This document shows, piece by piece, positions 1 through 64,000 of a DNA stretch of 64,000 nt. The DNA is taken from the NCBI GenBank assembly GCA_050742535.1, contig JBOGIQ010000002.1:1575-65574 (forward strand), written 5' to 3'. Made by a program: the position numbers and the translations under genes. The stretch is from Vicinamibacterales bacterium. GTDB taxonomy: Bacteria > Acidobacteriota > Vicinamibacteria > Vicinamibacterales > UBA2999. Under the pieces are notes generated by a model that searched no databases, had not been told where the DNA came from, and saw only the letters and a program-made list of their open reading frames with translations. How positions within the stretch are numbered: position 1 is the first letter of the stretch; each line of letters opens with the position of its first letter.

Positions 1-2055
<2,055 letters not shown>

Positions 2056-2125
2056 CCGTGGGGCGAGCCGTGTGAGGCTCGCCTCGCGGACCTGACACGG
2101 TCCGCGCCACAGACTTCAAACTTAC

Positions 2126-4651
2126 ATGACCGCACAGAACGCGAACCGCCTGCCCGTCAACATCGAAGACGAGATGAAGCGCTCGTACATGGATTACGCG
2201 ATGAGCGTAATCATCGGGCGCGCCCTGCCCGACGTACGGGACGGCCTGAAGCCCGCGCACCGGCGCGTGCTCTACGGCATGAAGACGATGGGCCTCTCGT
2301 CGACGCGCGGCTATCGCAAGTGCGCCAAGATCGTCGGCGAGGTGATGGGCAACTATCACCCGCACGGCGACGCCTCGATCTACGACACGCTCGTCCGGCT
2401 GGCGCAGGACTTCAACATGCGCGCGCCGCTCATTGACGGGCAGGGCAACTTCGGTTCCGTCGACGGCGACCCGCCGGCGGCCATGCGCTACACCGAGGCG
2501 CGCCTGAAGGCCCTCGGCGACGAAATGATGACGGATCTCGACAAGGAGACCGTCGACTTCGTCCCCAACTACGACGAGACGACCGAGGAACCCTCGGTGC
2601 TGCCGTCGCCGTTTCCGAACCTGCTGGTCAACGGGTCAGCGGGCATCGCCGTCGGCATGGCCACGAATATCCCTCCGCACAACCTGCGCGAGGTCATCGA
2701 TGCGGTCATCTGGACGATCGAATCGACGTATCAGGAGACGCCGCCATCCGCGGCGGAGCGTCAGCGCAAGCTGCTCGAGCTGGTGCCTGGCCCCGACTTC
2801 CCCACCGGCGGCTATATCGTCGGCCGCTCGGGCGTTCAGCAGGCCTACCTCACCGGCCGCGGCATGGTCATCATGCGCGCCAAGGCCGAAATCGAGGTGT
2901 CCAAGAAGGGCGATCGCCAGTCGATCGTCATCAGCGAGATTCCCTATCAGGTCAACAAGGCGCGCCTCATCGAGCGCATTGCCGACCTGGTGCGCGAGAA
3001 GACCATCGAGGGCATTTCCGACATCCGCGATGAGTCCGACCGCAAGGGAATGAGCATCGTCATCGAGCTGAAGCGCGGCGAAGTGGCGGACGTCATCCTC
3101 AACAATCTCTACAAGCACACCGCGCTGCAGAGCAGCTTCGGCGTGATCATGCTTGCCATCGTCGGCGGCCGGCCGCGCGTGCTCACGCTCGCCGAGCTGC
3201 TCGACAACTTCACCGAGTTCCGCCGCGACGTCGTGCGGCGCCGGACCGAATTCGAGCTGCGCAAGGCCGAGGCGCGGGCGCACATCCTCGAAGGGCTGAA
3301 GATCGCGCTCGACCACCTCGACGCGGTCATTGCGCTGATTCGCGCGGCGAAGAACCCCGGTGAGGCCCGTGAAGGCCTGATGACGCAGTTCGGGCTCACG
3401 CAGATTCAGGCGCAGGCGATCCTCGACATGCAGCTGCAGCGTCTGACGGGACTGGAACGGCAGAAGATCCTCGACGAGCTGGCCGAGCTGCTCAAGACGA
3501 TCGAACGGCTGCGCGCGATTCTGTCGAGCGACAAGATGCTGATGGAGATCGTCGTCCGCGAGCTGCGCGAGGTGCGCGATCGCTACGGCGACGCCCGCCG
3601 CACCGAAATCCTCGCCGAAGCGGGCGAATTCCGGATCGAGGACCTGATCGCCGAAGAGGACATGGCGATCACGGTCAGCAACACCGGCTACATCAAGCGC
3701 ACCGCGATTACGAGCTACCGCAACCAGCGGCGGGGCGGCAAGGGCCGCATCGGCATGCGGACGCGCGAGGAGGACTTCGTCAGCCACCTCTTCGTGGCGT
3801 CCACCCACGCCTACATCATGATTTTCTCGGACCGGGGCCGCGCCTACTGGCTGAAGGTCCATGAAATTCCCGACGTCGGCCCCGACGGCCGCGGCAAGGC
3901 GATCGCCAATCTGGTGTCGATGCAGGAAGGCGAACGGATCGCCGCGCTCCTGGCGGTCAAGGAGTTCGAGGAGAACAAGTTCATCGTGATGGGTACCCGG
4001 CGCGGCGAGGTCAAGAAGACCGAGCTGAACGCCTTCAGCAACCCGCGCGCCGGCGGCATCATTGCGATGGACGTCGAGGAGGGCGACGCGGTCATCGCCG
4101 TCCAGGTGTCGGACGGCAGCAACGAGATCTTCATCGGCACGCGCAACGGGATGTCGATCCGCTTCAGGGAAACGGACGTCCGTTCGATGGGCCGCACGGC
4201 CGGCGGTGTCCGCGGCATCGAGCTCCGCGAAGACGATGAAGTCGTGGCGATGGAAGTGCTCGAGCCCGGCGGCACCATCCTGTCCGTCACCGAGCAGGGC
4301 TACGGCAAACGCACGCAGCTGGAGGAATACCGCGTGCAGTCGCGGGGCGGCCTGGGCATCATCAACATCCAGACCAGCGAGCGGAACGGCAAGGTCGTCG
4401 GCATGGCGCAGGTCCACGACGATGACGAGCTGATGCTGATCACGCAGCAGGGAAAGATCCTGCGCATGGCATCGCGCGACATCCGCACGATCGGCCGCGC
4501 CACCCAGGGGGTCCGGTTGATCGACATCGAGGGCGACGATCGCGCGGTGTCGATCGCACGCCTCGCCGAGAAGGACGACGAGACGGCAAATGGAACCGCC
4601 GAGCCTCCGACCGACAACGGCGGTGCGCCACCGGCGGCGCCGGAGGAATAG
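2126..4651 (+). CDS. gyrA: DNA gyrase subunit A
   Basis: 841 aa. N-terminal [15 protein letters not shown]-type YHPHGD, and catalytic Tyr region [11 protein letters not shown]-terminal repeated beta-pinwheel-like segments and an acidic tail. Confidence 0.97.
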
Positions 4652-4678
4652 CCGCTGAGGCGGCTCCTTGCCGGCGTC

Positions 4679-5017
4679 GTGTGCGCCGCAGCCATCGGAG
4701 CCATCTCCTGCGGCGTGCTTTCGCCTGAAGAGCAGCTGCTGACGGACTTTTTCGAGGCGTCGCGCGTCTACGACGTCTCGGTGATGTCGCGCCTGTCGGC
4801 GCTTCCGCTCAACCCCAAGACCGACGGGATCGTCGATTCATTCGAGATCGAGCGCGTGGATCGCGCGGACGACGGCACCGAACGGGTGATCGTCACCGCG
4901 AAGGTTCGATCGTTTGGCGGGCAGGTCACCTCTCGCCAGCTGTTGTTCATGCTGACGCGCCGCGACGGCCGCTGGTTCATTCGGGCATGGCACCCCATAA
5001 AGGGCGGCCCTGCGTAG
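4679..5017 (+). CDS. Small hypothetical protein, possible lipoprotein
   Basis: 112-aa ORF (GTG start) beginning CAAAIGAISCG. The in-frame upstream codons (from CTG at 4655: LRRLLAGVV-CAAAIGAISC) would complete a lipoprotein-type signal peptide, so the true start is uncertain. The last ~10 codons run into the palindromic repeat at 4989-5059. No family recognised. Confidence 0.4.
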   Translation: MCAAAIGAISCGVLSPEEQLLTDFFEASRVYDVSVMSRLSALPLNPKTDGIVDSFEIERVDRADDGTERVIVTAKVRSFGGQVTSRQLLFMLTRRDGRWFIRAWHPIKGGPA

Positions 5018-5059
5018 GGCATGCCTTTACTTCACGTAGGGCGCGCCTTCAGGCGTGCC
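4989..5059. repeat. Degenerate copy of the palindromic 3'-end element family (GC hairpin - CTACG box - GC hairpin)
   Basis: Contains ggcgcgcc-ttca-ggcgtgcc (stem with one mismatch) abutting the uvrD stop (cta at 5059-5061), plus cacgtaggg / ccctgcgtaggg boxes and a degenerate second hairpin ggcacccc-ataa-agggcggcc. Architecture matches 7350-7456, 57044-57103 and 58406-58452. Confidence 0.5.
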
Positions 5060-7323
5060 TAGGCGACTTCGAGCTTCGCGAATTTCGCCCGCAGCGTCTT
5101 CTGCCCCACCGAGACAAATTTCACGATCAGCTTCACATCGTCGTCGAGCGGCTCGATGCTCATGATCGTGCCGACACCAAACGCGGGATGCCGGACGCGC
5201 AGGCCCGGCTTCAGGCCCGACGGAACCGACTGATCTTCGTCTTCGTAGGCGTACGCCGGCGATTCCTCGCGGCTCCGGCCGCGGTATCCGCTGCCCTTCC
5301 CGTACGACGTGCCACGGAACTGGGAGAAGGACTGCTGCGGCGTCAGGAATGTCGAGGGGACTTCATCGATCAGGGTGGCGGGAATCTCGTCGATGAACCG
5401 TGACGGGTCGGTGGACTGGTAGTCGCCAAATACGCGCCGGCGGGCCGCCGACGTCAGCACCAGCCGGCGCTGCGCGCGCGTGATCCCGACATAGCAGAGC
5501 CGCCGCTCTTCCTCGAGCTCCGCCTCGTCCTCCGCCGATCGGGAATGAGGGAACAGGCCCTCCTCGAGGCCGGCGATGACGACCACCGGGAATTCCAGTC
5601 CCTTGGCGCTGTGCATGGTCATCATCAGGACGCGCGCGTCCTTCGAGCCTGCTTCTTCGTCCGCGTCCGAGAGCAGCGACAGCTGATCGACGAAACCGGC
5701 AAGCGACGGCTCCGCGGTTCGCGTTTCGTACTCACGCGCCGCGGAGACGAGCTCCATCAGGTTCTCGATGCGGCTCTCCGCCTCCTCGCTCCGCTCCTCG
5801 CGCAGATCCTGCAGATAGCCGCTGCGATCGAGGACTTTGCCGAGCGCGATGGAGACCGACTCCTCCGCCGCCATCGCGGTGAGGTTGACCAGCAGATCGC
5901 GAAATGCCGTGAGCGAGGCTGAGGCGCGTGGCGGCAGCAGGCGGCCTTCGAGGGCGTGCACCAGCCTGGCCCACAGAGAATTGTTCGTGGCAACCGGCTG
6001 AAGCCCGGCAAGCAGCGGCGGCAGCTCCACCTCGTCGCCCAATTCGATCGCGTCGAGCGACTCCATGACTCCCTTGCCGATACCACGAGCAGGGACGTTG
6101 ATCACGCGCCGCAGGCTGACATCGTCATGCGGGTTCAGAACCAGGCGGAGGTAGGCGAGGGAATCCTTGATCTCCTTCCGCTCGTAGAAGCGGACGCCGC
6201 CGATGATCTTGTAGGCGGTTCCCGACCGGCGCAGCGCGTCTTCGACCGTTCGCGACTGGGCGTTGGTTCGATACAGCACCGCGACCGTATTGTCCGGGTC
6301 CGCGTGCAGCGCCGTTCGCGACGTACGGGCAATGAACTCCGCTTCGTCGATGTCGTCGCCGGCGCGGTAGTAGAGGATTCGCGCGCCGCCCGCGCGATCG
6401 GTGTACAGCCGCTTCTCCTTGCGGTGTCGATTCTGCGAGATGACCGCGGACGCCGCGTCCAGGATCACCTGCGTGGAGCGGTAGTTCCGCTCGAGGCGCA
6501 CGATCATCGCCTCGGGAAAGTCCTGTTCGAAATCGAGGATGTTCCGCAGATCCGCGCCGCGCCATTTGTAGATCGACTGATCCGGATCGCCGACGACACA
6601 GAGGTTCCGGTGTGTGCCGGCCAGCTGCTGGATGAGCAGGTACTGCGGCCGGTTGGTGTCCTGGTACTCGTCGACCATCACGAACCGGAACTTGTCGGCG
6701 TATCGCTCGCGCACGGCCGGAGCCTTGTCGAACAGCTCCACGGTGCGGAGCAGCAGATCGTCGAAGTCGAGAGCATTCGCGTCCTTCAGTCGCTGAACGT
6801 AGAGCTCGTACAGCTTGCCGATCTGCGCGTCCTTCGGGTTCCACGAGTTCGCGGTGAACGACTCCGGGCCTTCCATCCTGTTCTTGGCGTGGCTGATCCG
6901 CGAGAGCGCCAGGCGCGGCTGCAGCGTGCTGTCGTCCACGCCGATGTCGCGCAAGGCCTGCTTCATCAGCGTGAGCTGGTCGGTCGAGTCGTAGATCACG
7001 AAGTCGCGCGAGAGACCGATATGCGGCGCCTCGCGCCGCAGGAGCCGGGCGCACAGCGCATGAAACGTGGAGATCCACATGCGCTGGCAGTCGACGCGCA
7101 GGAGTGTTTCGACGCGAGTACGCATCTCGCCCGCCGCCTTGTTCGTGAACGTGACGGCGAGAACACGATCGGGTTCGGCGAACTGTTCGCTGACGAGGTA
7201 TGCGATGCGGTGAGCGATGACGCGGGTTTTTCCGGATCCGGCGCCAGCCAGAATCAGCAGCGGGCCTTCCGTCTTGAGGACAGCTTCCTGTTGTTCGGGA
7301 TTGAGGCTGGAGAGAAGGTCCAA
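5059..7323 (-). CDS. uvrD: ATP-dependent DNA helicase, UvrD/PcrA family
   Basis: 754 aa. Walker A AGAGSGKTRV, motif II VDEYQDTN, TMHSAKGLEF and YVGITRA near the C-terminus. Confidence 0.93.
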   Translation of the reverse strand: MDLLSSLNPEQQEAVLKTEGPLLILAGAGSGKTRVIAHRIAYLVSEQFAEPDRVLAVTFTNKAAGEMRTRVETLLRVDCQRMWISTFHALCARLLRREAPHIGLSRDFVIYDSTDQLTLMKQALRDIGVDDSTLQPRLALSRISHAKNRMEGPESFTANSWNPKDAQIGKLYELYVQRLKDANALDFDDLLLRTVELFDKAPAVRERYADKFRFVMVDEYQDTNRPQYLLIQQLAGTHRNLCVVGDPDQSIYKWRGADLRNILDFEQDFPEAMIVRLERNYRSTQVILDAASAVISQNRHRKEKRLYTDRAGGARILYYRAGDDIDEAEFIARTSRTALHADPDNTVAVLYRTNAQSRTVEDALRRSGTAYKIIGGVRFYERKEIKDSLAYLRLVLNPHDDVSLRRVINVPARGIGKGVMESLDAIELGDEVELPPLLAGLQPVATNNSLWARLVHALEGRLLPPRASASLTAFRDLLVNLTAMAAEESVSIALGKVLDRSGYLQDLREERSEEAESRIENLMELVSAAREYETRTAEPSLAGFVDQLSLLSDADEEAGSKDARVLMMTMHSAKGLEFPVVVIAGLEEGLFPHSRSAEDEAELEEERRLCYVGITRAQRRLVLTSAARRRVFGDYQSTDPSRFIDEIPATLIDEVPSTFLTPQQSFSQFRGTSYGKGSGYRGRSREESPAYAYEDEDQSVPSGLKPGLRVRHPAFGVGTIMSIEPLDDDVKLIVKFVSVGQKTLRAKFAKLEVA

Positions 7324-7349
7324 GCCTCTATTCTAGCGTCGTCCTCCTG

Positions 7350-7456
7350 GTCCGCCTGAAGGCGGACACTACGAACGCGGCGGACACTACGAACGCGGCG
7401 GACACTACGAACGCGGCGGACACTACGACCGACGTAGTGTCCGGCTTTAGCCGGAC
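7350..7456. repeat. Palindromic 3'-end element with an internal 18-bp tandem expansion
   Basis: Hairpin gtccgcc-tgaa-ggcggac (7350-7367). The 18-bp unit ggcggacactacgaacgc repeats 3 times plus a partial 4th (7361-7429). Inverted repeat ggacactacg/cgtagtgtcc (7418-7442). Hairpin gtccggc-ttta-gccggac (7439-7456) directly abuts the glmS stop codon (7457-7459). Ends are near-identical to 57044-57103. Confidence 0.85.
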
Positions 7457-9301
7457 CTATTCCACGGTGACCGACTTGGCCAGGTTGCGCGGCTGATCGA
7501 CGTCGCAGCCGCGCCTGACGGCGATGTGATACGCGAGCAGCTGCAGCGGAATCGTCATGACAATCGGTGTCAGCATCGCCTCGGTGCGCGGCATCGCCAG
7601 AAGGACGTCGTGCTGCGGGTCGAGGATCGCCGCCATTCGAGCGTCCCCTTCGCTGGTAATCGCGATCACCGAACCGCCGCGCGCCTTGGCCTCCTGGACG
7701 TTGCCGACGATTTTTTCGAAGACGTGGTCGTCGGGCGCGATCGCCACCACCGGCATCCTCTCGTCGATGAGGGCGATCGGTCCGTGCTTCATTTCCCCGG
7801 CCGGGTATCCCTCGGCGTGAATGTAGGAAATCTCCTTCAGCTTGAGCGCGCCTTCGAGCGCGATCGGGTAATTGATTCCGCGCCCGAGAAACAGGAAGTC
7901 CGTACGGTTATAGAACTTCTCCGCGATCCGTTCGGTGGCCGCGGAGGCCTTGATCGCCTGCTCGACGATTTGCGGCAGCTGCAGAAGCTTCTCGATGTGG
8001 GTGCGCACCTCCGACGTCGACAGCGTCCCGCGGACCTGGGCCATGTGGAGGGCCAGGAGCTGCAGCGCGACAAGCTGCGAGGTGAACGCCTTGGTCGATG
8101 CCACGCCAATCTCCGGTCCGGCATGTGTATAGACGGTGCCGTCGGCCTCGCGCGTGGCCATGCTGCCCACGACGTTGCAGATGGCAATGCTGCTGGCGCC
8201 TTTGCGTTTGCTTTCGCGCAGCGCCGCCAGCGTGTCGGCGGTCTCCCCCGACTGCGTGATGACGATTGCCAGCTCGTTGTCCGACACGATTGGATCGCGG
8301 TAGCGGTACTCGGAGCCGTAATCGACCTCGACGGGCACGTGCGCCAGTGCCTCAATGAGGTATTTGCCCACCAGGCCGGCATGCCAGGACGTGCCGCAGG
8401 CGATCACCGTGACCTTCTGCAGGCTGCGGAATTTCTCGTCCGGGATGTTCAGGTCGGCGAGGAAGATCCGTCCCCTGTCGAGCGAGACGCGGCCGAGGAC
8501 GGTGTCGCGCGCGGCGGACGGCTGCTCATAGATTTCCTTGAGCATGAAGTGCTTGTGGCCGCCCTTCTCCGCCGCAATCGGATCCCACATCACGCGCTGC
8601 GTTGTCTTCGAGACCGCGCGCCCGTCGTAATCGGTGAAGTCGACGCCGGAGCGGGTAATGACGGCCATCTCCTCGTCGCCGAGGAACACGACATCGCGCG
8701 TGTGGCTCAGAATGGCGGGGATGTCGGAGGCGACGAAGAATTCGTCCTTGCCCAGGCCGACGACAATCGGCGGCCCGTTGCGGACGGCAACGATCTTCTC
8801 GGGATCCTCGGCGGACACCAGCACCAGCGCGAACATGCCGCGCATCAGTTTGAGCGCACGCCGCACGGCGTTCTCGAGGCCATCCGTCTTCATCTCGCGT
8901 TCGACGAGATGGGCGACGATCTCGGTGTCGGTCTCGGTCTTGAAGTCATGTCCCTGGCGCTGCAGCTCCGCCTTCAGCTCCAGGTAGTTCTCGATGATCC
9001 CGTTGTGAACGACGACGATGCGGCCGGTGCAGTCACGGTGCGGATGGGCGTTTTCTTCCGTCGGCCGTCCGTGCGTGGCCCATCGCGTGTGACCCACACC
9101 GTACAGCCCGTCGACCGGTTCGGTCTTGATCGTCTGTTCGAGGTTCGAGAGCTTCCCGGCGGATCGTCGCAGCTCGATTCCATGCTCACCGACCAGCGCC
9201 ACGCCCGCGGAGTCGTAGCCGCGGTACTCCATGCGCCGCAGGCCGTCCAGCAGCACAGGCACGACTGGTTTCGAACCGATGTAGCCGATGATCCCGCACA
9301 T
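7457..9301 (-). CDS. glmS: Glutamine--fructose-6-phosphate aminotransferase (isomerising)
   Basis: 614 aa. N-terminal nucleophile MCGIIGY, tandem SIS-domain region, canonical C-terminus KSVTVE. Confidence 0.97.
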
Positions 9302-9318
9302 AACCGATCTCTCCCCCG

Positions 9319-10719
9319 TTACTCCTTCGCCGCGGTGCCCCGTTTGCGCGCGACCCAGCCCTCGATGTTTCGCTGCTTGCCGGCGCTGACGGCGAGGGCG
9401 CCGGACGGCACGTCTTCCCGCACGGTCGTGCCGGTTCCCACATAAGCGCCCCGCCCGATGGTGACCGGCGCGATGAGCTGCGTGTCGCTGCCGATGAATG
9501 CGCCGTCTTCGATGGACGTCTGGTGCTTCGTCTGGCCGTCGTAGTTGCAGATGATCGTGCCCGCACCGATATTGACGTTCGCGCCGACGGTGGCGTCACC
9601 GAGGTACGCGAGGTGATTGGCTTTCGACCCGGCTCCGAGCGTCGTTTTCTTCAATTCCACGAAATTCCCGACGCGGGCCTTTTCTCCGACAACCGATTCG
9701 GGCCGCAGATGAGCAAACGGTCCAACCGCCGCGCCTTCTGCAACACTCGAACCAACGATCAGGCAGAAACTGTTCACGGAGACGTGCGCGCCGATGGTCG
9801 AATCCACAATCCGCACGTGCGCCTGGATTTCACAGGCTGGGCCAATCCGGGTCTGCCCTTCGATCACCACCCCCGGATGAATGACCGTGTCGGGGCCGAT
9901 TTCCACGCCGGCATCGATATAGGTCGTCGCGGGATCGACGAGCGTGACTCCAGCGGCCATCAGTTCTTCGTTCTTGTTCTGTCTCACGATTCTGCTCACT
10001 TCCGCGAGTTCCGTGCGGCTGTTGATGCCGCGGATCTCATCCGGGTTGTCGACCATCAGCGTCTCGACCGTCAGTTTGCGGCGCCGGTAGATGGCCACCA
10101 AATCCGTCAGGTAATACTCCCCTTGCGCGTTCTGTGAGGCGATGCCGCGCAGCGCCTCGAACAGCCCGTCGAGGTCGAACGCGTAGATCCCGCCGTTTAT
10201 TTCGCGAATCCGACGTTGACTCGGCGAAGCATCCCGCTCCTCGACGATCCGGACGATCCGGCCCTTCGATCTCACAACCCGGCCATAGCCGTAGGGCCGC
10301 TCGACTGTGGCCGTGACGACAGTGGCTGCGGCTGCGGCGCCACGGTGAGTTGCCACGAGCCGTTGCAGCGTGGCGGGCCGGAGCAACGGGACGTCTCCAG
10401 AGAGCAGCACAGCAGTCCCCGAGAGGCCCCGCAGGACGGGTTCCGTCTGCTGGAGCGCGTGCGCGGTTCCCAGCTGGGGCTCCTGAACGACGATCTGGAC
10501 GTTCTCGCGGCCGCGCAGATGGTTCTTGATGTGATCGGCCTTATGACCAACCACGACCGTCACGCTAGAAGGCGAGAGGGTCTCAGCCGCGTCCAGAACA
10601 TGGTCGACCATCGCCCACCCGGAGAGCTTGTGGAGCACCTTGGGTAGACTTGACTTCATGCGCGTGCCTTGGCCGGCGGCCAGGACCACGACGTGAGTGG
10701 CATTATTTGGTCGAGTCAC
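9319..10719 (-). CDS. glmU: Bifunctional UDP-N-acetylglucosamine pyrophosphorylase / glucosamine-1-phosphate N-acetyltransferase
   Basis: 466 aa. [18 protein letters not shown] nucleotidyltransferase motif and C-terminal left-handed beta-helix hexapeptide repeats. Lies 17 nt upstream of glmS. Confidence 0.95.
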
Positions 10720-11558
10720 CTATGTTTGACCCGTTCGATGGCGGCGTAGACATCTCTGGAAGGCAATCCCAGACGTTTGGCTGTAGCCGAGACGGCCTCG
10801 CGCCGCGTCATACTGCCTGATTCTGTTATTAGACCAAATTCGCTGGCAATGGCTTCGTCGCTCCGGTGCGCGGCGGGAACGACTCTTTTGGTTAAAGGAC
10901 CAATAACTACCGTAAATTCGCCTTTCTGAGCGGATTGCAGCTGGGTGGCTACTTCGGATGCACTGCCGCGGAGGAACTGCTGATGCACCTTTGTGAGTTC
11001 CCGCGCGACACAAATTGGTCTATTGCCCAACTCTGTCGCCACAGACAGCAAGGTATTACTGATCCGATGCGGTGCCTCGAAGAACGTCACCGTATTAGCA
11101 ACCTTACAAATGGCTTTAAACCAAGCACTTCTGTCGTTTGCCCGTCGTGGCGGGAACCCAAGTATCGTTAACGGTATCAATGGGAACCCTGAGGCGACCG
11201 CTGCCGCCAATGGCGCGCTCACGCCTGGTATCGGATCGACGGTACCCCCGGCTTCAATGCAGGCCTGCACCAGCTCTGTCCCGGGATCGGAAATGCCGGG
11301 TGTTCCCGCGTCCGTGACCAGCGCAACCGACTCTCCGCGCTGAAGGCGCGTGATCAGCTGCGGCAGCCGTGTACGCGTATTGTGCTCGTGAAAACTGACC
11401 GTCGGTGTCGAGATAGCGTGGCGCGCCAGAAGCCGGGCCGTACGCCGCGTATCCTCGGCCGCAATCACCTGCACCTCGCGCAGGACGCGCAGCGCGCGCA
11501 ACGTGATGTCCTCCAGATTGCCAATTGGCGTTGCGACGACGAAGAGAGTGCCCGGCAT
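10716..11558 (-). CDS. rsmI: 16S rRNA (cytidine1402-2'-O)-methyltransferase
   Basis: GTLFVVATPIGNLEDITLRALRVL and AAEDTRRT motifs. I place the start at the internal ATG (MPGTLF, 11558) because the first 31 codons of the 311-aa ORF (to 11651) are Arg/Ser-rich and absent from RsmI. The 4-nt overlap with the glmU start suggests an operon. Confidence 0.88.
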   Translation of the reverse strand: MPGTLFVVATPIGNLEDITLRALRVLREVQVIAAEDTRRTARLLARHAISTPTVSFHEHNTRTRLPQLITRLQRGESVALVTDAGTPGISDPGTELVQACIEAGGTVDPIPGVSAPLAAAVASGFPLIPLTILGFPPRRANDRSAWFKAICKVANTVTFFEAPHRISNTLLSVATELGNRPICVARELTKVHQQFLRGSASEVATQLQSAQKGEFTVVIGPLTKRVVPAAHRSDEAIASEFGLITESGSMTRREAVSATAKRLGLPSRDVYAAIERVKHR

Positions 11559-11663
11559 GTCGGGTCGGACGCCCGCGCAGGCGTGTCTCGAGCGGGTGGT
11601 TATTGTACCATCGGGAGATGCGCGCTCACGGACGGACGAGACCGAGCGCAACTATGACCGGGC

Positions 11664-13322
11664 ATGTACCCATCGGAGCCTTTTCCGCACTTCGTCGACG
11701 ATTACCTCGCGTACCTGTATGAGGTGCTTCCCACCCAGGCCAGCCTGGATGGAGTCCATTTACACGACGATCTGCTGGAGGACTTGAGCCGCCCGGCCGT
11801 CGACGCCAACGTCCGCGCGCTGTCGGGATTCGGCCGCCGGCTCAATCAGATCGATTCGTCGCTGCTCTCGCCGGTCCAGCAGGTCGAGCACCGGATCGTC
11901 GGCGCGAACATCGAATCGCGGATGTACGAGCTCGAGGCAATCCGGACGTGGGACCGGAATCCGCAGATCTACTCGGACGCGCTGGGGATGAGCCTGGCCG
12001 GGCAGGCGCTGTTCGCGTACTCCCCGGAGGCGGAGCGGGCACGCCGCGTCGTGTCCAAGCTTCGTCAGGTGCCACGCCTGGTCCAGGCAGCCCGGGAAAA
12101 CATCAAGGAGACGCCTGGCATCTTCGTCAAGGTGGGGCTCGAAGCGTGGCGGGGCGCGCTGAAGTTCATCGAAAGCGATCTGCCGCGGGCGTTTTCAACG
12201 CTCGACGATCTGCACATCCTCGGAGATCTCGCGGATACATCGACCGAAGCGGCTGCCGCGGTTTCGTCCTATATCGACTATCTGGAGAACGACCTGGCTC
12301 CACGGGCAAAGGCCTCGTTCCGGCTCGGTCGCGAGCGCTTCGAGCAGAAACTGAAAACCGAGGAAGGCATCACCCTGTCCGCCGACCGGCTGCTGACGAT
12401 TGCACTCCGCGAGCTTCACGAAGTGCAGGAGGAGTTCCGCAGCGTGGCCAGCCGGCTCGATGGCGGTGATCCGCTCGAGGTCTGGCGCAAGGCGAAGGAC
12501 GATCATCCGGCACCCGGCACGCTGGTGTCAGTGGCGCAGTCGCATTTGCAGGAGCTCGAAGCCTTCCTCCAGCGGCAGGCCATCGTGACCGTACCGGCGG
12601 GGGAGCCGGTGGTCGTCGCGCCCACGCCCGAGTTCTTCCGCTGGGCCTTTGCGAGCATGTGGACGCCGGGTCCGTTCGAGCCGAAGCCGAGCCGTGCCTA
12701 TTACTACCTGACGGACGTCGATCGAAGCTGGCCGCCGGACCGCCAGAAAGAGCACCTGCGCGACTTCAATCTGCCCGCGCTGTGGAGCATTTCGATCCAC
12801 GAGGTCTACCCGGGCCACTTCCTGCAGGCGCAGCATTCGCGGCAGGTCGAGTCGAAAGTCCGCAGGTCAACGCTGCTCGCCTCGAACGCCTTCGTCGAAG
12901 GCTGGGCGCATTACTGCGAGCAGATGATGATGGAGGCGGGCTTCCGCCGCGGCGACGCCACGCTGCGGCTGGGCCAGCTCGCCGAAGCGCTGATCCGCCT
13001 GGCGCGATTCGTTGTCGGCATTCGCCTTCACTGCGAGGATCTGTCGGTGGAGCAGGGGATGCGGTTCTTCAGGGACGAAGCGTTTCTCGAAGAGGCCACT
13101 GCCCGCCGCGAAGCCGAGCGTGGGACCTTCGACCCGGGATACATCGTGTATTCGCTTGGCAAGCTGATGATGCTGAAGCTGCGCCACGACTATCAGGAGC
13201 AGCTCGAGGGCAAGTTTTCGCTGCGCACGTTTCACGACGCGGTGCTCGCCCAGGGGACGGCCCCGCTGTGGGCCCACCGGCGCCTGCTGTTGAACGACGC
13301 CACCGACGCGACGTTGGAGTAG
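11664..13322 (+). CDS. DUF885 family protein (putative metallopeptidase-like)
   Basis: 552 aa. Overall DUF885-like layout with the HEVYPGHFLQ (HExxPGH) motif near the C-terminal third. Confidence 0.8.
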   Translation: MYPSEPFPHFVDDYLAYLYEVLPTQASLDGVHLHDDLLEDLSRPAVDANVRALSGFGRRLNQIDSSLLSPVQQVEHRIVGANIESRMYELEAIRTWDRNPQIYSDALGMSLAGQALFAYSPEAERARRVVSKLRQVPRLVQAARENIKETPGIFVKVGLEAWRGALKFIESDLPRAFSTLDDLHILGDLADTSTEAAAAVSSYIDYLENDLAPRAKASFRLGRERFEQKLKTEEGITLSADRLLTIALRELHEVQEEFRSVASRLDGGDPLEVWRKAKDDHPAPGTLVSVAQSHLQELEAFLQRQAIVTVPAGEPVVVAPTPEFFRWAFASMWTPGPFEPKPSRAYYYLTDVDRSWPPDRQKEHLRDFNLPALWSISIHEVYPGHFLQAQHSRQVESKVRRSTLLASNAFVEGWAHYCEQMMMEAGFRRGDATLRLGQLAEALIRLARFVVGIRLHCEDLSVEQGMRFFRDEAFLEEATARREAERGTFDPGYIVYSLGKLMMLKLRHDYQEQLEGKFSLRTFHDAVLAQGTAPLWAHRRLLLNDATDATLE

Positions 13323-13324
13323 CG

Positions 13325-13648
13325 ATGCCGCTGTACGAGTACGAGTGCGACGCCTGCGGCGGCCGCTTCGAGGTGATTCAGAAGTTCTCCGAAACGACCG
13401 AGACCTGCCGGCGCTGCGGCAAGGGTCCGGTTCGCCGGCTGATGTCGTCGCCGGCCATTCAGTTCAAGGGCAGCGGCTGGTACATCACCGACTACGCGCA
13501 GAAGGGCAAGTCCGGCGGCGAATCGTCCTCCGGCTCCGATGCGCCGGCGGAAAAGAAACCCGATTCCACCAAAGCTGACGCGTCGACAAAGTCGGACGCC
13601 GCCGCGACGTCCTCGGCGTCTTCGTCGACGACGCCATCGAAAGATTAG
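13325..13648 (+). CDS. FmdB-family zinc-ribbon protein with Ser/Ala/Thr-rich tail
   Basis: MPLYEYECDACGGRFEVIQKFSE..CRRCG (CxxC...CxxC) starting at the ATG at 13325. Only the last 108 codons of the 329-aa track ORF (12659-13648) are believable. The stop overlaps the convergent galU stop (TTAG). Confidence 0.8.
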   Translation: MPLYEYECDACGGRFEVIQKFSETTETCRRCGKGPVRRLMSSPAIQFKGSGWYITDYAQKGKSGGESSSGSDAPAEKKPDSTKADASTKSDAAATSSASSSTTPSKD

Positions 13649-14553
13649 AGCGCGGGCGTTTTCAGGTCGTGGACGCGCTCGAGGTATTCGCGGAACGGGC
13701 CGGCGAGCTCCGGACGTTTCAGCGCGAAATAGACAAGCGCCTTCAGGAAGCCGAGCTTGCTGCCCGTGTCGTGCCGGACGCCGTTGATCTCGACAGCGTA
13801 AATCGGCCGCTTCTTCAGCAGTTGACGAAGGCCGTTCGTCAATTGGATCTCGCCCGTACGATCTGCCGAGATCGATTCGAGCTCTGAAAAGATATCCGGC
13901 GTGAGCACGTAGCGGCCGATGATTGCCAGATTCGACGGCGCCTCGTCGACACGGGGCTTCTCGACCATGTCGGTGATTCGATGCACGCCGTGGCCGAGAT
14001 CCGCCGTATCGTCGACGGCGACGATGCCGTAGCTGGGAACATCCTCGCGGGCGACGCGTTCAACCGCAATCACCGGTCCCTGCAGCCGCTCGTACACGTC
14101 GATCATCTGTCGGAGCGCCGGCGGCGTCGCGTCCATCACGTCGTCACCGAGGATGACCGCGAACGGCTCGTCGCCGACGAGCGGTTTCGTGACCAGCACG
14201 GCGTGCCCGAGGCCCAGCGGCTCGCCCTGGCGGACGTATGACACCTGGATGAGCGACGTGATCTGGCGGATTTCAGCGAGCTGCGACTTCTTGCCGCGCT
14301 GCTCCAGGAAGCTCTCGAGCTCCACGTTCACGTCGAAGTGATCCTCGATCGCGTTCTTCCCCCTGCCAGTGACGATGATGATGTTGCTGACGCCGGATTG
14401 AACGGCTTCCTCGACACCGTACTGGATGACCGGTTTGTCGACGAGAACGAGCATCTCTTTCGGCTGCGCCTTCGTCGCCGGAAGGAATCTCGTCCCGAGC
14501 CCGGCGGCGGGGAACACCGCCTTCCGCACAGGAGGCACGCTCATGATCGGCAT
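13645..14553 (-). CDS. galU: UTP--glucose-1-phosphate uridylyltransferase
   Basis: 302 aa. KAVFPAAGLGTRFLPATKAQPKEML signature and VEKP motif. Confidence 0.93.
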   Translation of the reverse strand: MPIMSVPPVRKAVFPAAGLGTRFLPATKAQPKEMLVLVDKPVIQYGVEEAVQSGVSNIIIVTGRGKNAIEDHFDVNVELESFLEQRGKKSQLAEIRQITSLIQVSYVRQGEPLGLGHAVLVTKPLVGDEPFAVILGDDVMDATPPALRQMIDVYERLQGPVIAVERVAREDVPSYGIVAVDDTADLGHGVHRITDMVEKPRVDEAPSNLAIIGRYVLTPDIFSELESISADRTGEIQLTNGLRQLLKKRPIYAVEINGVRHDTGSKLGFLKALVYFALKRPELAGPFREYLERVHDLKTPAL

Positions 14554-14577
14554 GGTATCTCAAGCTAAACTTGCTTC

Positions 14578-15864
14578 GTGATTGATCCAGCGCTGCTTCG
14601 CGAGAAGCCTGACGCCGTTCGATCCGGACTCGGCAAGCGCGGCGCCGATCTGTCGACCGAGCTGGAAGAACTGGCGACGCTCGAGACGGCGCGCCGCCGC
14701 CTGCTTCCGGAGGTCGAGGGACTGAAGCGGCAGCAGAACGCCGCCGGCGACGAGGTGGCGCGCGCGAAGCGTCAGGGCCTCGACATCACCGGAATTCAGG
14801 CCGCGAGCCGTGCACGGAACCAGCAGATCAAGCAGCTGAGCGTCGAGCTCGACGTCATCGAGAAGCGGCGCGACCGCGGGCTGCTGAACCTGCCGAACAT
14901 TCCCCACGACAGCGTGCCGGTGGGGAAGAGCAGCGCCGACAACGTCGAGATCCATCGCCGCGGAACCCCGCGGAACTTCGACTTCACGCCGCAGGCGCAC
15001 TGGGACCTCGGACCGGCGCTTGGCATCATCGACTTCGAGCGCGGGACCAAGATCGCTGCCGCGCGGTTTTCCGTGCTGGTGCGCGACGGCGCGGCGCTCG
15101 CACGCGCGCTCATCAACTTCATGCTCCACCTGCACACGACGGAGCACGGCTACACGGAGATCGAGCCGCCGTTCCTCATCAACACCGCGTCGCTGACCGG
15201 CACCGGCAACCTGCCGAAGTTCGAGGCGGATCTGTTCAAGATTGCAGGCGAGTGGGACCTTTATCTGGTACCCACCGCCGAAGTGCCGCTGACGAACATG
15301 CATCGCGGCGAGATCCTCGACGGCCGCACGCTGCCGATTCGCTACACGGCGTATACACCCTGCTTCCGCAGCGAGGCCGGCTCGTACGGCGCCGACGTGC
15401 GCGGACTGATTCGGCAGCACCAGTTCGACAAGGTGGAGCTGATGGCCTTTTCACCGCCGGACACGTCGTACGACGAGCTGGAGCGCCTCACCTCCAATGC
15501 CGAAGAGGTCCTGAACCGGCTCGAACTGCCGTATCGGCGCGTGCTCCTGTGCAGCGGCGATATGGGGTTTGCCTCGGCAAAGACCTATGACCTCGAAGTG
15601 TGGCTGCCCGGGCAGAACACGTATCGCGAGATCTCGTCCTGCAGCAACACGGAGGCGTTCCAGGCGCGGCGCGCGAACATCAAGTTCCGTTCCGAGGGGA
15701 CCGGTAAGGCCGAGTTCGTCCACACGCTGAACGGCTCCGGCCTGGCCGTTGGCCGCACGCTCATCGCGATTCTCGAGAACTACCAGCAGGCGGATGGTTC
15801 GGTCGTGATCCCCGATGCGCTGCGCCCGTTCATGAACGGCGCGACGGTGATTCGCCGGCCCTAA
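14578..15864 (+). CDS. serS: Seryl-tRNA synthetase
   Basis: 428 aa. N-terminal coiled-coil arm and class II core ([38 protein letters not shown]). Confidence 0.96.
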
Positions 15865-15938
15865 CCACGAAGATCGCGAAGGACGCGACGACCACGAAGA
15901 ACTTCTCTAATTCGGGTACGATCAAAGGACCAGACCGC

Positions 15939-16028
15939 GGAGGGATGGCCGAGCGGTTGATGGCGGCGGTCTTGAAAACCGTTGTACCCGAAAGGGTATC
16001 GGGGGTTCGAATCCCTCTCCCTCCGCCA
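15939..16028 (+). tRNA. tRNA-Ser (anticodon UGA), CCA encoded
   Basis: Manual cloverleaf. Acceptor GGAGGGA/TCCCTCC. Anticodon stem GCGGT/ACCGT with loop CT-TGA-AA. Long variable arm (TGTACCCGAAAGGGTATC) typical of class II tRNA-Ser. T arm GGGGG-TTCGAAT-CCCTC. Discriminator G followed by CCA. Confidence 0.93.
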
Positions 16029-16164
16029 GCCTTCGCTCACCTGGATTACGGAGTGAGCTTCGGCTCGGCAGGCCGGTCGAAGCGAGCGACGAGTCAGATT
16101 ATGCGAAGGCGATCACGCCGTAGCCCCCGTAGCGGGCGGAGGCGGACCGCCGAGAAGCCACGAG

Positions 16165-16740
16165 ATGCCCTCACACCTTGAAGCAATCGAAATCAAACGC
16201 AAGATGTACTTCGAGCACGAAGGGGCGCCGTACCACTGCCTCGACGTCGAGGTCTCGAAGCCGACGGCGCGGGGAGGCCAGACGCTCGTCCGCCTGAAGA
16301 TGCGCAACCTGCTGACGCGGGCGGTCTTCGACAAGACCTTCAAGGCCGGCGAGAAGTTCAAGGAGCCCGATCTCGCCCGCGTCGAGGCGATCTACCAGTA
16401 CGCCGACGGCGACGGATTTTACTTCATGGATCAGGAGAGCTTCGAGACGCTCACGCTGCGTCCGGACATGGTCGGCGACGACGGAGATCTGCTGGTTGAC
16501 GATCTGATCGTCCAGATCAACAAGTTCAACGGCAACCCGATCGGGCTGCAGCTGCCGCCGCTGGTCGAGATGATTATCAAGGAGACCGAGCCGGGAACGC
16601 GCGGAGACACGGCAAGCGGAACCGTTACGAAGGTGGCACGCACCGACACCGGCTTGGAAATCCGCGTGCCGCTGTTCATCAAGGAAGGGGAGCGGGTCCG
16701 TGTGCACACCGAAACGCGGGAGTTCGCGGGCCGTGCGTAG
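16165..16740 (+). CDS. efpL: Elongation factor P-like protein (EfpL/YeiP type)
   Basis: 191 aa. The loop SKPTARGGQTLVRLKMR matches the E. coli YeiP SPTARGAATLYKMR rather than the EF-P KPGKGQA loop. The C-terminus RVHTETREFAGRA is YeiP-like (RIHIEERRYMGRA). Confidence 0.85.
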   Translation: MPSHLEAIEIKRKMYFEHEGAPYHCLDVEVSKPTARGGQTLVRLKMRNLLTRAVFDKTFKAGEKFKEPDLARVEAIYQYADGDGFYFMDQESFETLTLRPDMVGDDGDLLVDDLIVQINKFNGNPIGLQLPPLVEMIIKETEPGTRGDTASGTVTKVARTDTGLEIRVPLFIKEGERVRVHTETREFAGRA

Positions 16741-17371
16741 CGACGTCGTGCGACTGTACGCCGTCGTTGGTGTCGCTCTGGCTACGGCAACCGTGATCGC
16801 TGGACAGAGCCGGCTGGCGGATCCCTCGAAGCTTATCGAGACCGCTCCCGAGGTCTATCGTGCTCGCTTCGACACCAGCAAAGGCCCGTTCGTCATCGAA
16901 GCGCATCGCGAATGGGCGCCCCTCGGCGCCGACCGCTTCTACAACCTTGTAAGGAACGGCTTTTACGACGGCACGCGCTTCTTCAGGGTGCGTCCGGGAT
17001 TCATGGCGCAGTTCGGCCTGAATGGCGATCCAAATGTTCAGGTTGCCTGGCAGCGCGCCAGCCTTCGTGATGAACCACCGATGAAGAGCAACACGCGCGG
17101 CTTTGTCTCCTTCGCCAAGGAGAGCCTGCCGAACACGCGTTTCACCCAGATCTTCATTAACTACGCGGACAACAGCTATCTCGACGAACAGGGCTTTGCG
17201 CCGTTCGGGCAGGTCGTCACCGGCATGGAGATCGTGGACAAACTGTTTGGTCCCGCTCGCGAAAACGAGCCGGATCAGCGGCGGATCCTGCGCGAGGGAA
17301 ACGAATACCTGAAGGAGTTTCCGCAGCTCGACTTCGTCAAGAAGGCGTCGATCGTCCCGTCTCCAAAGTAG
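16700..17371 (+). CDS. Peptidyl-prolyl cis-trans isomerase, cyclophilin type, secreted
   Basis: FYDGTRFFRVRPGFMAQFG and a cyclophilin-like core. The real start is probably GTG at 16733 or 16748, which gives the signal peptide (M)RLYAVVGVALATATVIAGQS, since 16700 overlaps efpL by 41 nt. Confidence 0.85.
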   Translation: MCTPKRGSSRAVRSDVVRLYAVVGVALATATVIAGQSRLADPSKLIETAPEVYRARFDTSKGPFVIEAHREWAPLGADRFYNLVRNGFYDGTRFFRVRPGFMAQFGLNGDPNVQVAWQRASLRDEPPMKSNTRGFVSFAKESLPNTRFTQIFINYADNSYLDEQGFAPFGQVVTGMEIVDKLFGPARENEPDQRRILREGNEYLKEFPQLDFVKKASIVPSPK

Positions 17372-17407
17372 GCGTCCACGACGTCCGCAATTACCAGCGC
17401 AGCGCGC

Positions 17408-17437
17408 TTGACACCTTGTCCCGGTTCGTGGATAAGA
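17408..17437 (+). promoter_or_regulatory. Candidate sigma70-type promoter upstream of the actA-like operon
   Basis: TTGACA (17408-17413), 18-nt spacer, TGg-ATAAGA (17429-17437). The cgtgg(a/t)a..at block is shared with the candidate promoter at 44163-44191. About 130 nt upstream of the TTG start at 17571. Motif reading only. Confidence 0.3.
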
Positions 17438-17570
17438 TTGCCGCGCTCTAATCGACAGCTTTTCGGTTCCTCCGACGAATCTTTTTTGGGACGCGCGGAT
17501 CGGCATCAGGGGCCCGGGGTGGACTCGTTGTCCGGGGCAACTGTCCACCGGCACCCCGGAGCCGTAGCCG

Positions 17571-18218
17571 TTGGCCCAAATTTTTCCCCCTTGGTGGAAC
17601 AAACTTCCGATCGTGGCGGCCGTCGTGGTCGTTCTCGGTCCCACACTCGCCACCGCGGGCGTCTGGTACTACTTTTCTCCGTGGTACACCGACGTCGGCT
17701 ACCGTCCCGTTCAGCCGGTCCCGTACAGCCATAAGCTCCACGTCGGCGAGCTTGGTCTCGATTGCCGGTACTGTCACGCCTCGGTTGAGACGTCTCCCGT
17801 CGTGAACCTCCCGCCGACGCGAACCTGCATGAACTGCCATCAGACCGTGATGAGGGACAGCGAGACGCTCGCGCCTATTCGGTCAAGCGCGCAGAGCGGA
17901 CGACCGATGCGCTGGATTCGGGTACACAACCTTCCCGACTACGCCTATTTCGCACACAACGCGCACGTGGCGGCGGGAATTGGCTGTGTCAGCTGCCACG
18001 GCCGCGTCGACGAGATGGAAGTGGTCACGCAGATGACGCCCCTCAGCATGAGCTGGTGCCTCGACTGCCATCGCAACCCCAGTCCGCAGAGACGGCCTGT
18101 CTCCGAGGTGACCAATATGAAGTGGACACCTCCGCGGGACGTCCAGACGCTCGCGGCGCGGCTCGACCGTGAACGACCGGTCAACCCGCCGACTGATTGT
18201 TCGGGGTGCCACCGGTGA
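17571..18218 (+). CDS. actA: ACIII ActA-like pentahaem cytochrome c (copy 1)
   Basis: Five CxxCH motifs (CRYCH, CMNCH, CVSCH, CLDCH, CSGCH) and an N-terminal TM. The TTG start is supported by alignment of (M)AQIFPP with the paralog MPQIFRR at 44274. Shared blocks: DCRYCH.SVETSP, PPT.TCMNCH, RP.RWIRVH.LPD. Confidence 0.9.
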   Translation: MAQIFPPWWNKLPIVAAVVVVLGPTLATAGVWYYFSPWYTDVGYRPVQPVPYSHKLHVGELGLDCRYCHASVETSPVVNLPPTRTCMNCHQTVMRDSETLAPIRSSAQSGRPMRWIRVHNLPDYAYFAHNAHVAAGIGCVSCHGRVDEMEVVTQMTPLSMSWCLDCHRNPSPQRRPVSEVTNMKWTPPRDVQTLAARLDRERPVNPPTDCSGCHR

Positions 18219-21217
18219 GTCGGACCTATTGGCGCAGCCTCGAGCAGATCGACGAACGCCCCGAATTCCGCACTTTTTTCGAGCGCGAGTTCCAGGAGGG
18301 TGCCTCGGAGCTTCCCGAAGGAATCACCCGGCGCGACATGATGATGCTCCTGGGCGCGTCGTTGTCGCTCGCCGGGCTCGCGGGGTGCCGGCGCCCCGCC
18401 GAAGAAATTGTTCCCTACGTCACGGCCCCTGAGGAGATCGTTCCTGGGATCCCCCGACAGTACGCGACGACCATGCCGTTCCGCCGGAGCGCTTACGGCC
18501 TGATCGTCGAGAGCCACGAAGGACGACCGACCAAGATCGAGGGCAATCCCTCGCATCCGTCGACCATGGGTGCCTCCAGCTCGCGCGTCCAGGCATCCGT
18601 ACTCGGCCTGTACGATCCCGACCGCTCGCAATCGGTCAGGTTGCGGGGCACGCGGAAGTCCTGGGACGAATTCGTGAAGGCGTGGGAGGAGCTCGCCAAA
18701 GCTCATGCTGCGGATGGCGGCGCCGGCCTTGCCGTCCTCTCAGAGTCCTTTTCTTCTCCCACGCTGGCGCGCCTGGTCTCCGAGCTTCGTGCCCGCTACC
18801 CTCGCTTGCAGTGGGCGACCTACGACGCCGTCAGCGACGAGAGCCGACTGGCGGGACTGCGGTCCGCCACGGGGCGCGACCTCGATGTGATGCTGCGGTT
18901 CGATCGAGCCGCGGTGATTCTCGCCCTCGACGCCGACCCGCTGCTCACCGACCCGGAGATGATCCGTCACGCGCGAGGTTTCGCGGAGGGAAGGCGCGCG
19001 GGAACCTCCGGTGGCGAGATGAATCGACTGTACGCGGTTGAAGGGGTCTACTCGCTGACAGGGGCGATGGCGGATCATCGGCTCCGTCTCGAGAGCCGGC
19101 AGATCGCCCCCTTTGTCGCGGCGCTCGCCGCGCGCCTTGCTCTGCCCGAAGCCGCGAGCCTGGCGGGAGCTGGCGTCCCGGGTCCGGACTCACGCTGGAT
19201 CGACGTCCTTGCCAAGGACCTTCTGGCGAACCGCGGCAAGAGTCTCATCGTGGCCGGGGAGCGCCAGCCCGCGGCCGTCCACGCCGCCGTGTGCGCCTTG
19301 AACACGTACCTCGGTAACGCAGGTAAGACGGTCAGCTATTACGAGACGAAGGACGCGGCGCTTCCGAGCGTGAGCTCGTTGAATGCGCTGGTTTCCGCGA
19401 TGAAGGGCGGCACGATCCAGACGCTCGTCGTCCTGGGCGGCAATCCTGTATTCGATGCCCCTGTCGATCTCGACTTCGCCTCGGCCATGGCGAAGGTTCC
19501 TCACTCAATCGTGCTCGGACACTCGGTCGACGAAACATCCTCCAGGGCGGAGTGGCATCTCCCGCGCGCTCACTATCTCGAGTCATGGGGAGACGCGCGC
19601 GCCGTTGGTGGCACGCTCAGCATCGTCCAGCCGCTCATCCTCCCGCTGTTCGGCGGACGAACCGCCGTTGAAGTGCTCGGGCTGATGGTCGCAGGCAAGG
19701 ATCGTCCAGGCTACGACATCGTGCGTGAGACCTGGAAACCGATCCTGGGCGACGGGTTCGACAGGAAGTGGAACCGCGTCCTGCATGACGGATTGCTGTC
19801 CGGCAGCGAGCTTCCGGAAGTTGTCCCCGATCTCACTGCGCAGTCGCTGGTGGAGCTTTCGCGCCTGATCGAGGCGGGACCGCCGCGTGGCCTGGAGATC
19901 GTGTTCCTCGCCTCTCCGTCGCTTCACGATGGCCGATTCGCCAACGACGGGTGGCTGCAGGAGCTTCCCGATCCCCTCACCAAGCTGACCTGGGACAACC
20001 CCGCCCTCGTCAGCCCGAAGACCGCCGAAACGTCCGGCCTTGCGGGCGGGGATTTGATCCGTCTCGACTACGCGGGCCGCTCGCTCGAACTCCCTGTCTG
20101 GATCGTTCCCGGCATGGCGGACGGCGTGGTGGCCCTCACGCTTGGCTATGGCCGTCAGCGCGCGGGGCGGGTCGGGTCCGGGGTGGGGTTCGACACGTTC
20201 ACTGTCCGGTCCTCCCGTGCGCCTGGCTTCGATAGCGACGTCAGACTTGCCAGGGTCGGGCGCACGTATCCGCTCTCGGCGACCCAGAACCACGGCAGCA
20301 TGGAGGGGCGACCCCTCGTTCGCGAGTCGACTCTCGCCGAGCTTCAATCGAAATCTGCTGCCGGCGCGGAGCGGGGCGAGAGCGAGCATGCGGGGGAGTC
20401 GAAAGGGGGAGGAATCCCCAGCCCGATCGGAGTCTTCGAAGAGGAAGCCCCACACTTCTCCCTCTGGAAGGAGCACACCTACGATCAGGGACACCAGTGG
20501 GGAATGACGATCGACTTGAACGCCTGCATCGGCTGCAACGCGTGCATGACGGCGTGTCAGAGCGAGAACAACGTGCCGGTCGTTGGGAAGAGGCAGGTCG
20601 CAAAGGGACGCGAGATGCACTGGATCCGGGTCGACCGGTACTTCTCCGGCGAGCCGTCGGGCCCTGAGGTCGTCTTCCAGCCCGTTCCCTGCATGCAGTG
20701 CGAGGATGCCCCTTGCGAACAGGTCTGTCCGGTCGCTGCGACCGTTCACGACGGGCAGGGCCTCAACGTGATGGTCTACAACCGGTGCATCGGAACCCGC
20801 TACTGCTCGAACAACTGTCCCTACAAGGTGCGCCGCTTCAATTTCTTCAACCTCACGAAGGACACGCCCGGCATCCTCAAGCTCGCGATGAACCCGGACG
20901 TCACGGTTCGTGCGCGAGGCGTGATGGAGAAGTGCACGTACTGCACGCAAAGGATCAATCGCACGAAGATCGATGCGAAGCTCGCGGGGCGCGAGCTTCG
21001 TGACGGCGACGTGAAAACGGCATGCCAGCAGGCGTGTCCCGCCTCGGCTATAGAGTTCGGAAATCTGCGGGACCAATCGAGCCGGGTCGTGAAGGCGAAG
21101 GCCGATCCACGCAACTACGCCCTCCTCGACGAGTTGAACACGAAGCCTCGGACGACGTATCTGGCCAAGGTGCGCAACCCGAATCCGGAGCTCGAGGAAG
21201 AGAGGCCCGTTGCATGA
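18215..21217 (+). CDS. actB: ACIII ActB-like subunit (molybdopterin-oxidoreductase-like domain fused to a 4-cluster ferredoxin domain), Tat leader (copy 1)
   Basis: Twin-arginine leader ITRRDMMMLLGASLSLAGLAGC. C-terminal FeS Cys clusters CIGCNACMTAC, CMQCEDAPCEQVCP, CIGTRYCSNNCP, CTYC...CQQACP. Collinear with the paralog at 44941. The start is taken as GTG 18215 (GTGA overlap with the actA stop); TTG 18197 is the alternative. Confidence 0.9.
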   Translation: MSRTYWRSLEQIDERPEFRTFFEREFQEGASELPEGITRRDMMMLLGASLSLAGLAGCRRPAEEIVPYVTAPEEIVPGIPRQYATTMPFRRSAYGLIVESHEGRPTKIEGNPSHPSTMGASSSRVQASVLGLYDPDRSQSVRLRGTRKSWDEFVKAWEELAKAHAADGGAGLAVLSESFSSPTLARLVSELRARYPRLQWATYDAVSDESRLAGLRSATGRDLDVMLRFDRAAVILALDADPLLTDPEMIRHARGFAEGRRAGTSGGEMNRLYAVEGVYSLTGAMADHRLRLESRQIAPFVAALAARLALPEAASLAGAGVPGPDSRWIDVLAKDLLANRGKSLIVAGERQPAAVHAAVCALNTYLGNAGKTVSYYETKDAALPSVSSLNALVSAMKGGTIQTLVVLGGNPVFDAPVDLDFASAMAKVPHSIVLGHSVDETSSRAEWHLPRAHYLESWGDARAVGGTLSIVQPLILPLFGGRTAVEVLGLMVAGKDRPGYDIVRETWKPILGDGFDRKWNRVLHDGLLSGSELPEVVPDLTAQSLVELSRLIEAGPPRGLEIVFLASPSLHDGRFANDGWLQELPDPLTKLTWDNPALVSPKTAETSGLAGGDLIRLDYAGRSLELPVWIVPGMADGVVALTLGYGRQRAGRVGSGVGFDTFTVRSSRAPGFDSDVRLARVGRTYPLSATQNHGSMEGRPLVRESTLAELQSKSAAGAERGESEHAGESKGGGIPSPIGVFEEEAPHFSLWKEHTYDQGHQWGMTIDLNACIGCNACMTACQSENNVPVVGKRQVAKGREMHWIRVDRYFSGEPSGPEVVFQPVPCMQCEDAPCEQVCPVAATVHDGQGLNVMVYNRCIGTRYCSNNCPYKVRRFNFFNLTKDTPGILKLAMNPDVTVRARGVMEKCTYCTQRINRTKIDAKLAGRELRDGDVKTACQQACPASAIEFGNLRDQSSRVVKAKADPRNYALLDELNTKPRTTYLAKVRNPNPELEEERPVA

Positions 21218-21897
21218 TCGCCCGCTCACGGGGTGTGCTGGGCGTGTTTATGCTCATCTCGCTTGTCGCCGTCAGCGGCTGCGTGCGCGGCTGCACGTCA
21301 AGCCGCCCTCCCATCCATCTCAACCCGAGCATGGACGACCAGCCGAAGGTCCGCCCGCAGGCGGCCAGCGATTTCTTCTACAACGGAGCGTCGATGCGAG
21401 AGCCCGTTCCGGGAACAATCCCGATCGGCGGGCTTCGGGAGGACGAGCCCTTCTTTACAGGCAAAGGAGCGGACGGCCAGTTCGTCGCGATGAGTCCCGT
21501 AGCCGTGGACGAGGCGCTTGTCGAGCGCGGCCGCCAGAGATACGGGATCTATTGCCAGCCTTGCCACGACGCTCGAGGGGACGGGAAGGGGATTCTGTTT
21601 CAGCGAGGCAACGTTCCCACCGCCACCTTCCACCAGGACAAGGTGCTGAAGTACCCGGACGGGCAAATCTTCGACGTCATCACGAACGGGGTAGGACTGA
21701 TGTCCGGGTACCGCTGGCCGATCCCTCCCGCGGACAGGTGGGCAATCGTCGCCTACGTGCGAACGATGCAGCGCGATCGGCAGGCACGCGCCGCGAGCGC
21801 ATCCGCCTCCGCTCCGGCTCCCGCCTCCGCTCCAGCTACGGCGGACAAGCCGGCGGACACGCCCGCCCCGCCTCCGCCGCCCAGCGGCGGCAAATGA
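21214..21897 (+). CDS. actE: ACIII ActE-like monohaem lipoprotein cytochrome c (copy 1)
   Basis: ATG at 21214 (ATGA overlap with the actB stop). Lipobox LVAVSGC, a single CQPCH, and DRWAIVAYVR, matching the paralog at 50031 (CAPCH, DRWAIAAYIR). Pro/Ala-rich tail. Confidence 0.85.
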   Translation: MIARSRGVLGVFMLISLVAVSGCVRGCTSSRPPIHLNPSMDDQPKVRPQAASDFFYNGASMREPVPGTIPIGGLREDEPFFTGKGADGQFVAMSPVAVDEALVERGRQRYGIYCQPCHDARGDGKGILFQRGNVPTATFHQDKVLKYPDGQIFDVITNGVGLMSGYRWPIPPADRWAIVAYVRTMQRDRQARAASASASAPAPASAPATADKPADTPAPPPPPSGGK

Positions 21898-21907
21898 GGC
21901 ACGCGCC

Positions 21908-23836
21908 GTGATGAAGAACCGCAAACTGCAGTTCCTTCTCGGTCCCGTCCTCGTCCTCGTGCTGTTCGGGGCGGTGGTCCAGATGGCCTCGTGGCTGATG
22001 AGCCGTGAGTACAAAGAGCCTTACGGAGCCCCTGCGGCGACGGTGGACTCCACGCCACGCGCCGCGGGACTGGCTGACGAAAAGGCTGACACAGAGGCGA
22101 GGGCCAAGGCGAAGCTGTACGAGGAGGCCGAATATCGGACCTTTCCAGTCGTTGGGAGCCGCGTAGCCATTTGGTCGGTCGCGCAGCTCCACCTGCTGTT
22201 CGCGGCGTTCGTCCTTGCCGTTCCGCTGTTCGCATTCATCATCGAGGTGATCGGCTACAAGACCGGAGATCTCCGATACGACAAGCTCGCGCACGAGTTC
22301 ACGAAGCTCCTGTCCGTCTCCTTCTCGCTCACGGCGACCTTCGGCGCGTTCCTGACGTTCATGCTGATCGCGCTGTACCCGAAGTTCACGAACTATCTGA
22401 TGAGCGTGTTCTCTCCCACGTTTCTCCCGTACGTACTGCTCTTCTTTGCCGAGGCGGGCTTCCTCTACACCTATTACTACGGCTGGGGGAAGTTCCATCC
22501 GCTGGTCCACCTTGGTTTAGGGCTCGGCCTGAACCTCGTGGGTACGGCGATCATGTTCATCGCCAATGCCTGGCTGACGTTCATGATGTCGCCGAACGGG
22601 GTCTCGGATACGGGGGCGGTGATCTCCGTCATGGACGCGGTCTACAACTTCACGTGGATGCCGATCAACGTCCATCGAGTGATCGCCAACGTCGCGTTCG
22701 GCGGATCGGTCGCGGCCGCCTACGCGGCCTTCAAGTTCCTCCAGGCGAAATCCGACGAGGAGCGCGCGCACTACGACTGGATGGGTTACATCGGGAACTT
22801 CGTCGCCATCAGCGCCTTCCTTCCGCTTCCCTTCGCCGGATACTGGCTCGCGAGTGAGATCTACGCCTATTCGCAGACGCTCGGGCTGACGATGATGGGC
22901 GGAGCCTTCTCATGGCTCTTCATCATTCAGGCCGTTCTGATCGGGAACCTCTTCCTCGCCGCCAACTTCTATCTCTGGCTCGGGATGGGACGTGTCGAGG
23001 AAGCGCAGCCGCTGCAGAAGTTCGTCAAGTACCTGCTCATCGCGATCGCGATCTGCTTCGCGGTCTGGGCGACACCGCGATCGATCATCGCGACGGTCTC
23101 CGAGCTCCGGGCGATGGGCGGATCGGCACACCCCGTTCTCGGCTTTCTCGGCGTCATGTCCGCCAAGAACACCGCCGTGAACATCCTGATCCTCACGACC
23201 TTCATGAGCTTCCTCCTCTATCGCCGGACAGGGAAGGTCGCCACGGTGCCGTGGGCGAAAACGGGCCATGCGGCGCAGCTCACGATCTTCGCCGCCGCCG
23301 CGATCTTCGTCATCTTCCTCGGCGTCTACGGGTACTTTGTCGAGGCGAGCGTCAGGATTGGCCTGTCGGTGCCCCAGGTCGGTTCGGTTCTGTTCGCGAT
23401 GGTGGCCATCACCGCGATCGACATCTTCCTCTTCCGCGGGGCGAAGACGGCCGCGGTGCGCTGGGGAAGGGTCCCGGCCAGTTCCCAGTACGTGCTGATT
23501 TTCATCGCGGTCACGTTCACGTGGCTCATGGGACTCATGGGCTACGTTCGCTCCGGGCTCCGCCAGCACTGGCATGTCTACGGCGTCATTCGGGACAACT
23601 CGCCCGACGCGTTCACGCCCACCCTCGGCTTCGCGACGCAGGTTGTCTCGGTGACCGTGCTGATCTTCTTCTTCCTGATCGGCTTCGTGTTCTGGCTCGC
23701 GAGCCTGCACGAGCGAGCCGAGCATCGAGCATATGCGCCATCACCCCAGAAAGGGCCGCACACGGGCGTGGACGTGGTTCTCGATGGCGCGCGCCTCTCC
23801 GCGCCGAACGTCGAGGGGCGCACCGGGCTGTCATGA
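21908..23836 (+). CDS. Cytochrome bd subunit I (CydA) superfamily homolog, ~14 TM, no Q-loop, no adjacent CydB
   Basis: 642 aa. Blocks alignable by eye to E. coli CydA: AQLHLLFAAFVLAVPL (H19 region), LLFFAEAGFLYTYYYGWGKF (conserved Glu region), FIANAWLTFMMSPNGV (ANGWMQNP-like), NVHRVIANVAFGGSVAAAYAAF (H186 region). There is an extra N-terminal TM and about 7 extra C-terminal hydrophobic segments. Confidence 0.8.
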   Translation: MMKNRKLQFLLGPVLVLVLFGAVVQMASWLMSREYKEPYGAPAATVDSTPRAAGLADEKADTEARAKAKLYEEAEYRTFPVVGSRVAIWSVAQLHLLFAAFVLAVPLFAFIIEVIGYKTGDLRYDKLAHEFTKLLSVSFSLTATFGAFLTFMLIALYPKFTNYLMSVFSPTFLPYVLLFFAEAGFLYTYYYGWGKFHPLVHLGLGLGLNLVGTAIMFIANAWLTFMMSPNGVSDTGAVISVMDAVYNFTWMPINVHRVIANVAFGGSVAAAYAAFKFLQAKSDEERAHYDWMGYIGNFVAISAFLPLPFAGYWLASEIYAYSQTLGLTMMGGAFSWLFIIQAVLIGNLFLAANFYLWLGMGRVEEAQPLQKFVKYLLIAIAICFAVWATPRSIIATVSELRAMGGSAHPVLGFLGVMSAKNTAVNILILTTFMSFLLYRRTGKVATVPWAKTGHAAQLTIFAAAAIFVIFLGVYGYFVEASVRIGLSVPQVGSVLFAMVAITAIDIFLFRGAKTAAVRWGRVPASSQYVLIFIAVTFTWLMGLMGYVRSGLRQHWHVYGVIRDNSPDAFTPTLGFATQVVSVTVLIFFFLIGFVFWLASLHERAEHRAYAPSPQKGPHTGVDVVLDGARLSAPNVEGRTGLS

Positions 23837-24516
23837 CAATCCCGCTCGTTGCCCGGATTGGCGTTCTCGTCCTCGCGACGACTGCGTTCTATGGCTACGT
23901 CGGCCAGATGGTGCCTCAAAGCGAAGTTCAGCCTCCCGAGGAGATCGCCATCAGAGCCGACCTCACGACGCCAGAGATGGTCGAGATCGGCCGCGAGATC
24001 GCTGACGGTAAGGGCCTGTGCCGGACCTGCCACACGATCGGCCAGAGCGGTGCGCTCCGGTTCCCCGACCTCGCTGGAGTCGCCGGTCGCGCGGCGGAGC
24101 GCGTCCAGGGCCTGAGCGCTCTCGACTACTTCGCCCAATCGCTGTACGAACCTGACGCCTTCGTTGTGCCGGGATTCAATCCGGGGATGCCGACGATCAA
24201 CAGGCCCCCGATTGGCCTGACCGATCAGGAGATCCTCTGCGTGATCGCGTACCTCCAGTCTCTTGGCGGCACGCCGACGGTCACGCTCCAGACGAGCCAC
24301 CGCTACTACGCCGCGCCGGCCACGCCGGGTGCGGCGCCGCCTGGCGCCGCGGCAGGCGCACCCGTTACGACGCCGGCCGCACCGGGCGTACCGGGTACCA
24401 CGCCGGCCGCTCCGGGCGCTCCGCAGAAACCCGAGCCTGGCCAGCCGTTGCCTCTTACCCGGCCACCAGCCGAGCCGGCTCCCGCGGCCCCTGCGAGAGG
24501 AGCGGTCACACGATGA
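23833..24516 (+). CDS. Membrane-anchored monohaem cytochrome c with Pro/Ala-rich tail
   Basis: ATG 23833 (ATGA overlap with the upstream stop). N-terminal TM IGVLVLATTAFYGYV, a single CRTCH, and a downstream GMP Met-ligand candidate. Only the distal 227 codons of track ORF 22912-24516 are credible. Confidence 0.8.
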   Translation: MTIPLVARIGVLVLATTAFYGYVGQMVPQSEVQPPEEIAIRADLTTPEMVEIGREIADGKGLCRTCHTIGQSGALRFPDLAGVAGRAAERVQGLSALDYFAQSLYEPDAFVVPGFNPGMPTINRPPIGLTDQEILCVIAYLQSLGGTPTVTLQTSHRYYAAPATPGAAPPGAAAGAPVTTPAAPGVPGTTPAAPGAPQKPEPGQPLPLTRPPAEPAPAAPARGAVTR

Positions 24517-25331
24517 ACATCCTCGTCGTCGTCGCGGTTGTTGCCGCGTTCGGGCTTCTCCGCTTTCGTCGGGCCAACCTGCTGTTGTGGGCCATCGCCT
24601 GGTGGGCGGGGATTTACGTCCTGCTCCGATTCGGATTCACGATCCCGATTCCCGCCTCCGTCATCTCGATCTACATGGGAATTGTCTCTCTCGCGATCCT
24701 GGCGTACATGTCTTCCAGTCAGGAACGCCGCGAAGAGGTCTCCCGCCCGCTCATCCGGTTGATGACCGAGAAGCGGTACACCGCGCTCCTCGCCGCAACG
24801 GCGATTGCCATACCGGCGCTCGCAGCCGCGAACGTCTACGTCAAGTTGAATGTCCCCCTCGAGCCTCCGTTCTTTCCGCGAACGATCCATCCGGCATCGC
24901 CTTCCGAGATCAGGGTTCACGACAAGACGATCCCGATCGACGCTGGAGACAACCCCTTCAGACAACTCGAACGATCGAATCCGGAAGAGTTCCGCAGGCA
25001 CGTAGAAAACGGGCGCCAGGTCTACTACCGGAACTGCGTCTTCTGCCACGGCGACAACCTGGGGGGCAACGGCATGTTCGCGCATGCGTTGAACCCGATC
25101 CCGACCAATTTCGCCGACGGGCAGACGCTCCCGAATCTCAGCGAGACGTTCCTGTTCTGGCGAATCTCCAAGGGAGGACCGGGGATGCCCGACGAAGGGG
25201 CGCCATGGGACACGGCCATGCCCGCCTGGGAGAAGTTCCTCAAAGAAGAAGAGATGTGGGACGTGATTCTCTTTCTCTACGATTTCACAGGCCAGAGGCC
25301 CGCTGTGCGCGCCCTGGAGGCCGCGCACTGA
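24513..25331 (+). CDS. Polytopic (about 4 TM) membrane protein with C-terminal monohaem cytochrome c domain
   Basis: 272 aa, ATGA overlap at 24513. Four N-terminal hydrophobic segments, then CVFCH and GGPGMP...MPAW typical of class I cytochrome c. Confidence 0.8.
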   Translation: MNILVVVAVVAAFGLLRFRRANLLLWAIAWWAGIYVLLRFGFTIPIPASVISIYMGIVSLAILAYMSSSQERREEVSRPLIRLMTEKRYTALLAATAIAIPALAAANVYVKLNVPLEPPFFPRTIHPASPSEIRVHDKTIPIDAGDNPFRQLERSNPEEFRRHVENGRQVYYRNCVFCHGDNLGGNGMFAHALNPIPTNFADGQTLPNLSETFLFWRISKGGPGMPDEGAPWDTAMPAWEKFLKEEEMWDVILFLYDFTGQRPAVRALEAAH

Positions 25332-27034
25332 TGCGACCCCGACTGATGTCGCGCGCGTGTTTCGCGGCTCTGGTCGCCTGGTTGTGCGCCGGGATGGGAT
25401 CCGTGCGCCCGCAGGGGCAGGGTCCCGACGTCGGCACCGAAGCGCAGCGGGAGTCGGGCAAGAACCTGTATCTCAAGTACTGCTCGCAGTGCCACGGCGA
25501 CAAAGGGGACGCCGCGGGCTACGCTACACCGCATCTGCTCCCCCGGCCCCGCGACTTCACGCAGGGCAAGTTCAAGGTTCGCACGACCCCGAGCGGAGCG
25601 CTCCCGAGCCATCAGGATCTCGTCAACATCATCAGGCTGGGCATGCCCTATACCTCGATGCCCGCCTGGCCCGACTTGTCGGACGGGGAGGTGTCGGATC
25701 TCGCCTACTTCCTGACCACGTTCTCCGCCGACTTCTCGAACCCTGAGCGTGTGCCGCCGCCGATGGAGCTCCCGGGTGCGCCGAGCTCGACGAACGAGTC
25801 CATCGAGCTCGGAAAGAAGCTTTACGTGGATACCGGCTGCATCAAGTGCCACGGCAACCTCGGTCGGGGCGATGGACCATCGGCCCCGACGCTGACGGAC
25901 GACCTGGGGCAGCCAATACGGGCAGCAGACCTCACGCAGAGCTGGACCTTCCGGGGAGGATCCTCCCGCGAGGATATTTTCCGGACGATGACCGCGGGGT
26001 TCAACGGCACGCCAATGCCGTCGTTTGTCGACAGCCTCTCGACAGAGCAGCGGTGGGCGATTACGGACTATATAGCCTCGCTCTCGGGGAGCAACGGGCC
26101 TGGCTATACCAATCTCGTCATTGCGAAGCCGGTCCAGGATCCAATCGATTTGGAGAAAGGGGCTGCAAGCTTCGAATCTGCTCCGGTGGCCCGCTTCCCG
26201 ATCATCGGACAGATTACGGAGCCCGGACGCTCGTTTCATCCTCCCGCGACCTCCATGACGGTTCAGGCCATCTACGACGCCGAGTCGATCGCCCTTCTCG
26301 TTCGATGGCACGACATGAGCGCGGACAAGGCTGGAAAGAACGGGCCGACGCTTCCCGTGCCGCCGGAGGAGGAAGAGTCGGCGCCGGCAGGTGCGCAGAA
26401 GGCCGGAGAGAGCCCGTTTGGCGATGCGGAACTCGCGCCAGCTCAGAAGACCGAAACGGACCCCTTCGCCGAGGAAGCACCAGCCGTCCCGGCATCCGAG
26501 TTCTCCGACGCGGTCTCGATTCAGGTTCCCTCGCAGGTGCCGGCCGGCTCTCGCAAGCCCTATTTCATTCTTGGTGACACCCAGAGCTCGGTGGATCTCT
26601 GGTTCTTCGACCTGGCCCGCAACGGACCCCTTCAGTTCACCGGCCGGGGAAGCGCGGACGTCTCGCCCAACGACACGGGCGATCTCACCGGTGTCGCGAG
26701 CTACGACCAGGGACAATGGTCGGCCATCTTCAAACGGCCCCTTCGCGCCAGCTCGGGTGCCCCGTTGTCGCCCGGGCAGTTCATGCCGGTCGCCTTTTCG
26801 GTCTGGGACGGGTTCTCCCGCGAGCGTGGCAACCGGCGTGGTCTCACGGTCTGGCAGTCTCTCTACCTCGAGCCGGAAGCGGTTCCGTCGGTGATCGGTC
26901 CGATGGTGAGGATTGCCCTGATCATTCTTGCTATCGAACTCATCGTCATCGGCTTGGTGCGCTGGCGTTACGGCTCACGCGCCCGCGGGGCGCTCGGTGG
27001 TGACCCAAGTCAACCGGCAGCCACGCGAGCGTGA
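25331..27034 (+). CDS. Dihaem cytochrome c fused to an EB_dh (ethylbenzene dehydrogenase gamma / DOMON-like haem-binding) domain, C-terminal TM anchor
   Basis: ATG 25331 (TGATG overlap). Signal peptide; CSQCH and CIKCH. C-terminal half shows the EB_dh-like pattern (IYDAESIALLVRWHD..., WSAIFKRPL..., VAFSVWDGFSRERGNRRGLTVW). Final TM IALIILAIELIVIGLV. The upstream 356 codons of track ORF 24263-27034 are an out-of-frame artefact. Confidence 0.75.
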   Translation: MRPRLMSRACFAALVAWLCAGMGSVRPQGQGPDVGTEAQRESGKNLYLKYCSQCHGDKGDAAGYATPHLLPRPRDFTQGKFKVRTTPSGALPSHQDLVNIIRLGMPYTSMPAWPDLSDGEVSDLAYFLTTFSADFSNPERVPPPMELPGAPSSTNESIELGKKLYVDTGCIKCHGNLGRGDGPSAPTLTDDLGQPIRAADLTQSWTFRGGSSREDIFRTMTAGFNGTPMPSFVDSLSTEQRWAITDYIASLSGSNGPGYTNLVIAKPVQDPIDLEKGAASFESAPVARFPIIGQITEPGRSFHPPATSMTVQAIYDAESIALLVRWHDMSADKAGKNGPTLPVPPEEEESAPAGAQKAGESPFGDAELAPAQKTETDPFAEEAPAVPASEFSDAVSIQVPSQVPAGSRKPYFILGDTQSSVDLWFFDLARNGPLQFTGRGSADVSPNDTGDLTGVASYDQGQWSAIFKRPLRASSGAPLSPGQFMPVAFSVWDGFSRERGNRRGLTVWQSLYLEPEAVPSVIGPMVRIALIILAIELIVIGLVRWRYGSRARGALGGDPSQPAATRA

Positions 27035-27060
27035 GCTGTTGCGGGCAATCCGGAGGAGTC

Positions 27061-29070
27061 ATGTACAAGAGCATCTACGTTCCCGTCGATAACTCGGACC
27101 ACTCCAACCGCGCCGTCACCTGCAGCCTCGCGCTCGGGAAGGCGTTCTCGGCGAAGCTGGTCGGCTGTCATGTCTACGCGGCACAGCTGCACGACTATCG
27201 CTTCAGGCAGATGGAGTACACCCTGCCCGAGGAGTACATCGACGAGGTGGAACTGGAGCGCCAGCGCAAGATCCACGACAGCCTCATCACGATGGGCCTC
27301 AAGCTCATCTCCGACAGCTATCTCGATGGCATGTCGCGCCAGTGTGGCGAGTCGGGCCTGGCGTTCGAGCCGCGGATGATGGACGGGAAGCATCACACGG
27401 AGATCCTCAAGGATCTCGCCGGCTCACCGCACGACCTGGTCGTAATCGGCGCATTAGGCATCGGGCGCGCCAAGGACAGCGTCATCGGCTCCGTGTGCGA
27501 ACGCGTGGCTCGCCAGTCCGACCGCGATGTCTGGGTGGTCAAGCACGTCCCCGAGCCGGGCGAGGCCGAGCGGGACACGATCCTCGTTGGCATCGACGGC
27601 AGCCCGCAGTCGTTCGGCGCCCTCATGACCGCCATCGACCTCGCACGCTCGTTCGGGAAGAAGGTCGAAGCGATCGCTGTCTACGACCCCTATCTGCACT
27701 ATTCCGTGTTCAACGGCATCGTCAACGTCCTCACCGAGCAGGCGGCGAAGGTCTTCCGCTTCGAGGAGCAGAATCAGCTGCACGAGGAGATCATCGATAC
27801 GGGCCTCGCGCAGATCTACCAGTCACATCTCGAGGTCGGCGAGCGGATGGTGAGCGAAACAGGCATCGAGATCAAGAAGACGCTGCTCGACGGCAAGCCC
27901 TTCCAGAAAATCATCGACCACGCGCGGAAAACGAATCCGTGGCTGATCGTGCTGGGACGGATCGGCGTCCACAGCCCGAAGGGCGAGACCAGTCTCGGGA
28001 GCAACGCGGAGAACATCCTCCGCTCCGCGCCATGCGACGTCCTCCTCTCCACGCGGCTCGAAGTGCCGCGCCTCGACCTGCGCGCCGAAGAAACCATCAG
28101 ATGGACGCCTGAAGCCGAGGCGCGGATGACGCACGTGCCCGAGCAGGTCAAGGGCATCGCGCGCACCGGCGTCCTCCGGCTGGCGCTCGAGAAGGGACAC
28201 TCCGTGATCACGAGCGCGGTGATCGACGAAGCGATGGATCGGTTCATGCCGAAGAGTGCCTCGGCCGCGACGAAAGCGCTGGCCGAGGCGGTGGCTCTCG
28301 AGCGGGCGAAGTCCGGCCCGGTGTCGATGTGCCGGTCGTGCGGCGTCGCGGCGACGCAGAGTGGCGCCGTCAAGTGCACCGTGTGCGGTTCCACGGACTT
28401 CGAGGTGATCTCGCAGGAGATGATCGAGAAGATTGCGGCCGCCGAGGGAGGCCTCGAGGAAGAGACGACCTACGACGGACGCAAGCTCCGCTGGTCCGAG
28501 GACGCGAGGAAGGGCCTGTGGACCATGAAGAACGCGTATCAGCGCCGCCGCGTCAAGGCGCGTGTCGAAAAACGCGCGCGCATGATGAAGCTCGATGCAA
28601 TCACGCTCGACTTCGCGCGGCAGGTGATCGAGGAAGAAACCGGAGCGCCGCTGGAGATCCAGGTTCGTACTGCGCCACTCCCTGAGAGCGCCGCGGCCGC
28701 AACGGGCGAAGCCCGGCTCGTGGTCCGCGACGACAAGAAGAACCCGTTGATCTCGACCTTCGATTGGACGAGTGATGCCGCACAACGCATCCTGCGCGTG
28801 CCGGCCGGCTTCATGCGGAACCAGACGCAGGAGCGGATCGAGGAGCTTGCGCGGGAACGCGCCGCGTCAACCATCGACCTGGCGCTCGTCGAGGAGGGCA
28901 TCGAGATCGGCAAGAAGATGATGGCCGAGATGATCGCGACCTATCAGGGCCCGTCATCGGCGAAGCCCGCGGCTGCGACACCGCGTGCGTCGGTCAGCGG
29001 CAACGGCAATGACAGCGGGTATCTCAATGAGGTGAGCCCGCTCACGGCACGCAGTGCGTCTGAGGGGTGA
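27061..29070 (+). CDS. Tandem universal stress protein (Usp) domains fused to three PCP_red (BchB/ChlB C-terminal-like) repeats
   Basis: ATG 27061 is preceded by GGAGGAG (27052-27058). Usp-type starts MYKSIYVPVDNSDHS and ILVGIDGSPQS. The three ~45-aa repeats are IRWTPEAEARMTHVPEQVKGIARTG..., LRWSEDARKGLWTMKNAYQRRRVKAR..., FDWTSDAAQRILRVPAGFMRNQTQER.... A CxxC..CxxC knuckle (CRSCG...CTVCG) sits between repeats 1 and 2. Confidence 0.75.
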   Translation: MYKSIYVPVDNSDHSNRAVTCSLALGKAFSAKLVGCHVYAAQLHDYRFRQMEYTLPEEYIDEVELERQRKIHDSLITMGLKLISDSYLDGMSRQCGESGLAFEPRMMDGKHHTEILKDLAGSPHDLVVIGALGIGRAKDSVIGSVCERVARQSDRDVWVVKHVPEPGEAERDTILVGIDGSPQSFGALMTAIDLARSFGKKVEAIAVYDPYLHYSVFNGIVNVLTEQAAKVFRFEEQNQLHEEIIDTGLAQIYQSHLEVGERMVSETGIEIKKTLLDGKPFQKIIDHARKTNPWLIVLGRIGVHSPKGETSLGSNAENILRSAPCDVLLSTRLEVPRLDLRAEETIRWTPEAEARMTHVPEQVKGIARTGVLRLALEKGHSVITSAVIDEAMDRFMPKSASAATKALAEAVALERAKSGPVSMCRSCGVAATQSGAVKCTVCGSTDFEVISQEMIEKIAAAEGGLEEETTYDGRKLRWSEDARKGLWTMKNAYQRRRVKARVEKRARMMKLDAITLDFARQVIEEETGAPLEIQVRTAPLPESAAAATGEARLVVRDDKKNPLISTFDWTSDAAQRILRVPAGFMRNQTQERIEELARERAASTIDLALVEEGIEIGKKMMAEMIATYQGPSSAKPAAATPRASVSGNGNDSGYLNEVSPLTARSASEG

Positions 29071-29921
29071 GCTCGTACCGCTTTTGCCGCACCGATGACA
29101 TCGGGCTACTCGTCGACGCGCTGAATCGCTGTTGGCTGCCGTACTTTCCCGACGAGGGGCCGATGACGCCGGCCGCGTTCAAGCGGTCGATCCGCGACCT
29201 GCAGGTGTGGTGCAGCAGCTGCATGGTCGCCTTCTCGGGGTCCGACCCGATCGGCGTCCTGATCGGCGCCAAGCGGCCTTCCGGAACCCTCGTCCATACA
29301 CTCGCGGTCCATCCCGATCATCGGCGTCAGGGTCATGGGCGCCACCTGCTCGCGTCGCTCGGCTCGAAGCTCGCGATCCTCGGCCCCCCGAGAATTGCCG
29401 CTGAGGTCCCCGAGACTCTCGCGCCTGCCTGCGCGCTGTTCGGCGCAAGCGGGTATGTCCAGGAAGCGCTGCTGACAGACTACGTCTCGCAGCGAGCAGC
29501 CGAAGACAGTGAAACCCGTCAAGGGTTCGTCATCCCGGTCACGGTTGACGATCTCGCGGCCAATGACCTCCTTGGACAGGTGCAACCGCAGGTCTGCTGG
29601 AATCGCTCCGTCGAGACGCTCACGGCAAGGAAGGACGAGATCGCAGGACTCGCCGTCGCCTCCGACGAGCGAATCGAGGCCTTTATTCTCTACGTGATGA
29701 ACGGCATAAAAGAGACCGAGATTCTATCGCTCCGCTCCTTCATCGAGGACGGTGGCGCCCGCTTGAAGCAGCTGCTCTCTCAACTCCACGCGCGAGGCGT
29801 TGAGACCTTCCGGTTCCCGAAGGTCCACCCGGCCGAGATCTCGAAGGAGTGGCTGGAGACGCTCGGGTTCCGCGCTGCCGGCAGGCACCTGCTCTATGCA
29901 GCGAAGGCGCGGTCCGACTAG
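29067..29921 (+). CDS. GNAT-family N-acetyltransferase
   Basis: 284 aa, GTGA overlap with the upstream stop. Acetyl-CoA motif LAVHPDHRRQGHGRHLLASL. Confidence 0.7.
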   Translation: MSSYRFCRTDDIGLLVDALNRCWLPYFPDEGPMTPAAFKRSIRDLQVWCSSCMVAFSGSDPIGVLIGAKRPSGTLVHTLAVHPDHRRQGHGRHLLASLGSKLAILGPPRIAAEVPETLAPACALFGASGYVQEALLTDYVSQRAAEDSETRQGFVIPVTVDDLAANDLLGQVQPQVCWNRSVETLTARKDEIAGLAVASDERIEAFILYVMNGIKETEILSLRSFIEDGGARLKQLLSQLHARGVETFRFPKVHPAEISKEWLETLGFRAAGRHLLYAAKARSD

Positions 29922-29984
29922 ACGATTTCGTTCGCGCTTCGATTCGCGTACCATCGGCTCGACACATTTCCGGAGGCGTCTCGC

Positions 29985-30350
29985 ATGAAACCGTTGGCCC
30001 TGCTCGCACTCGTCGCCGCCATAAGCGTGCGACTCGTGTTTGCCGCCGATGTCAGCGGCAGGTGGACAGCGCAGACGCCTGCAAGGGGTGGGGGAACCGA
30101 TACGACGACGTTCGATTTCCGCGTCGACGGAAAGAGGCTGACCGGCGTCGTCAAGATGGCGGGCCGCGATTATCCGATCAAGGAAGGCGCGATTGAGGCC
30201 GAGACCGTTCGCTTCCATATCACCGTCAACATCGGACGCGAGATAAAGTTCGTTCACACCGGAGCGGTTGCGGGCGAGGTGATTCGCTTTACGCGCGCGC
30301 TCGAAGGCATGGGCCGGAAGTCCACCTTCGTGGCCAGACGCACCAAGTGA
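29985..30350 (+). CDS. Small secreted hypothetical protein
   Basis: 121 aa. Signal peptide MKPLALLALVAAISVRLVFA followed by a beta-rich sequence. No family recognised. Confidence 0.55.
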   Translation: MKPLALLALVAAISVRLVFAADVSGRWTAQTPARGGGTDTTTFDFRVDGKRLTGVVKMAGRDYPIKEGAIEAETVRFHITVNIGREIKFVHTGAVAGEVIRFTRALEGMGRKSTFVARRTK

Positions 30351-30433
30351 GATTTGGGTCCTGCTCTCGGCTCAAGACTGAGGGCGCGGCCGACAAGAAC
30401 GATTAACAGGCTCGGTGTAAGCTACGCGGCATC

Positions 30434-31318
30434 GTGAAGCGCTATCACGACATCGTCGGCGACGGAGGGTCGAGAGTCCTCGAGCAGGTTGCCGCGCAGC
30501 GGACCCGCATCACGGAGGGGCTCGCCGAGGTGCGCCATCTCGTGGCCGTGGGGTCCGGCAAGGGGGGAGTCGGCAAGAGCACGTTGACTCTGCATCTCGC
30601 GGGCGCTCTGCGGGCCCGGGGGCTGCGGATTGCGATCCTGGACGCGGACTTCAACGGCCCCTCACAGGCGCGCATGGCCGGTGTCCTGGGGGCCTTGTTC
30701 GTGCCTGGCACCCGCAAGGTCGCGCTCCCGCGGACCAGGAACGGGATCGCGGTGTTCTCGATGGGCTCGCTGATTCCGGAGTCGCAAGCGCTCGAGTTCG
30801 AAAGCGCGGCGGACGGTGAGTCTCATACGTGGCGTGCCACGAGGGAGTTCGCTCTCCTCGGCGAGGTCCTCGCGTCCTTCGAGTGGGGAGCGCTCGATCT
30901 GCTGATGTTCGACCTGCCGCCGGGAGCGGAGCGTACCGTCCAGTACGCCGATTTTCTCGGGCCCCGGACGTCATTCCTGCTCGTGACGATCCCTTCCGAC
31001 GTGGCACGGGGCGTGGTCGCGCGCTCGGCAGCAGCGCTGTCGAAGGGACGCAATCGCCTCCTCGGTTACGTCGAGAATATGAGCGGCTACTACTGTCGCG
31101 ACTGCGACGCGATCAAGCCCCTCTTCGATACGGGGCAGGACAGCCCGTCGCACCTTGAGATCCCCTGCCTCGGTACCGTCCCATTCGATCCGGAGCTTGC
31201 GCGGCACTGCGATCGGGGGATCCCGCTCGCGGAACGGACCGAAACGCCCGTTGGCAGGGCCCTGGAGCGTGTTGCGCAGCAACTTCTGGAAAGCCTCGAA
31301 TTGGAGCCGCCAAGATGA
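30434..31318 (+). CDS. Mrp/NBP35/ApbC-family P-loop ATPase (Fe-S cluster carrier-like)
   Basis: Deviant Walker A VGSGKGGVGKSTLTLHLA and the ENMS..C..C motif (VENMSGYYCRDCDAIKPLF). GTG start. Confidence 0.85.
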   Translation: MKRYHDIVGDGGSRVLEQVAAQRTRITEGLAEVRHLVAVGSGKGGVGKSTLTLHLAGALRARGLRIAILDADFNGPSQARMAGVLGALFVPGTRKVALPRTRNGIAVFSMGSLIPESQALEFESAADGESHTWRATREFALLGEVLASFEWGALDLLMFDLPPGAERTVQYADFLGPRTSFLLVTIPSDVARGVVARSAAALSKGRNRLLGYVENMSGYYCRDCDAIKPLFDTGQDSPSHLEIPCLGTVPFDPELARHCDRGIPLAERTETPVGRALERVAQQLLESLELEPPR

Positions 31319-31755
31319 AGTTTCTCTGCGTCCCTTGCGACAGCCCGATGAAGCTGCAAACCGTCGGGCCGCCCGAACGGGGCTCGCTGTCGATCGTCTA
31401 TGCGTGTCCTGAGTGCGGCTACGAGATGGCCATGCTCACGAACGCGTACGAGACACAGGTCGTCCAGTCTCTCGGCGTGCGGGTCGGTGTAGAGAGCGGC
31501 AGTGGGAGCGCGGCCGAACCGAACAAGTGCCCGTTCCCGGCGATGATCCCGTCGACGGAGGGTGCCCGACCCGGGCAGACTGGCGAGCCGATCCCCGTCC
31601 GGTGGACTGCCGCCGCGGAAGCCCGGCTCGCGAACATTCCTGAGTTCGTTCGTCCGATGGCGCGAACCGGCATCGAGAGATTTGCTCGCGAAAGGGGAGC
31701 CCTGGAAGTAGACGAGACGATCCTCGACGCGGCCCGTGACTTCTTCGGCATGTAG
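31315..31755 (+). CDS. Zinc-ribbon protein with C-terminal PCP_red domain
   Basis: 146 aa, ATGA overlap with the Mrp stop. CVPC...CPEC ribbon. C-terminal VRWTAAAEARLANIPEFVRPMARTGIERFARERGALEVDETILDAARDFFG closely resembles the BchB/ChlB C-terminal motif (W..EAE..L..IPFFVRGK.RRNTE.FAR..G). Confidence 0.8.
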   Translation: MKFLCVPCDSPMKLQTVGPPERGSLSIVYACPECGYEMAMLTNAYETQVVQSLGVRVGVESGSGSAAEPNKCPFPAMIPSTEGARPGQTGEPIPVRWTAAAEARLANIPEFVRPMARTGIERFARERGALEVDETILDAARDFFGM

Positions 31756-31764
31756 GCGATCGCG

Positions 31765-33168
31765 ATGAACTTGGAAGGATTTGCCCGTCCCTACGTCGTT
31801 TCCTGGAACCTCACCTACCGCTGCAACCTCGCCTGCGAGCACTGCTATCTCGACGCTGGCCCGACGCGTCTGGTCGGCACGGAGAACTTTGCCGATCGGA
31901 GCGAGCTCGGCACCGAGGAATGCTTCAGGGTCATTGACGACATCGCCGCATTTGCGCCTGAATGCCTCACGATCCTGACCGGCGGCGAGCCGCTCTTACG
32001 GCGCGACATACTCGAAATCGTCCAGCGCGCCGCGGAGCGTGGACTGTGGGTCGTCGTCGGCACCAACGGCGTGCGCATCACGGAGAACGTGGCGCGGCGC
32101 CTGGCGGAGGCCGGAGCACGGGGCCTCTCCCTTTCCCTCGACGCACTCGATGCCGACAGTCACGACCGTTTCAGGAAGGTGCGTGGCGCCTGGCACAACA
32201 CCGTGGAGGGCGCGGAGATCCTCAATCGGACCGGGCTCCCCTTCATCGTCCAGACCACTGCGGGCTCGCACAATATCGGCGCGCTCGAAGCGATTGCCGA
32301 TTTCGCGCACGATCGCCTCGCCGCCAAAGTGTGGAACCTCTACTTCCTGGTGCCGACGGGGCGCGGGCAGTTCGTCTCCGACATGACCCCAGCGCAGTAC
32401 GACGAGGTGCTCGCCTCTCTCTACCGAATCCAGCAGAAGTACAACCGCCGGATGCTCGTGAACGCGAAGTGCGCACCGCACTACATCAAGACCGTGCTGG
32501 AGAATGCCCACCTTCGCCAAGGCTCCGGCGGGCAAGCCGGCGATGAAACCGATTCGACGTCCCCCATCAGGACCTACTCGGGAGGGGCCGGCGGGTGCCC
32601 GGCGGGGACGCACTATATGGGTATACGTCCGAACGGGGATGTCACGCCCTGCCCATACCTCCCGGTCTTCGCCGGCAACCTTCGCCGGTCGCCGCTCGCC
32701 GAGCTCTGGACGTCATCGGAGCTGTTCGCCAATATTCGCCGTCGCACCTCGCTCGGCGGGCGATGCGGGGAGTGCGAGATGAACGGACACTGCGGGGGCT
32801 GCCGCGCCAGGGCCTACGGGATGACCGCCGATCTGATGGCCGAGGATCCCCTATGTACCCACACCCCAGGGAAGTTCGCCGGGTCCCCGCTCCTGGTGCT
32901 TCGCGGCCCAAACGGCTCTCGTCCGCCCTCGCCCCTTCGGGGCTACGGCGACACGCCGCCGTTGATCGAGTACGGCGGCGAATCGCCGCCGACTATCGCC
33001 TGGGATGAAGCAGCCGCCACCCGCATGAAGAACGTCCCCGCGTTCGTCCGCGGAATGGTCATCAGGGCCGTCGAGGAATCCTGTCGCAAGGAAGGGCTGG
33101 ATCGTGTAACCGTCGAGGAGCTCGAACGGATCCGCGCACGGATGCCAACCCCAAAGCTCTTCAGATAG
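31765..33168 (+). CDS. Radical SAM / SPASM-domain enzyme (NirJ/AhbC/AhbD-like) with C-terminal PCP_red domain
   Basis: CNLACEHCY radical-SAM cluster motif, TGGEPLLRRD, GTNG. SPASM Cys pattern GCPAG...GDVTPCPY...CGECEMNGHCGGCRARAY...DPLC. C-terminal IAWDEAAATRMKNVPAFVRGMVIRAVEESCRKEGLDRVTVEELERIRARMP. Confidence 0.85.
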   Translation: MNLEGFARPYVVSWNLTYRCNLACEHCYLDAGPTRLVGTENFADRSELGTEECFRVIDDIAAFAPECLTILTGGEPLLRRDILEIVQRAAERGLWVVVGTNGVRITENVARRLAEAGARGLSLSLDALDADSHDRFRKVRGAWHNTVEGAEILNRTGLPFIVQTTAGSHNIGALEAIADFAHDRLAAKVWNLYFLVPTGRGQFVSDMTPAQYDEVLASLYRIQQKYNRRMLVNAKCAPHYIKTVLENAHLRQGSGGQAGDETDSTSPIRTYSGGAGGCPAGTHYMGIRPNGDVTPCPYLPVFAGNLRRSPLAELWTSSELFANIRRRTSLGGRCGECEMNGHCGGCRARAYGMTADLMAEDPLCTHTPGKFAGSPLLVLRGPNGSRPPSPLRGYGDTPPLIEYGGESPPTIAWDEAAATRMKNVPAFVRGMVIRAVEESCRKEGLDRVTVEELERIRARMPTPKLFR

Positions 33169-33237
33169 GCGCCCAGGTCGCGGCTCAGGACCGCAGCTTG
33201 CACCCAAAGGTTTTATAGCCCCGGGAGGAGCTGTGTC

Positions 33238-33447
33238 ATGGAGATCTCGACTGGGCTCTGGATCGCGTTCTGGCTGTGGTTGGCGCTGTTCGTTCCGTAC
33301 GCGATTTGGTACATCCGTCGGGGGAGAGCGCACGGCCATACCTGGTTCACGTGGTGGAAGCCTCGCGGTCACTCCGACATTGGCCCGGACATGGGATTCC
33401 GGCAGACTCGACCGGGCCGGGACGACGCACGAGGATCTCGTTACTGA
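33238..33447 (+). CDS. Small Trp-rich membrane protein (hypothetical)
   Basis: 69 aa. Strong SD GGGAGGAG ends 7 nt before the ATG. N-terminal hydrophobic segment LWIAFWLWLALFVPYAIWYI followed by HGHTWFTWWKPRGH. Codon third positions are mostly G/C in the first two thirds. No homology recognised. Confidence 0.4.
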   Translation: MEISTGLWIAFWLWLALFVPYAIWYIRRGRAHGHTWFTWWKPRGHSDIGPDMGFRQTRPGRDDARGSRY

Positions 33448-33480
33448 AGCCTGGCTCGCCGAAGCTTCAGCGGAGGCGGC

Positions 33481-34290
33481 CTACCGGAAGGGGTCCGATG
33501 CAGTCTCGGACTGTGACTTAACCTCTGCGTCCATCCACGTCTGGAACTCCTCGGCGCTCTGAACGGTGACAAACCCGCGCATTCGCGCGTGGCCCAAGCC
33601 ACAAAGCTGTGCGCACGCGATCTCGTACTGGAACGTGGGATTCCCCGTTTGGGCCCGCATCTGCTCGGTGGTGACGGTCGGGACGAACCAGATGGGGATC
33701 GTCAGGCCGGGCACGGCGTCCTGCTTCACTCTGAACTCGGGCACGCCGAAGCTGTGGATGACGTCCTTGCTCCTGAGCTGCACGATGATCGGCCTGTTCG
33801 CCGGCAGATACAGCTGATTCACTGTCGTGACGTCGTCTTTCCCGGCGGGATCCGAGCGATCGAGTCCCAGCGGGTTCGACTGCAGATCGAGCAGCTTGAC
33901 GTCGGTGCGGCCGAATGCCCTGTCGGGGCCTGGATAGTGCATGTTCCAGGCGAACTGTTCGCCGGTCACCTGAACGATCAGCGCTTCGTTCTCCGGGGGC
34001 ATGTTGCCGATCCTCGCAGCCCACAGCGGAATCGCGAATCCGAACAGGAGAACCGCTTCGACGACGGCGACGCCGATTTCGGCATAGTTCGACGCGTGCG
34101 ACTTGACCCCCGTGTAGTTCGCCACGGGATTCCGCGATCGCCGGAATCGGATCAGGCAGTAGATGAAGAACCCACTCCACCCGACGAACAGGACGAGCAT
34201 GAACACGTGGATCCAGCCGATCATGCCGTCAATCTGGGCGCCGTGTGCCGTGGCGATCGACGGGAGTCCTAGCCAATCCCAATTAGTCAT
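33481..34290 (-). CDS. coxB: Haem-copper oxidase subunit II (CuA, no cytochrome c domain)
   Basis: Two N-terminal TMs. CuA ligand pattern HSFGVPEF...CAQLCGLGHARM. The start is placed at ATG 34290 (ATGA overlap with the upstream small ORF); ATG 34311 is the alternative. Confidence 0.9.
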   Translation of the reverse strand: MTNWDWLGLPSIATAHGAQIDGMIGWIHVFMLVLFVGWSGFFIYCLIRFRRSRNPVANYTGVKSHASNYAEIGVAVVEAVLLFGFAIPLWAARIGNMPPENEALIVQVTGEQFAWNMHYPGPDRAFGRTDVKLLDLQSNPLGLDRSDPAGKDDVTTVNQLYLPANRPIIVQLRSKDVIHSFGVPEFRVKQDAVPGLTIPIWFVPTVTTEQMRAQTGNPTFQYEIACAQLCGLGHARMRGFVTVQSAEEFQTWMDAEVKSQSETASDPFR

Positions 34291-34571
34291 GATTTTTGGA
34301 GCTCCGACCATTCAGTGTCGAGCTCGACGTCGGCGATGTGCTTCGCGCGTCGTCGGAGATAGAGAAAGAAGCCCACGAACCCGCCCTGCACCGTCAGCGT
34401 GACGCACAGCAGCGCCATGATCCCAAGCCTGGTCCCGTCGATGATCGACGTTTCGTGCGCCCCGAAGCAGACCGGGCAGGCCAGGGCGTTCGAACTGCTG
34501 CCGATCACCATGACCGCTGCCATCAGTAGAACCCGCATGATGACGAGACGGATCGATTTCGTCTTCTTCAT
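34287..34571 (-). CDS. Small membrane protein with CPVC motif (hypothetical)
   Basis: 94 aa from ATG 34571 (MKKTKS...). Signal/TM segment, CPVCFG, then a second TM. ATGA overlaps at both ends tie it into the oxidase operon. The longer track ORF (to 34787) overlaps neighbouring genes. Confidence 0.5.
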   Translation of the reverse strand: MKKTKSIRLVIMRVLLMAAVMVIGSSSNALACPVCFGAHETSIIDGTRLGIMALLCVTLTVQGGFVGFFLYLRRRAKHIADVELDTEWSELQKS

Positions 34572-34768
34572 CGCAGCGTCCTTGTCTTGCGCAGAAACCA
34601 CGAGTCGTACACGACCAGGCCGAGCGACACCGCAAAAGACGCAATTCCCGCGGCGAGCATTCCGATCCCGCCGGCCCGATCGTATTCGGACAGGCACCAG
34701 AGACCGAACAGCACCGCGAGCGCCGCGGACAAGAGGATCAGCAGGGCGTGAAACCACCTGAGGTTCAT
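34568..34768 (-). CDS. Small two-TM membrane protein (hypothetical)
   Basis: 66 aa from ATG 34768 (MNLRWFHALLILL...), a 1-nt TAATG overlap with the subunit IV stop. Two hydrophobic segments. Confidence 0.45.
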   Translation of the reverse strand: MNLRWFHALLILLSAALAVLFGLWCLSEYDRAGGIGMLAAGIASFAVSLGLVVYDSWFLRKTRTLR

Positions 34769-35094
34769 TACGCGATCCAATAACCATTGCTGTGGGTGAC
34801 GACGGGAAGCGCCATCAGCGCGATGAAGAAGGCCACGGTCACCGCGAGCACCCAGTAAATCAACTTCTTCTCGGAGATCAAGTGCATGAAGTAGCAGGCA
34901 ACCAGCGATCCTTTGATGGTCGCGACGACCAGCGCCACGGTTACGGCAACCGGAACGGATAGGTCAAGGTACGAGATTGCCACCGTGATGATGGTCAGGA
35001 TCATGAGCGCGACGAAGACGCTGATGTAAATCCTGACATGTTTGTCGATGTCAACCGCGTGATCGCTCGTCATGTCGGCTGCGTGGTCGCTCAT
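34768..35094 (-). CDS. Prokaryotic cytochrome c oxidase subunit IV family protein
   Basis: 108 aa, three TMs. YISVFVALMILTIITV...KGSLVACYFMHL resembles the COX4_pro family and the paralog at 56645. Confidence 0.75.
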   Translation of the reverse strand: MSDHAADMTSDHAVDIDKHVRIYISVFVALMILTIITVAISYLDLSVPVAVTVALVVATIKGSLVACYFMHLISEKKLIYWVLAVTVAFFIALMALPVVTHSNGYWIA

Positions 35095-35103
35095 GAATGC
35101 CGC

Positions 35104-35694
35104 CTACAGGAGATACAGAGTCGGGAAGAGAAATATCCAGACCAGATCCACGAAATGCCAGAAGAGGCCTGAGTGCTCGACCCGGTTGGTGAACCAGACC
35201 GGATTCGTCTTCCACAGCTTCGAGCCTGGCCCCCAGAAATACGCATTCACCATCATCCCACCGAACACGTGGAGCCCATGCAGTCCGGTCAAGGTGTAAT
35301 AGATAGCGAGGAAGTTATTCGTGCGGGGCAGTTCGCCCAGGTGGATATGGTGGCTGTATTCGAAATACTTGACGACAAGGAAGACGAGCCCAAGCAGGAT
35401 CGTCCCACCCATGTACATCCGGAAGGCGCCGAAGCGGCGGCGCATCAGCGACGCCCAGGCCATGACCATCGTGACTGATGACGCAATCAGGACGATCGTG
35501 TTGAGCGTGGCCATCGGGACGTCCAGAAGCGTGTCTCCCCGCGGCCAGCTCGGCGCTCCTACCCGAATCAGGATGTAGCTCGCGAAGAGGGCGCCGAACA
35601 GCATGACCTCCGAAGCCAGGAAGAGCCAGATGCCGATCTTGCCGTTGGTCAGACCGGTATCGCGCCGCACCTCGACGGTGTAGGGGATGTCCAT
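35104..35694 (-). CDS. coxC: Haem-copper oxidase subunit III
   Basis: Start at ATG 35694 (MDIPYTV...), 2 nt after the coxA stop. IGIWLFLASEVMLFGALF, YYTLTGLHGLHVFGG, FWHFVDLVWIFLFP. The first 86 codons of the track ORF are rejected. Confidence 0.9.
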   Translation of the reverse strand: MDIPYTVEVRRDTGLTNGKIGIWLFLASEVMLFGALFASYILIRVGAPSWPRGDTLLDVPMATLNTIVLIASSVTMVMAWASLMRRRFGAFRMYMGGTILLGLVFLVVKYFEYSHHIHLGELPRTNNFLAIYYTLTGLHGLHVFGGMMVNAYFWGPGSKLWKTNPVWFTNRVEHSGLFWHFVDLVWIFLFPTLYLL

Positions 35695-35696
35695 CG

Positions 35697-37460
35697 TCAG
35701 GCCTCGTGCTGCGCCGTGAAGTCCCTGGCCGCGCCGGGAACGCTGTACTCGTAGGGCCCGCGGTACGCCTGCGGGGCGACGACGAAATTGCCGTGCGGCG
35801 GGGGCGAGGGAGCCGCCCACTCGATCGTCGTGGCGTGCCAGGGGTTGTCCTCGGCTGTCTCCCCCTTCCAGATGCTCCAGAAGAAATTGAAGATGAAGGG
35901 AATCTGGAAGATCCCGAGCATCCACGCGCCCCACGACGAGACGACGTTCCAATGCATGGTCGGCTGTGCAAAGTCGTAGGCCGATCCAGCGTCGAACAGG
36001 CGTCGCGAGACGCCGGCCATCCCGATGATGAACATCGGCATGAAGACGACGTTCATGAAGGCGAACGAGCCGGCGAAGTGGATCTTGCCGAGCGTCTCAT
36101 TCATCTTCCGCCCCGTTGCCTTCGGGAACCAATAGTAGATCCCCGCGAAGAGGGCGAAGATCGTCCCCGGAGCGACGACGTAGTGGAAGTGGGCGATCAC
36201 GTAGTACGTGTCGTGCAGAGGGATGTCCGCGATGTTGAAGGCAAGCGGCAGCCCCGTCAGCCCGCCGATGCCGAACATCGGGAGAAAGGCGACCGCAAAC
36301 AGCATCGGCGTGTTGAAGCGGATCGATCCGCCCCAGAGCGAGATGATCAGCGCCGTGAGGATCACGACTGACGGGATCGAGATGATCATCGTCGTCGTCT
36401 GGAAGAACGCCGCCATCGCCGTCCCCATGCCGGTCATGAACATGTGGTGCGCCCAGACGATGAACGACATGAAGCCGAGGAAGACGAGCGAGTAGACCAT
36501 CGAGCGATAGCCCCACAGCGGCTTCCGCGTGTTGTTGGCGATGATCTCGGCCACGATTCCCATCCCTGGCAGAATCAGGACGTAGACCTCCGGGTGCGCC
36601 AGAAACCAGAACAGGTGCTGCCAGAGCAGCGCGTTGCCTCCGCCGGCGCTTTCGAGCGGCTGCCCGCTGACGATGAGACCGCCTGGGTTGAAGAAGGCCG
36701 TGCCGGCGACACGATCCATCAGCTGCATGACGCCCGCGGCCTCGAGCGGCGGGAAGGCCAGGAGCAGGAGGAACGCCGTGACGAACTGCGCCCAGACGAA
36801 GAAGGGGAACCGCATGAAGGTGAGCCCCTTCGCGCGGATCTGGATCGTTGTCGTGATGAAATTGAGCGCCCCGAGCAGGGATGAGGTGATCAGGAAGATC
36901 ATCCCGATGAGCCACCACGTCTGACCCGTGCCCGCGATGCTGGCGAGGGGCGCGTAGGAAGTCCAGCCGGACTGCGCCGCGCCGCCAGGGACGAAGAAGC
37001 TGCCGAGCATCGTGATGCCACCGAGGAAGAGGCACCAGTAGCTCACCATGTTGATCTTCGGGAACGCCATGTCCGGGGCGCCAATCTGGAGCGGGAGCAC
37101 GAAGTTCCCGAATCCGCCGACGGCGAGTGGGACCACGCCGAGGAAGACCATGATGGTGCCGTGCATCGCCCCGAGCTCGTTGTAGAACTCAGGGAGCATC
37201 GTCCCGCCCGGCATGCGCGCTTCGCCGAACAGCTGGCCGATCAGCGGCAGCGCGGCACCCGGGTAGGCGAGCTGCCAGCGCATGAGCATCATCAGCGAAA
37301 AGCCGAACAGGAGAAACAGCATGCCGGTGACGGCGTACTGGATGCCGATGACCTTGTGGTCGGTGGAGAAGACGTACTTGCGCCAGAAGCCGAGTTCTTC
37401 GTGATGGACTTCGTGCGCGACGTGCGTCTTTGATGGGGCGACGCCTGTTGAATCACTCAT
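35697..37460 (-). CDS. coxA: Haem-copper oxidase subunit I, A1-type
   Basis: 587 aa. STDHKVIGIQY, WFLAHPEVYVLILPGMG (helix VI Glu and Tyr retained), HHMF, HDTYYVIAHFHYV. Confidence 0.95.
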   Translation of the reverse strand: MSDSTGVAPSKTHVAHEVHHEELGFWRKYVFSTDHKVIGIQYAVTGMLFLLFGFSLMMLMRWQLAYPGAALPLIGQLFGEARMPGGTMLPEFYNELGAMHGTIMVFLGVVPLAVGGFGNFVLPLQIGAPDMAFPKINMVSYWCLFLGGITMLGSFFVPGGAAQSGWTSYAPLASIAGTGQTWWLIGMIFLITSSLLGALNFITTTIQIRAKGLTFMRFPFFVWAQFVTAFLLLLAFPPLEAAGVMQLMDRVAGTAFFNPGGLIVSGQPLESAGGGNALLWQHLFWFLAHPEVYVLILPGMGIVAEIIANNTRKPLWGYRSMVYSLVFLGFMSFIVWAHHMFMTGMGTAMAAFFQTTTMIISIPSVVILTALIISLWGGSIRFNTPMLFAVAFLPMFGIGGLTGLPLAFNIADIPLHDTYYVIAHFHYVVAPGTIFALFAGIYYWFPKATGRKMNETLGKIHFAGSFAFMNVVFMPMFIIGMAGVSRRLFDAGSAYDFAQPTMHWNVVSSWGAWMLGIFQIPFIFNFFWSIWKGETAEDNPWHATTIEWAAPSPPPHGNFVVAPQAYRGPYEYSVPGAARDFTAQHEA

Positions 37461-37479
37461 TCGGCTGTTCTCCGGATCG

Positions 37480-38202
37480 CTACTTCACGGCGAACTTGAA
37501 GTTCTGGCTCTTGGTATCGCTGCCGGTAACCGTCACCGAGGCCGTCTGCGTCCCCAGCCTCTCGTGCCAGGCGGTGATCTCGTAGGTCCCCTTGTCGAGG
37601 CCCGAGATCGTGAACTTCCCGTCCGCGCTCGTTACCGCAAAGAAGGGATGGCTGAAGACGCCGATGTAAGCAATCATCCACGGGTGAACGTCGCACTTGA
37701 CCTGTAACATCGCCTCCGGCTTGGGGAACGACGTGGTCATCTCCTTGACCGTCGCCGGCTGCCCCCGGTTGAACGCCGGGTTGATCTTGGGAAGCGTGTG
37801 GATGTTGTGGAGGATGCCGTCGGAGTTGAGGATCCTGTAGGACTGCCCGACCATGATCCCCGTGATGCGCGGCTTGTACACACAGCCGTCCTGGTTAAGA
37901 ACCACCGGGGTCTTGGGAGCAGGCCATGTCTTTCCAGCTGGAAGCCCCTTCGACACCCAGATCATGATGTTCCCCATGGTGTTGCCGCTGCCGAGGACCA
38001 GCATCTCGTTTGGCGCGGGTTTTCCCGAGTGTTTCTTGTGGCACACGGGTTCGGCGTCCATCGCGAGCGGCTTGAGATTAGGGGCTTTCCCGTCGAAGGC
38101 AACGGTACCGGTGATGGTCGACGCAGCCACAGCGACACCCGGCCAGAGCAACACCCCAACGAACCCAACCGCCAGCCACAACCCGTTCCGTGTCCCGCGC
38201 AT
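37480..38202 (-). CDS. Secreted cupredoxin-like (type 1 copper) protein with CarboxypepD_reg-like C-terminal domain
   Basis: Signal peptide. Candidate T1Cu ligands are His in GILHNIH and an amicyanin-like C-x2-H-x2-M loop (KCDVHPWM). C-terminal ADGKFTISGLDKGTYEITAWHERLG. AAGGAG SD upstream. Confidence 0.7.
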   Translation of the reverse strand: MRGTRNGLWLAVGFVGVLLWPGVAVAASTITGTVAFDGKAPNLKPLAMDAEPVCHKKHSGKPAPNEMLVLGSGNTMGNIMIWVSKGLPAGKTWPAPKTPVVLNQDGCVYKPRITGIMVGQSYRILNSDGILHNIHTLPKINPAFNRGQPATVKEMTTSFPKPEAMLQVKCDVHPWMIAYIGVFSHPFFAVTSADGKFTISGLDKGTYEITAWHERLGTQTASVTVTGSDTKSQNFKFAVK

Positions 38203-38347
38203 GTTCAGCTCCTTCGGTTATCGCAACATTGGTCTCCGTCGTCGCCGTCGACGCTGCTCGCTCACATACCTGCGGCGGACTCTACACTGATCCCAGCCAT
38301 CCCAGCAAGGCTCAGAGCTCCGCCGTTGCCAGGCTCCGGTGGACAGG

Positions 38348-39556
38348 TCAGGCGTTTTCGAACGCCAGCGACTCGGCCAGCCGTGGATCGCGGAGAGGCA
38401 CGAGCGCCTGCCGTCGCATCAGCCAGCTCGCCGCCGCCACGAAGCACCCGCCGATGGCGACGAACGCGGCCACGTCCAGTACCGACACGCGCAGCCCTTC
38501 GGGATGCAGCGTCGGCATCACCTGCCAGTAGAGATCCAGGTAATGCATCGCGAGAAGCCACGCTCCGCCGACGGCCAGCGTCGCTCCATTCCGCTTCACG
38601 GTCCTTCCCATCAGGTAGAAGAACGGCGCCGCGAAATGCCCCGCCATCAGGAAGAGCGAGACCGTCATCCAGGACCCTTCCATCCGCGCTCTGTACCAAG
38701 TCGTTTCCTCGGGAAGGTTGGCGTACCAAATGAGGAAGAACTGGGAGAAGGCGATATAGGTCCAGAACACCGTGAACGCGAAGAGAAGCTTTCCGACATC
38801 GTGCAGGTGTTCGGGGCTGATGACTGTATCGAGCAGCCCGGCCCGGCGCATCGCCGCGGCAACGACCGAGAGAAGCGCGATGAACCCAACGAAGGAACCC
38901 GCGAAGAAATACACCCCGAACATGGTCGAGTACCAGTGCGGGGTGAGCGACATGATCCAGTCGACCGAGGCGAAGGTCTGGGTCAGCGCGAGGACGATGA
39001 TCGCCGGCCCCGCGAGGCGGCGCAGCCGGGCCGATATCCCGGGATCGCCGGTGGCGTCCTGACCGCGCGAACCACGGTAGTACAGAACGGCAATAAAGGA
39101 CCAGATTGTGAAGAAGAGCGCCGCCCGGATCAGGAAGAACGGGACGTTGAGGTATGGCGCCTTCCATTGAAGCAGCGGATCCTCGGCGACGGCCTCGGCG
39201 TGCGACCACTCATACAAATCATGTAGGCCGAGAATCAACGGAAGGAAGAGGGCCGCCATCACCGGGAGCATTGCGAAGGTCGTCTCCCCAATCCGGCGCA
39301 GCACGATCCCCCACCCTCCCTGGGCCGCATACTGGATCAAGACGAAGAAGAGCGCTCCGAGAGCCAGGCTCAGAAAAAACAGAAACGACACGAGCCACGA
39401 GAAGAAGAACTGCTTCGGATTTGCGATCCCCAGAATCGCGGAGGCCGCAATGCCCACCAGGGCGAAGACGAGGGCAATGACTGGAATGCGGTTCCACGGG
39501 TGCCCCGGCGGGATCGTGGCCTGCTCGGGCCGCAGCGAAACGCGTTCGGGGATCAT
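38348..39556 (-). CDS. actF: ACIII ActF-like polytopic membrane subunit (copy 1)
   Basis: Start at ATG 39556 (MIPERV, ATGA overlap with the actD stop). Collinear with the paralog at 50641 (FFFSWLVSFLFFLSLALG vs FFRSWLIAFLLFLGISLG; SVDWIMSLTPHWYSTMFG vs GIDWIMSINPHWYSTLFG). The upstream 104 codons of the track ORF are rejected. Confidence 0.85.
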   Translation of the reverse strand: MIPERVSLRPEQATIPPGHPWNRIPVIALVFALVGIAASAILGIANPKQFFFSWLVSFLFFLSLALGALFFVLIQYAAQGGWGIVLRRIGETTFAMLPVMAALFLPLILGLHDLYEWSHAEAVAEDPLLQWKAPYLNVPFFLIRAALFFTIWSFIAVLYYRGSRGQDATGDPGISARLRRLAGPAIIVLALTQTFASVDWIMSLTPHWYSTMFGVYFFAGSFVGFIALLSVVAAAMRRAGLLDTVISPEHLHDVGKLLFAFTVFWTYIAFSQFFLIWYANLPEETTWYRARMEGSWMTVSLFLMAGHFAAPFFYLMGRTVKRNGATLAVGGAWLLAMHYLDLYWQVMPTLHPEGLRVSVLDVAAFVAIGGCFVAAASWLMRRQALVPLRDPRLAESLAFENA

Positions 39557-40113
39557 TCGGACTCCACGAGCTCGACGCTTCGTGCGCCCAGCGACTCCAG
39601 CAGCTTCCCCGTGGACTCCGGATCGAACCGCGGATCCCACGACTCGATCGAGATGAAGAAGGCGTCGTCGGTCACGCGCTCGAAGACCTTGGATCGGAAG
39701 AGCGGATGGTGGTGCATGGGAAGCCGGTTCAAGCCGAGCATGCCGAAGACGGCGCCCAGCGCAGCGAAGAGAACTCCGAGTTCGAACGTGACCGGAATCA
39801 TGGCGGGCCAGGCGAAGTACGGCTTGCCGCTGATCACCAGGGGCTGGGCGCTGGCGTGGACCCACCACTGCAGGAGGAACCCGAGCGCCGCCCCCGTCAA
39901 TCCAGTGGCGAGGACGATCCAGGGAAGCGGGGAGCGCCGGAGTCCCATTGCTTTCTCGAGGCCGTGGACCGGGAAGGGGCTATGGGCGTCCCACCGTGTG
40001 AAGCCCGCGTCGCGCACCCGTTCGCACGCGTGATAGAGGTCCGCCGGCGTCGCGAATCCGGCGAGGATTCCGTAGTTGGGCCCTTTCGGAAGCTGGGGCA
40101 TGAGGAGCGGCAT
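39553..40113 (-). CDS. actD: ACIII ActD-like subunit (DUF3341) (copy 1)
   Basis: 186 aa. GILAGFATPADLYHACERVRDAGFTRWDAHSPFPVHGL plus two TMs. Paralog of 49472-50023. Confidence 0.85.
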   Translation of the reverse strand: MPLLMPQLPKGPNYGILAGFATPADLYHACERVRDAGFTRWDAHSPFPVHGLEKAMGLRRSPLPWIVLATGLTGAALGFLLQWWVHASAQPLVISGKPYFAWPAMIPVTFELGVLFAALGAVFGMLGLNRLPMHHHPLFRSKVFERVTDDAFFISIESWDPRFDPESTGKLLESLGARSVELVESE

Positions 40114-41612
40114 CAGGAGGCTCCCTCGGGAGCGGGCTCCCCATGCGCTGGCAGCGCGTCTCGGTGGTGCTTGCGCTCGCGTTCGGGCCCGGAATGCGGA
40201 TCGGCCTGCGGCAGAACGGTCTTCACTTCGGACGTCGCCACCATCGGAACGAAGCGCACGAACAGGCAGAACATCGTGAAGAAGAGCCCGAAGCTCCCGA
40301 GCAGGGTCGACACGTCCCAGATCGTAGGAGTGAAGTGCCCCCAGGACGAGGGGAGGAAGTCACGGTGCAGCGACGTCGTGATGATCACGAACCGCTCGAA
40401 CCACATCCCGATGTTGATGATGATCGACATGACGAACAGGATCGGGATGCTCGTGCGCGCCTTCTTGAACCAGAAAACCTGGGGGCTGAGCACGTTGCAC
40501 GAGACCATGATCCAGTAGGCCCACGCGTACGGTCCGCCCGCGCGGTTGAGGAACGTGAAGAACTCGTAGGGGTTCCCGCTGTACCAGGCTGTGAAGAATT
40601 CCGTGGCATAGGCGAAGCCGACCATAGACCCGGTGACGAGCGTGATCTTCGCCATGTAGTCGAAGTGCCGGATGGTGATGATGTGCTCGAGGTGGAACGC
40701 CTTGCGGCAGATCACCATGAGCGTCAGAACCATGGCGAACCCGGAGAAGATCGCGCCCGCGACGAAGTACGGCGGGAAGATCGTCGTGTGCCATCCCGGG
40801 AGGAGGGAAACCGCGAAATCCATCGAGACGATCGAATGAACCGAGAGGACCAGCGGCGTTGCCAGGGCTGCGAGGACGAGATAGGCGCTTTCGTAGTGGT
40901 GCCACTGGCGCACGGAACCCCGCCATCCGAGGGCGAAGAAACCGTAGATGAACTTCCGGGCGTTGGTCTTCGCCCGATCCCGCATCATCGCCAGATCCGG
41001 AATCAAGCCGACGTACCAGAACAGGACCGAGACCGTTCCGTACACGCTGACCGCAAAGACGTCCCAGAGGAGAGGGCTCCTGAAATTGGGCCACATACCC
41101 ATCTGGTTCGGGAGCGGGAACATCCAGTAGGCGACCCAGACCCGTCCGACGTGGATGCCCGGGAACAGCAGGGCGCACATGACGGCGAAGATCGTCATCG
41201 CCTCCGCCGCGCGGTTAATCGAGGTGCGCCATTTCTGCCGGAAGAGGAAGAGGATCGCCGAGATCAGCGTCCCGGCGTGTCCGATCCCGATCCAGAAGAC
41301 GAAGTTCGTGATGTCCCACGACCAGCCGACTGGGACGTTGAGTCCCCAGATGCCAATCCCCTCCCAGAACAGCCACGAGACCGCGACGCCAAGAAGACCG
41401 AGGAGGGCGACGGAAGGGATGAAAAAGAGCCACCAGCCGAGCGGTGTCTTCCGTTCGACGGGCTCCGCGACAGCCTCTGTGATCGAGTGGAAATCCGGCG
41501 AGCGCAGGATCAGCGTAGGGTGGCCCGCGACAGGATTGTCCAGCAGTTCAGCTTCTGTCTGGGCCAAACGTCTCACCGCTCCACTTTGTGAAAAGTTGCG
41601 CGTTTGTATCAT
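40113..41612 (-). CDS. actC: ACIII ActC-like NrfD-family quinol-interacting membrane subunit (copy 1)
   Basis: 499 aa. [54 protein letters not shown] is nearly identical in pattern to the paralog at 48045. Confidence 0.9.
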
Positions 41613-41648
41613 CGCGCATGGCGGGAGTCAAGCCGGAGATCCGTAACC

Positions 41649-42437
41649 CTAATCGACGTTCGTCAGCTGCGCGAGGATCGCGTCAATGGGCGCCTTCGCG
41701 CACGCGAACATCGGCGTGTCGCGCTGCGTATAGAGGCTCGCCTCGGTGTATCGCAGCCGCCCTACCAGATCGACGAACTCCTGCGGGTAGTCCGAGTCAA
41801 ACGCCACCACGAAGTCCTGATCGTCAATGCCGTAGCTGTTGCTCGTGTTCAGGCGGACACCCTTGAACGGGGCGGAGGCGGCGATGTGTTCGTCCATCAT
41901 CCCCTGCCGCGCGTGAGGGGAAAGGCGGTACCATGACCGCGTTTTCGTGAAGGGGTACACGAACAGATATTTGCCCTCCCCTGGCAGCAGCTCAATACCC
42001 TCCCCGGCGCCCTTGGTCTTGTTGACATACGGCGACCGGCGCTGCAGCGAGAGGTAGCTGTACACCTGCGACAGGTAGGCGCCCAGCCGCGACCGTCTGA
42101 TCGCCGCTTCCATCGACTGAAAGCTCAGCGGATCGAAGGCAATGCGCCAGAGCATGAAATCGACGTCCGCGCGCAGGCCCACGAGTGAGTACGTGCGGAG
42201 AATCAGGTCGTCCACAGACTCCCACTGCTGCACCAGTTCGATGAACGCGGCCACCGCAACTCGCTGCTCGCCGGCGGGGAGCCGCCGGAATAACGGGTCG
42301 AGCCGGTAGAACGAATAGTTCAGGAACTGCCGACGCTGTCTGTCCGCGCTCTTGCCCGTGACGATCCCCGTCGGATCGAGGTCGACGGAGGGACCGCGGC
42401 GGGGCGGCGGGCCCGTGCCCTCGGGAGAGTGCTCCAT
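41649..42437 (-). CDS. chdC: Chlorite dismutase-family protein, HemQ/ChdC-like coprohaem decarboxylase
   Basis: 262 aa. FLNYSFYRLDP, DFMLWRIA, KYLFVYPFTKTRSWYRLS, NTSNSYGIDDQDFVVAFDSD typical of the family. 36 nt upstream of actC. Confidence 0.8.
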   Translation of the reverse strand: MEHSPEGTGPPPRRGPSVDLDPTGIVTGKSADRQRRQFLNYSFYRLDPLFRRLPAGEQRVAVAAFIELVQQWESVDDLILRTYSLVGLRADVDFMLWRIAFDPLSFQSMEAAIRRSRLGAYLSQVYSYLSLQRRSPYVNKTKGAGEGIELLPGEGKYLFVYPFTKTRSWYRLSPHARQGMMDEHIAASAPFKGVRLNTSNSYGIDDQDFVVAFDSDYPQEFVDLVGRLRYTEASLYTQRDTPMFACAKAPIDAILAQLTNVD

Positions 42438-42500
42438 GGCGAGCGACCGTATGACTCACTGCCACGGATTGTCAAGCACGTGAAGAGGAAGGAGGGAATA

Positions 42501-42800
42501 TCAGGTCCGCGGGGCGCGACGTCGCCGCAAGAACCGCCAAAGCACCACACTTTCGTACACCACCAGTAACACAGCGACCACAGCGCCCAACCCGATCAGT
42601 GCCTGTATGGGATAGAAGAACAGGGCCATCATGAACGGTACGAAGAGCAGCGCGTTGAACATGGCCAGCGAGAGCCCACCCTCAGAACTGACCCAGCTAT
42701 CGAGATAGAAGTGGTTTTTGATGAGCGTTCGCAGCGGATGTACGGGGTGTACGTGCTCTATCTCGTAGGTTATCTCGTCGAACGACCGATTGCGAGGCAT
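42501..42800 (-). CDS. Small membrane protein (hypothetical)
   Basis: Start placed at ATG 42800, which is preceded by AGGAGG 7 nt upstream. 99 aa with two C-terminal TMs. The longer 122-aa ORF has no SD. Confidence 0.55.
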   Translation of the reverse strand: MPRNRSFDEITYEIEHVHPVHPLRTLIKNHFYLDSWVSSEGGLSLAMFNALLFVPFMMALFFYPIQALIGLGAVVAVLLVVYESVVLWRFLRRRRAPRT

Positions 42801-42849
42801 GGGATCACCTCCTGGTTGCGCCGGCCGACTTGGGTTTCCGTAGCGCGTA

Positions 42850-42877
42850 ATACTACGCCCATTTCCCACAACGTCAA
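42850..42877 (-). promoter_or_regulatory. Candidate sigma70-type promoter for the minus-strand small ORF/chdC/actCDF unit
   Basis: On the minus strand: TTGACG (42877-42872), 16-nt spacer, TAGTAT (42855-42850), about 45 nt upstream of ATG 42800. Motif reading only. Confidence 0.3.
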
Positions 42878-42962
42878 GCGAATCTCGTCAAGGCTACCAG
42901 ACGCCATCCGTCATCTTGCAGACCACCCCGGTCAAGTGATTCAGCTGCACAAAACCACACAG

Positions 42963-43619
42963 TTACGGCGGCGCCGGCGCGCCGACGGCCGTCCTGACGA
43001 ACACGCTCTCAGGCAGCGCGCCGAGCATTTCGATCGTGCCGTTGACCACGGTCTTTGGCACGCCGGTCACCTGATAACGCTGCGCCAGATCGATGAACTC
43101 GGTTGCCTCGACGCAGGTGGCGCGAATCAGGGGACTCTCTACTGCCAGCCTGTGCGCGAGCGCGACTGCACGAGGACAGTGTGGGCAGCTCGGGGTCACG
43201 AAGACGAGGATGTCCGTCGGCGCCGTGACGTGCGCCGCGACGAGCGCCTTGCTCTCCGGGGTCAATCCGGATTCGCCGGTGCCTGCCAGGACCAGCGCTT
43301 CAATCAGCGAAACGAACTCGTAGCCCGCCGGCGCCCCGAGAAACCGGATGCGGCTGTCTTCCTCCCCTCGAAGCAGCACCAGCGCGGGGATTCCCTCGAT
43401 CCCATACTGCTTGGCCCGCTCCTTTTCCAGAATGAAATTGACCTGTTCGAGAGAGATCAGGTCGCTGAGGCTGGTGACTTCGTCGAGCACCTGTTTCGCC
43501 ACCAGCACCGTGTCCGGTGCGTCGATGGTCTGAGTAAAAAGAAGGACAGTAACCGGGCTCTTGATGGCGGCCAACCGGGCCGAGACGACCGTCCGGTCCT
43601 GTTCGGACAGCAATGCCAT
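42963..43619 (-). CDS. Glutaredoxin/thioredoxin-like protein disulfide oxidoreductase (two Trx-fold units, one CPHC)
   Basis: 218 aa. The second unit has ILVFVTPSCPHCPRAV and VTGVPKTVVNG (cis-Pro loop). The first unit lacks CxxC. The layout resembles the AhpF N-terminal / archaeal PDO family. Confidence 0.75.
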   Translation of the reverse strand: MALLSEQDRTVVSARLAAIKSPVTVLLFTQTIDAPDTVLVAKQVLDEVTSLSDLISLEQVNFILEKERAKQYGIEGIPALVLLRGEEDSRIRFLGAPAGYEFVSLIEALVLAGTGESGLTPESKALVAAHVTAPTDILVFVTPSCPHCPRAVALAHRLAVESPLIRATCVEATEFIDLAQRYQVTGVPKTVVNGTIEMLGALPESVFVRTAVGAPAPP

Positions 43620-43628
43620 TTAACGGCG

Positions 43629-44075
43629 TCAGAACTTGAAGAGGTCGTCGAACGCCTTCCGCGCATCATCGGTGCGCGGAGTCGTCGTTTCCCGTTCCAC
43701 CGTCGTCCTGGGCGCGAACAGCTCGCAGTTGTTTCGCGTGTTTTTGGGCGAAATGCGGGCCGGAATCGCCTCCATGCATTCGAATCGGCTGCCGGGATCG
43801 AAGGATGCGCATTGAGCGCATGCATGAAGGTCGGTTCCGCATCGAGGGCAGCGGGCGTCGGAGCCGATATCCGCGGACCCGACGTTTCCGCACTGGGCAC
43901 AGCGGACGACCTCCCGGTAGCCGGGCATGTTGATGCTCCTGGGAGCGTCGCGCGAGATCCGGCGCGTACCTGCGGGAGCGCCGGGTTCGGGCGCCGGGCG
44001 GCCGCTCTTGGGCGTCGCCGGGCGGTCGCGGTCGTCGTCCTGGTAGCCCTTCTGGCGGTACTTCCTGTCGCTCAT
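43629..44075 (-). CDS. Zinc-ribbon-containing hypothetical protein
   Basis: 148 aa. CAQCG...CPRCG...CAQC...C Cys pattern flanked by basic, disordered-looking ends. Confidence 0.6.
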   Translation of the reverse strand: MSDRKYRQKGYQDDDRDRPATPKSGRPAPEPGAPAGTRRISRDAPRSINMPGYREVVRCAQCGNVGSADIGSDARCPRCGTDLHACAQCASFDPGSRFECMEAIPARISPKNTRNNCELFAPRTTVERETTTPRTDDARKAFDDLFKF

Positions 44076-44162
44076 ATTGCCATCAGCTTACGCTCATTCG
44101 CCCGTTGAGATAGATCCGCACTGGACGTGAACAACAATGGGTTCCGCGCGCCTGTGGCTCGC

Positions 44163-44191
44163 TTGATCCTTTTTTCACAACGTGGTACATA
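44163..44191 (+). promoter_or_regulatory. Candidate sigma70-type promoter for the canonical actABCDEF-cox operon
   Basis: TTGATC (44163-44168), 17-nt spacer, extended -10 TGg-TACATA (44183-44191), about 80 nt upstream of ATG 44274. Motif reading only. Confidence 0.35.
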
Positions 44192-44273
44192 TCGGGACTG
44201 GCCCCGGGAAAATCTGGCAGTTCGTGCTCTGGTCGCGCACGTCGTCTGGTCGGTCCCGCCCGGTTAATATCCA

Positions 44274-44933
44274 ATGCCCCAGATCTTCCGTCGCAGCGCC
44301 AATACCTTCTCGAAGCTTAGTCTCGCCGGCCTCTTGCTCTTCTTCGCCAGCCTGATTTTTACGGCAATTCTCGTCGCCCGCTCGTCGTACGTCACGCGCG
44401 CCCACGAGTACGTCGAGCAGCCGGTGCAGTTCAGCCACCGCCATCACGTCAAGGACGATGGCATTGACTGCAGGTACTGCCACACGTCGGTCGAAACCTC
44501 CCCTTTTGCCGGGATACCGCCGACGAAGACCTGCATGAACTGCCACTCGCAGATCTGGGCGCAGGCGCCAATTCTCGAGCCGATTCGCGCCAGCTTTCGC
44601 GAGGACCGGCCTTTGCGCTGGATCCGCGTCCACGACCTGCCCGACTTTGTCTATTTCAATCACAGCATCCACGTGAAAAAGGGCATGGGATGCGAGACCT
44701 GTCATGGCCGGATCGATGAGATGCCGCTGACCCTGCAGGAAAACACCCTGCAGATGGAGTGGTGCATCAACTGCCATCGCACCCCCGAGAACTACATACG
44801 GCCGCGCAGCGAGATCTACACGATGGGCTACACGCCGCCCGTACCGCAGTCGGTCATCGGGCCACAGCTGGCGAAGGAATACGAGATCCCCGCCGGGGGC
44901 GCCAATACCAGCTGCTCGACGTGCCATCGGTGA
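44274..44933 (+). CDS. actA: ACIII ActA pentahaem cytochrome c (copy 2)
   Basis: Five CxxCH motifs (CRYCH, CMNCH, CETCH, CINCH, CSTCH) and an N-terminal TM. Confidence 0.93.
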   Translation: MPQIFRRSANTFSKLSLAGLLLFFASLIFTAILVARSSYVTRAHEYVEQPVQFSHRHHVKDDGIDCRYCHTSVETSPFAGIPPTKTCMNCHSQIWAQAPILEPIRASFREDRPLRWIRVHDLPDFVYFNHSIHVKKGMGCETCHGRIDEMPLTLQENTLQMEWCINCHRTPENYIRPRSEIYTMGYTPPVPQSVIGPQLAKEYEIPAGGANTSCSTCHR

Positions 44934-44940
44934 CCCGCCC

Positions 44941-48044
<3,104 letters not shown>

Positions 48045-48045
<1 letters not shown>

Positions 48046-49475
48046 TGGCCGAGCATCCCGAGCACCCGCAACGTCCGCAGGACGTCGAGCGCGCCGAAAA
48101 GGAGCTGCTGGCGCGCACGCCGCCGGTGATTGCCCCCGGGCACACCTTCAGCACGATCACCGACGCGATCAGCCACGCGGTGCTGGACAAGAAGACGCCG
48201 ATCGGCTGGTTCCTGGGCTTCGGCCTGGCATTCGTGCTTCTCATGATCCTGAACCTGACCATCGGCAAACTGCTGATGACCGGGATCGGGATCTGGGGAA
48301 ACAACGTTCCGGTCGGCTGGGCGTTCGACATCATCAACTTCGTGTGGTGGATCGGCATTGGTCATGCCGGCACCCTCATCTCCGCGATTCTGCTGCTCTT
48401 CCGCCAGCAGTGGCGCACGTCGATCAACCGCTTCGCCGAAGCGATGACGCTGTTTGCGGTCGCCTGCGCGGCGATGTTCCCTCTGCTGCACACCGGTCGT
48501 CCGTGGCTCGCGGCCTACTGGCTCTTTCCGTATCCGAACACGATGGGTTTGTGGCCGCAGTTCCGCAGCCCGCTGATCTGGGACGTCTTCGCAGTCTCGA
48601 CCTACGGCACCGTGTCCGCGCTGTTCTGGTTCACCGGTCTGGTGCCGGATCTGGCGACGCTGCGTGATCGCGCGAAGTCGCGCGGAGCACGAATGATTTA
48701 CGGGATGCTGTCGCTGGGCTGGCGCGGCTCGGCGAAACACTGGCAGCGCTACGAGATGGCGTATCTGCTGCTCGCCGGCATCTCGACGCCTCTCGTGCTG
48801 TCGGTCCACTCAGTGGTGAGCTTCGACTTCGCGGTCTCTGTGCTGCCGGGGTGGCACGCCACAATCTTCCCGCCCTACTTCGTGGCCGGCGCCATCTACT
48901 CCGGCTTCGCGATGGTGATGACGCTGGCGATCCCGCTGCGGAAGTTCTACCACCTCGAAGACTTCATCACCATGCGTCATATCCACAACATGACGAAGGT
49001 GATGCTGGCGACGGGGATGATTGTGGCTTACGGCTACGCGAATGAGGCGTTCTTCGCGTGGTTCGCCGGCAACCCTTACGAGTCCTACATGATGTACAAC
49101 CGGATGACTGGACCGTATGCGGCGTTCTACTGGTCGCTTATTGCGATCAACGCCGTCATGATCCAGCTGTTCTGGTTCCGCAAGGTGCGCGACAACATGG
49201 AGCTGCTCTTCGTGCTGTCGCTCTTTGTCAATGTCGGCATGTGGCTCGAGCGATTCATCATCATCGTCACGAGCCTGCACCGCGACTTCCTGCCCTCGTC
49301 GTGGGACATGTACGAGCCTACGCGCTGGGACTTCGGCATGCTCGCGGGAACAATCGGACTGTTCCTCGCACTCTTCTTCCTGTTCGTCCGCTTCCTGCCA
49401 GCGATTGCCATCTTTGAAATGCGCACTCTCGTTGAGGAGGAGACGCACGAGCTCAAGAGACCGGGGATGGTGTGA
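48045..49475 (+). CDS. actC: ACIII ActC (NrfD family)
   Basis: 476 aa, 1-nt overlap with the actB stop. [33 protein letters not shown]. Confidence 0.93.
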
Positions 49476-50023
49476 TGGCCCATCAGACACCGGAACCATC
49501 GATTCACGGCCTGATGGCCGAATTCGACCGTCCGACGGCGCTCGTCGCGGCCGCCGAGAAGGCGCGGCTGGCCGGGTTTCGGAACATGGACGCATACACG
49601 CCTATTCCGATTGACGAGCTGGAGGAGGCGCTCGGGCTGCCGCGGACGCGTCTGCCTATCCTGGTGTTTCTCGGCGGGCTGCTCGGTGGAATCGGCGGAT
49701 ACAGCCTGCAGTACTGGACACAGACGATGGCGTATCCGATGAACGTGGGCGCCCGTCCGTTTCACAGCTGGCCGCAGTTCATACCGGTGACGTTCGAAAC
49801 CACCGTGCTCGGCGCGGCGTTGACGGCGTTCATCGGCATGTGGGCGCTCAACAGGCTGCCGCAGCCGTATCACCCCGTTTTCAACGTCCCCGAGTTCGCG
49901 CGCGCGTCGAGTGATCGGTTCTTCCTCTGCATCGAGGCGACCGACCCCCGGTTCGACCGCAACGGCACGCGGCACTTCCTCGAGGGCCTGAATCCGGTTG
50001 GAGTATCCGAAGTTGCGCTGTAA
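49472..50023 (+). CDS. actD: ACIII ActD (DUF3341)
   Basis: 183 aa, 4-nt overlap with actC. GLMAEFDRPTALVAAAEKARLAGFRNMDAYTPIPI plus two TMs. Confidence 0.9.
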   Translation: MMAHQTPEPSIHGLMAEFDRPTALVAAAEKARLAGFRNMDAYTPIPIDELEEALGLPRTRLPILVFLGGLLGGIGGYSLQYWTQTMAYPMNVGARPFHSWPQFIPVTFETTVLGAALTAFIGMWALNRLPQPYHPVFNVPEFARASSDRFFLCIEATDPRFDRNGTRHFLEGLNPVGVSEVAL

Positions 50024-50030
50024 ATCAGCG

Positions 50031-50639
50031 ATGGTGGTCGTTGTTCTCAGCGGCGCGCTCGCCGCGTGCCGTCAGGACATGCACGATGCGCCCCGGTACG
50101 AGCCGCTCGAGGCCAGCACGTTTTTTACCGATGGTGGATCGTCGCGCATGCTCGTGGCGAATACCGTGGCGCGGGGCCAGCTGCGCGAGGACGAGCATCT
50201 CTACACCGGCAAAGTCGCGGGTCAGCTGGTGACCGAGTTCCCGATGCCGGTGACGGCCGACACGATGGCGCGCGGACGGGAGCGTTTCGACGTTTTCTGC
50301 GCGCCGTGTCACGGCCGCACAGGTGAGGGCGCCGGTGTGATCGTGCTGCGCGGATTCAGGCGGCCGCCTTCGTACTACGAAGAGCGCCTCGTGAATGCGC
50401 CCGTCGGATACCTCTTCGACGTCATGACCAACGGCTTCGGGGCGATGCAGGACTATTCCGCGCAGGTGCCGGTGGCGGATCGATGGGCAATCGCCGCCTA
50501 CATCCGCGCGCTGCAGTTGAGCCGCCGCGGCACGGCGAACGACGTGCCTGCGGACCGCCGTGCAGAACTCGATCGAAGCCCCGTGACGCCGGCGCCACCA
50601 CCGCCGCCGGCAGGCACCGCAACGCAGGAGAACCGGTAG
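50031..50639 (+). CDS. actE: ACIII ActE monohaem lipoprotein cytochrome c (copy 2)
   Basis: ATG 50031 gives MVVVVLSGALAAC (lipobox). Single CAPCH. The TTG 49998 alternative would overlap actD. Confidence 0.88.
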   Translation: MVVVVLSGALAACRQDMHDAPRYEPLEASTFFTDGGSSRMLVANTVARGQLREDEHLYTGKVAGQLVTEFPMPVTADTMARGRERFDVFCAPCHGRTGEGAGVIVLRGFRRPPSYYEERLVNAPVGYLFDVMTNGFGAMQDYSAQVPVADRWAIAAYIRALQLSRRGTANDVPADRRAELDRSPVTPAPPPPPAGTATQENR

Positions 50640-50640
50640 C

Positions 50641-51861
50641 GTGGAGATGACCTACAGCCCTCCTGTCGCGGATATCGATGCCCGTCGCTCGCGCGCGCTG
50701 GTCGTCGGCGTTGCCGGACTGATCGTCTGCGGAATCGGATTCTTCTTCGATCGCGACCATTTCTTCCGGTCGTGGCTGATCGCGTTCCTGTTGTTCCTGG
50801 GCATCTCGCTCGGATCGATGGCGCTGATGATGATTCAGCACCTGTCCGGCGGGACCTGGGGTGTTTTCCGCCGGGTCTTCGAGGCGTCCAGTCGCACGGT
50901 TCCGTTCATGTTCGTGCTGTTCGTTCCGGTCATTCTGGGGATGACGAGCCTGTACGTCTGGACGCATCCGGAGCACGTGCAGGCGGACGAAATCCTGCGG
51001 CACAAGTCGCTCTACCTCAACACCGGGTTCTTCATCGGGCGGGCGGTGCTGTATTTCGCAATCTGGAGCGGCTTGTCGATCGTGCTGAACAGGCTGTCGG
51101 CGCGCCAGGATACCGGCGAGGTCAGCGTCAATCCGACGATTCAGCGCGTCAGCGGCGCCGGGATCGTCCTCTACGCACTGACCGTAACGTTTGCGGGCAT
51201 CGACTGGATCATGTCGATCAACCCCCACTGGTACTCGACGCTGTTCGGCTTCCTGATGATGGGCGGGCAAGGCCTTGCCGCGCTCGCCTTCACGATCGTC
51301 ATCTGCACGATCCTGATCAAGCGCGAGCCGCTGAACAGCCTGTTCACACCGAACCACTTCCACGATCTCGGGAAGCTGATGTTCGCGTTCGTCATGTTGT
51401 GGGCCTATTTCAACTTCTCGCAATTCCTGCTCACCTACGCCGCGAATCTCATTGAAGAAATCCCGTACATGGTGGCGCGGACCAGCCATGGCTGGCAGTT
51501 CCTGGCGCTGTTCCTGATTGCCTTTCACTTTGCCGTGCCATGGCTGCTGCTGCTGTCGCGCAAGACCAAGCGCACGCCGCATCGGCTGGTGATCATCGCG
51601 GCATGGTTGCTGTTTGCCCGCTACGCCGATCTCTACATGATGGTGTCGCCGGAGTTCGCGTCAACAGGGCAGAACCTGCATCTCGTCGAAGGGGAGGCGG
51701 TCAGCCACTTCTTCGTGCATTGGCTCGACCTGGCGGCGCCGGTGGCGATCGGCGGCCTATGGTTCTGGATGTTCCTGACCGAGCTGAAGAAACGGCCGAT
51801 GCTCGCGACCGGCGATCCGTATCTGCGGGAATCGCTGGCGAGTGCCGGAGGTCATCACTGA
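50641..51861 (+). CDS. actF: ACIII ActF polytopic membrane subunit (copy 2)
   Basis: 406 aa; follows actE by 1 nt. Paralog of 38348-39556. Confidence 0.9.
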   Translation: MEMTYSPPVADIDARRSRALVVGVAGLIVCGIGFFFDRDHFFRSWLIAFLLFLGISLGSMALMMIQHLSGGTWGVFRRVFEASSRTVPFMFVLFVPVILGMTSLYVWTHPEHVQADEILRHKSLYLNTGFFIGRAVLYFAIWSGLSIVLNRLSARQDTGEVSVNPTIQRVSGAGIVLYALTVTFAGIDWIMSINPHWYSTLFGFLMMGGQGLAALAFTIVICTILIKREPLNSLFTPNHFHDLGKLMFAFVMLWAYFNFSQFLLTYAANLIEEIPYMVARTSHGWQFLALFLIAFHFAVPWLLLLSRKTKRTPHRLVIIAAWLLFARYADLYMMVSPEFASTGQNLHLVEGEAVSHFFVHWLDLAAPVAIGGLWFWMFLTELKKRPMLATGDPYLRESLASAGGHH

Positions 51862-52418
51862 TGGCCCATGCCAATCACCAGCCTTTGGTCGAGGGCGGAG
51901 GCGGACATGCCTCCGCGGAAGACGAGTACCTGGTCACGCCGCCGGGCAGCGGCCACGAGCATACCGACACCAACGTCGGGATCATCGTCAAGTTCGGCAT
52001 CTGGCTGGCGATTTCCGCGATCGTCATTCATATCGGCCTCGGGCTTCTCTTTGTGGTGTTCGTCAAACAGAGTGAGGAGACGGCCGTGGAGTTCCCGCTG
52101 GCCGGCCAGGAGCATCGTCTTCCGGCCGCTCCAACGCTGCAGCAGTTTCCCGAGAACGAGTTCCATGACTTCCGGGTACGCGAAGAGGCGGTGCTTCAAC
52201 AGTACGGCTGGGTGAACAAGGAGACCGGTGCAGTGCGGATGCCGATCGAAGAGGCGATGCGCCTCACCGTCGAGCGCGGCCTGCCGGTTCGCGCGCCGCA
52301 GACGACCGAGCCCCAGCCGGGTGCTCAGACGCAACCTGACGCCGCGCCGCGACAGGTACCCGGACTGATGCCAACGGATTCAAGCGCGGGCCGGACCATG
52401 GAAAGAAGAAGGCAATAG
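51861..52418 (+). CDS. Single-pass membrane protein in the position downstream of actF (possible accessory ACIII subunit)
   Basis: ATG 51861 (TGATG overlap with the actF stop). 185 aa with one TM (GIIVKFGIWLAISAIVIHIGLGLLFVVFV). No family confidently recognised. Confidence 0.55.
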   Translation: MAHANHQPLVEGGGGHASAEDEYLVTPPGSGHEHTDTNVGIIVKFGIWLAISAIVIHIGLGLLFVVFVKQSEETAVEFPLAGQEHRLPAAPTLQQFPENEFHDFRVREEAVLQQYGWVNKETGAVRMPIEEAMRLTVERGLPVRAPQTTEPQPGAQTQPDAAPRQVPGLMPTDSSAGRTMERRRQ

Positions 52419-52422
52419 GACC

Positions 52423-53331
52423 ATGAAGGCAGTAGTTCAAGATTCGAAATGCAGAATGCAAACCCGACAAGTTGTCGTCGCGGTTCTTGTTTGCATTTTG
52501 CATCTTGCGTTTTGCATCGCACCGGCACGCGCCCAGCTCCAGCCCGGCGTGCCGGGCCAGATGGGCCATCAGACCGGCATCGTCGCCTCGAATGTGCCAC
52601 CGAAGCTCAAGTCAGTGACGTTTGCGCAGCGGCTGAATAACCAGATGCCGCTGGCTACGCCGCTGACCGACGAAGCAGGTCGGGCCGTGACTCTTGGCGA
52701 CTACTTCGGGCGCAAGCCGGTCGTGCTGACGTTTGTCTACTACCAATGCCCGATGCTCTGCCCGCTGACGCTGAACGGCATTTCATCGGCGCTGAAGGTG
52801 CTGCCGTTTACGCCAGGCAAGGACTTCGAGGTCGTGGTCATCAGCTTCGATCCGCGCGACACGCCGGAGGCGGCGAATGCGAAGAAACGCGCGCATCTTG
52901 CCCACTGGAAGACCGAGGACACGGCGTCAGGCTGGCACTTTCTGACCGCCGAGGAGAGCGCGATCACGCAGCTGACGTCCGCCGCAGGTTTTGCCTATCA
53001 GTGGGACGACGCCACAAACCAGTTCGCCCATGTCAGCGGCCTGCTGACACTGACACCCGACGGCAGGCTGGCGCGCTATTTCTACGGCGTCGAATACTCG
53101 CCGAAGGATCTTCGGCTGGCGCTCATCGAATCCGGACAGGGGCGCATCGGGTCGCTGGTCGAGGAGGTTCTCCTGTTCTGTTTCGACTACGACCCGGCCA
53201 CCGGCCGTTATGGGTGGGCCGTGATGACGCTGGTTCGTATCGGAGGGTTGCTCACTGTGGCCGCCGTGCTCGGTTTTGTGGTGGTGATGAGGCGCCGCGA
53301 AGGACGCGCTCCCCTGGAAAGGCACGCCTGA
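52423..53331 (+). CDS. sco: SCO1/SenC-family copper chaperone
   Basis: FVYYQCPMLCP (CxxxC), downstream His (FAHVSGLLTLTPDGRL), and a C-terminal TM. Confidence 0.9.
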   Translation: MKAVVQDSKCRMQTRQVVVAVLVCILHLAFCIAPARAQLQPGVPGQMGHQTGIVASNVPPKLKSVTFAQRLNNQMPLATPLTDEAGRAVTLGDYFGRKPVVLTFVYYQCPMLCPLTLNGISSALKVLPFTPGKDFEVVVISFDPRDTPEAANAKKRAHLAHWKTEDTASGWHFLTAEESAITQLTSAAGFAYQWDDATNQFAHVSGLLTLTPDGRLARYFYGVEYSPKDLRLALIESGQGRIGSLVEEVLLFCFDYDPATGRYGWAVMTLVRIGGLLTVAAVLGFVVVMRRREGRAPLERHA

Positions 53332-53337
53332 GCCTGT

Positions 53338-54336
53338 ATGTCGTCCATTTTCCAACTCGTCCCTGATCAGGCGTCGACCATGGCAGCCGACGTGGACCGG
53401 CTGTACTGGTTCATTGTCGGCGTGACGGCGTTCTTCGCCATCCTGGTGTGCGTCCTCGTCGTCTACTTCGCGGTCCGATACCGGACCGAGGACCCGCTGA
53501 AGGTCGGCTCCCCGATTACCGGATCCATCCCGCTCGAGCTCGCGTGGTCAGTGATCCCGTTTCTGATTTCCGTCGTGATCTTCGTCTGGGCGGCGCAGGT
53601 GTTCTTCGATCTGTCCCGGCCGCCCGATCAGACGCTGGAGATCTACGCGACAGGCAAGCGCTGGATGTGGAAGTTCCAGCACCTCGATGGCAAGGCCGAG
53701 ATCAACGAGCTCCATGTGCCGCTCGGCCGTCCGGTGAAGGTGACGTTCACGTCGGAAGACGTCCTGCACTCGCTTTTTTTCCCGTCGTTCCGCGTGAAGG
53801 CCGACGCGATTCCGGGCCGCTACAGCACGGTCTGGTTCAACGCGACGAAGACTGGTGAGTGGCACATCTTCTGCGCCGAGTATTGCGGCACCAGACACTC
53901 AGGGATGATCGGGACAGTCACCGTGATGGAGCCGGCCGCGTATCAGGCGTGGCTCAGTGGAGCCGGAGGCGGCGGGACGCTGGCCTCCCGTGGCGAACGG
54001 CTGTTCAGCGAGCTGGCGTGCAACACCTGTCATCTCGGCGACGGTTCCGGACGCGGACCGTCGCTGTTCAACAAATTTGGCACACAGGAACAGCTGGCGA
54101 ACGGGTCGGTCGTCAACGTCGATGAGAGCTACGTGCGTGAATCAATCCTGACGCCGCAGATGAAGGTCGTTGCCGGCTACCAGCCGGTGATGCCCACGTT
54201 TCAGGGCCTCCTGAACGAGGAGAGCGTGATGGCGCTCATCGAGTATGTGAAGTCGCTGCAGTCATCGACCGGCGGCACCCCCGCGACGAATCCCGCCGGT
54301 GCACCGGCGGCCGCGCCAGCGCAGGAGAACCGGTAA
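53338..54336 (+). CDS. coxB: caa3-type cytochrome c oxidase subunit II with fused cytochrome c domain
   Basis: Two TMs. CuA pattern HSLFFPSF...[13 protein letters not shown]-terminal CNTCH haem c site. Confidence 0.95.
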
Positions 54337-54340
54337 CACC

Positions 54341-55957
54341 ATGGACATGACGCTCGCCGCGCCGCGCGTTGACTACCTGAACGTGAGGCACACCGTCGCG
54401 TCGTGGCTCCTGACCAAGGACCACAAGCGCATCGGCATCATGTACCTCGTCGTCGTCACCATCGCGTTCTTTGTCGGGGGTCTGTTCGCGTCGCTCATTC
54501 GCCTGGAGCTGGCGACGCCGGCCGGCGACCTCGTCAGCTCCGACACCTACAACAAGCTGTTCACGATGCACGGCGTGGCGATGGTCTTCTTCGTCCTCAT
54601 CCCCGCCGTGCCGGCGATTCTCGGGAACTTCGTCCTGCCACTGATGCTGGGCGCGAAGGACGTCGCCTTTCCGAAGATCAACCTCCTCAGCTGGTACGTC
54701 TTCGTCATCGGCTTCCTGTTCACGCTCTACGCGATGATCACCGGCGGCGTGGACACCGGCTGGACGTTCTATACGCCGTACAGCAGCCGCGCCTCGAGCA
54801 CGAACGTGATGATGACGGGCATCGGTGTGTTCATCACCGGGTTCTCGTCGATCCTGACCGGCCTCAACTTCATGGTCACGATCCACCGCATGCGCGCGCC
54901 GGGACTCACCTGGTTCCGCTTGCCGCTGTTCGTGTGGGCCATCTACTCGACGAGCCTCGTGCAGGTCCTGGGCACGCCGGTCATTGCGATTACCGTGCTC
55001 GCCCTCGCCGTCGAGCGCGGTCTTGGTTTCGGCATCTTCGATCCGGCGCTGGGCGGCGACCCGGTGCTCTTCCAGCACCTGTTCTGGTTCTATTCACACC
55101 CGGCGGTCTACATCATGATCCTGCCGCCGATGGGCGCCATCAGCGAGGTGCTCGCCTGCTTCTCGCGTAAGAACATCTTCGGCTACTCGTTCGTCGCGTT
55201 CTCGAGCCTCGCCATCGCCATCTTCGGGTTCCTGGTGTGGGCACACCACCTGTTCGTCGCCGGTATCTCGGTTTATTCGGCGCTGGTGTTTTCCTTCCTC
55301 ACCTACGCGGTCGCGATCCCATCGGCGGTGAAAACGTTCAACTGGACGGCAACGCTCTACCAAGGCGCGATCTGGCTGAAGGCGCCGATGATCTGGGCGA
55401 TCTGCTTCCTCGGCCTGTTCCTCGTCGGTGGTTTGACCGGGCTCTTCACGGCAGCGCTCGGCGTCGACGTGCACATACACGACACTTACTTCGTCGTCGC
55501 GCACTTCCACTTCATCATGGTCGGCGGCGCGATCATGGGCTACTTCGCGGGTCTCCATTACTGGTGGCCGAAGATGACGGGCCGGATGTATTCGGACATC
55601 TGGGCCAAGGTCGCCGCCGTCATCGTATTCGTCGGATTCAATCTGACCTTCGGACCGCAGTTCATCCTCGGCTACCTCGGGATGCCGCGCCGGTATCACA
55701 TGTATCCGGAAGAGTTCCAGGTGCTGAACGTGCTCTCGTCCGCCGGCGCCTCGATCCTCGCCGTCGGATATGTGCTCGTCGCCATCTACCTCATTGCCTC
55801 CCTGTTCAGGGGCGAAAAGGCGGGCGAGAACCCGTGGCACGCCACCGGGCTCGAGTGGACGACGCAGTCGCCGCCGCTGCCGCACAACTTCGAGACGCAG
55901 CCGGTGGTCACCGAAGGTGCCTACGAGTACTCGAAACGGGAGATCAAAGTTGTCTGA
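54341..55957 (+). CDS. coxA: Haem-copper oxidase subunit I, A2-type
   Basis: Start at ATG 54341 (MDMTLAAP), 4 nt after the coxB stop. [26 protein letters not shown] has the YS motif and no helix VI Glu, as in the Thermus/Rhodothermus caa3 enzymes. [14 protein letters not shown]. Confidence 0.95.
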
Positions 55958-56642
55958 CGCGGCAGCGATAACCGGCGACGCGCACGCGCACGGTCATCAT
56001 CCGGATCTCCAGCATCACTTCGACACGCTGGAGCAGCAGCACGAGGCGGCGACACTCGGGATGTGGCTGTTCCTCGTCACCGAAGTACTCTTCTTCGGCG
56101 GTCTGTTCCTGGCCTACATGCTCTACCGCGTCTGGTATCACGAGGCATGGGTGGCGGGGAGCAAGGAGCTCAGCATCGCGCTCGGCGGATTCAACACGGT
56201 CGTCCTCATCGGCAGCAGCTTGACGATGGCGATGGCGGTGCGTTCCGCGCAGACCGGATATCGGCGCGCGACCATCGGCTGGCTGCTCGGCACCATGGCG
56301 CTCGGCCTCACGTTCCTGATCGTCAAGGTCTTCGAATACAAGGACAAGTTCGATCATCATCACGTGCCCGGCTACGACTTCCACGTCGACGCGGCGCACG
56401 CCGGCATCGCCGGGCCGATGGAGATCTTCTTCTCGCTCTACTTCACGATGACCGGCCTGCACGCATTGCACATGATCATCGGCTTCGGTCTGATGTCGGT
56501 CATCACGTGGATGGCGTACAAGCGACGTTTCTCGCCGCAGTGGTATACGCCGGTCGAGATGAGCGGGTTGTACTGGCACTTCGTCGACATCGTCTGGATC
56601 TTCCTGTTCCCGCTGCTTTATCTGGTGGATCGGACGCAGTAG
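55950..56642 (+). CDS. coxC: Haem-copper oxidase subunit III
   Basis: [47 protein letters not shown]. The start is uncertain; TTG 55950 overlapping the coxA stop is proposed. Confidence 0.88.
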
Positions 56643-56644
56643 CC

Positions 56645-57037
56645 ATGTCTCACATCGCCCCAAAGTCGATGTACTACACCATCTTCGGAATACTGATGGT
56701 GATGACCGCGCTGACGGTGTATGCCGCCTTCCATCACCTCGGGGTGTTCAACTTTCCGGTGGCCATCGGTATCGCGATTACGAAGGCGACGCTCGTCGTC
56801 CTGTTCTTCATGCACGCGAAGTACAGCAGCAGGCTGACCAAGCTGTTCGTCGGGATGTCGTTCTTCTTCCTGATCATCATGTTCGCGCTGACATTGACGG
56901 ATTACATGTCGCGCGGGCTGAAGACGTACCCGGGCGGCGCCGGCGGCGCTGGTTACGGGGTGCGGTCCGCGGCGCCGGCGCACGGGGCTCCGGCCGCTGA
57001 AGAACACAAGGAAGGCGCGGCGGAACCCGCGCATTAG
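56645..57037 (+). CDS. Prokaryotic cytochrome c oxidase subunit IV family protein
   Basis: ATG 56645. 130 aa with three TMs. YYTIFGILMVMTALTV...KATLVVLFFMHAK. Gly/Ala-rich tail. Confidence 0.8.
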   Translation: MSHIAPKSMYYTIFGILMVMTALTVYAAFHHLGVFNFPVAIGIAITKATLVVLFFMHAKYSSRLTKLFVGMSFFFLIIMFALTLTDYMSRGLKTYPGGAGGAGYGVRSAAPAHGAPAAEEHKEGAAEPAH

Positions 57038-57043
57038 CACCGG

Positions 57044-57103
57044 GTCCGCCTGAAGGCGGACACTACGTCCCCGGACGTATGTAGTGTCCGGCTTTAGCCG
57101 GAC
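57044..57103. repeat. Palindromic 3'-end element (same family as 7350-7456)
   Basis: gtccgcc-tgaa-ggcggac, then actacg...gtagt, then gtccggc-ttta-gccggac. Starts 6 nt after the subunit IV stop (+ strand) and directly abuts the PLD-family stop (- strand, 57104-57106). Confidence 0.85.
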
Positions 57104-58372
57104 CTAGAACACCTCGCCGAACAGGCTCCAGGTCTTTTCACGTGCCCGGATGTGCAGCGGGCGCGACCGCCAGGAATCCAGGTCCAGCCGTTTCGAGTGT
57201 CCACGGTCGCGCTCGAAATCCTCGCGCAGCCGGTTCGCGACGGCGCGGTCGAACACCACGACGTTGAGCTCGTCGTTCAGTTCGAACGACCGGTTGTCGA
57301 AGTTCGCCGACCCGACGATGCTCAGGATGCCGTCCACGATCACGGCTTTGGTGTGCATCATCGTCGGCTGATATTCGTGGATCTCGATTCCCTGCTGCAG
57401 CAGCTCTCCGTACTGGGCGCGGCTCGCGAACTTCACCGGCTTGGCGTCGGTGATATCGCCTTCAACCAGCATCCGCACGCGTACGCCGCGCCGCCGTGCG
57501 TCGGCCAGGCTCCACGCCGTCGAGGCATCGGTGATCAGGTACGGCGACTGGATGTCGATCGATTCGCGCGCGGCGGCAAGGGACAGCAGATAGACGAGTT
57601 TCAGCGCATTGGTGCCGCCTTCAGGAGAGCTCCAGACCACGATCGAGCTCGCCGGTCCGCGCGGATTTGGATCGTGCGGGATCACGTCCGGATCGACGAT
57701 ACCGCCTGTCTCGATCCAGTTTTCGTTGAACGCCGCTTCGACGTCGGTGGCCGCCGGACCCACGACCTTGACGTGCGTGTCGCGCCACTTGCGTGCCTTT
57801 TCCGTGTCGCGCGCCCACTGGTCCGCAATACCGATTCCGCCGACGAATGCGACGTCACCATCGACGATCAGCGCCTTGCGGTGCGTCCGGTAGTTCACTT
57901 CTTCGATCGCCCGGCTTCGAACCTTGTTGAACCACCCGATGCGGCACCCGGCATCCTCCAACCGGGACGCGTCTTCATCGCTGAGCTTTGCGCCGAACGC
58001 GTCGAAGACGAGTCGCACTTCGACACCGCGCTGCGCCGCGGCCACGAAGGCATCGGTGAACTGGCGCGCGATGTCCTCTTTGCTGTCGTAGATGTAGCCT
58101 TCGAACGCGACCCGGTGTTTTGCCGCGCCGATCGCGGCAAGCATTTCGGGAAAGGCAGTGTCACCGTTCGTCAGCACGGTGTACCGATCTCCGGATGTGA
58201 GCGCGTGGCCCGACAGCTTCGCCAGATATCCCGGGAACCGCGGATCGGTTGCGGCGAGCGACGTCCTGACGCGCAGCGTTTCCTGGTCCTGGGCGACGAC
58301 CAGGCCCATTCCAACGATGATGACGCCGATGACGATACCGATGATGAGGTTGCGCGGCTTCGGCAGCTTCAT
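57104..58372 (-). CDS. Phospholipase D / cardiolipin synthase-like protein (two HKD motifs)
   Basis: N-terminal TM. HRKALIVDGDVAFVGGIGIAD and HTKAVIVDGILSIVGSANFDNRS. Confidence 0.88.
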   Translation of the reverse strand: MKLPKPRNLIIGIVIGVIIVGMGLVVAQDQETLRVRTSLAATDPRFPGYLAKLSGHALTSGDRYTVLTNGDTAFPEMLAAIGAAKHRVAFEGYIYDSKEDIARQFTDAFVAAAQRGVEVRLVFDAFGAKLSDEDASRLEDAGCRIGWFNKVRSRAIEEVNYRTHRKALIVDGDVAFVGGIGIADQWARDTEKARKWRDTHVKVVGPAATDVEAAFNENWIETGGIVDPDVIPHDPNPRGPASSIVVWSSPEGGTNALKLVYLLSLAAARESIDIQSPYLITDASTAWSLADARRRGVRVRMLVEGDITDAKPVKFASRAQYGELLQQGIEIHEYQPTMMHTKAVIVDGILSIVGSANFDNRSFELNDELNVVVFDRAVANRLREDFERDRGHSKRLDLDSWRSRPLHIRAREKTWSLFGEVF

Positions 58373-58405
58373 GCTGCCGGCAAGAGTTGCAAGCTGAGGA
58401 CCGCA

Positions 58406-58452
58406 GGCGCCCTTAAAGGGCGCCCTACGTAGGGCACCCCTTTAGGGGTGCC
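58406..58452. repeat. Sequence-divergent, structure-conserved variant of the palindromic 3'-end element
   Basis: ggcgccct-taa-agggcgcc, palindrome ctacgtag, ggcacccc-ttta-ggggtgcc. Directly abuts the DUF5916 gene stop (58453-58455). Confidence 0.75.
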
Positions 58453-60939
58453 TTAACGGTTGAGCCAGTAGCTCGCCTTCACCATGAAGATGTGGGTCGC
58501 GTCCGCGGTGAAGGCCGAACGAAGGTCGCGCATCGGGCTGAACTCACCAGGCCGGGCGAAATCGGTCTGGGACAGGTACCAGACGAAGAACAGCGTGCTG
58601 CCAGGCTTGTACTCCCAGCGCATCACGACGTTGCCGCGCAGCGATTTGGTGTTGAAATCCGGGTTCGTTGCGATCGTCACCGGGTCGAACTGGAAGCTTT
58701 TCGGCAGCGCAAGCCGGCGGATGTTGCTGTAATCGCCGACCGCCACGAACGGCTGCAGGTAGGTTTGCACCGTCAGGTCGCGCGTAAAGGCGTACGTCGT
58801 CCGGACCGTCACGTCGACGACGTCGCGATCGAGTGTTCCGTAGACGTGATCCGTAGCGCCGTCGCCGTCGGTGTCGCTGTTTTGGATCCATTGCGCCGGG
58901 TCCCTGGCGTAGTTGTAGTTCAGCGAGAACGACGCCTGCAGCCGATCCGATGGCTGCAGTGAGAAGTAAGGCGAATACGTACCGCCGCCGGCTCCGTCGC
59001 CGGCATCGTTACGGAAGCGGTTGCCGTAGAACCCGATCGACCACGGTTTCCGCGAGTCGCTGTTGAAGCGGTAGAACATCCCGCTGTTGCCGGGTCGCAG
59101 AATCGGCGGCCCGCCGCGGGTGTCGAGATCGTCGAAGATCTCGAAATTTCTCCATCCGCCGCCGACCACCTGCCAGAAGTTCATGAAGCGGACGTTCACT
59201 CCGTACTCGGAGTAGCGGCCGATCAACAGCCTTTCGTCCGTCCAGTCGTTTCCGATGTAGGCGAATCCCCAGACGCTGCGCAGCTTCTTCCACGGATCGG
59301 GGTTGCCAACCTCGGCCGACCCGCTCACTTGGTTCCGATTCGCGCGCGTGCGGAAGAAGCCGATGTCGTTGATACGGAAGTCGCGGCCGAAGTGATCGTA
59401 ATGAACGCCCGTGTTGACGTGCTTGCTCGAGTAGTTGAAGTTGGTGACGCCGCCGCCGCTGGTTTTCATGCCTCCCAGGCCTGGCGCGCGCGTGACGGCC
59501 CAGTGGCCATTGAACGTCGTTCGATTCCGATTCCACCGCAGGTTGTAGTCGAAGCCTCCGGTAACAGCGTCGTCCGTTTGCTCTCGGAGGACACCGGTGA
59601 CAATTCCACCGATATTCGACGAGCCGTTCATGACGTCGCGCTGGATCCGGGCGACGTTGTAGGACGTCGCGGGCTCGATCAGCCGTTCGCCGCGGATGTA
59701 CGACGTGGAGCCGTCGGCGCCGATCACGGGCGACTCGATAGTTGCGTACTCGCGGGCGGTCAACGCCGTCATCGCGCCGTAGGTCCAGCCGCCGCCTTTG
59801 CCGGTGAGCTTCGTCGCGCCGAGGATCGTCGTTTCAGCCGGGGCGTCGAGCCGCCGTTCCCCTGTTGCGAGCGGAAGCCGGCCCGGCGATCGCCCGATTC
59901 TGCGCGAGTGGAACAGCTGGAAGTTACCGTAGGGCGGCACGAAGGTCCGGCTGTCTTCCAGAAAGAACGGGCGCTTCTCCGGGAAGAAGGTTTCAAAGAC
60001 CGACAGGTTCAGCACTGCGGGGTCCTGTTCGACCTGTCCGAAGTCCGGGTTGAACGTTGCCGACAGCGTGGCGCCGGTTCCAAGTCCCCATCGGGCATCC
60101 AGGCCGGCCGATGCGCCCCCTTCGTTGGATCGCGCGGGCAGGAACTCGCCGCGCGCGAGCGTATACGGAATCAGCTCCAGCCGTCCGGGCGCGGGCAACT
60201 GCTGGTCGAACACGACGTGACCAAAAAACGACACCTCGCCGCGTTCGCCGCGCGGTTTCGGTACCCAAGTCCCGTTCTCGCTCTTGCGGCGGATCTGCCG
60301 CTGGATGTTGAACCCCCACACCTGGCCGGGCTGCGGCGATGCGGAAAACCGCATCTGTGAGAACGGAATGCGGAACTCCGCGGTCCAGCCCGTATCAGTG
60401 ATTTCGCTGCGGACGTCCCAGACCGCGTTGTAATCGTTGTCGCGATTCGTGTCGTCGTAGAAGGTGAAATCGCCCTGCCATCCGGACGGATTGGTGGAGA
60501 AGTTGTACGCGGTCTGATGATCGTGACGGGCGTCGAATCCAATGGTGATCGAGTCGGTTGGCGGGTTTTCGTCCCGGCGCCCGAGTCCGGCGGCGATCAG
60601 TTTCGCGTCGGAGTCGAGCGCCGACACGGCGACGTAGATATACCGATCGTCGAACGCGATCTGCACGCGCGTGTCGTCGGTCATCGGCTTGCCGTTGTCG
60701 GGGTCGCGCTGCGTCAGCCCCCCGCCGGCCTCGGCGAGCTGCCAGCTCTCGTCCGACAGCCTGCCGTCGATCGATGGCGGCGTCCCGGTAATTCGCAGCG
60801 CCCGCACGACCTTGCCGTCCTTGTGTGTCCGGTTTGGCTCGTTGCCGCTCACCGCCTGAACCTGGGCCGACGCCGCATGGGCACAGAGCAGCAGTCCTGC
60901 GGCGAGGGCTATTCCGACGAGTGAGGGACGTTGCACCAT
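58453..60939 (-). CDS. DUF5916 / carbohydrate-binding family 9-like large secreted or outer-membrane protein
   Basis: The start at ATG 60939 gives signal peptide MVQRPSLVGIALAAGLLLCAHAASA. N-terminal IDGRLSDESW...RVQIAFDDRYIYVAV pattern, then a long beta-rich region. The track ORF extends to 61014. Confidence 0.75.
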   Translation of the reverse strand: MVQRPSLVGIALAAGLLLCAHAASAQVQAVSGNEPNRTHKDGKVVRALRITGTPPSIDGRLSDESWQLAEAGGGLTQRDPDNGKPMTDDTRVQIAFDDRYIYVAVSALDSDAKLIAAGLGRRDENPPTDSITIGFDARHDHQTAYNFSTNPSGWQGDFTFYDDTNRDNDYNAVWDVRSEITDTGWTAEFRIPFSQMRFSASPQPGQVWGFNIQRQIRRKSENGTWVPKPRGERGEVSFFGHVVFDQQLPAPGRLELIPYTLARGEFLPARSNEGGASAGLDARWGLGTGATLSATFNPDFGQVEQDPAVLNLSVFETFFPEKRPFFLEDSRTFVPPYGNFQLFHSRRIGRSPGRLPLATGERRLDAPAETTILGATKLTGKGGGWTYGAMTALTAREYATIESPVIGADGSTSYIRGERLIEPATSYNVARIQRDVMNGSSNIGGIVTGVLREQTDDAVTGGFDYNLRWNRNRTTFNGHWAVTRAPGLGGMKTSGGGVTNFNYSSKHVNTGVHYDHFGRDFRINDIGFFRTRANRNQVSGSAEVGNPDPWKKLRSVWGFAYIGNDWTDERLLIGRYSEYGVNVRFMNFWQVVGGGWRNFEIFDDLDTRGGPPILRPGNSGMFYRFNSDSRKPWSIGFYGNRFRNDAGDGAGGGTYSPYFSLQPSDRLQASFSLNYNYARDPAQWIQNSDTDGDGATDHVYGTLDRDVVDVTVRTTYAFTRDLTVQTYLQPFVAVGDYSNIRRLALPKSFQFDPVTIATNPDFNTKSLRGNVVMRWEYKPGSTLFFVWYLSQTDFARPGEFSPMRDLRSAFTADATHIFMVKASYWLNR

Positions 60940-61042
60940 GCATTGGACCTTGGCGCGGCCAAAATGGTTGGCAACCCGCGCGACGTTCGAGGTACAAAAC
61001 CGGGACCCGACCACAAAGGTTACGGACGAAAGAGGCAGACAG

Positions 61043-62002
61043 GTGCGCGCAATCGTTCTTGAACAAGACGAGGTTCAGATGGACCAGGTTCGGCCCGCGC
61101 CAAACCCGGCCGCAGACGAAGTGCTGGTCCGGGTGACGCGCGCCGGCGTCTGCGAAACCGACCTCCAGTTGATAAAGGGCTACATGGGCTTCAGCGGCGT
61201 GCTTGGCCACGAGTTCGTCGGCGTCGCGGAATCCGGTCCCTACGCGGGCCAACGGGTCGTGGGCGAGATCAATTGCGCCTGCTGGACCTGCGACACCTGC
61301 CGCAACGGCCTGCCAACACATTGTCCGAACCGGACCGTCCTCGGGATTCTCAATCACGACGGCGCGTTTGCCGAGCTGATTGCCGTGCCGCAGCGCAATC
61401 TCCATCGAGTGCCCGACTCGATTCCCGACGACATCGCCGTATTCACCGAGCCCGTAGCCGCCGCGTTTCAGATTCCGGCGCAGCTCGAGATCGCCGCAAC
61501 CGATCGGATCGTGATCCTCGGCGATGGCCGGCTTGGAAATCTGTGTGCCCAGGTGCTCGCATCGATTTCCGATGAGGTGCTCGTTGTCGGAAAGCATCGG
61601 GACAAGCTGGCGCTCCTCGAAGCAATGGGGCTCAGGACGGCTCTCCTTGACGACGACCTTCCCCCCCGTGCGGCCGACCTCGTCGTTGATTGCACCGGCT
61701 CCGAGACCGGTCTACCGACCGCGTTGAAGCTGGTTCGTCCCCGCGGAACGATCGTGCTGAAGACAACGGTCGCGGGTACGCAGACGCTGGCGTGGGCCCC
61801 GTTCGTCATCGATGAAGTGACACTCGTCGGCTCGCGGTGCGGCCCGTTCGATCAGGCGCTCCATGCGCTGGAGCACGGCCTGGTAGACGTCGAGCCGTTG
61901 ATTGCCGACCGGTTCAATCTTTCCAATGGCCTCCTGGCGCTGCAGCGGGCGCAGCAGAAGGGCGTTCTGAAGGTTCTTCTCGAGATGGAATCGTCGGCGT
62001 GA
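61043..62002 (+). CDS. Zinc-dependent alcohol dehydrogenase family (MDR) protein
   Basis: GTG 61043 preceded by GAAAGAGG. GVCETDL, GHEFVG, and structural-Zn Cys cluster CACWTCDTCRNGLPTHC. The first 35 codons of the track ORF are rejected. Confidence 0.85.
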   Translation: MRAIVLEQDEVQMDQVRPAPNPAADEVLVRVTRAGVCETDLQLIKGYMGFSGVLGHEFVGVAESGPYAGQRVVGEINCACWTCDTCRNGLPTHCPNRTVLGILNHDGAFAELIAVPQRNLHRVPDSIPDDIAVFTEPVAAAFQIPAQLEIAATDRIVILGDGRLGNLCAQVLASISDEVLVVGKHRDKLALLEAMGLRTALLDDDLPPRAADLVVDCTGSETGLPTALKLVRPRGTIVLKTTVAGTQTLAWAPFVIDEVTLVGSRCGPFDQALHALEHGLVDVEPLIADRFNLSNGLLALQRAQQKGVLKVLLEMESSA

Positions 62003-63042
62003 CAGTCACCAGGCGTGTAGCGATCGCGGCGTGCGTTCTGGCCGCTGCGTGCCGTCCCACGACAGAAGCGGAGTCCTCAGCGGATCGGCGGATCGTCGAA
62101 CGTTCGCGCCTCAGCATGGGCTCGGAGGTCCGAATCACCGCATCGGTGTCCGACGAACCCGACGCGCTCCGTGCGTTCGAGAAGGTGTTCGACGAGTTCG
62201 ATCGTCTCGACCGGCTGTTGAGCGTCTGGCACGCCGGGAGCGACGTGTCGCGCGTCAACTCCGAGGCAGGACGCGCGCGCGTGACGGTCACTGCCGAGAC
62301 GCTCGAGGTCCTTCGAACCGCAATCCTGGTCGGCGAGTGGACCGGCGGAAAGTTCGACGTGACGTTCGGCGCGCTGTCGGGACTGTGGAAGTTCGATCAC
62401 GATCAGGACAATCGGATTCCACGGCCGGAGGATGTCCGTGCACGGCTGCCCGATATCGATTACCAGGCCGTCGAGTTGAATCGGGACCGACGAACGGTCT
62501 TTCTGCCCCGCACAGGAATGCGCCTTCATCTCGGAGGAATCGGCAAGGGCTACGCTGTTGACCGCGCGGCGGCGATTCTTCGAGCGGACGGCATCAGCGA
62601 CTTTCTCATCCAATCCGGCGGCGATCTCTACGCGAGCGGCGCGCGCAGCGACCGGCCATGGCGTGCGGCGATCCGCGATCCGCGCGGTCCGGCGGACCGA
62701 CTCTTTGCGGCGATGAACGTCCGCGATGAAACCTTCAGCACGTCGGGCGACTACGAGCGGTACTTCATGCATGGCGGGCAGCGCTATCACCACATCCTGG
62801 ATCCGGACAGCGGCGAGCCGGCGCGAGGGTGTCGCAGTGTGACCATCGTCACCAGGCAGGCGATGCTGGCTGACGCGCTATCGACGGGCGTGTTCGTGCT
62901 GGGACCTCAGGCGGGAATGGCCCTGATCGAAACGCTTCCCGACGTCGAAGGGGTCATCGTCACCGACACCAACGTGGTGATGGTCTCGAGCGGGCTCACG
63001 GAGCGGCTGGAGCGGCTGCATTCGCCGACCGACGCGCCATGA
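61999..63042 (+). CDS. apbE: FAD:protein FMN transferase (ApbE family), lipoprotein
   Basis: GTG 61999 (GTGA overlap with the ADH stop). Lipobox VLAAAC. LHLGGIGKGYAVDRAA, TSGDYERYF, HHILDPDSG. Confidence 0.88.
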   Translation: MTVTRRVAIAACVLAAACRPTTEAESSADRRIVERSRLSMGSEVRITASVSDEPDALRAFEKVFDEFDRLDRLLSVWHAGSDVSRVNSEAGRARVTVTAETLEVLRTAILVGEWTGGKFDVTFGALSGLWKFDHDQDNRIPRPEDVRARLPDIDYQAVELNRDRRTVFLPRTGMRLHLGGIGKGYAVDRAAAILRADGISDFLIQSGGDLYASGARSDRPWRAAIRDPRGPADRLFAAMNVRDETFSTSGDYERYFMHGGQRYHHILDPDSGEPARGCRSVTIVTRQAMLADALSTGVFVLGPQAGMALIETLPDVEGVIVTDTNVVMVSSGLTERLERLHSPTDAP

Positions 63043-63979
63043 TCTCGCTCTTGCGGATGATGATCAGGTGGTGCGGACACTTGCGGGTGTCCTCATAGAT
63101 CCGTTCGCAGTCGTCGCAGCGCACGCACTCGGTCAGCACGATCTCGGGCCCGCGAATCGCGCCCCACTCACAGGCCTTCTCGCAGATCCGGCAGTGCCGG
63201 CATTCCGACCATCGCTTGATGCGGAACACCGTCAGTTTCGACAGCACGCCGAGCGCGGCGCCAACGGGACAGAGGAACCGGCAGTACAGATTGCGCACGA
63301 ACAGCGAGGCGATGAGCAGGACACCCAGTCCGGCCCACAGCGGCGCCGTGCTGTGCATGCCGAACATCCAGAACGGCTCGATGTACGGATAAATCAGCGG
63401 ATCGCGCGTGACGAGGAAATACCCGATTGCGCCGGCGAGGATTCCGTACTTGATCAGCGATGCGCGGCGTTCGAGCGCCCGCGGCACCTTGATCTGCCAC
63501 CGGTTCGGCGCGACGCGATCCATCAACTGCGTCAGCGCGCCAAAGGCGCACAGCCGGCCGCAGTAGACGCGGCCCCACAACACGGTCGAGACGACGGTCA
63601 CGATGGCCAGGAGATACCAGGCGAGGTTCTGGCGGAAGATGGGCAGGTTGCCGCCGAACAGGCCGAACACGTTGACGATCGAGATCAGCTGGCTCTTGTA
63701 GAAGCCGAGGTAGGCGACAGCGCCGACGAGCGTGGCGTACTTGAGCGTGACGCTCTTGCGAAAAAAGCTCACGAAGGCGAAGACGAGAAAGGCGCCAACA
63801 GCAATCAGATCCACCGCCTGCGCCCGGATGTCGTCGGCCCAGGTCGCGACCTCTTCCTCGTCCTCGTCGAAGTTCCACCCGCTGTCACCGGCGGCGCGCG
63901 GCTCCGCGTCCCTGGACTGTGCCACGAGCGGCGCGCTCAGGCCGGCGGCGAGGATCAGTAGGAGAACGAGGAGCTTCAC
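62996..63979 (-). CDS. NapH/MauN/NosR-C-terminal-like membrane polyferredoxin (4Fe-4S binding)
   Basis: Signal/TM. CGRLCAFG and CRFLCPVG membrane CxxxC(P) motifs. C-terminal CRHCRICEKACE and CVRCDDCE ferredoxin motifs. Its 3' end overlaps the convergent apbE by 47 nt. Confidence 0.8.
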   Translation of the reverse strand: MKLLVLLLILAAGLSAPLVAQSRDAEPRAAGDSGWNFDEDEEEVATWADDIRAQAVDLIAVGAFLVFAFVSFFRKSVTLKYATLVGAVAYLGFYKSQLISIVNVFGLFGGNLPIFRQNLAWYLLAIVTVVSTVLWGRVYCGRLCAFGALTQLMDRVAPNRWQIKVPRALERRASLIKYGILAGAIGYFLVTRDPLIYPYIEPFWMFGMHSTAPLWAGLGVLLIASLFVRNLYCRFLCPVGAALGVLSKLTVFRIKRWSECRHCRICEKACEWGAIRGPEIVLTECVRCDDCERIYEDTRKCPHHLIIIRKSEIMARRSANAAAPAAP

Positions 63980-64000
63980 GGCTTCGGGGGTGCGATCAGC

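Follow-up and report, generated by a model that had tools for sequence, protein, structure and literature searches.

To our knowledge, the bd-like OR-N proteins have been presumed terminal oxidases of Nitrospira since 2010, and none has been purified or characterised. A module of an OR-N2 bd-like protein, cytochromes c and an EbdC homolog has already been described (Murali et al. 2021, supplement), its equivalent being the NIDE0901-like 'TO_1' complex of Nitrospirota, which ranks in the 98th percentile of expression in Ca. Manganitrophus (Yu et al. 2021). The OR-N2 of Nitrospira is presumed to have OR-N1 as its partner. ACIII genes followed by a bd-like oxidase are known for OR-N5, as TO_3 of Ca. 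Manganitrophus and as actABCDE with OR-N5 in Nitrospirales (Yu et al. 2021; PMC12342949), and in the structure of R. marinus ACIII all prosthetic groups are on ActA, ActB and ActE, with the quinol site on ActC (PMC5928083).

We analysed a 64,000-nt stretch of DNA (the window), the source of which is a heterotroph-type Vicinamibacterales MAG, a soil acidobacterium and not a nitrite or manganese oxidiser. Like OR-N2/TO_1, the locus encodes a Q-loop-less bd-like subunit of ~14 TM helices with an identical residue signature, and after it come two genes for cytochromes c and one for a dihaem-c::EbdC-like protein. Unlike the Nitrospira loci, it has paralogs of ActA, ActB and ActE ahead of this module and conserved Usp-PCP_red, GNAT, Mrp, PCP_red and radical SAM genes behind it, and whereas Nitrospira has an OR-N1 paralog nearby, this locus has none. 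The OR-N5/TO_3 loci share with it the clustering of ACIII genes with a Q-loop-less bd-like oxidase, implying flow from quinol through ACIII to the bd-like protein, but they keep actC and actD beside actA and actB and use paired a/b proteins of 10 TM helices, while here ACIII is split over two operons and the oxidase is OR-N2. The ACIII-caa3/aa3 supercomplexes of Rhodothermus marinus (6F0K) and Flavobacterium johnsoniae (6BTM) have the same subunit families, with oxidase genes beside the act genes, and their ActE haem hands electrons to the oxidase, as we propose here. In those systems, however, one operon holds all the act subunits; here there are two, each with a different oxidase type. Our literature search found no description of a linkage between ActABE and an OR-N2-type bd-like protein, or of a split ACIII arrangement.

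Results

Layout of the bd-like operon

The plus-strand features are as follows (positions are those of the window).

17408-17442 (+): possible, weakly indicated promoter (TTGACA-17 nt-GATAAG), read from the sequence in the 199-nt gap 5' of g1
17571-18218 (+): g1, actA2, pentahaem cytochrome c, TM helix at the N-terminus; 5 CxxCH
18215-21217 (+): g2, actB2, predicted Tat-exported subunit that combines a molybdopterin-like domain with an FeS domain for four clusters; TIGR04519 leader
21214-21897 (+): g3, actE2, monohaem lipoprotein cytochrome c; lipobox VSGC, CQPCH
21908-23836 (+): g4, OR-N2-type cytochrome bd-like membrane protein; Pfam Cyt_bd_oxida_I, signature residues
23833-24516 (+): g5, membrane-anchored monohaem cytochrome c; CRTCH, Cytochrom_C 2.3e-07
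24513-25331 (+): g6, protein of four TM segments that carries a monohaem cytochrome c domain; CVFCH, Cytochrome_CBB3 9e-11
25331-27034 (+): g7, dihaem cytochrome c::EB_dh protein (EbdC-like, putative haem b) with a C-terminal TM helix; 2 CxxCH
27031-29070 (+): g8, cytoplasmic protein with two Usp and two PCP_red domains; Pfam Usp 3.5e-40, PCP_red 5.2e-20
29067-29921 (+): g9, GNAT acetyltransferase; Pfam Acetyltransf_1; start overlaps the g8 stop
30434-31318 (+): g10, Mrp/ApbC/NUBPL-type Fe-S carrier ATPase; Pfam ParA (NUBPL) 3.4e-51, MrpORP 2.5e-45
31315-31755 (+): g11, small PCP_red-domain protein; Pfam PCP_red 1e-15
31765-33168 (+): g12, radical SAM + SPASM + PCP_red protein, AhbD/NirJ type; AhbD 1.2e-89, NirJ2 4.5e-83

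The preliminary description had proposed seven tight plus-strand genes at 17571-27034, running from ActABE-like through bd-like to cytochromes c, with five start/stop overlaps, one 10-nt gap and 10 CxxCH sites in the products. The ORF check bore this out, confirming seven translationally coupled genes with their coordinates, and profile searches (Pfam, NCBIfam) found the gene identities right. Every junction was reproduced: GTGA at 18215; ATGA at 21214, 23833 and 24513; TGATG at 25329-25333, where gene 7 starts at ATG 25331; and a gap at 21898-21907 between g3 and g4, with GAGG 8 nt 5' of the g4 GTG. The haem motifs of g1 to g7 were also counted as claimed (5+0+1+0+1+1+2 = 10). What the earlier gene list missed is that the co-directional, overlapping string runs on to 33168. 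The GTG of g8 overlaps the g7 stop, and a predicted 12-gene operon (17571-33168) begins with these seven genes. No terminator-like site was found on the plus strand within 17571-27034, and a strict consensus scan did not pick up the possible promoter at 17408-17442.

ActA2, ActB2 and ActE2

The first three genes had been called paralogs of actA, actB and actE of the canonical ACIII at 44274-51861 (set 1), and this held. ActA2 is 43% identical to its set 1 counterpart with the five CxxCH aligned one-to-one, ActB2 47% with 15 of 15 FeS cysteines conserved, and ActE2 39%; all six haem motifs of ActA2 and ActE2 are conserved. Further matches of g1 are to Pfam Cytochrome_C7/c3 and the NCBIfam QrcA-like (multihaem c) family. 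The leader of g2 is a TIGR04519 TAT-variant Mo-oxidoreductase leader (2e-10, above cut-off), followed by 4Fe-4S domains, and the protein matches QrcC (1.3e-60) and R. marinus ActB (6F0K_B, 7.9e-296), while g3 matches Cytochrome_CBB3 (1.9e-10). The clusters of ActB2 are predicted to be one 3Fe-4S and three 4Fe-4S. As predicted proteins, g1 and g3 have the features by which ActA and ActE of ACIII are defined, and g2 has the leader and cluster cysteines of ActB, whose molybdopterin-like domain carries no cofactor in ACIII; the copies adjoining bd-like genes form an orthologous lineage of their own. The definition also places ActC, ActF and ActD in the same operon as ActA and ActB; profile searches found none of the three among the 12 operon products.

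The bd-like protein and its cytochromes c

The homology and fold of g4 are those of CydA. Pfam Cyt_bd_oxida_I (PF01654) matches at 5.4e-21 (75 bits; cut-off 26), and the top 10 Foldseek hits of its AF2 model (pLDDT 74, pTM 0.77, 14-15 helices) are all CydA, with probability 1.0. The similarity to CydA ends after TM5. Equivalents of His19, His186 and Met393, the haem ligands of canonical CydAB (qOR1-3), are invariant, as is part of the proton channel, but g4 has no Q-loop, has Tyr for E99 and Ser for E445 and, with ~14-15 TM helices, has ~5 more than CydA; there is no CydB partner, and a profile search found no CydB domain in any operon product. The OR-N2 signature is H19, Y at E99, E107, H126, H186, M-N at M393, S at E445 and W441 (Murali et al. 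2021, Supplementary Table 6). Its counterpart in g4 (H95, Y175, E182, H201, H256, M417/N421, S549 and W555), invariant in 62 Acidobacteriota and Nitrospira sequences, was matched by numbering offsets and not by direct alignment to the reference TKS59798.1. The protein is 43-46% identical to Nitrospira OR-N2 proteins, whose genes likewise have c5-like, c6-like and EB_dh genes behind them. The signature residues, the CydA fold, and the identity and gene order shared with Nitrospira thus identify g4 as OR-N2. No second bd-like gene was found within the 64-kb window, and hence no OR-N1 paralog nearby.

OR-N2 operons carry several cytochromes c and an EbdC homolog, and g5 to g7, which are conserved in Nitrospira as well, supply both. 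The g5 gene follows the bd-like gene in 73/74 loci, and its equivalent is fused to the bd-like C-terminus in two proteins (P0121 and P0123). With four hydrophobic segments, g6 is also of Cytochrom_C type and is present in all 69 of 69 loci; g7 is present in 60/61. In g7 two cytochrome c domains are joined to an EB_dh domain (2.2e-14, 54.5 bits against a Pfam cut-off of 33.3). Its dihaem part matches 6H5L_B (6.5e-53) and its EB_dh part EbdC (2IVF_C, 1.2e-07). Haem b in EbdC is ligated by Met and Lys, and the Lys ligand, Lys201, aligns with an Arg in g7.

Downstream genes

The remaining genes, g8 to g12, are probably a maturation set, providing assembly and cofactor factors for the respiratory system. 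A g8-type gene stands after the EB_dh gene in 51/55 loci, and g9 is present in 44 of the 55. The scores of g12 fall below the NCBIfam equivalog cut-offs (AhbD 301 against 500, NirJ2 279.5 against 500, TIGR04053 264.7 against 395 bits), and as a predicted protein it is a relative, not a member, of the AhbD/NirJ tetrapyrrole-modifying radical SAM enzymes, from which it differs by an extra PCP_red domain beside radical SAM and SPASM. Genes of this type are linked to the bd-like module in Calditrichia and Rhodothermales too, in another gene order. The bd-like genes of Nitrospira also adjoin a gene for a PCP_red protein.

An orphan actC2-actD2-actF2 set

The other features concerned here are these.

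33481-38202 (-): aa3-type haem-copper oxidase genes (Pfam COX1 4e-133, COX3, COX2, CarboxypepD_reg), namely X240 38202-37480, CoxI 37460-35697, CoxIII 35694-35104, small membrane proteins, and CoxII 34311-33481
38348-39556 (-): actF2; 39% identity to ActF
39553-40113 (-): actD2; Pfam ActD 2.2e-65
40113-41612 (-): actC2, NrfD-like quinol-site subunit, without actA/actB upstream; Pfam NrfD 1.6e-21
41649-42437 (-): chlorite-dismutase-family gene (HemQ/ChdC-like), directly upstream of actC2; Pfam Chlor_dismutase 1.3e-54
44274-51861 (+): canonical unsplit ACIII set 1, actABCDEF, then a caa3 oxidase; Pfam NrfD and ActD

The preliminary description had reported actC, actD and actF as absent. None lies inside the operon, but a second set on the minus strand at 38348-41612, 11 kb downstream of the seven genes, had been overlooked. 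Together with the aa3 oxidase genes it forms an operon (41612-33481) convergent with the bd-like operon. ActC2 is 58% identical to ActC, matches 6F0K_C (1.3e-208) and keeps the quinol-site Asp169(C) as D184; ActD2 matches 6F0K_D (3.6e-55) and keeps the coupling residue Glu122(D) as E111; and actD2 and actF2 overlap by 4 nt (stop of the first, ATG of the second). The chlorite-dismutase-family gene upstream is conserved in close relatives. The CoxII of the aa3-type oxidase has the CuA-type motif CAQLCGLGHARM and no CxxCH, and the CoxII downstream of set 1 has CuA and CNTCH.

One operon has no quinol subunit and the other no cofactor subunit: ACIII set 2 is split between two oxidase operons, ActA2, ActB2 and ActE2 (A2B2E2) with OR-N2 and ActC2, ActD2 and ActF2 (C2D2F2) with aa3. 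The 12-gene operon is one half of this putative two-operon respiratory island. In more distant contigs with unsplit actABCDEF operons, A, C, D and F are nearer to set 2 than to set 1, which indicates that A2 and C2/D2/F2 are of one lineage.

Conservation of the two operons

The adjacency of actABE-like and bd-like genes was conserved in 49/62 to 58/74 best-matching GTDB loci, and as it recurs in ~50 independent genome assemblies, the concern that it was an assembly join can be dismissed. The module is present in at least 598 GTDB species genomes, and most of the best matches are Acidobacteriota. A2B2E2 is missing from 13 of the 62 bd-like clusters, and in Nitrospira, Calditrichia, Rhodothermales and some Acidobacteriota the bd-like module is also found with no ActABE beside it. 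ActABE is thus an add-on input and not an obligate part of the oxidase.

In many loci the bd-like cluster has an aa3-type oxidase operon next to it. The radical SAM gene is followed by COX2 in at least 12 of the loci centred on the bd-like gene, and RSAM, PCP and MRP come after COX2 in at least nine ActC2-centred loci. The island recurs in independent Acidobacteriota assemblies: it lies whole within single loci in L165 and L167, the two operons are head-to-head in L137, and both halves are absent together from L170 and L072. In L033 and L047 A2B2E2 is present and the adjoining haem-copper oxidase operon begins at X240 without C2D2F2, so the pairing of A2B2E2 with C2D2F2 is not always local.

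Discussion

The arrangement of the genes makes it fairly probable that electrons pass from quinol through set 2 ACIII (A2B2E2 and C2D2F2) to cytochromes c, and on to the bd-like oxidase, the aa3 oxidase or both. ActA2 (five haems), ActB2 and ActE2 (one haem) would be co-transcribed with the OR-N2 module, and the cofactor-less membrane subunits ActC2, ActD2 and ActF2 with the aa3-type oxidase. Menaquinol would be oxidised at ActC2, with electrons entering ActB2 at FeS1 and running along the ActA2 haem wire to ActE2. From there g5, g6 and g7 would carry them to the bd-like protein, at whose haems O2 would be reduced. The same wire might also feed the aa3 oxidase, in which subunit II lacks a built-in cytochrome c domain. 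What the sequences show is the identity of the genes, the motifs they keep, and the split layout with its conservation; that A2B2E2 assembles physically with C2D2F2, which way electrons flow and that O2 accepts them are inferred.

The preliminary description had suggested a previously uncharacterised complex of ActABE with a bd-like protein, in which the ACIII wire works without ActC, ActD and ActF. The linkage is real and conserved, but the bd-like/cytochrome c/EbdC-like module is the described OR-N2 or TO_1, and an ActC-less wire is unnecessary since the cognate orphan actC2-actD2-actF2 set is syntenic with the bd-like operon, in a conserved pairing. We regard as unlikely a stand-alone complex in which A2B2E2 docks directly on the bd-like protein, g6 or EB_dh and, independently of any quinol site, supplies the bd-like site with electrons from a periplasmic donor. 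Such a complex would resemble the alpha-beta-gamma assembly of type II molybdoenzymes, with FeS4 of ActB2 facing haem b. In type II DMSO-reductase enzymes the partner of an EB_dh protein is an FeS subunit with four clusters, and the role of FeS2-4 in ACIII is unsettled, with FeS4 near the protein surface (PMC5928083). The translational coupling of the seven genes suggests co-assembly, and the extra helices of the bd-like protein and the L033 and L047 clusters would also fit. Against this, the matching orphan set exists, the EbdC haem ligand Lys201 aligns with an Arg in g7, and FeS1, whose sole known role is to take electrons from a quinol site, is conserved. All characterised NrfC/ActB-type subunits that we know of sit on an NrfD-type subunit (reviewed in PMC8076601).

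The replacement of key bd residues (E99 and E445), the lack of biochemical characterisation of OR-N enzymes and the presence of two haem-copper oxidases in the window might suggest that the bd-like module does not reduce oxygen but uses another acceptor or acts as a transmembrane electron conduit, so that the operon is not a terminal-oxidase operon. This seems distinctly unlikely, as the haem-ligand equivalents, like part of the proton channel, do not vary, and some aerobic Nitrospira have OR-N-type oxidases only (PMC12342949), which points to O2 reduction by OR-N enzymes and, by analogy, by the OR-N2 module here. It is also conceivable, though very improbable, that A2B2E2 is an alternative arm that replaces A, B and E on the ActC/D/F of set 1 and diverts electrons to the bd-like oxidase. 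Canonical ACIII or its caa3 genes lie <10 kb from A2B2E2 in L007, L018, L020, L026, L032, L034, L045, L050, L059, L064 and L078, and in L064 actCDEF is followed directly by A2B2E2. Set 1, however, comes with an A, B and E of its own; C2D2F2, the orphan set, would be left without cofactor subunits, to work with something else; and A2 and C2/D2/F2 share a lineage distinct from that of set 1.

The path from quinol through the split set 2 can be extended, rather doubtfully, to one in which set 2 is a hub that binds the aa3 and OR-N2 oxidases, two unrelated enzymes, physically into a respiratory megacomplex, the bd-like protein carries a non-standard haem and a 4Fe-4S branch of ActB2 leads to the haem b of EB_dh. 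In such a hub the gene split between the oxidase operons would enforce co-expression, and the linked AhbD/NirJ-like radical SAM and PCP_red proteins may produce the non-standard haem or put it in place.

Acidobacteriota are among the most abundant soil bacteria. In soil Acidobacteriota the OR-N2 module appears wired to a recognisable quinol-oxidising complex, giving a testable electron path, and these heterotrophic hosts may be more tractable for OR-N biochemistry if cultured strains carry the cluster. It is unusual for the genes of the cofactor arm to stand with one oxidase and those of the membrane arm with another, and the split set bears on the assembly of ACIII-oxidase supercomplexes and on the unexplained 4Fe-4S branch of ActB.

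The public annotation of g4-like proteins as 'cytochrome bd-type quinol oxidase subunit 1' is misleading. Under the name 'cytochrome bd quinol oxidase subunit I', such proteins will be miscounted by metagenomic surveys that use cydA as the marker of high-affinity microaerobic respiration.

Two probable halves of a second ACIII set

The preliminary description reported seven plus-strand genes, and both their coordinates and their domains are borne out; they stand at the start of an operon at 17571-33168:

g1 (actA2), 17571-18218, plus: multihaem cytochrome c by Pfam; 5 CxxCH
g2 (actB2), 18215-21217, plus: TIGR04519 TAT-variant molybdopterin-oxidoreductase leader, above cut-off; 4Fe-4S domains
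g3 (actE2), 21214-21897, plus: cytochrome c; CQPCH; lipobox VSGC
g4 (bd-like), 21908-23836, plus: Cyt_bd_oxida_I, 5.4e-21
g5, 23833-24516, plus: cytochrome c; CRTCH
g6, 24513-25331, plus: cytochrome c; CVFCH; 4 hydrophobic segments
g7, 25331-27034, plus: two cytochrome c domains and EB_dh; 2 CxxCH; C-terminal TM helix

The junctions read, as described, GTGA, ATGA, a 10-nt gap, ATGA, ATGA and TGATG, and the CxxCH total is indeed 10. The 10-nt gap comes with a GAGG. A terminator scan found no terminator-like site on the plus strand inside the operon; promoter and terminator scans were otherwise uninformative, and an Rfam search of 16500-34500 gave no match. GC content is even over the whole window.

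The claimed canonical ACIII at 44274-51861 (set 1) has its NrfD and ActD domains. The claimed paralogy to it also holds, with identities of 43% (g1 and ActA), 47% (g2 and ActB) and 39% (g3 and ActE), and all 15 of the 15 FeS cysteines and every haem motif align.

ActC, ActD and ActF had been described as absent from their usual positions. None is in the operon, but searching the window with these three proteins by tblastn revealed another copy of each, encoded on the minus strand:

actC2, 41612-40113, minus: NrfD domain; 58% identity to ActC
actD2, 40113-39553, minus: ActD domain, 2e-65
actF2, 39556-38348, minus: 39% identity to ActF

These genes overlap by 1 nt and 4 nt, and no actA, actB or actE adjoins them. 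ActC2 retains Asp169 of the quinol site and has a match to Rhodothermus marinus ActC at 1.3e-208, and ActD2 retains Glu122; the roles of both residues are described in PMC5928083. On the 3' side follow, in order, X240 (CarboxypepD_reg), CoxI, CoxIII, small membrane proteins and a CoxII (33481) with a CuA-type motif and no haem c motif. It is convergent with the bd-like operon, whose last gene stops at 33168.

In ACIII, ActA, ActB and ActE carry every cofactor and ActC holds the quinol site; FeS1 receives the electrons, and the haem wire terminates at ActE beside the oxidase (PMC5928083). The A/B/E operon thus lacks an electron entry and the C/D/F operon lacks cofactors. On the simplest reading, the two halves (set 2) would assemble into one ACIII. 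We infer the direction of electron flow and the acceptor as follows. Quinol would be oxidised at ActC2, which would pass electrons to FeS1 of ActB2 and on through ActA2 to ActE2. From there they would reach the cytochromes of g5, g6 and g7, the bd-like haems and finally O2, with a possible branch, dependent on an external cytochrome c, to the aa3 oxidase.

Two other arrangements would dispense with the second ActCDF. ActA2, ActB2 and ActE2 could form a stand-alone wire without any ActC, with ActB2 possibly docked on the EB_dh domain, or they could sit as an exchanged head on the ActCDF of set 1. Both carry less weight now that the window proves to hold a second ActC/D/F set. A further rival concerns the end of the pathway, where the bd-like module might have a function other than O2 reduction.

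The pairing of the two halves was followed in other genomes. ActC2 has at least 586 relatives in a metagenome scan. All of the 80 best ActC2-centred loci share the order C2-D2-F2-X240-CoxI-CoxIII-x-CoxII, and ActA or ActB never precedes C2-D2-F2. The oxidase operon runs into opposing radical SAM, PCP_red and Mrp genes (types g12, g11 and g10) in at least nine of the ActC2-centred loci, and in at least 12 bd-centred loci the radical SAM gene is followed by a convergent coxII. The whole island is visible around the Mrp gene in L165 (ENA, 382-kb contig) and L167 (NCBI GCA_003222675.1). In L137 the operons are head-to-head, actA2 against actC2. L170 and L072 have a bd-like cluster without A2B2E2 and an oxidase operon without C2D2F2. 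There are counter-examples: L033 and L047 have A2B2E2 beside a divergent oxidase operon that begins at X240, and L168 has C2D2F2 with no adjacent bd-like cluster. In more distant contigs with unsplit actABCDEF, the A, C, D and F proteins are clearly nearer set 2 than set 1, which fits one ancestral act operon that was later split. A literature search that covered few subscription journals, and none of the BBA articles on variation among ACIII gene clusters, turned up no account of an orphan ActCDF cluster linked to a haem-copper oxidase.

Several neighbouring features were also seen. X240 (37480-38202, minus), which is secreted and has a CarboxypepD_reg-like domain, always lies between actF2 and coxI. 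Immediately upstream of actC2 is a chlorite-dismutase-family (HemQ/ChdC-like) gene (41649-42437, minus), kept in close relatives with 82-96% identity where seen. Between it and canonical actA is a 465-aa ORF (42711-44108, plus) with no Pfam match. In L169, an IS21-type and a DDE transposase (13621-17151) separate the radical SAM gene from coxII, exactly where the operons converge. The canonical ACIII is followed (51540-57037, plus) by X292, SCO1 and a caa3-type oxidase whose CoxII has both CuA and a haem c motif (CNTCH), which brings the 64-kb window to two sets of ACIII genes and three putative terminal oxidases. In relatives L018, L020, L026, L032, L034, L045 and L078, a caa3 operon is immediately upstream of actA2.

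The bd-like module

The preliminary description suggested that the locus may encode a previously uncharacterised membrane complex. Its g4-g7 part matches a module already described. Q-loop-less bd homologues comprise OR-C and OR-N (Murali, Gennis and Hemp, bioRxiv 10.1101/2021.01.16.426971), and several cytochromes c together with an EbdC homologue are typical of an OR-N2 operon (supplement of the same paper). The OR-N2 signature in its Table S6 is 14 TM, H19, Tyr at E99, E107, H126, H186, M/N at M393, Ser at E445 and W441. The corresponding residues of g4 are H95, Y175, E182, H201, H256, M417/N421, S549 and W555, invariant among 62 aligned Acidobacteriota and Nitrospira sequences. Nitrospira sp. 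Kam-Ns4a has a 45%-identical bd-like protein followed, as in g4-g7, by c5-like, c6-like and dihaem-c::EB_dh genes. Unlike the window, its locus has no act genes; an OR-N1 paralogue and a PCP_red gene lie at a distance upstream. Yu et al. (10.1101/2021.11.15.468770) named the g4-g7-type module TO_1 and the combination of ACIII with bd-like clade V TO_3, and in Nitrospirales actABCDE is followed by OR-N5 (PMC12342949). Together, the signature, the Nitrospira context and these reports show that g4-g7 is a known, uncharacterised family and that ACIII-bd-like linkage as such was already known. The preliminary description left open whether ActABE linkage had been described; for an ActABE-only cluster with OR-N2 no published description was found, in a search thin on subscription journals.

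Alignment of g4 with solved CydA is confined to TM1-5. Its AlphaFold2 model (pLDDT 74, pTM 0.77) has 14-15 helices, and its high-confidence structure matches are to cytochrome bd subunit I only. A literature search on bd-like oxidase structure found nothing relevant. Conservation of g4 is very high: its relatives form at least 7341 clusters at E <= 1e-10, the best 120 all at least 82% identical, and occur in at least 598 GTDB species genomes. Over the bd-like gene, the window shows 100% identity with contig DATLLQ010000041.1, from a Vicinamibacterales MAG (Acidobacteriota). No cultured isolate with the cluster was found; the names of cluster members are MAG or generic only. Proteins P0002-P0120 and their cluster members are publicly named 'cytochrome bd-type quinol oxidase subunit 1' or 'cytochrome d ubiquinol oxidase subunit I', which is unsupported for OR-N2 proteins, as they lack the Q-loop and CydB.

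In P0121 and P0123 the bd-like protein is fused to a g5-like cytochrome c with consistent membrane topology, supporting a bd-like-cytochrome c complex. An ActE2::bd-like ORF (P0069, 841 aa) was not accepted as Rosetta-stone evidence: the fusion would turn the bd-like protein round in the membrane, and in the window the two genes do not share a reading frame, so it is probably a frameshift. Long-read ENA contigs L166, L168 and L172 have NrfD, ActD, CoxI and radical SAM genes in pieces and an ActE2::bd-like fusion; all of these are probably frameshift errors, and P0069 likely arose in this way too.

The N-terminal half of g7 (25331-26100, plus) is a dihaem domain strongly resembling PDB 6H5L chain B (6.5e-53), a dihaem cytochrome whose deposition also includes an HAO-like protein of Kuenenia stuttgartiensis. 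Within EB_dh, Arg aligns with the EbdC haem ligand Lys201.

Conservation of the linkage to ActABE

No stretch of a highly diverse bd-like alignment (A1) was conserved enough for the locus search, which was built on a narrower one (A2). For the 80 best GTDB loci, ORFs were compared with the window proteins.

Genes beside the bd-like gene (loci with gene/assessable loci)
ActE2, immediately upstream: 58/74
ActB2, upstream: 50/64
ActA2, upstream: 49/62
c5 (g5-like), downstream: 73/74
c6 (g6-like), downstream: 69/69
EB_dh (g7-like), downstream: 60/61

Loci with A2B2E2 are labelled Vicinamibacteria, Thermoanaerobaculia, Polarisedimenticolia and Holophagae; those without include MAGs labelled Calditrichia, Rhodothermales and Fibrobacteres. 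Upstream of the latter clusters are unrelated, heterogeneous genes, often on the opposite strand, so no substitute module is apparent. In 53/57, 50/54 and 61/63 cases, respectively, bd-adjacent ActA, ActB and ActE score higher against A2, B2 and E2 than against their canonical counterparts, and they therefore form an orthologous lineage of their own. Nearly all exceptions are inside canonical ACIII clusters; the other is a bd-adjacent ActA/ActB pair in L043.

Genes downstream of the module

Five further genes continue in the same direction (27031-33168, plus):

g8, plus: 2 Usp and 2 PCP_red domains; GTG overlaps the g7 stop
g9, plus: GNAT
g10, plus: Mrp/ApbC Fe-S carrier
g11, plus: PCP_red
g12, plus: radical SAM, SPASM and PCP_red; best matches AhbD (1.2e-89) and NirJ2, both below cut-off

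In protochlorophyllide reductase, PCP_red forms the C-terminal domain of subunit B, a hint of tetrapyrrole handling; g12 is probably not needed for ordinary haem b synthesis. A literature search on PCP_red (PF08369) gave nothing relevant, and no published description of a PCP_red/radical SAM linkage to a bd-like module was found, subscription journals again being thinly covered.

The Usp-PCP_red gene follows the EB_dh gene in 51/55 loci and the remaining types (g9-g12) appear in about half, a count that is too low because the flanks were only 10-kb. The g8-g12 set is kept, in different order, in Calditrichia and Rhodothermales without A2B2E2, and its linkage with the bd-like module spans phyla. 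Between the GNAT and Mrp genes is a 121-aa ORF (29985-30350, plus) that has a signal peptide and matches no Pfam family; in L001 the GNAT and Mrp genes overlap, leaving no room for it.

Follow-up and report, generated by a model that had tools for sequence, protein, structure and literature searches.

ACIII stands in for the bc1 complex in many bacteria, and both its coupling mechanism and its electron exits are still debated. Its genes usually lie in a single act cluster, which is a habit of the family and not a property of the enzyme itself. The window, i.e., the whole analysed stretch of 64,000 nucleotides, comes from a soil acidobacterium of the class Vicinamibacteria and holds two full ACIII gene sets. 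One is an unsplit actABCDEF. The other departs from the one-cluster organisation, in that it is split into two facing clusters, each beside a different oxidase. This locus raises the question of whether two such halves belong to one enzyme and, if so, which oxidase that enzyme serves. Our sequence comparisons favour the view that the halves are two modules of one additional ACIII, assembled in trans (we estimate a probability of about 0.65), and that this complex probably feeds both neighbouring oxidases.

Two ACIII gene sets in one window

The unsplit set (set 0), which the initial annotation had taken as the canonical one, has the order A-B-C-D-E-F according to Pfam annotation. It is followed by the genes of an A2-type caa3 oxidase.

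44274-51861, plus strand: actABCDEF (set 0)
52423-53331, plus strand: SCO1
53338-54336, plus strand: CoxII with a haem c domain (CuA and CxxCH)
54299-55957, plus strand: CoxI, A2-type (HPAVY, within SHPAVY)

The second set consists of actA-B-E on the plus strand (17571-21897) and actC-D-F on the minus strand (41612-38348), at a distance of 16.5 kb. Taken together, the halves contain all six subunits, each of them exactly once. This split was the central claim of the initial annotation, and the gene content and order are borne out by Pfam, NCBIfam and scores against solved structures. The two act sets lie 3-27 kb from each other. Second-set proteins share 51% (A), 50% (B), 43% (E), 60% (C), 44% (D) and 43% (F) identity with their set 0 copies. 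Two ActCDF sets are encoded in the window, namely C2D2F2 and C0D0F0.

The plus-strand operon begins with actA-B-E and runs on into a module for a cytochrome bd-like (OR-N-type) oxidase. The minus-strand operon carries actC-D-F, then a cupredoxin gene and then an A1-type aa3 oxidase. Both operons converge on a common block of genes that probably serve cofactor maturation. That the halves adjoin different oxidases had also been noted at the outset; the bd-like protein, the cupredoxin and the A1-type aa3, with HPEVY in CoxI, are all confirmed. A search for promoter and terminator consensus sequences in the two operons and the convergent gap gave nothing above shuffled expectation in a useful place. 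Inspection by eye of the regions upstream of both operons revealed no common regulatory motif.

The ActA1-B1-E1 half and the bd-like oxidase

The plus-strand genes, including the maturation block, are as follows.

17571-18218, plus strand: actA1, pentahaem cytochrome c, anchored by a membrane helix at its N-terminus; opens the operon
18215-21217, plus strand: actB1, Tat-exported, with molybdopterin-like and FeS domains
21214-21897, plus strand: actE1, monohaem cytochrome c lipoprotein
21908-23836, plus strand: bd-like CydA homologue (OR-N type), 642 aa (Pfam Cyt_bd_oxida_I, E 5e-21)
23833-24516, plus strand: monohaem cytochrome c of the bd-like module (one CxxCH)
24513-25331, plus strand: membrane-anchored monohaem cytochrome c of the bd-like module (one CxxCH)
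25328-27034, plus strand: fusion of a dihaem cytochrome c and an EbdC-like haem b domain (two CxxCH; NCBIfam DMSO_red_II_gam and EbdC)
27031-29070, plus strand: Usp and PCP_red protein (Pfam)
29067-29921, plus strand: GNAT acetyltransferase (Pfam)
30434-31318, plus strand: Mrp/ApbC-like FeS carrier ATPase (NCBIfam MrpORP, 2.5e-45, below the curated cut-off)
31315-31755, plus strand: small PCP_red protein (Pfam)
31765-33168, plus strand: AhbD/NirJ2-like radical SAM/SPASM protein fused to PCP_red (NCBIfam rSAM_ahbD_hemeb, 1.2e-89, below the curated cut-off)

ActA1 has five CxxCH motifs and matches Cytochrome_C7 in Pfam and a QrcA-like family in NCBIfam. The ActB subunit of ACIII is exported by the Tat system and joins a cofactor-less molybdopterin-like domain to an FeS domain with one [3Fe-4S] and three [4Fe-4S] clusters. 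ActB1 carries the TAT-variant molybdopterin signal TIGR04519, an RR motif, a lipobox and QrcB/QrcC-like domains, and the 15 cysteines of its FeS domain follow the same 4+4+3+4 pattern as those of ActB0. Its gene starts with a GTG at 18215 that overlaps the actA1 stop, with a TTG at 18197 as the alternative. ActE1 has one CxxCH and a VSGC lipobox at residue 20, and its gene is joined to actB1 by an ATGA overlap within ...GCATGATC....

The bd-like gene starts 10 nt after actE1. The protein aligns to solved CydA structures only in the N-terminal four-helix haem core, where H95 and H256 match conserved haem-ligand histidines (equivalents of E. coli H19 and H186). Past residue ~320, it has no significant alignment to solved CydA chains. 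A crude hydropathy scan of the protein gave 12 hydrophobic peaks, compared with the roughly 14 transmembrane helices of the OR-N2 family. It is probably of the OR-N2 type, an assignment based on operon content and length and not on phylogeny. OR-N proteins form a family of the cytochrome bd superfamily and are devoid of a quinol site (bioRxiv 10.1101/2021.01.16.426971).

The three cytochrome genes at 23833-27034, whose Pfam matches are Cytochrom_C, Cytochrome_CBB3 and EB_dh, are all joined by 4-nt overlaps. The Usp and PCP_red gene and the GNAT gene are translationally coupled to the preceding genes and are kept in related loci. The trio at 30434-33168 probably functions in cofactor maturation, judging from its domains.

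The ActC2-D2-F2 half and the aa3 oxidase

The minus-strand genes are as follows.

41649-42437, minus strand: HemQ/ChdC-like protein of the chlorite dismutase family (Pfam Chlor_dismutase, 1e-54); heads the cluster
41612-40113, minus strand: actC2, NrfD family, quinol-binding subunit
40113-39553, minus strand: actD2, two-helix membrane subunit (Pfam ActD, E 2e-65)
39556-38348, minus strand: actF2, membrane subunit of the NrfD fold, lacking a quinol site
38202-37480, minus strand: secreted, putative amicyanin-like cupredoxin
37460-33481, minus strand: A1-type aa3 oxidase cluster, made up of the next five entries
37460-35697, minus strand: CoxI2, with the D-channel glutamate and HPEVY (within AHPEVY; Pfam COX1)
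35697-35104, minus strand: CoxIII (Pfam COX3)
35094-34768, minus strand: CoxIV (Pfam COX4_pro)
about 34574-34287, minus strand: small membrane protein
34311-33481, minus strand: CoxII2, with CuA (Pfam COX2)

The quinol site of ACIII lies in ActC, towards the periplasm, and includes His139, Asp169 and Asp253 (R. marinus numbering). In an alignment to 6f0k_C, ActC2 keeps the equivalents of P136, H139, L166, D169, S245, H247, V250 and D253. ActD2 E111 aligns with the conserved membrane Glu122 of 6f0k_D, and the tyrosine in the FWTY of ActF2 aligns with Tyr284 of 6f0k_F, so that both coupling residues are present. ActF2 gave no match in the Pfam scan and is recognized by its score of 321-326 bits to R. 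marinus ActF (6f0k_F). Its longest open reading frame (38348-39868) overlaps actD2, and the true start is the ATG at 39556, which forms an ATGA overlap with actD2 within ...GAATGATC.... The HemQ/ChdC-like gene directly follows the cupredoxin gene in two related loci (L052 and L074), both of which are without actCDF.

CoxII2 has the CuA motif CAQLCGLGHARM (C-x-Q-x-C-x3-H-x2-M), and a motif check found neither CxxCH nor a haem c domain in it. The full CuA site rules out the idea that this aa3 is a quinol oxidase that uses ActC directly. Given that CoxII2 has CuA without haem c, and that the bd-like protein lacks a CydA match beyond the haem core and probably, like the OR-N family, the quinol site, both oxidases should depend on an electron donor in the periplasm.

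The putative cupredoxin, whose gene lies between actF2 and coxI, is embedded in a CarboxypepD_reg beta-sandwich, the only part detected by the Pfam scan. Its profile spans amicyanin residues 17-102 of 105 in a search of PDB sequences and matches all four copper ligands, though only at E 0.015. No variation occurs among 34 homologues at the putative copper ligands H132, H135, C170, H173 and M176, and JGI names the homologues plastocyanin. The AlphaFold model is poor (mean pLDDT 49.5). Since the cupredoxin stays in genomes without act genes, it belongs primarily to the aa3 oxidase.

Ancestry of the halves

The initial annotation asked whether the split copies share a history that is distinct from that of the unsplit set, and the bit scores indicate that they do. 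All second-set proteins score best against R. marinus ACIII: 239.5 bits for ActA1 (6f0k_A, full length), 983 for ActB1 (6f0k_B), 693 for ActC2 (6f0k_C; about 693-697), 184 for ActD2, 181 for ActE1 (6f0k_E) and 321 for ActF2. By contrast, the set 0 proteins score best against Chloroflexus or Roseiflexus ACIII: 261 for A, 1121 for B, 626 for C, 205 for D, 148 for E and 229.5 for F. Because this pattern of affinity is reciprocal, differences in rate alone do not explain it. The test used bit scores against four solved complexes, not full phylogenies, and on this basis the two halves appear to be of common, R. marinus-type ancestry and set 0 to be of a Chloroflexi type.

Conservation in related genomes

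The convergent layout of this locus (hereafter the island) is seen in 58 of 75 loci. Within the operons, genes overlap tightly. We found the same layout in dozens of Vicinamibacteria species and in independent short-read and long-read assemblies, including multi-megabase contigs. The ATGA overlaps, already pointed out in the initial annotation, recur at the B1/E1 junction in 6 of 6 related loci and at the D2/F2 junction in 22 of 28. The actE1 gene adjoins the bd-like gene in 20 loci, and actF2 adjoins the cupredoxin gene in 33.

Between dozens of species, the amino-acid identity lies at 75-92%. The pN/pS ratios (0.2-0.36) are close to that of CoxI (0.20), and selection is purifying. Three database searches each gave >7000 homologues, including those for the bd-like protein and for ActF2. 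An intact second actABCDEF at the island, which the initial annotation had named as a sign of an assembly or rearrangement artefact, was not found in any of the related genomes compared.

Both island ends are visible in 20 loci. The two halves are present together in 16 of these and absent together in 4, with no discordant case. These loci are from GTDB species representatives anchored on one island gene, and act genes were scored at the island only; L016 is not counted as a fifth double absence, given that its upstream region is outside view. Double absence occurs in at least three separate places and loss of actCDF in about six, in neighbour-joining trees that were built from island genes and carry no support values. 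A metagenome scan with the central gene of the island returned mostly short contigs, with no locus in which both ends were visible and no discordant locus.

In L012 and L071, the first ~30 codons of actA1 survive a short way upstream of the bd-like gene, in L012 together with a fragment of actE1. These remnants show that the absence in these two loci is a secondary deletion. Both oxidases persist without act genes in L012, L052, L071 and L074, so the act halves are not structural parts of either oxidase.

One complex or separate partners

In the solved R. marinus structure, the subunits fall into two modules, ActABE(H) and ActCDF. The latter three contain no cofactors, and in ActC the quinol site is 10-12 Å from FeS1 of ActB (PMC5928083). 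It follows that neither half should be able to work alone, as the initial annotation had reasoned. That annotation left two options, either assembly of the halves in trans or recruitment of each half to a new partner. Assembly in trans is favoured by the common R. marinus-type affinity, the joint presence or absence in 20 of 20 loci, the deletion scars and the kept quinol site. That the halves are kept or lost together suggests that they work as one enzyme.

In such an enzyme, ActA1-B1-E1 would be a periplasmic electron wire, and ActC2-D2-F2 the module in the membrane, where quinol is oxidised and protons are translocated. Two convergent operons, presumably co-expressed, would make the modules separately, and the modules would join in the membrane. 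Judging from the operon structure, each half may also be co-regulated with the oxidase beside it. Menaquinol would be oxidised at the ActC2 site, and its electrons would go first to FeS1 of ActB1, next to the ActA1 haems and finally to ActE1. One exit from ActE1 is probably the bd-like oxidase with its cytochromes c, encoded right after actE1. The other is probably the A1-type aa3 oxidase, reached directly or via the cupredoxin. A more specific possibility is a branched electron hub, with the ActE1 haem leading to the bd-like oxidase and the ActA1 haem wire, possibly via the cupredoxin, to aa3. We regard this division of routes as tentative.

The halves could instead combine with the unsplit set, such that A1B1E1 sits on C0D0F0, or C2D2F2 carries A0B0E0, or both, yielding hybrids tuned to different acceptors. 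The sets are similar enough (43-60% identical) and close enough (3-27 kb) to make this conceivable, and in C. aurantiacus the Cp-encoded ActCDF is proposed to serve the Cr operon as well, which is an actABEG without actCDF (PMC9316378). However, in contrast to Chloroflexus, a dedicated second CDF exists here, has ancestry in common with the second ABE and vanishes together with it. Were the halves partners of the unsplit set, one should sometimes be lost without the other, and this is seen in none of the 20 loci. We therefore consider this unlikely as the main role of the halves, although occasional hybrids with the unsplit set may form.

Independent recruitment, the second option of the initial annotation, would make ActA1B1E1 the input arm of the bd-like oxidase and ActC2D2F2 an accessory membrane or proton module of aa3 and the cupredoxin; the halves would never meet. 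Each half does come first in the operon of "its" oxidase, separated by 10 nt or overlapping by 4 nt, and the adjacency is conserved (20 and 33 loci). This explanation, too, would predict that actE1 is tightly coupled in translation to the bd-like gene, and actF2 to the cupredoxin and cox genes. A database protein, P0069, reads as a fusion of ActE to the bd-like protein. We set it aside as Rosetta-stone evidence, since it is a single cluster and has a garbled, frameshifted-looking C-terminus that is probably due to an indel in a long-read assembly. Against recruitment, the halves are lost jointly and never singly, they have the same ancestry, and both oxidases are intact in genomes without act genes. 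Moreover, ActC2 has a complete quinol site, for which the only known acceptor is FeS1 of ActB, and ActCDF have no redox cofactors of their own (PMC5928083). Recruitment of each half to its own partner is thus disfavoured, and we rank it behind the hybrids as a doubtful alternative.

Finally, a decaying duplicate or an assembly or rearrangement artefact is highly improbable: some long-read genome bins (e.g., L016 and L071) do carry frameshifted genes, but the open reading frames and all functional motifs are intact here, and the recurrence of the layout in many independent assemblies, the number of homologues and the purifying selection contradict this explanation.

Significance

In this locus, the periplasmic wire and the membrane pump of an ACIII have been placed in separate clusters beside different oxygen reductases. 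At the genomic level, this is evidence that the two modules are produced and controlled independently as units. The locus also points to ACIII as the electron donor of the bd-like (OR-N) oxidase, a donor that has long been sought. If the hub reading is true, a single quinol-oxidising, proton-translocating complex serves two chemically different oxygen reductases, its modules are tuned separately, and the donor of an OR-N-type bd-like oxidase is identified. Vicinamibacteria are among the most abundant lineages in soils. Given this abundance and the >7000 homologues, the arrangement likely matters for the respiration of a large fraction of soil bacteria across oxygen gradients.

Comparison with known systems

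In the literature searched, we found no description of a split act arrangement in Vicinamibacteria or Acidobacteriota. The initial annotation called the locus an unusual reshuffling of a respiratory complex. The split itself is confirmed, but its unusualness is tempered, because the cut lies at the known boundary between ActABE and ActCDF and because C. aurantiacus already possesses an operon, actABEG, that lacks actCDF.

Among solved complexes, the one closest to each second-set subunit is the ACIII of R. marinus (PDB 6F0K), which has the same six subunits and occurs with a caa3 oxidase. Kept here are the quinol site of ActC, Glu122 of ActD and Tyr284 of ActF, as well as the haem counts and the FeS cysteines. 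However, R. marinus has one actABCDEF(G) cluster followed by caa3, whereas the second set here is divided, at the border between modules, over two convergent operons, and the oxidase next to CDF is an aa3 that lacks the haem c domain and is accompanied by a cupredoxin.

In C. aurantiacus, the Cr operon actABEG occurs beside a complete act operon and is read as a modular exchange of ActABE on the membrane module (PMC9316378). The locus here resembles this case in having an act operon with the electron-transfer module only and a complete act operon in the same genome. It differs in that C. aurantiacus has a single ActCDF set, proposed to be shared, while here there is a dedicated second ActCDF that lies with another oxidase and is co-inherited with the second ActABE.

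Nitrospirales have actABCDE directly upstream of an OR-N5 bd-like oxidase without a quinol site, which implies that ACIII donates electrons to the bd-like oxidase (PMC12342949). ACIII genes are also directly upstream of a bd-like oxygen reductase here. In Nitrospirales, though, actC and actD are in the same cluster, actB is split into B1 and B2, there is no actF, and the oxidase belongs to OR-N5 (CydAA'). By contrast, only A, B and E precede the oxidase gene here, which encodes a single OR-N2-like CydA of 642 aa and is accompanied by cytochromes c and an EbdC-like subunit.

The OR-N2 operon described by Murali, Gennis and Hemp in 2021 encodes several cytochromes c together with a protein homologous to the gamma subunit of ethylbenzene dehydrogenase (10.1101/2021.01.16.426971). 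Our module agrees with it in this content and in its long CydA homologue with an N-terminal haem core. Unlike the operon here, the published description mentions no upstream ActABE genes.

In Chloroflexi, auracyanin, a small blue copper protein, accepts electrons from ACIII (PMC8552683). The amicyanin-like cupredoxin encoded between actF2 and coxI is reminiscent of this protein, but it is embedded in a CarboxypepD_reg beta-sandwich and goes with an aa3 oxidase instead of a photosynthetic reaction centre.

Gene content of the second act set

The initial annotation described the second set of act genes as divided between the strands of the window (GC content 62-66%). The window belongs to a member of the Vicinamibacteria (Acidobacteriota), the label borne by the nearest database relatives of its proteins and loci. 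ORFs and family searches bear out its gene map: A-B-E are on the plus strand and C-D-F on the minus strand, and an unsplit set lies apart.

Act genes in the window
17571-18218, plus strand: ActA1, five CxxCH motifs
18215-21217, plus strand: ActB1, TAT-variant signal, FeS domain, 15 cysteines
21214-21897, plus strand: ActE1, one CxxCH motif, lipobox
41612-40113, minus strand: ActC2, NrfD family
40113-39553, minus strand: ActD2, Pfam ActD (E 2e-65)
39556-38348, minus strand: ActF2, ATGA overlap with actD2
44274-51861: unsplit actABCDEF, then SCO1, CoxII with a haem c domain and A2-type CoxI (HPAVY)

The plus-strand genes overlap by 4 nt (GTGA at A1/B1, ATGA at B1/E1). The annotated ATGA joints are present in the window and recur in 6 of 6 (B/E) and 22 of 28 (D/F) related loci. 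The second-set proteins share 51% (A), 50% (B), 43% (E), 60% (C), 44% (D) and 43% (F) identity with their unsplit counterparts. The unsplit set corresponds to the ACIII-A2 caa3 "superoperons" known from Acidobacteria (PMC8407424). Neither Pfam nor NCBIfam gives a match for a 465-aa ORF (42711-44108) that separates a hemQ-like gene from the unsplit actA.

Two oxidase operons and the genes between them

A cytochrome bd-like CydA homologue (642 aa) starts ten nucleotides past actE1, so the plus-strand operon runs on beyond that gene. There follow, with 4-nt overlaps, two monohaem cytochromes c, a fusion of a dihaem cytochrome c with an EbdC-like haem b domain, a Usp and PCP_red protein and a GNAT acetyltransferase. 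Beyond a gap lie an Mrp-like FeS carrier ATPase, a small PCP_red protein and an AhbD/NirJ2-like radical SAM/SPASM protein. Against solved CydA chains, only the N-terminal haem core of the bd-like protein aligns, with H95 and H256 on haem-ligand histidines. The operon content matches the description by Murali, Gennis and Hemp of the OR-N2 subfamily, which lacks a quinol site and whose donor is unknown. In P0069, a database protein cluster homologous to window 21214-23836 (4 members, 162-kb contig), ActE and the bd-like protein read as one 841-aa fusion. Because its C-terminus looks frameshifted, the fusion is probably not real but due to an indel in the assembly.

The minus-strand order is a HemQ-like gene, actC2-D2-F2, a secreted protein with an amicyanin-like copper site (the cupredoxin), CoxI, CoxIII, CoxIV, a small membrane protein and CoxII (CoxII2). 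CoxI is of the A1 type, given its HPEVY motif, and CoxII2 has CuA and no haem c domain. Across 34 homologues of this secreted protein (37480-38202), H132/H135, C170, H173 and M176 do not vary. The alignment of its profile with amicyanin is full-length and matches the ligands, but is weak (E 0.015), and AlphaFold with a shallow alignment gave no usable model (mean pLDDT 49.5). The copper site (HNIH ... CDVHPWM) lies within a protein that matches a CarboxypepD_reg beta-sandwich by its N- and C-terminal strands; this domain arrangement is unusual. The HemQ/ChdC-like gene (41649-42437) heads the actC2 cluster, and its product scores under the NCBIfam cut-offs for haem synthase. On the other side, the radical SAM gene is AhbD-like, AhbD likewise being a terminal haem b synthesis enzyme.

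The clusters run towards each other, and their facing ends are at 33168 (radical SAM gene) and 33481 (coxII). Between the oxidases (27031-33168), the PCP_red domain (C-terminal domain of protochlorophyllide reductase subunit B) occurs in three proteins, namely the Usp-domain protein (two copies), a 146-aa protein and the radical SAM/SPASM protein, beside the Mrp-like and GNAT genes. These genes resemble a system that matures haem or cofactors for one of the oxidases. Two small unannotated ORFs are also present: one for a secreted protein of ~121 aa upstream of the Mrp-like gene (29985-30350), and a hydrophobic one of ~69 aa in the gap where the radical SAM gene and coxII converge (about 33238-33445). 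In five related loci (L008, L030, L041, L066 and L067; around 10001-13000 in each), the trio of Mrp-like, PCP_red and radical SAM genes occurs by itself, and the 10 kb to each side contain neither bd-like nor cox genes. Therefore, in several Vicinamibacteria genomes the trio is a separable unit, and it does not always belong to the island formed by both clusters and the maturation genes.

Conservation of the split layout

Long metagenomic contigs on which homologues of the bd-like protein and of ActF2 were looked up carry both clusters, again in convergent layout. A scan of one genome per GTDB species, anchored on the central Mrp-like gene, gave 80 loci, essentially all from Vicinamibacteria or Acidobacteriota genome bins, onto which the window's proteins were mapped. 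Of 75 loci, 58 have convergent coxII next after the radical SAM gene. The cupredoxin and ActF2 stand in this order in 33 loci; 26 of them show F2, D2 and C2 together, and the others are cut off by the locus end. In 20 loci, ActE1 directly precedes the bd-like gene. In a comparison with ten relatives, uncorrected pN/pS values are E1 0.36, C2 0.21, D2 0.26 and F2 0.23, against 0.20 for CoxI.

The split layout is thus real and conserved. The initial annotation had proposed comparing synteny in related genomes, where an intact second actABCDEF at one locus would speak against a split; none of the related loci shows one, and the split, convergent layout recurs. Gene content and layout, in the window and in relatives, confirm the split that it observed. 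Four island contigs (L022, L055, L059, L079; 78-87% identity) bear the labels Acidimicrobiia, Candidatus Eisenbacteria, Gemmatimonadaceae and Bifidobacteriaceae. These are probably mis-binned Vicinamibacteria, and not evidence of transfer.

Evidence that the two halves belong together

ActC2 keeps the full quinol pocket of Rhodothermus marinus ACIII (P136, H139, L166, D169, S245, H247, V250, D253), and the proposed coupling residues Glu122 and Tyr284 are kept in ActD2 and ActF2, respectively (residues from PMC5928083). The ACIII membrane module is free of cofactors, and its quinol site passes electrons to FeS1 of ActB (PMC5928083). The conserved site in ActC2 therefore implies an ActB partner.

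For ancestry, the subunits of each set were joined into a single concatenated query and searched against the full set of PDB sequences; the comparison uses best bit scores per subunit, not trees.

Best bit scores per subunit (R. marinus / best Chloroflexi)
A: second set 239.5 / 198; unsplit set 198 / 261
B: second set 983 / 955; unsplit set 922 / 1121
C: second set 693 / 571; unsplit set 565 / 626
D: second set 184 / 160; unsplit set 143 / 205
E: second set 181 / 96; unsplit set 143 / 148
F: second set 321 / 254.5; unsplit set 226 / 229.5

R. marinus ACIII scores highest for all six second-set subunits, and the unsplit set prefers Chloroflexi (E and F are near ties). This reciprocal pattern in both halves means, as far as sequence scores can tell, that A1-B1-E1 and C2-D2-F2 share descent from one ACIII, of a lineage distinct from the resident unsplit one.

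The halves are also present or absent together. Among 20 loci with visible regions upstream of the bd-like gene and beyond the cupredoxin gene, a view that does not take in genes relocated elsewhere in the genome, 16 have both ActE1 and ActF2, four have neither (L012, L052, L071, L074) and none is discordant. Fisher's exact test gives ~2e-4, assuming independent loci, which these are not fully. The first ~30 codons of actA1 persist just upstream of the bd-like gene in L012 (1761-1888) and L071 (1339-1425), and L012 also retains a 16-residue piece of actE1; the absence in these loci is therefore a secondary deletion. In L052 and L074, hemQ directly follows the cupredoxin gene. In neighbour-joining trees built from island proteins, the absences are spread out: L012 clusters with L034, which has both halves, and L071 with L021, which has actF2; L052 and L074 are deep branches. 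Further actCDF losses occur in L016, L033, L073 and L072/L084. If each half needs the other to be of any use, repeated joint loss is expected. Since both oxidases outlive the losses, the act genes do not supply structural parts to either of them.

In L074, a far more divergent bd-like module occupies the same slot (2284-6895; CydA homologue 42% identical, cytochromes 47-56%) between flanking genes 79-87% identical to the window's, and both act halves are absent. This suggests that the whole oxidase module was replaced.

A proposed model

The best-supported reading is one extra ACIII whose two structural modules, although encoded apart, would assemble in the membrane. Trans assembly, one of two options in the initial annotation, is supported by the kept functional residues, the shared ancestry and the joint presence or absence. 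Hybrid assemblies of second-set and unsplit-set subunits may also form.

In the single extra ACIII, menaquinol would be oxidised at ActC2, and electrons would pass through the ActB1 FeS clusters and the five ActA1 haems before reaching ActE1. Both neighbouring oxidases need a periplasmic one-electron donor: CoxII2, with its CuA, is missing the haem c domain of caa3 CoxII, and the OR-N family lacks a quinol site. We therefore infer that the ACIII feeds both. The bd-like module would be fed via ActE1 and the cytochromes c encoded next. The aa3 oxidase may be fed directly or via the cupredoxin, in analogy to electron transfer from ACIII to auracyanin in Chloroflexi (PMC8552683). Module assembly and these routes, together with co-expression of the two operons, are what we infer from the genes. 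In Flavobacterium johnsoniae, ActE is dispensable for electron transfer to aa3, and a branch point at the ActA/ActE interface towards a second, unidentified acceptor was proposed (PMC8552683). The gene order from actE1 to a second oxidase fits this idea.

Comparison with known systems

Literature searches did not find the following combination described: a dedicated, complete second ACIII is split by module, each module leads the operon of a different oxygen reductase, the operons converge on shared maturation genes, and the arrangement is conserved across an abundant soil lineage, with co-loss tying the halves. Its elements have precedents. The cut falls exactly where Refojo et al. drew the line between ActABE, the electron-transfer module, and ActCDF, the membrane and quinol module; the cryo-EM structure bore this boundary out (PMC5928083). 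Chloroflexus aurantiacus has a second act operon, actABEG, without actCDF, and proteomics suggested one ActCDF set common to both complexes (PMC9316378). In Nitrospirales, actABCDE is directly upstream of an OR-N5 bd-like oxidase (PMC12342949). The split ACIII is a variation on a known kind of system, not a new kind.

What the first reader, a model, noticed from the sequence alone, without database searches (positions are those of the whole stretch)
21908..23836. CydA homolog with the haem-binding core retained, no Q-loop, and extra helices at both ends
Seen in sequence: the four-helix core blocks of CydA can be aligned by eye. They include the N-terminal His (AQLHLLF, E. coli H19 region), the conserved Glu segment (LLFFAEAGFLYTYYYGWGKF), the ANGWMQNP-like FIANAWLTFMMSPNGV, and the H186-region NVHRVIANVAF. 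After that helix every loop between hydrophobic segments is short (roughly 30 residues or fewer), so the large periplasmic Q-loop that forms the quinol site in canonical CydA is missing. There is also one extra TM plus a ~55-residue charged linker at the N-terminus, and about seven further hydrophobic segments at the C-terminus (about 14 TM total). No CydB/CydX-like gene lies nearby. Inference: the electron donor is probably not quinol but the neighbouring c-type cytochromes, and the extra helices might substitute for CydB. I could not decide by eye whether a Met393 (b558 ligand) equivalent exists.
Basis: partly seen in the sequence, partly recalled or inferred. Interest (0 to 1): 0.75.

Follow-up and report, generated by a model that had tools for sequence, protein, structure and literature searches.

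The report
Bd-like oxidase subunit without quinol site
This gene encodes a soil-acidobacterial member of a branch of the cytochrome bd family that is already described but has never been tested biochemically (the 14-helix "bd-like" or OR-N2 type); it lacks the quinol-binding loop and sits in an operon full of c-type cytochromes, so it confirms a known puzzle rather than revealing a new kind of protein.

Summary
ORF 21908-23836 (+) is an intact 642-aa CydA homologue (PF01654, 75 bits). AlphaFold2 predicts 14 TM helices. It has no Q-loop, no CXXCH motif and no cydB partner.

It keeps the equivalents of E. coli H19 (H95), E107 (E182), H126 (H201) and H186 (H256). M417 is a candidate for M393. E99 is Tyr (Y175) and E445 is Ser (S549).

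This pattern, the residue spacings, the helix count and the operon (several cytochromes c plus an EbdC/NxrC-like protein) match the published OR-N2 "bd-like oxidase" subfamily (Lücker 2013; Murali, Gennis and Hemp 2021). The kind is therefore known, but its function has never been tested.

Cytochrome c donors are supported. The flanking cytochromes overlap the gene or lie within 10 nt of it, and in other lineages they are fused to it.

No evidence supports the idea that the extra helices replace CydB.

New context found here:
- The gene is co-operonic with ActA/ActB/ActE paralogues of alternative complex III.
- The matching ActC/ActD/ActF paralogues lie about 16 kb away on the other strand, next to a haem-copper oxidase.
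- An AhbD/NirJ-like radical SAM cluster lies between them.
- This island is conserved in many metagenomic loci.

Most likely role: the haem subunit of a cytochrome-c-fed terminal oxidase. This is inferred, not shown.

The parts
21908..23836 (+). CydA-like OR-N2-type membrane haem protein (642 aa; alternative start ATG 21911)
   Evidence: PF01654 at 75 bits. All top Foldseek hits are CydA (E 1e-8 to 1e-5). 14 TM helices in the AF2 model. No CXXCH motif.
21920..22156 (+). Family-specific N-terminal TM helix (residues 5-34) plus a poorly ordered periplasmic linker (residues 35-83)
   Evidence: AF2 helix 4-33 followed by pLDDT below 50 for 32-54 and 65-71. Hydropathy peak at residues 9-27. The region is not covered by CydA alignments.
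22157..22819 (+). Region with significant sequence homology to CydA TM1-TM6. Carries H95 (22190-22192, E. coli H19), Y175 (22430-22432, E99 position), E182 (22451-22453, E107), H201 (22508-22510, H126) and H256 (22673-22675, H186).
   Evidence: phmmer and hmmsearch alignments to 9r2g, 5doq, 7ose and 6rko. Conservation: H95 40/42, Y175 39/42, E182 34/42, H201 42/43, H256 41/43.
22820..22909 (+). Short periplasmic loop (about 30 residues, two short helices) where canonical CydA carries the Q-loop
   Evidence: AF2 secondary structure for 304-333.
22910..23707 (+). Seven further TM helices (TM7-TM13). Contains the candidate haem b558 Met ligand M417 (23156-23158), conserved K420, H408 and H556, and S549 (23552-23554) at the position of E. 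coli E445.
   Evidence: AF2 model. Conservation: M417 36/43, K420 42/43, H408 37/42, H556 38/40, S549 34/41. The RQxW motif lines up with the CydA GRQPW motif. No PDB match when modelled alone.
17571..18218 (+). ActA2: TM-anchored pentahaem cytochrome c, a paralogue of ACIII ActA
   Evidence: 43% identity to ActA at 44274-44933. Five CXXCH motifs. Pfam Cytochrome_C7/c3.
18197..21217 (+). ActB2: Tat-signal, molybdopterin-like domain fused to a four-cluster Fe-S domain, a paralogue of ACIII ActB
   Evidence: 47% identity over the full length to ActB at 44941-48045, with all Cys motifs aligned. QrcC, QrcB and MoCo_extend_TAT hits.
21214..21897 (+). ActE2: monohaem cytochrome c with a probable lipoprotein signal (VSGC), a paralogue of ACIII ActE. 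Its start overlaps the ActB2 stop (ATGA).
   Evidence: 39% identity to ActE, E 1e-42. Sequence read. Fused to the CydA-like protein in P0069.
23833..24516 (+). cytc2: N-terminally TM-anchored monohaem cytochrome c (CRTCH). Overlaps the CydA-like stop by 4 nt.
   Evidence: ORF translation and motif. Homologous domain fused to the C-terminus of the CydA-like protein in P0121, P0123 and P0137.
24513..25331 (+). cytc3: protein with about four hydrophobic segments followed by a periplasmic monohaem cytochrome c domain
   Evidence: Pfam Cytochrome_CBB3 and Cytochrom_C. Hydropathy and CXXCH.
25331..27034 (+). Dihaem cytochrome c + EB_dh (EbdC/NxrC-like) domain + C-terminal TM anchor ('alternative NxrC'-type protein)
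   Evidence: Pfam EB_dh plus two cytochrome c domains. TIGR03477. PDB matches 6h5l_B E 6e-53, 2ivf_C 1e-7, 7b04_C 7e-4. Start read.
27031..29921 (+). Usp-PCP_red protein (27031-29070) and GNAT acetyltransferase (29067-29921), each overlapping the preceding gene by 4 nt and syntenic in most loci
   Evidence: Pfam. Synteny in 59 and 48 of 80 loci respectively.
30434..33168 (+). Mrp/ApbC Fe-S carrier (30434-31318), small PCP_red protein (31315-31755), and radical SAM/SPASM AhbD/NirJ-like enzyme with a C-terminal PCP_red domain (31765-33168)
   Evidence: Pfam and NCBIfam. Syntenic downstream of the CydA-like gene in many loci and convergent to the cox genes in metagenome loci.
33481..37460 (-). 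Haem-copper oxidase genes: COX2 (33481-34311), COX4_pro (34768-35094), COX3 (ORF 35104-35952) and COX1 (35697-37460)
   Evidence: Pfam and NCBIfam.
37480..38202 (-). 240-aa secreted CarboxypepD_reg-like protein, conserved between ActF2 and COX1
   Evidence: Pfam. Synteny.
38348..41612 (-). ActC2 (40113-41612), ActD2 (39553-40113) and ActF2 (38348-39556): the membrane subunits that the ActA2/B2/E2 set lacks
   Evidence: 58%, 44% and 39% identity to ActC, ActD and ActF at 48045-51861. NrfD Pfam hit. Arrangement conserved in metagenome loci; in L138 it lies divergently next to ActA/ActB2/CydA-like.

Best explanation
The gene encodes an OR-N2-type ('bd-like') member of the cytochrome bd superfamily in a Vicinamibacterales (Acidobacteriota) genome.

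Shown here:
- The protein has the CydA fold with 14 TM helices.
- It keeps the His that ligates the active-site haem (H95), the His ligand (H256) and probably the Met ligand (M417) of the low-spin haem b558, and part of the cytoplasm-to-haem proton pathway (E182, H201).
- It lacks the Q-loop quinol site, the E99 and E445 carboxylates, any haem c motif and any CydB partner.
- It is encoded in one tightly packed operon with ten c-type haem motifs on five proteins, an Fe-S protein and an EbdC/NxrC-like domain.

Inferred mechanism:
- The protein is the membrane haem subunit of a multi-subunit complex whose conserved core is CydA-like + cytc2 + cytc3 + dihaem-c/EB_dh.
- Periplasmic or membrane-anchored c-type cytochromes hand electrons to the b558-like haem near the periplasmic face.
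- The electrons pass to the high-spin haem at H95. There O2 is reduced with protons drawn from the cytoplasm, which builds a membrane potential as in cytochrome bd.
- In this lineage the cytochromes are probably fed from the quinol pool by a second, split alternative complex III. Its ActA2/B2/E2 subunits are in the same operon. Its ActC2/D2/F2 subunits are in the convergent operon that also encodes a haem-copper oxidase.

O2 reduction itself is untested for any OR-N enzyme.
For: Family identity:
- PF01654, the CydA fold and ligand positions in residue-level alignments.
- Signature residues and their spacings match the OR-N2 row of Murali et al. Suppl. Table 6: H..Y..E, H186-equivalent to Met = 161 residues, M..N spacing 4, S..W spacing 6.
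- 14 TM helices.
- The operon holds multiple cytochromes c plus an ebdC homologue, as described for OR-N2.

Partnership with cytochromes c:
- Overlapping or 10-nt-spaced genes.
- The four-gene core is conserved from Acidobacteriota to Fibrobacterota. According to the literature it is also conserved in Nitrospira, Nitrospina and anammox bacteria.
- Natural fusions exist to ActE-like and cytc2-like cytochromes.

Proton pathway: E113, E182, H201, N209 and Y175 are each conserved in at least 34 of 42-43 homologues.

Link to ACIII:
- ActA2, ActB2 and ActE2 are 43%, 47% and 39% identical to the canonical set and are present upstream in about 55 of 80 genome loci.
- ActC2, ActD2 and ActF2 lie on the opposite strand. 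The island is conserved, and in L138 it is rearranged but still adjacent.
Against: - No OR-N enzyme has been purified or assayed, and no OR-N structure is in the PDB.
- Both carboxylates that are important around the high-spin haems of E. coli cytochrome bd are replaced (Y175, S549), so a third haem and bd-type O2 chemistry are not assured.
- The same gene module occurs in strictly anaerobic anammox bacteria. There and in nitrite oxidisers it has been proposed to feed electrons to quinone, or to anchor NXR, rather than to reduce O2.
- About 13 of 80 loci lack ActA2/B2/E2 directly upstream, so the ACIII link is not obligatory.
- The organism already has two haem-copper oxidases in this window.
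Confidence: 0.5

Rival explanations
1. The complex is not an oxidase. It is a cytochrome c/quinone-interacting electron-transfer module, an 'alternative complex III-like' or membrane-anchor role. The CydA-like subunit would use its b haems and its family-specific helices to pass electrons between periplasmic redox proteins (ActB2, ActA2, the EB_dh protein) and the quinone pool, in either direction.
For: - This role was proposed for the homologous clusters of Nitrospina, Nitrospira and anammox bacteria, including strict anaerobes.
- In gene order the CydA-like gene follows ActA2-ActB2-ActE2, whereas ActC follows ActB in the canonical operon.
- The E99 and E445 carboxylates are lost.
- Seven conserved helices have no known counterpart.
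Against: - No quinol-binding residues or Q-loop are present.
- The fold is not NrfD-like: ActC 6btm_C scores E 1.1 and BLASTP to ActC is not significant.
- Genuine ActC2/D2/F2 quinol-site subunits are encoded nearby, so nothing needs to replace them.
- The cytoplasm-side polar chain (E182, H201 and others) is conserved as in O2-reducing bd enzymes.
Confidence: 0.2
2. It reduces or detoxifies another small oxidant at the high-spin haem, such as NO, H2O2, peroxynitrite or chlorite-like species. It would then act as a periplasm-fed protective sink rather than a respiratory oxidase.
For: - Canonical bd enzymes have peroxidase and NO-tolerance activities (titles and abstracts listed).
- A universal-stress-protein fusion is co-operonic.
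- Two haem-copper oxidases already cover O2 respiration in this window.
Against: - Nothing in the sequence specifically points to another substrate.
- The large investment in ten c haems, an Fe-S wire and an ACIII paralogue suggests a main respiratory route.
Confidence: 0.12
3. It is an ordinary quinol-oxidising cytochrome bd subunit I, as public annotation says ('cytochrome bd ubiquinol oxidase subunit I').
For: The Pfam family hit and the database names.
Against: - No Q-loop.
- No CydB anywhere in 64 kb.
- The E99 and E445 equivalents are lost.
- The NCBIfam bd-II equivalog scores 23 bits against a cut-off of 1025.
- 14 TM helices rather than 9.
Confidence: 0.03
4. An architectural rival, independent of function. 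The subunit works as a homodimer, or with an OR-N1-type paralogue encoded elsewhere, mimicking the CydA-CydB pair. On this view the extra helices do not replace CydB.
For: - In all solved bd enzymes the H19 haem lies at the subunit I/II interface.
- Murali et al. note that most paralogous families pair two CydA-like proteins, and that OR-N2 may pair with OR-N1 in Nitrospirota.
- The extra helices resemble neither CydB nor TM1-4.
Against: - No second cydA-like gene lies in this 64-kb window.
- The rest of the genome could not be searched.
Confidence: 0.15

Closest known systems
OR-N2 subfamily of the cytochrome bd superfamily (Murali, Gennis and Hemp 2021). This is the 'cytochrome bd-like oxidase' of Nitrospira (NIDE0901-like), Nitrospina, Ca. 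Manganitrophus (TO_1) and anammox NXR clusters (Lücker 2010/2013).
   Same: - 14 TM helices, an N-terminal extension of about 80-100 residues before the H19-equivalent, no Q-loop and no CXXCH.
- The same signature residues and spacings: H/Y/E/H/H, M..N, S..W.
- An operon with membrane-bound cytochromes c and a dihaem-c/EB_dh 'alternative NxrC'.
- 39% identity over the full length to a Nitrospirota/Manganitrophaceae protein.
   Different: - The host is a Vicinamibacterales acidobacterium, and no NXR genes lie in the window.
- The operon is extended upstream by ActA/ActB/ActE paralogues and downstream by Usp-PCP_red, GNAT, Mrp, PCP_red and an AhbD-like radical SAM.
- No OR-N1 partner lies nearby.
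- I did not find this island organisation in the searchable literature.
Canonical quinol-oxidising cytochrome bd (CydAB(X); qOR1-3; PDB 6RKO, 7OSE, 5DOQ, 7NKZ, 9R2G)
   Same: - The CydA fold (Foldseek E 1e-8 to 1e-5).
- Significant sequence homology over TM1-6.
- The H19, E107, H126 and H186 equivalents, plus a candidate M393 equivalent.
   Different: - No Q-loop or quinol site, and no CydB or CydX.
- E99 is Tyr and E445 is Ser.
- Five additional helices.
- The likely donors are cytochromes c.
OR-C family (cytochrome-c-fused CydA of Desulfobacterota, Campylobacterota and others)
   Same: - No quinol site, H19 kept, and a presumed cytochrome c donor.
- Some homologues of the present protein carry C-terminal cytochrome c domains, as OR-C does.
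   Different: - OR-C subunit I has about 8 TM helices and its own CXXCH motifs, and it keeps both E99 and E107.
- This protein has 14 TM helices, no CXXCH motif and Tyr at the E99 position.
Alternative complex III and its supercomplex with an aa3-type oxidase (Flavobacterium johnsoniae 6BTM, Sun et al. 2018). Also ACIII followed by OR-N5 bd-like oxidases in Nitrospirales.
   Same: ACIII genes lie adjacent to terminal-oxidase genes. A pentahaem ActA, an Fe-S ActB and a monohaem ActE could wire quinol oxidation to an oxidase.
   Different: - Here the ACIII paralogue is split. A/B/E are co-transcribed with the OR-N2 complex. C/D/F are co-transcribed with a haem-copper oxidase on the other strand.
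- The bd-like partner is OR-N2, not OR-N5.

Membership tests
Cytochrome bd superfamily (CydA fold, PF01654) | Significant match to the subunit I profile | tested here: met
   PF01654 at 75.1 bits against a cut-off of 26.2. The family profile matches 5doq_A at E 4e-17.
Cytochrome bd superfamily (CydA fold, PF01654) | CydA three-dimensional fold | tested here: met
   The ten best Foldseek PDB hits are all CydA chains, with E 1e-8 to 1e-5 and TM-score (target) 0.47-0.59.
Cytochrome bd superfamily (CydA fold, PF01654) | Conserved His equivalent to E. coli H19 in TM1 (kept in all families, according to Murali et al.) | tested here: met
   H95 aligns with H19/H21 and is conserved in 40/42.
Canonical quinol oxidase cytochrome bd (qOR, CydAB) | Periplasmic Q-loop / quinol-binding site between TM6 and TM7 | tested here: not met
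   The loop is about 30 residues (304-333) and is followed by extra TM helices.
Canonical quinol oxidase cytochrome bd (qOR, CydAB) | CydB (subunit II) partner gene | tested here: not met
   No PF02322 hit in any substantial ORF of the window. The rest of the genome was not searched.
Canonical quinol oxidase cytochrome bd (qOR, CydAB) | E99 and E445 carboxylates at the high-spin haem site | tested here: not met
   Y175 sits at the E99/E101 position. S549 sits at the E445 position, though that alignment is weak. Both are conserved as Y and S in the family.
Canonical quinol oxidase cytochrome bd (qOR, CydAB) | His186/Met393 ligands of haem b558 | tested here: inconclusive
   H256 aligns with H186. 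M417 is conserved in 36/43 and lies at the periplasmic start of a helix. Its equivalence to M393 rests on topology and on the published OR-N2 table, not on a significant alignment or on measured distances.
OR-N2 subfamily (Murali et al. 2021) | 14 TM helices, no quinol site, no haem c motif in subunit I | tested here: met
   compared.
OR-N2 subfamily (Murali et al. 2021) | Signature residues: H19=H, E99=Y, E107=E, H126=H, H186=H, M393=M/N pair, E445=S, plus the nearby W and the Y-x-Y after the Glu | tested here: met
   This protein has H95, Y175, E182, Y189/Y191, H201, H256, M417/N421 and S549/W555. The spacings are Y-E 7, H256-M417 161, M-N 4, M417-S549 132 and S-W 6. The reference OR-N2 spacings are 7, 161, 4, 133 and 6. 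OR-N1 has Gly at the E107 position and different spacings.
OR-N2 subfamily (Murali et al. 2021) | Operon with several cytochromes c and an EbdC (EB_dh) homologue | tested here: met
   compared. The arrangement is conserved in 80 genome loci and in a Fibrobacterota locus.
OR-N2 subfamily (Murali et al. 2021) | Phylogenetic placement inside the OR-N2 clade with the authors' reference sequences or HMMs | not tested
   The reference sequences and HMMs could not be obtained with these tools. The only support is 39% full-length identity to a Nitrospirota/Manganitrophaceae homologue with the same motifs.
OR-N2 subfamily (Murali et al. 2021) | O2 reductase activity with cytochrome c as donor | not testable with these tools
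   This is unproven for the whole family.
OR-C family | CXXCH haem c motif(s) in subunit I; about 8 TM helices | tested here: not met
   No CXXCH motif and 14 TM helices.
Alternative complex III (neighbouring genes) | ActA pentahaem, ActB Mo-pterin-like + 4 Fe-S clusters, ActC/ActF NrfD-like, ActD, ActE monohaem | tested here: met
   All six paralogues are present, but they are split between two convergent operons. Assembly into one complex is inferred.

The most novel reading that the evidence does not exclude
In Vicinamibacteria and related Acidobacteriota the OR-N2 protein would be the oxidase end of a previously undescribed respiratory megacomplex built around a split alternative complex III.
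- The periplasmic wire (ActA2/B2/E2) is made together with the bd-like complex.
- The quinol-oxidising membrane part (ActC2/D2/F2) is made together with a haem-copper oxidase.
- One quinol dehydrogenase would then branch to two different terminal oxidases.
- The conserved AhbD/NirJ-like radical SAM and the three PCP_red-domain proteins encoded between the two operons would supply or modify the haem of the bd-like subunit.
Probability: 0.2. Interest if true: 0.7.

Novelty: new member of a known kind. Interest (0 to 1): 0.4.

Why it matters
**An open question.** OR-N "bd-like oxidases" are presumed to be the main terminal oxidases of Nitrospira, Nitrospina and Mn-oxidising Nitrospirota. No member has been purified, assayed or solved, so whether they reduce O2 at all remains open.

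**How widespread the family is.**
- More than 7,000 protein clusters at 90% identity match the query.
- The relatives retrieved are mostly from Acidobacteriota (Vicinamibacteria, Thermoanaerobaculia, Holophagae).
- In these genomes the family is uniformly mis-annotated as "ubiquinol oxidase subunit I".

**What this context adds.** The family here lies in a lineage with no NXR genes in the window, which argues against an NXR-specific role. The ACIII paralogues, natural cytochrome c fusions and a haem-related radical SAM cluster give concrete, testable predictions about donors, partners and cofactors.

**What it does not add.** For this particular finding the protein is not a new kind of thing.

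Tried and rejected
- **Promoter and terminator scan of 16-35 kb.** Counts equalled the shuffled expectation, so the scan was uninformative.
- **Similarity of the CydA-like protein to NrfD-type ActC.** BLASTP was not significant and Foldseek to 6btm_C gave E 1.1. I rejected the idea that it is a disguised ActC.
- **Internal duplication, or a CydB-like half in the extra helices.** hhalign between helix blocks gave probability 13% or less. The C-terminal half modelled alone (pLDDT 76) had no PDB match with E below 0.19.
- **Haem b ligands of the EB_dh domain.** The alignment to EbdC (2ivf_C) places Leu and Arg at the positions I recall for the EbdC Met and Lys ligands (Met108 and Lys201). Conserved M305 and K405 are alternative candidates. 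This stayed inconclusive.
- **Context of a Nitrospirota/Manganitrophaceae homologue (P0284) and of P0160.** These are stand-alone genes next to a NuoF-like protein or unrelated genes, so they gave nothing about partners.
- **Lücker et al. 2010 (the CuB-site proposal).** The paper could not be retrieved. The proposal is known to me only through later papers. The conserved H408 and H556 might correspond to it, but this was not checked.
- **Cultured hosts.** Cluster look-ups returned only MAG or metagenome sources.
- **Model coordinates.** The tools do not expose them, so haem docking, pocket analysis and inter-residue distances could not be done.


Full report
**1. The observation**

ORF 21908-23836 (+) is intact. 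It is 642 aa from the GTG at 21908, with an ATG one codon later. Its GC3 of 0.86 is typical of real genes in this 64% GC window. An identical protein is present in public data.

It matches Pfam PF01654 (cytochrome bd subunit I) at 75 bits against a cut-off of 26.
- H95 in AQLHLLF lies on E. coli H19.
- E182 in FFAEAG lies on E107.
- ANAWLTFMMSPNG lies on the ANGWMQ.P loop.
- H256 in NVHRVIAN lies on H186.

The other channel glutamate is not kept. The E99 position (E101 in Geobacillus) is Y175.

An AlphaFold2 model built on 37 diverse homologues is confident (pLDDT 82, pTM 0.80). It shows 14 TM helices:
- an N-terminal helix (residues 5-34) and a disordered linker that canonical CydA lacks;
- no loop longer than about 30 residues after TM5.

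So there is no Q-loop. The protein has no CXXCH motif.

The window has no other cydA-like gene and no CydB in any substantial ORF. The operon's genes overlap or lie 10 nt apart, which leaves no room for a CydX-size gene.

Sequence homology runs through TM6. A weak, individually non-significant match of the C-terminal RQxW motif (RQHW here) to the CydA TM8 GRQPW motif is seen against several CydA chains. Together with the Pfam envelope (residues 84-600 on profile positions 2-410), this suggests the last two helices correspond to CydA TM8-9. The net additions are therefore about five helices: one N-terminal helix and two hairpins.

**2. What it is**

Foldseek against the PDB returns only CydA chains as significant hits (E 1e-8 to 1e-5). 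CydB is weaker, ActC (NrfD fold) is at noise level, and no OR-N-type structure exists in the library.

The literature already contains this protein type:
- Lücker et al. 2013 describe "bd-like oxidases" with 14 TM helices, N-terminal parts that align with CydA, conserved haem b ligands, membrane helices in place of the Q-loop, and no quinol-binding residues.
- Mundinger et al. 2019 describe the conserved cluster of a bd-like oxidase, two membrane-bound cytochromes c and an alternative NxrC with two haem c motifs and one TM helix. It occurs in Nitrospira, Nitrospina and anammox bacteria.
- Murali, Gennis and Hemp 2021 formalise this as family OR-N. Subfamilies OR-N1 and OR-N2 have 14 helices. 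[quoted passage not shown]

Their table of signature residues for OR-N2 is H99, Y183, E190, Y197/Y199, H213, H269, M430/N434, S563, W569. The present protein has H95, Y175, E182, Y189/Y191, H201, H256, M417/N421, S549, W555. The spacings are the same or within one residue: 7, 161, 4, 132 versus 133, and 6. OR-N1 differs, with Gly at the E107 position and other spacings.

The operon also fits. It holds cytc2 (TM-anchored monohaem), cytc3 (several TM segments plus a monohaem domain) and a dihaem-c + EB_dh + TM protein.

I therefore file the protein under OR-N2. The one feature not tested is a tree with the authors' reference sequences. A Nitrospirota/Manganitrophaceae homologue shares 39% identity over the full length and the same motifs.

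**3. Distribution**

The window comes from a Vicinamibacterales (Acidobacteriota) MAG (L001, 100% identity).
- At least 589 species-representative genomes carry a relative (capped). Most are Acidobacteriota classes, with some Binatia and Calditrichia.
- More than 7,300 clusters at 90% identity match the query.
- 1,382 clusters at 50% identity match at E of 1e-3 or better.
- Public names are uniformly "cytochrome bd/d ubiquinol oxidase subunit I". This is misleading, because the quinol site is absent.

**4. Conserved residues and the Met393 question**

Across 43 full-length homologues down to about 30% identity:

| Residue | Conservation |
|---|---|
| H95 | 40/42 |
| H201 | 42/43 |
| H256 | 41/43 |
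| Y175 | 39/42 |
| E182 | 34/42 |
| M417 | 36/43 |
| K420 | 42/43 |
| H408 | 37/42 |
| H556 | 38/40 |
| E399 | 41/43 |
| S549 | 34/41 |

M417 lies at the periplasmic start of the tenth helix. This is the same topological position as M393 at the start of E. coli TM7, and it is the residue Murali et al. list for OR-N2. It is the best candidate for the second b558 ligand, but this rests on topology, not on measured distances.

The position of E445, a high-spin haem ligand in E. coli, is Ser. A third haem, if present, must be bound differently. The conserved periplasm-side H408 and H556 are candidates, either for that role or for the copper site that Lücker et al. 2010 proposed (cited).

**5. Partners**

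The genes from ActA2 (17571) to the GNAT gene (29921) overlap by 1-22 nt or lie at most 10 nt apart.

In 80 related genome loci the order CydA-like, cytc2, cytc3, dihaem-c/EB_dh is essentially invariant. It recurs in a Fibrobacterota genome at 38% identity.

Fusion proteins give independent evidence of physical partnership:
- P0069 joins the upstream ActE-like cytochrome to the N-terminus of the CydA-like protein.
- P0121, P0123 and P0137 join a TM helix plus cytc2-like domain(s) to its C-terminus. This is topologically consistent, because the 14-helix protein ends in the cytoplasm and cytc2 starts there.

**6. The extra helices**

Two tests addressed the suggestion that they replace CydB:
- Profile-profile comparison of helix blocks shows no repeat. 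The best is TM1-4 versus TM5-8, at probability 13%.
- The C-terminal 323 residues modelled alone match nothing in the PDB (best E 0.19; CydB E 1.1).

There is no positive evidence for the idea, but a purely functional substitution cannot be excluded.

**7. Wider context (not in the finding)**

Upstream of the gene lie paralogues of three ACIII subunits. The canonical ACIII is in the same window at 44274-51861.
- ActA2 has five CXXCH motifs and is 43% identical to ActA.
- ActB2 has a Tat signal and all its Fe-S cysteine motifs, and is 47% identical to ActB.
- ActE2 is a monohaem protein with a probable lipoprotein signal, 39% identical to ActE.

They are present directly upstream in about 55 of 80 loci and absent from about 13.

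The membrane subunits that this set lacks are encoded about 16-20 kb downstream on the other strand: ActC2 (58% identity to ActC), ActD2 (44%) and ActF2 (39%). They appear to form one operon with a CarboxypepD_reg-like protein and a haem-copper oxidase, COX1/3/4/2.

Between the two convergent operons lie:
- Usp-PCP_red;
- a GNAT acetyltransferase;
- an Mrp/ApbC Fe-S carrier;
- a small PCP_red protein;
- a radical SAM/SPASM enzyme. Its best matches are AhbD (haem b synthase, E 1e-89 but below the cut-off) and NirJ2, and it is extended by a PCP_red domain.

This whole island is conserved in genome and metagenome loci. In L138 the ActA/ActB2/CydA-like operon lies divergently next to ActC2, so the two halves stay neighbours even when rearranged.

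I did not find this organisation described in the searchable literature. ACIII-like components next to bd-like proteins have been noted in Ca. Manganitrophus, and ACIII followed by OR-N5 in Nitrospirales.

**8. Mechanism**

Shown: the fold, the retained and lost ligands, the topology, the operon, the synteny and the fusions.

Inferred:
- Electrons enter from c-type cytochromes at the periplasmic face and reach a His/Met low-spin haem b.
- They then reach a high-spin haem at H95, where O2 is reduced.
- Protons are conducted from the cytoplasm along the conserved E113, Y187-Y191, H201, E182, N209, Y175 positions.
- The cytochromes are fed from quinol by the split ACIII-2.

The main rival is that the complex exchanges electrons with quinone, or serves as an anchor, rather than reducing O2. 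This was proposed for nitrite oxidisers and anammox bacteria. It is weakened here because real ActC2/F2 subunits are available and no quinone-site features are present. It is not excluded.

AhbD homologues with added domains can have non-haem substrates, so the haem-maturation reading of the radical SAM gene is only a lead.

**9. Verdict**

But this is a member of a family described in 2010-2013 and named OR-N2 in 2021, not a new type.

Its value is as a well-conserved, abundant soil-bacterial representative of an enzyme family whose activity is still unproven. The conserved context (split ACIII, second oxidase, radical SAM/PCP_red genes) appears not to have been described and gives testable hypotheses.

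Noticed in passing
window 38348-41612 (-) with 17571-21897 (+): A second alternative complex III is split. ActA2/B2/E2 are co-operonic with the bd-like gene. ActC2/D2/F2 (58%, 44% and 39% identity to the canonical subunits) lie on the opposite strand with a haem-copper oxidase. The arrangement is conserved in metagenome loci. In L138 the two halves are divergent neighbours.
   Followed up: partly
window 27031-33168 (+): Three PCP_red-domain proteins are conserved downstream of the bd-like operon in many loci: a Usp fusion, a 146-aa protein and a radical SAM/SPASM AhbD/NirJ-like enzyme. A GNAT acetyltransferase and an Mrp/ApbC Fe-S carrier accompany them. This may be a tetrapyrrole-modifying or maturation system, but AhbD homologues with extra domains can act on non-haem substrates.
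   Followed up: partly
window 44274-56642 (+): A complete canonical ACIII operon (ActABCDEF) is followed by SCO1 and a caa3-type oxidase (COX2 with a cytochrome c domain, COX1, COX3). The 64-kb window therefore encodes two ACIII sets, two haem-copper oxidases and the bd-like complex.
   Followed up: partly
window 41649-42437 (-): A chlorite-dismutase-family protein (possibly a ChdC/HemQ-type coproheme decarboxylase) lies directly upstream of ActC2. In the closer metagenome loci it is syntenic. Together with the AhbD-like radical SAM gene, this would give oxygen-dependent and oxygen-independent haem b synthases in one island.
   Followed up: no
window 37480-38202 (-): A 240-aa secreted CarboxypepD_reg/fn3-like protein of unknown role is conserved between ActF2 and COX1 in nearly all related loci.
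   Followed up: no
proteins P0069, P0121, P0123, P0137 (homologues, not in the window): Natural fusions of the bd-like subunit with its neighbouring cytochromes. The ActE-like cytochrome is fused at the N-terminus. A TM helix plus one or two cytc2-like domains is fused at the C-terminus. These fused forms resemble the OR-C architecture.
   Followed up: yes
window 25331-27034 (+), residues about 36-247: The dihaem cytochrome c part of the EB_dh protein is strongly similar (E 6e-53) to PDB 6H5L chain B, deposited as 'conserved hypothetical cytochrome protein'. In the EbdC alignment, the positions I recall for the EbdC Met and Lys haem b ligands are not kept in the EB_dh part. M305 and K405 are conserved alternatives.
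   Followed up: partly
public annotation of homologues: Relatives in JGI and NCBI are named 'cytochrome bd/d ubiquinol oxidase subunit I', although the family lacks the quinol site and CydB. Metabolic reconstructions of soil Acidobacteriota that count these as high-affinity quinol oxidases are probably wrong.
   Followed up: no
L081-L083 (Nitrospirota/Manganitrophaceae contigs): A 39%-identical homologue with the same motifs stands alone next to a NuoF-like (Complex1_51K) gene, without cytochrome c or EB_dh neighbours. Family members therefore occur in quite different contexts.
   Followed up: no
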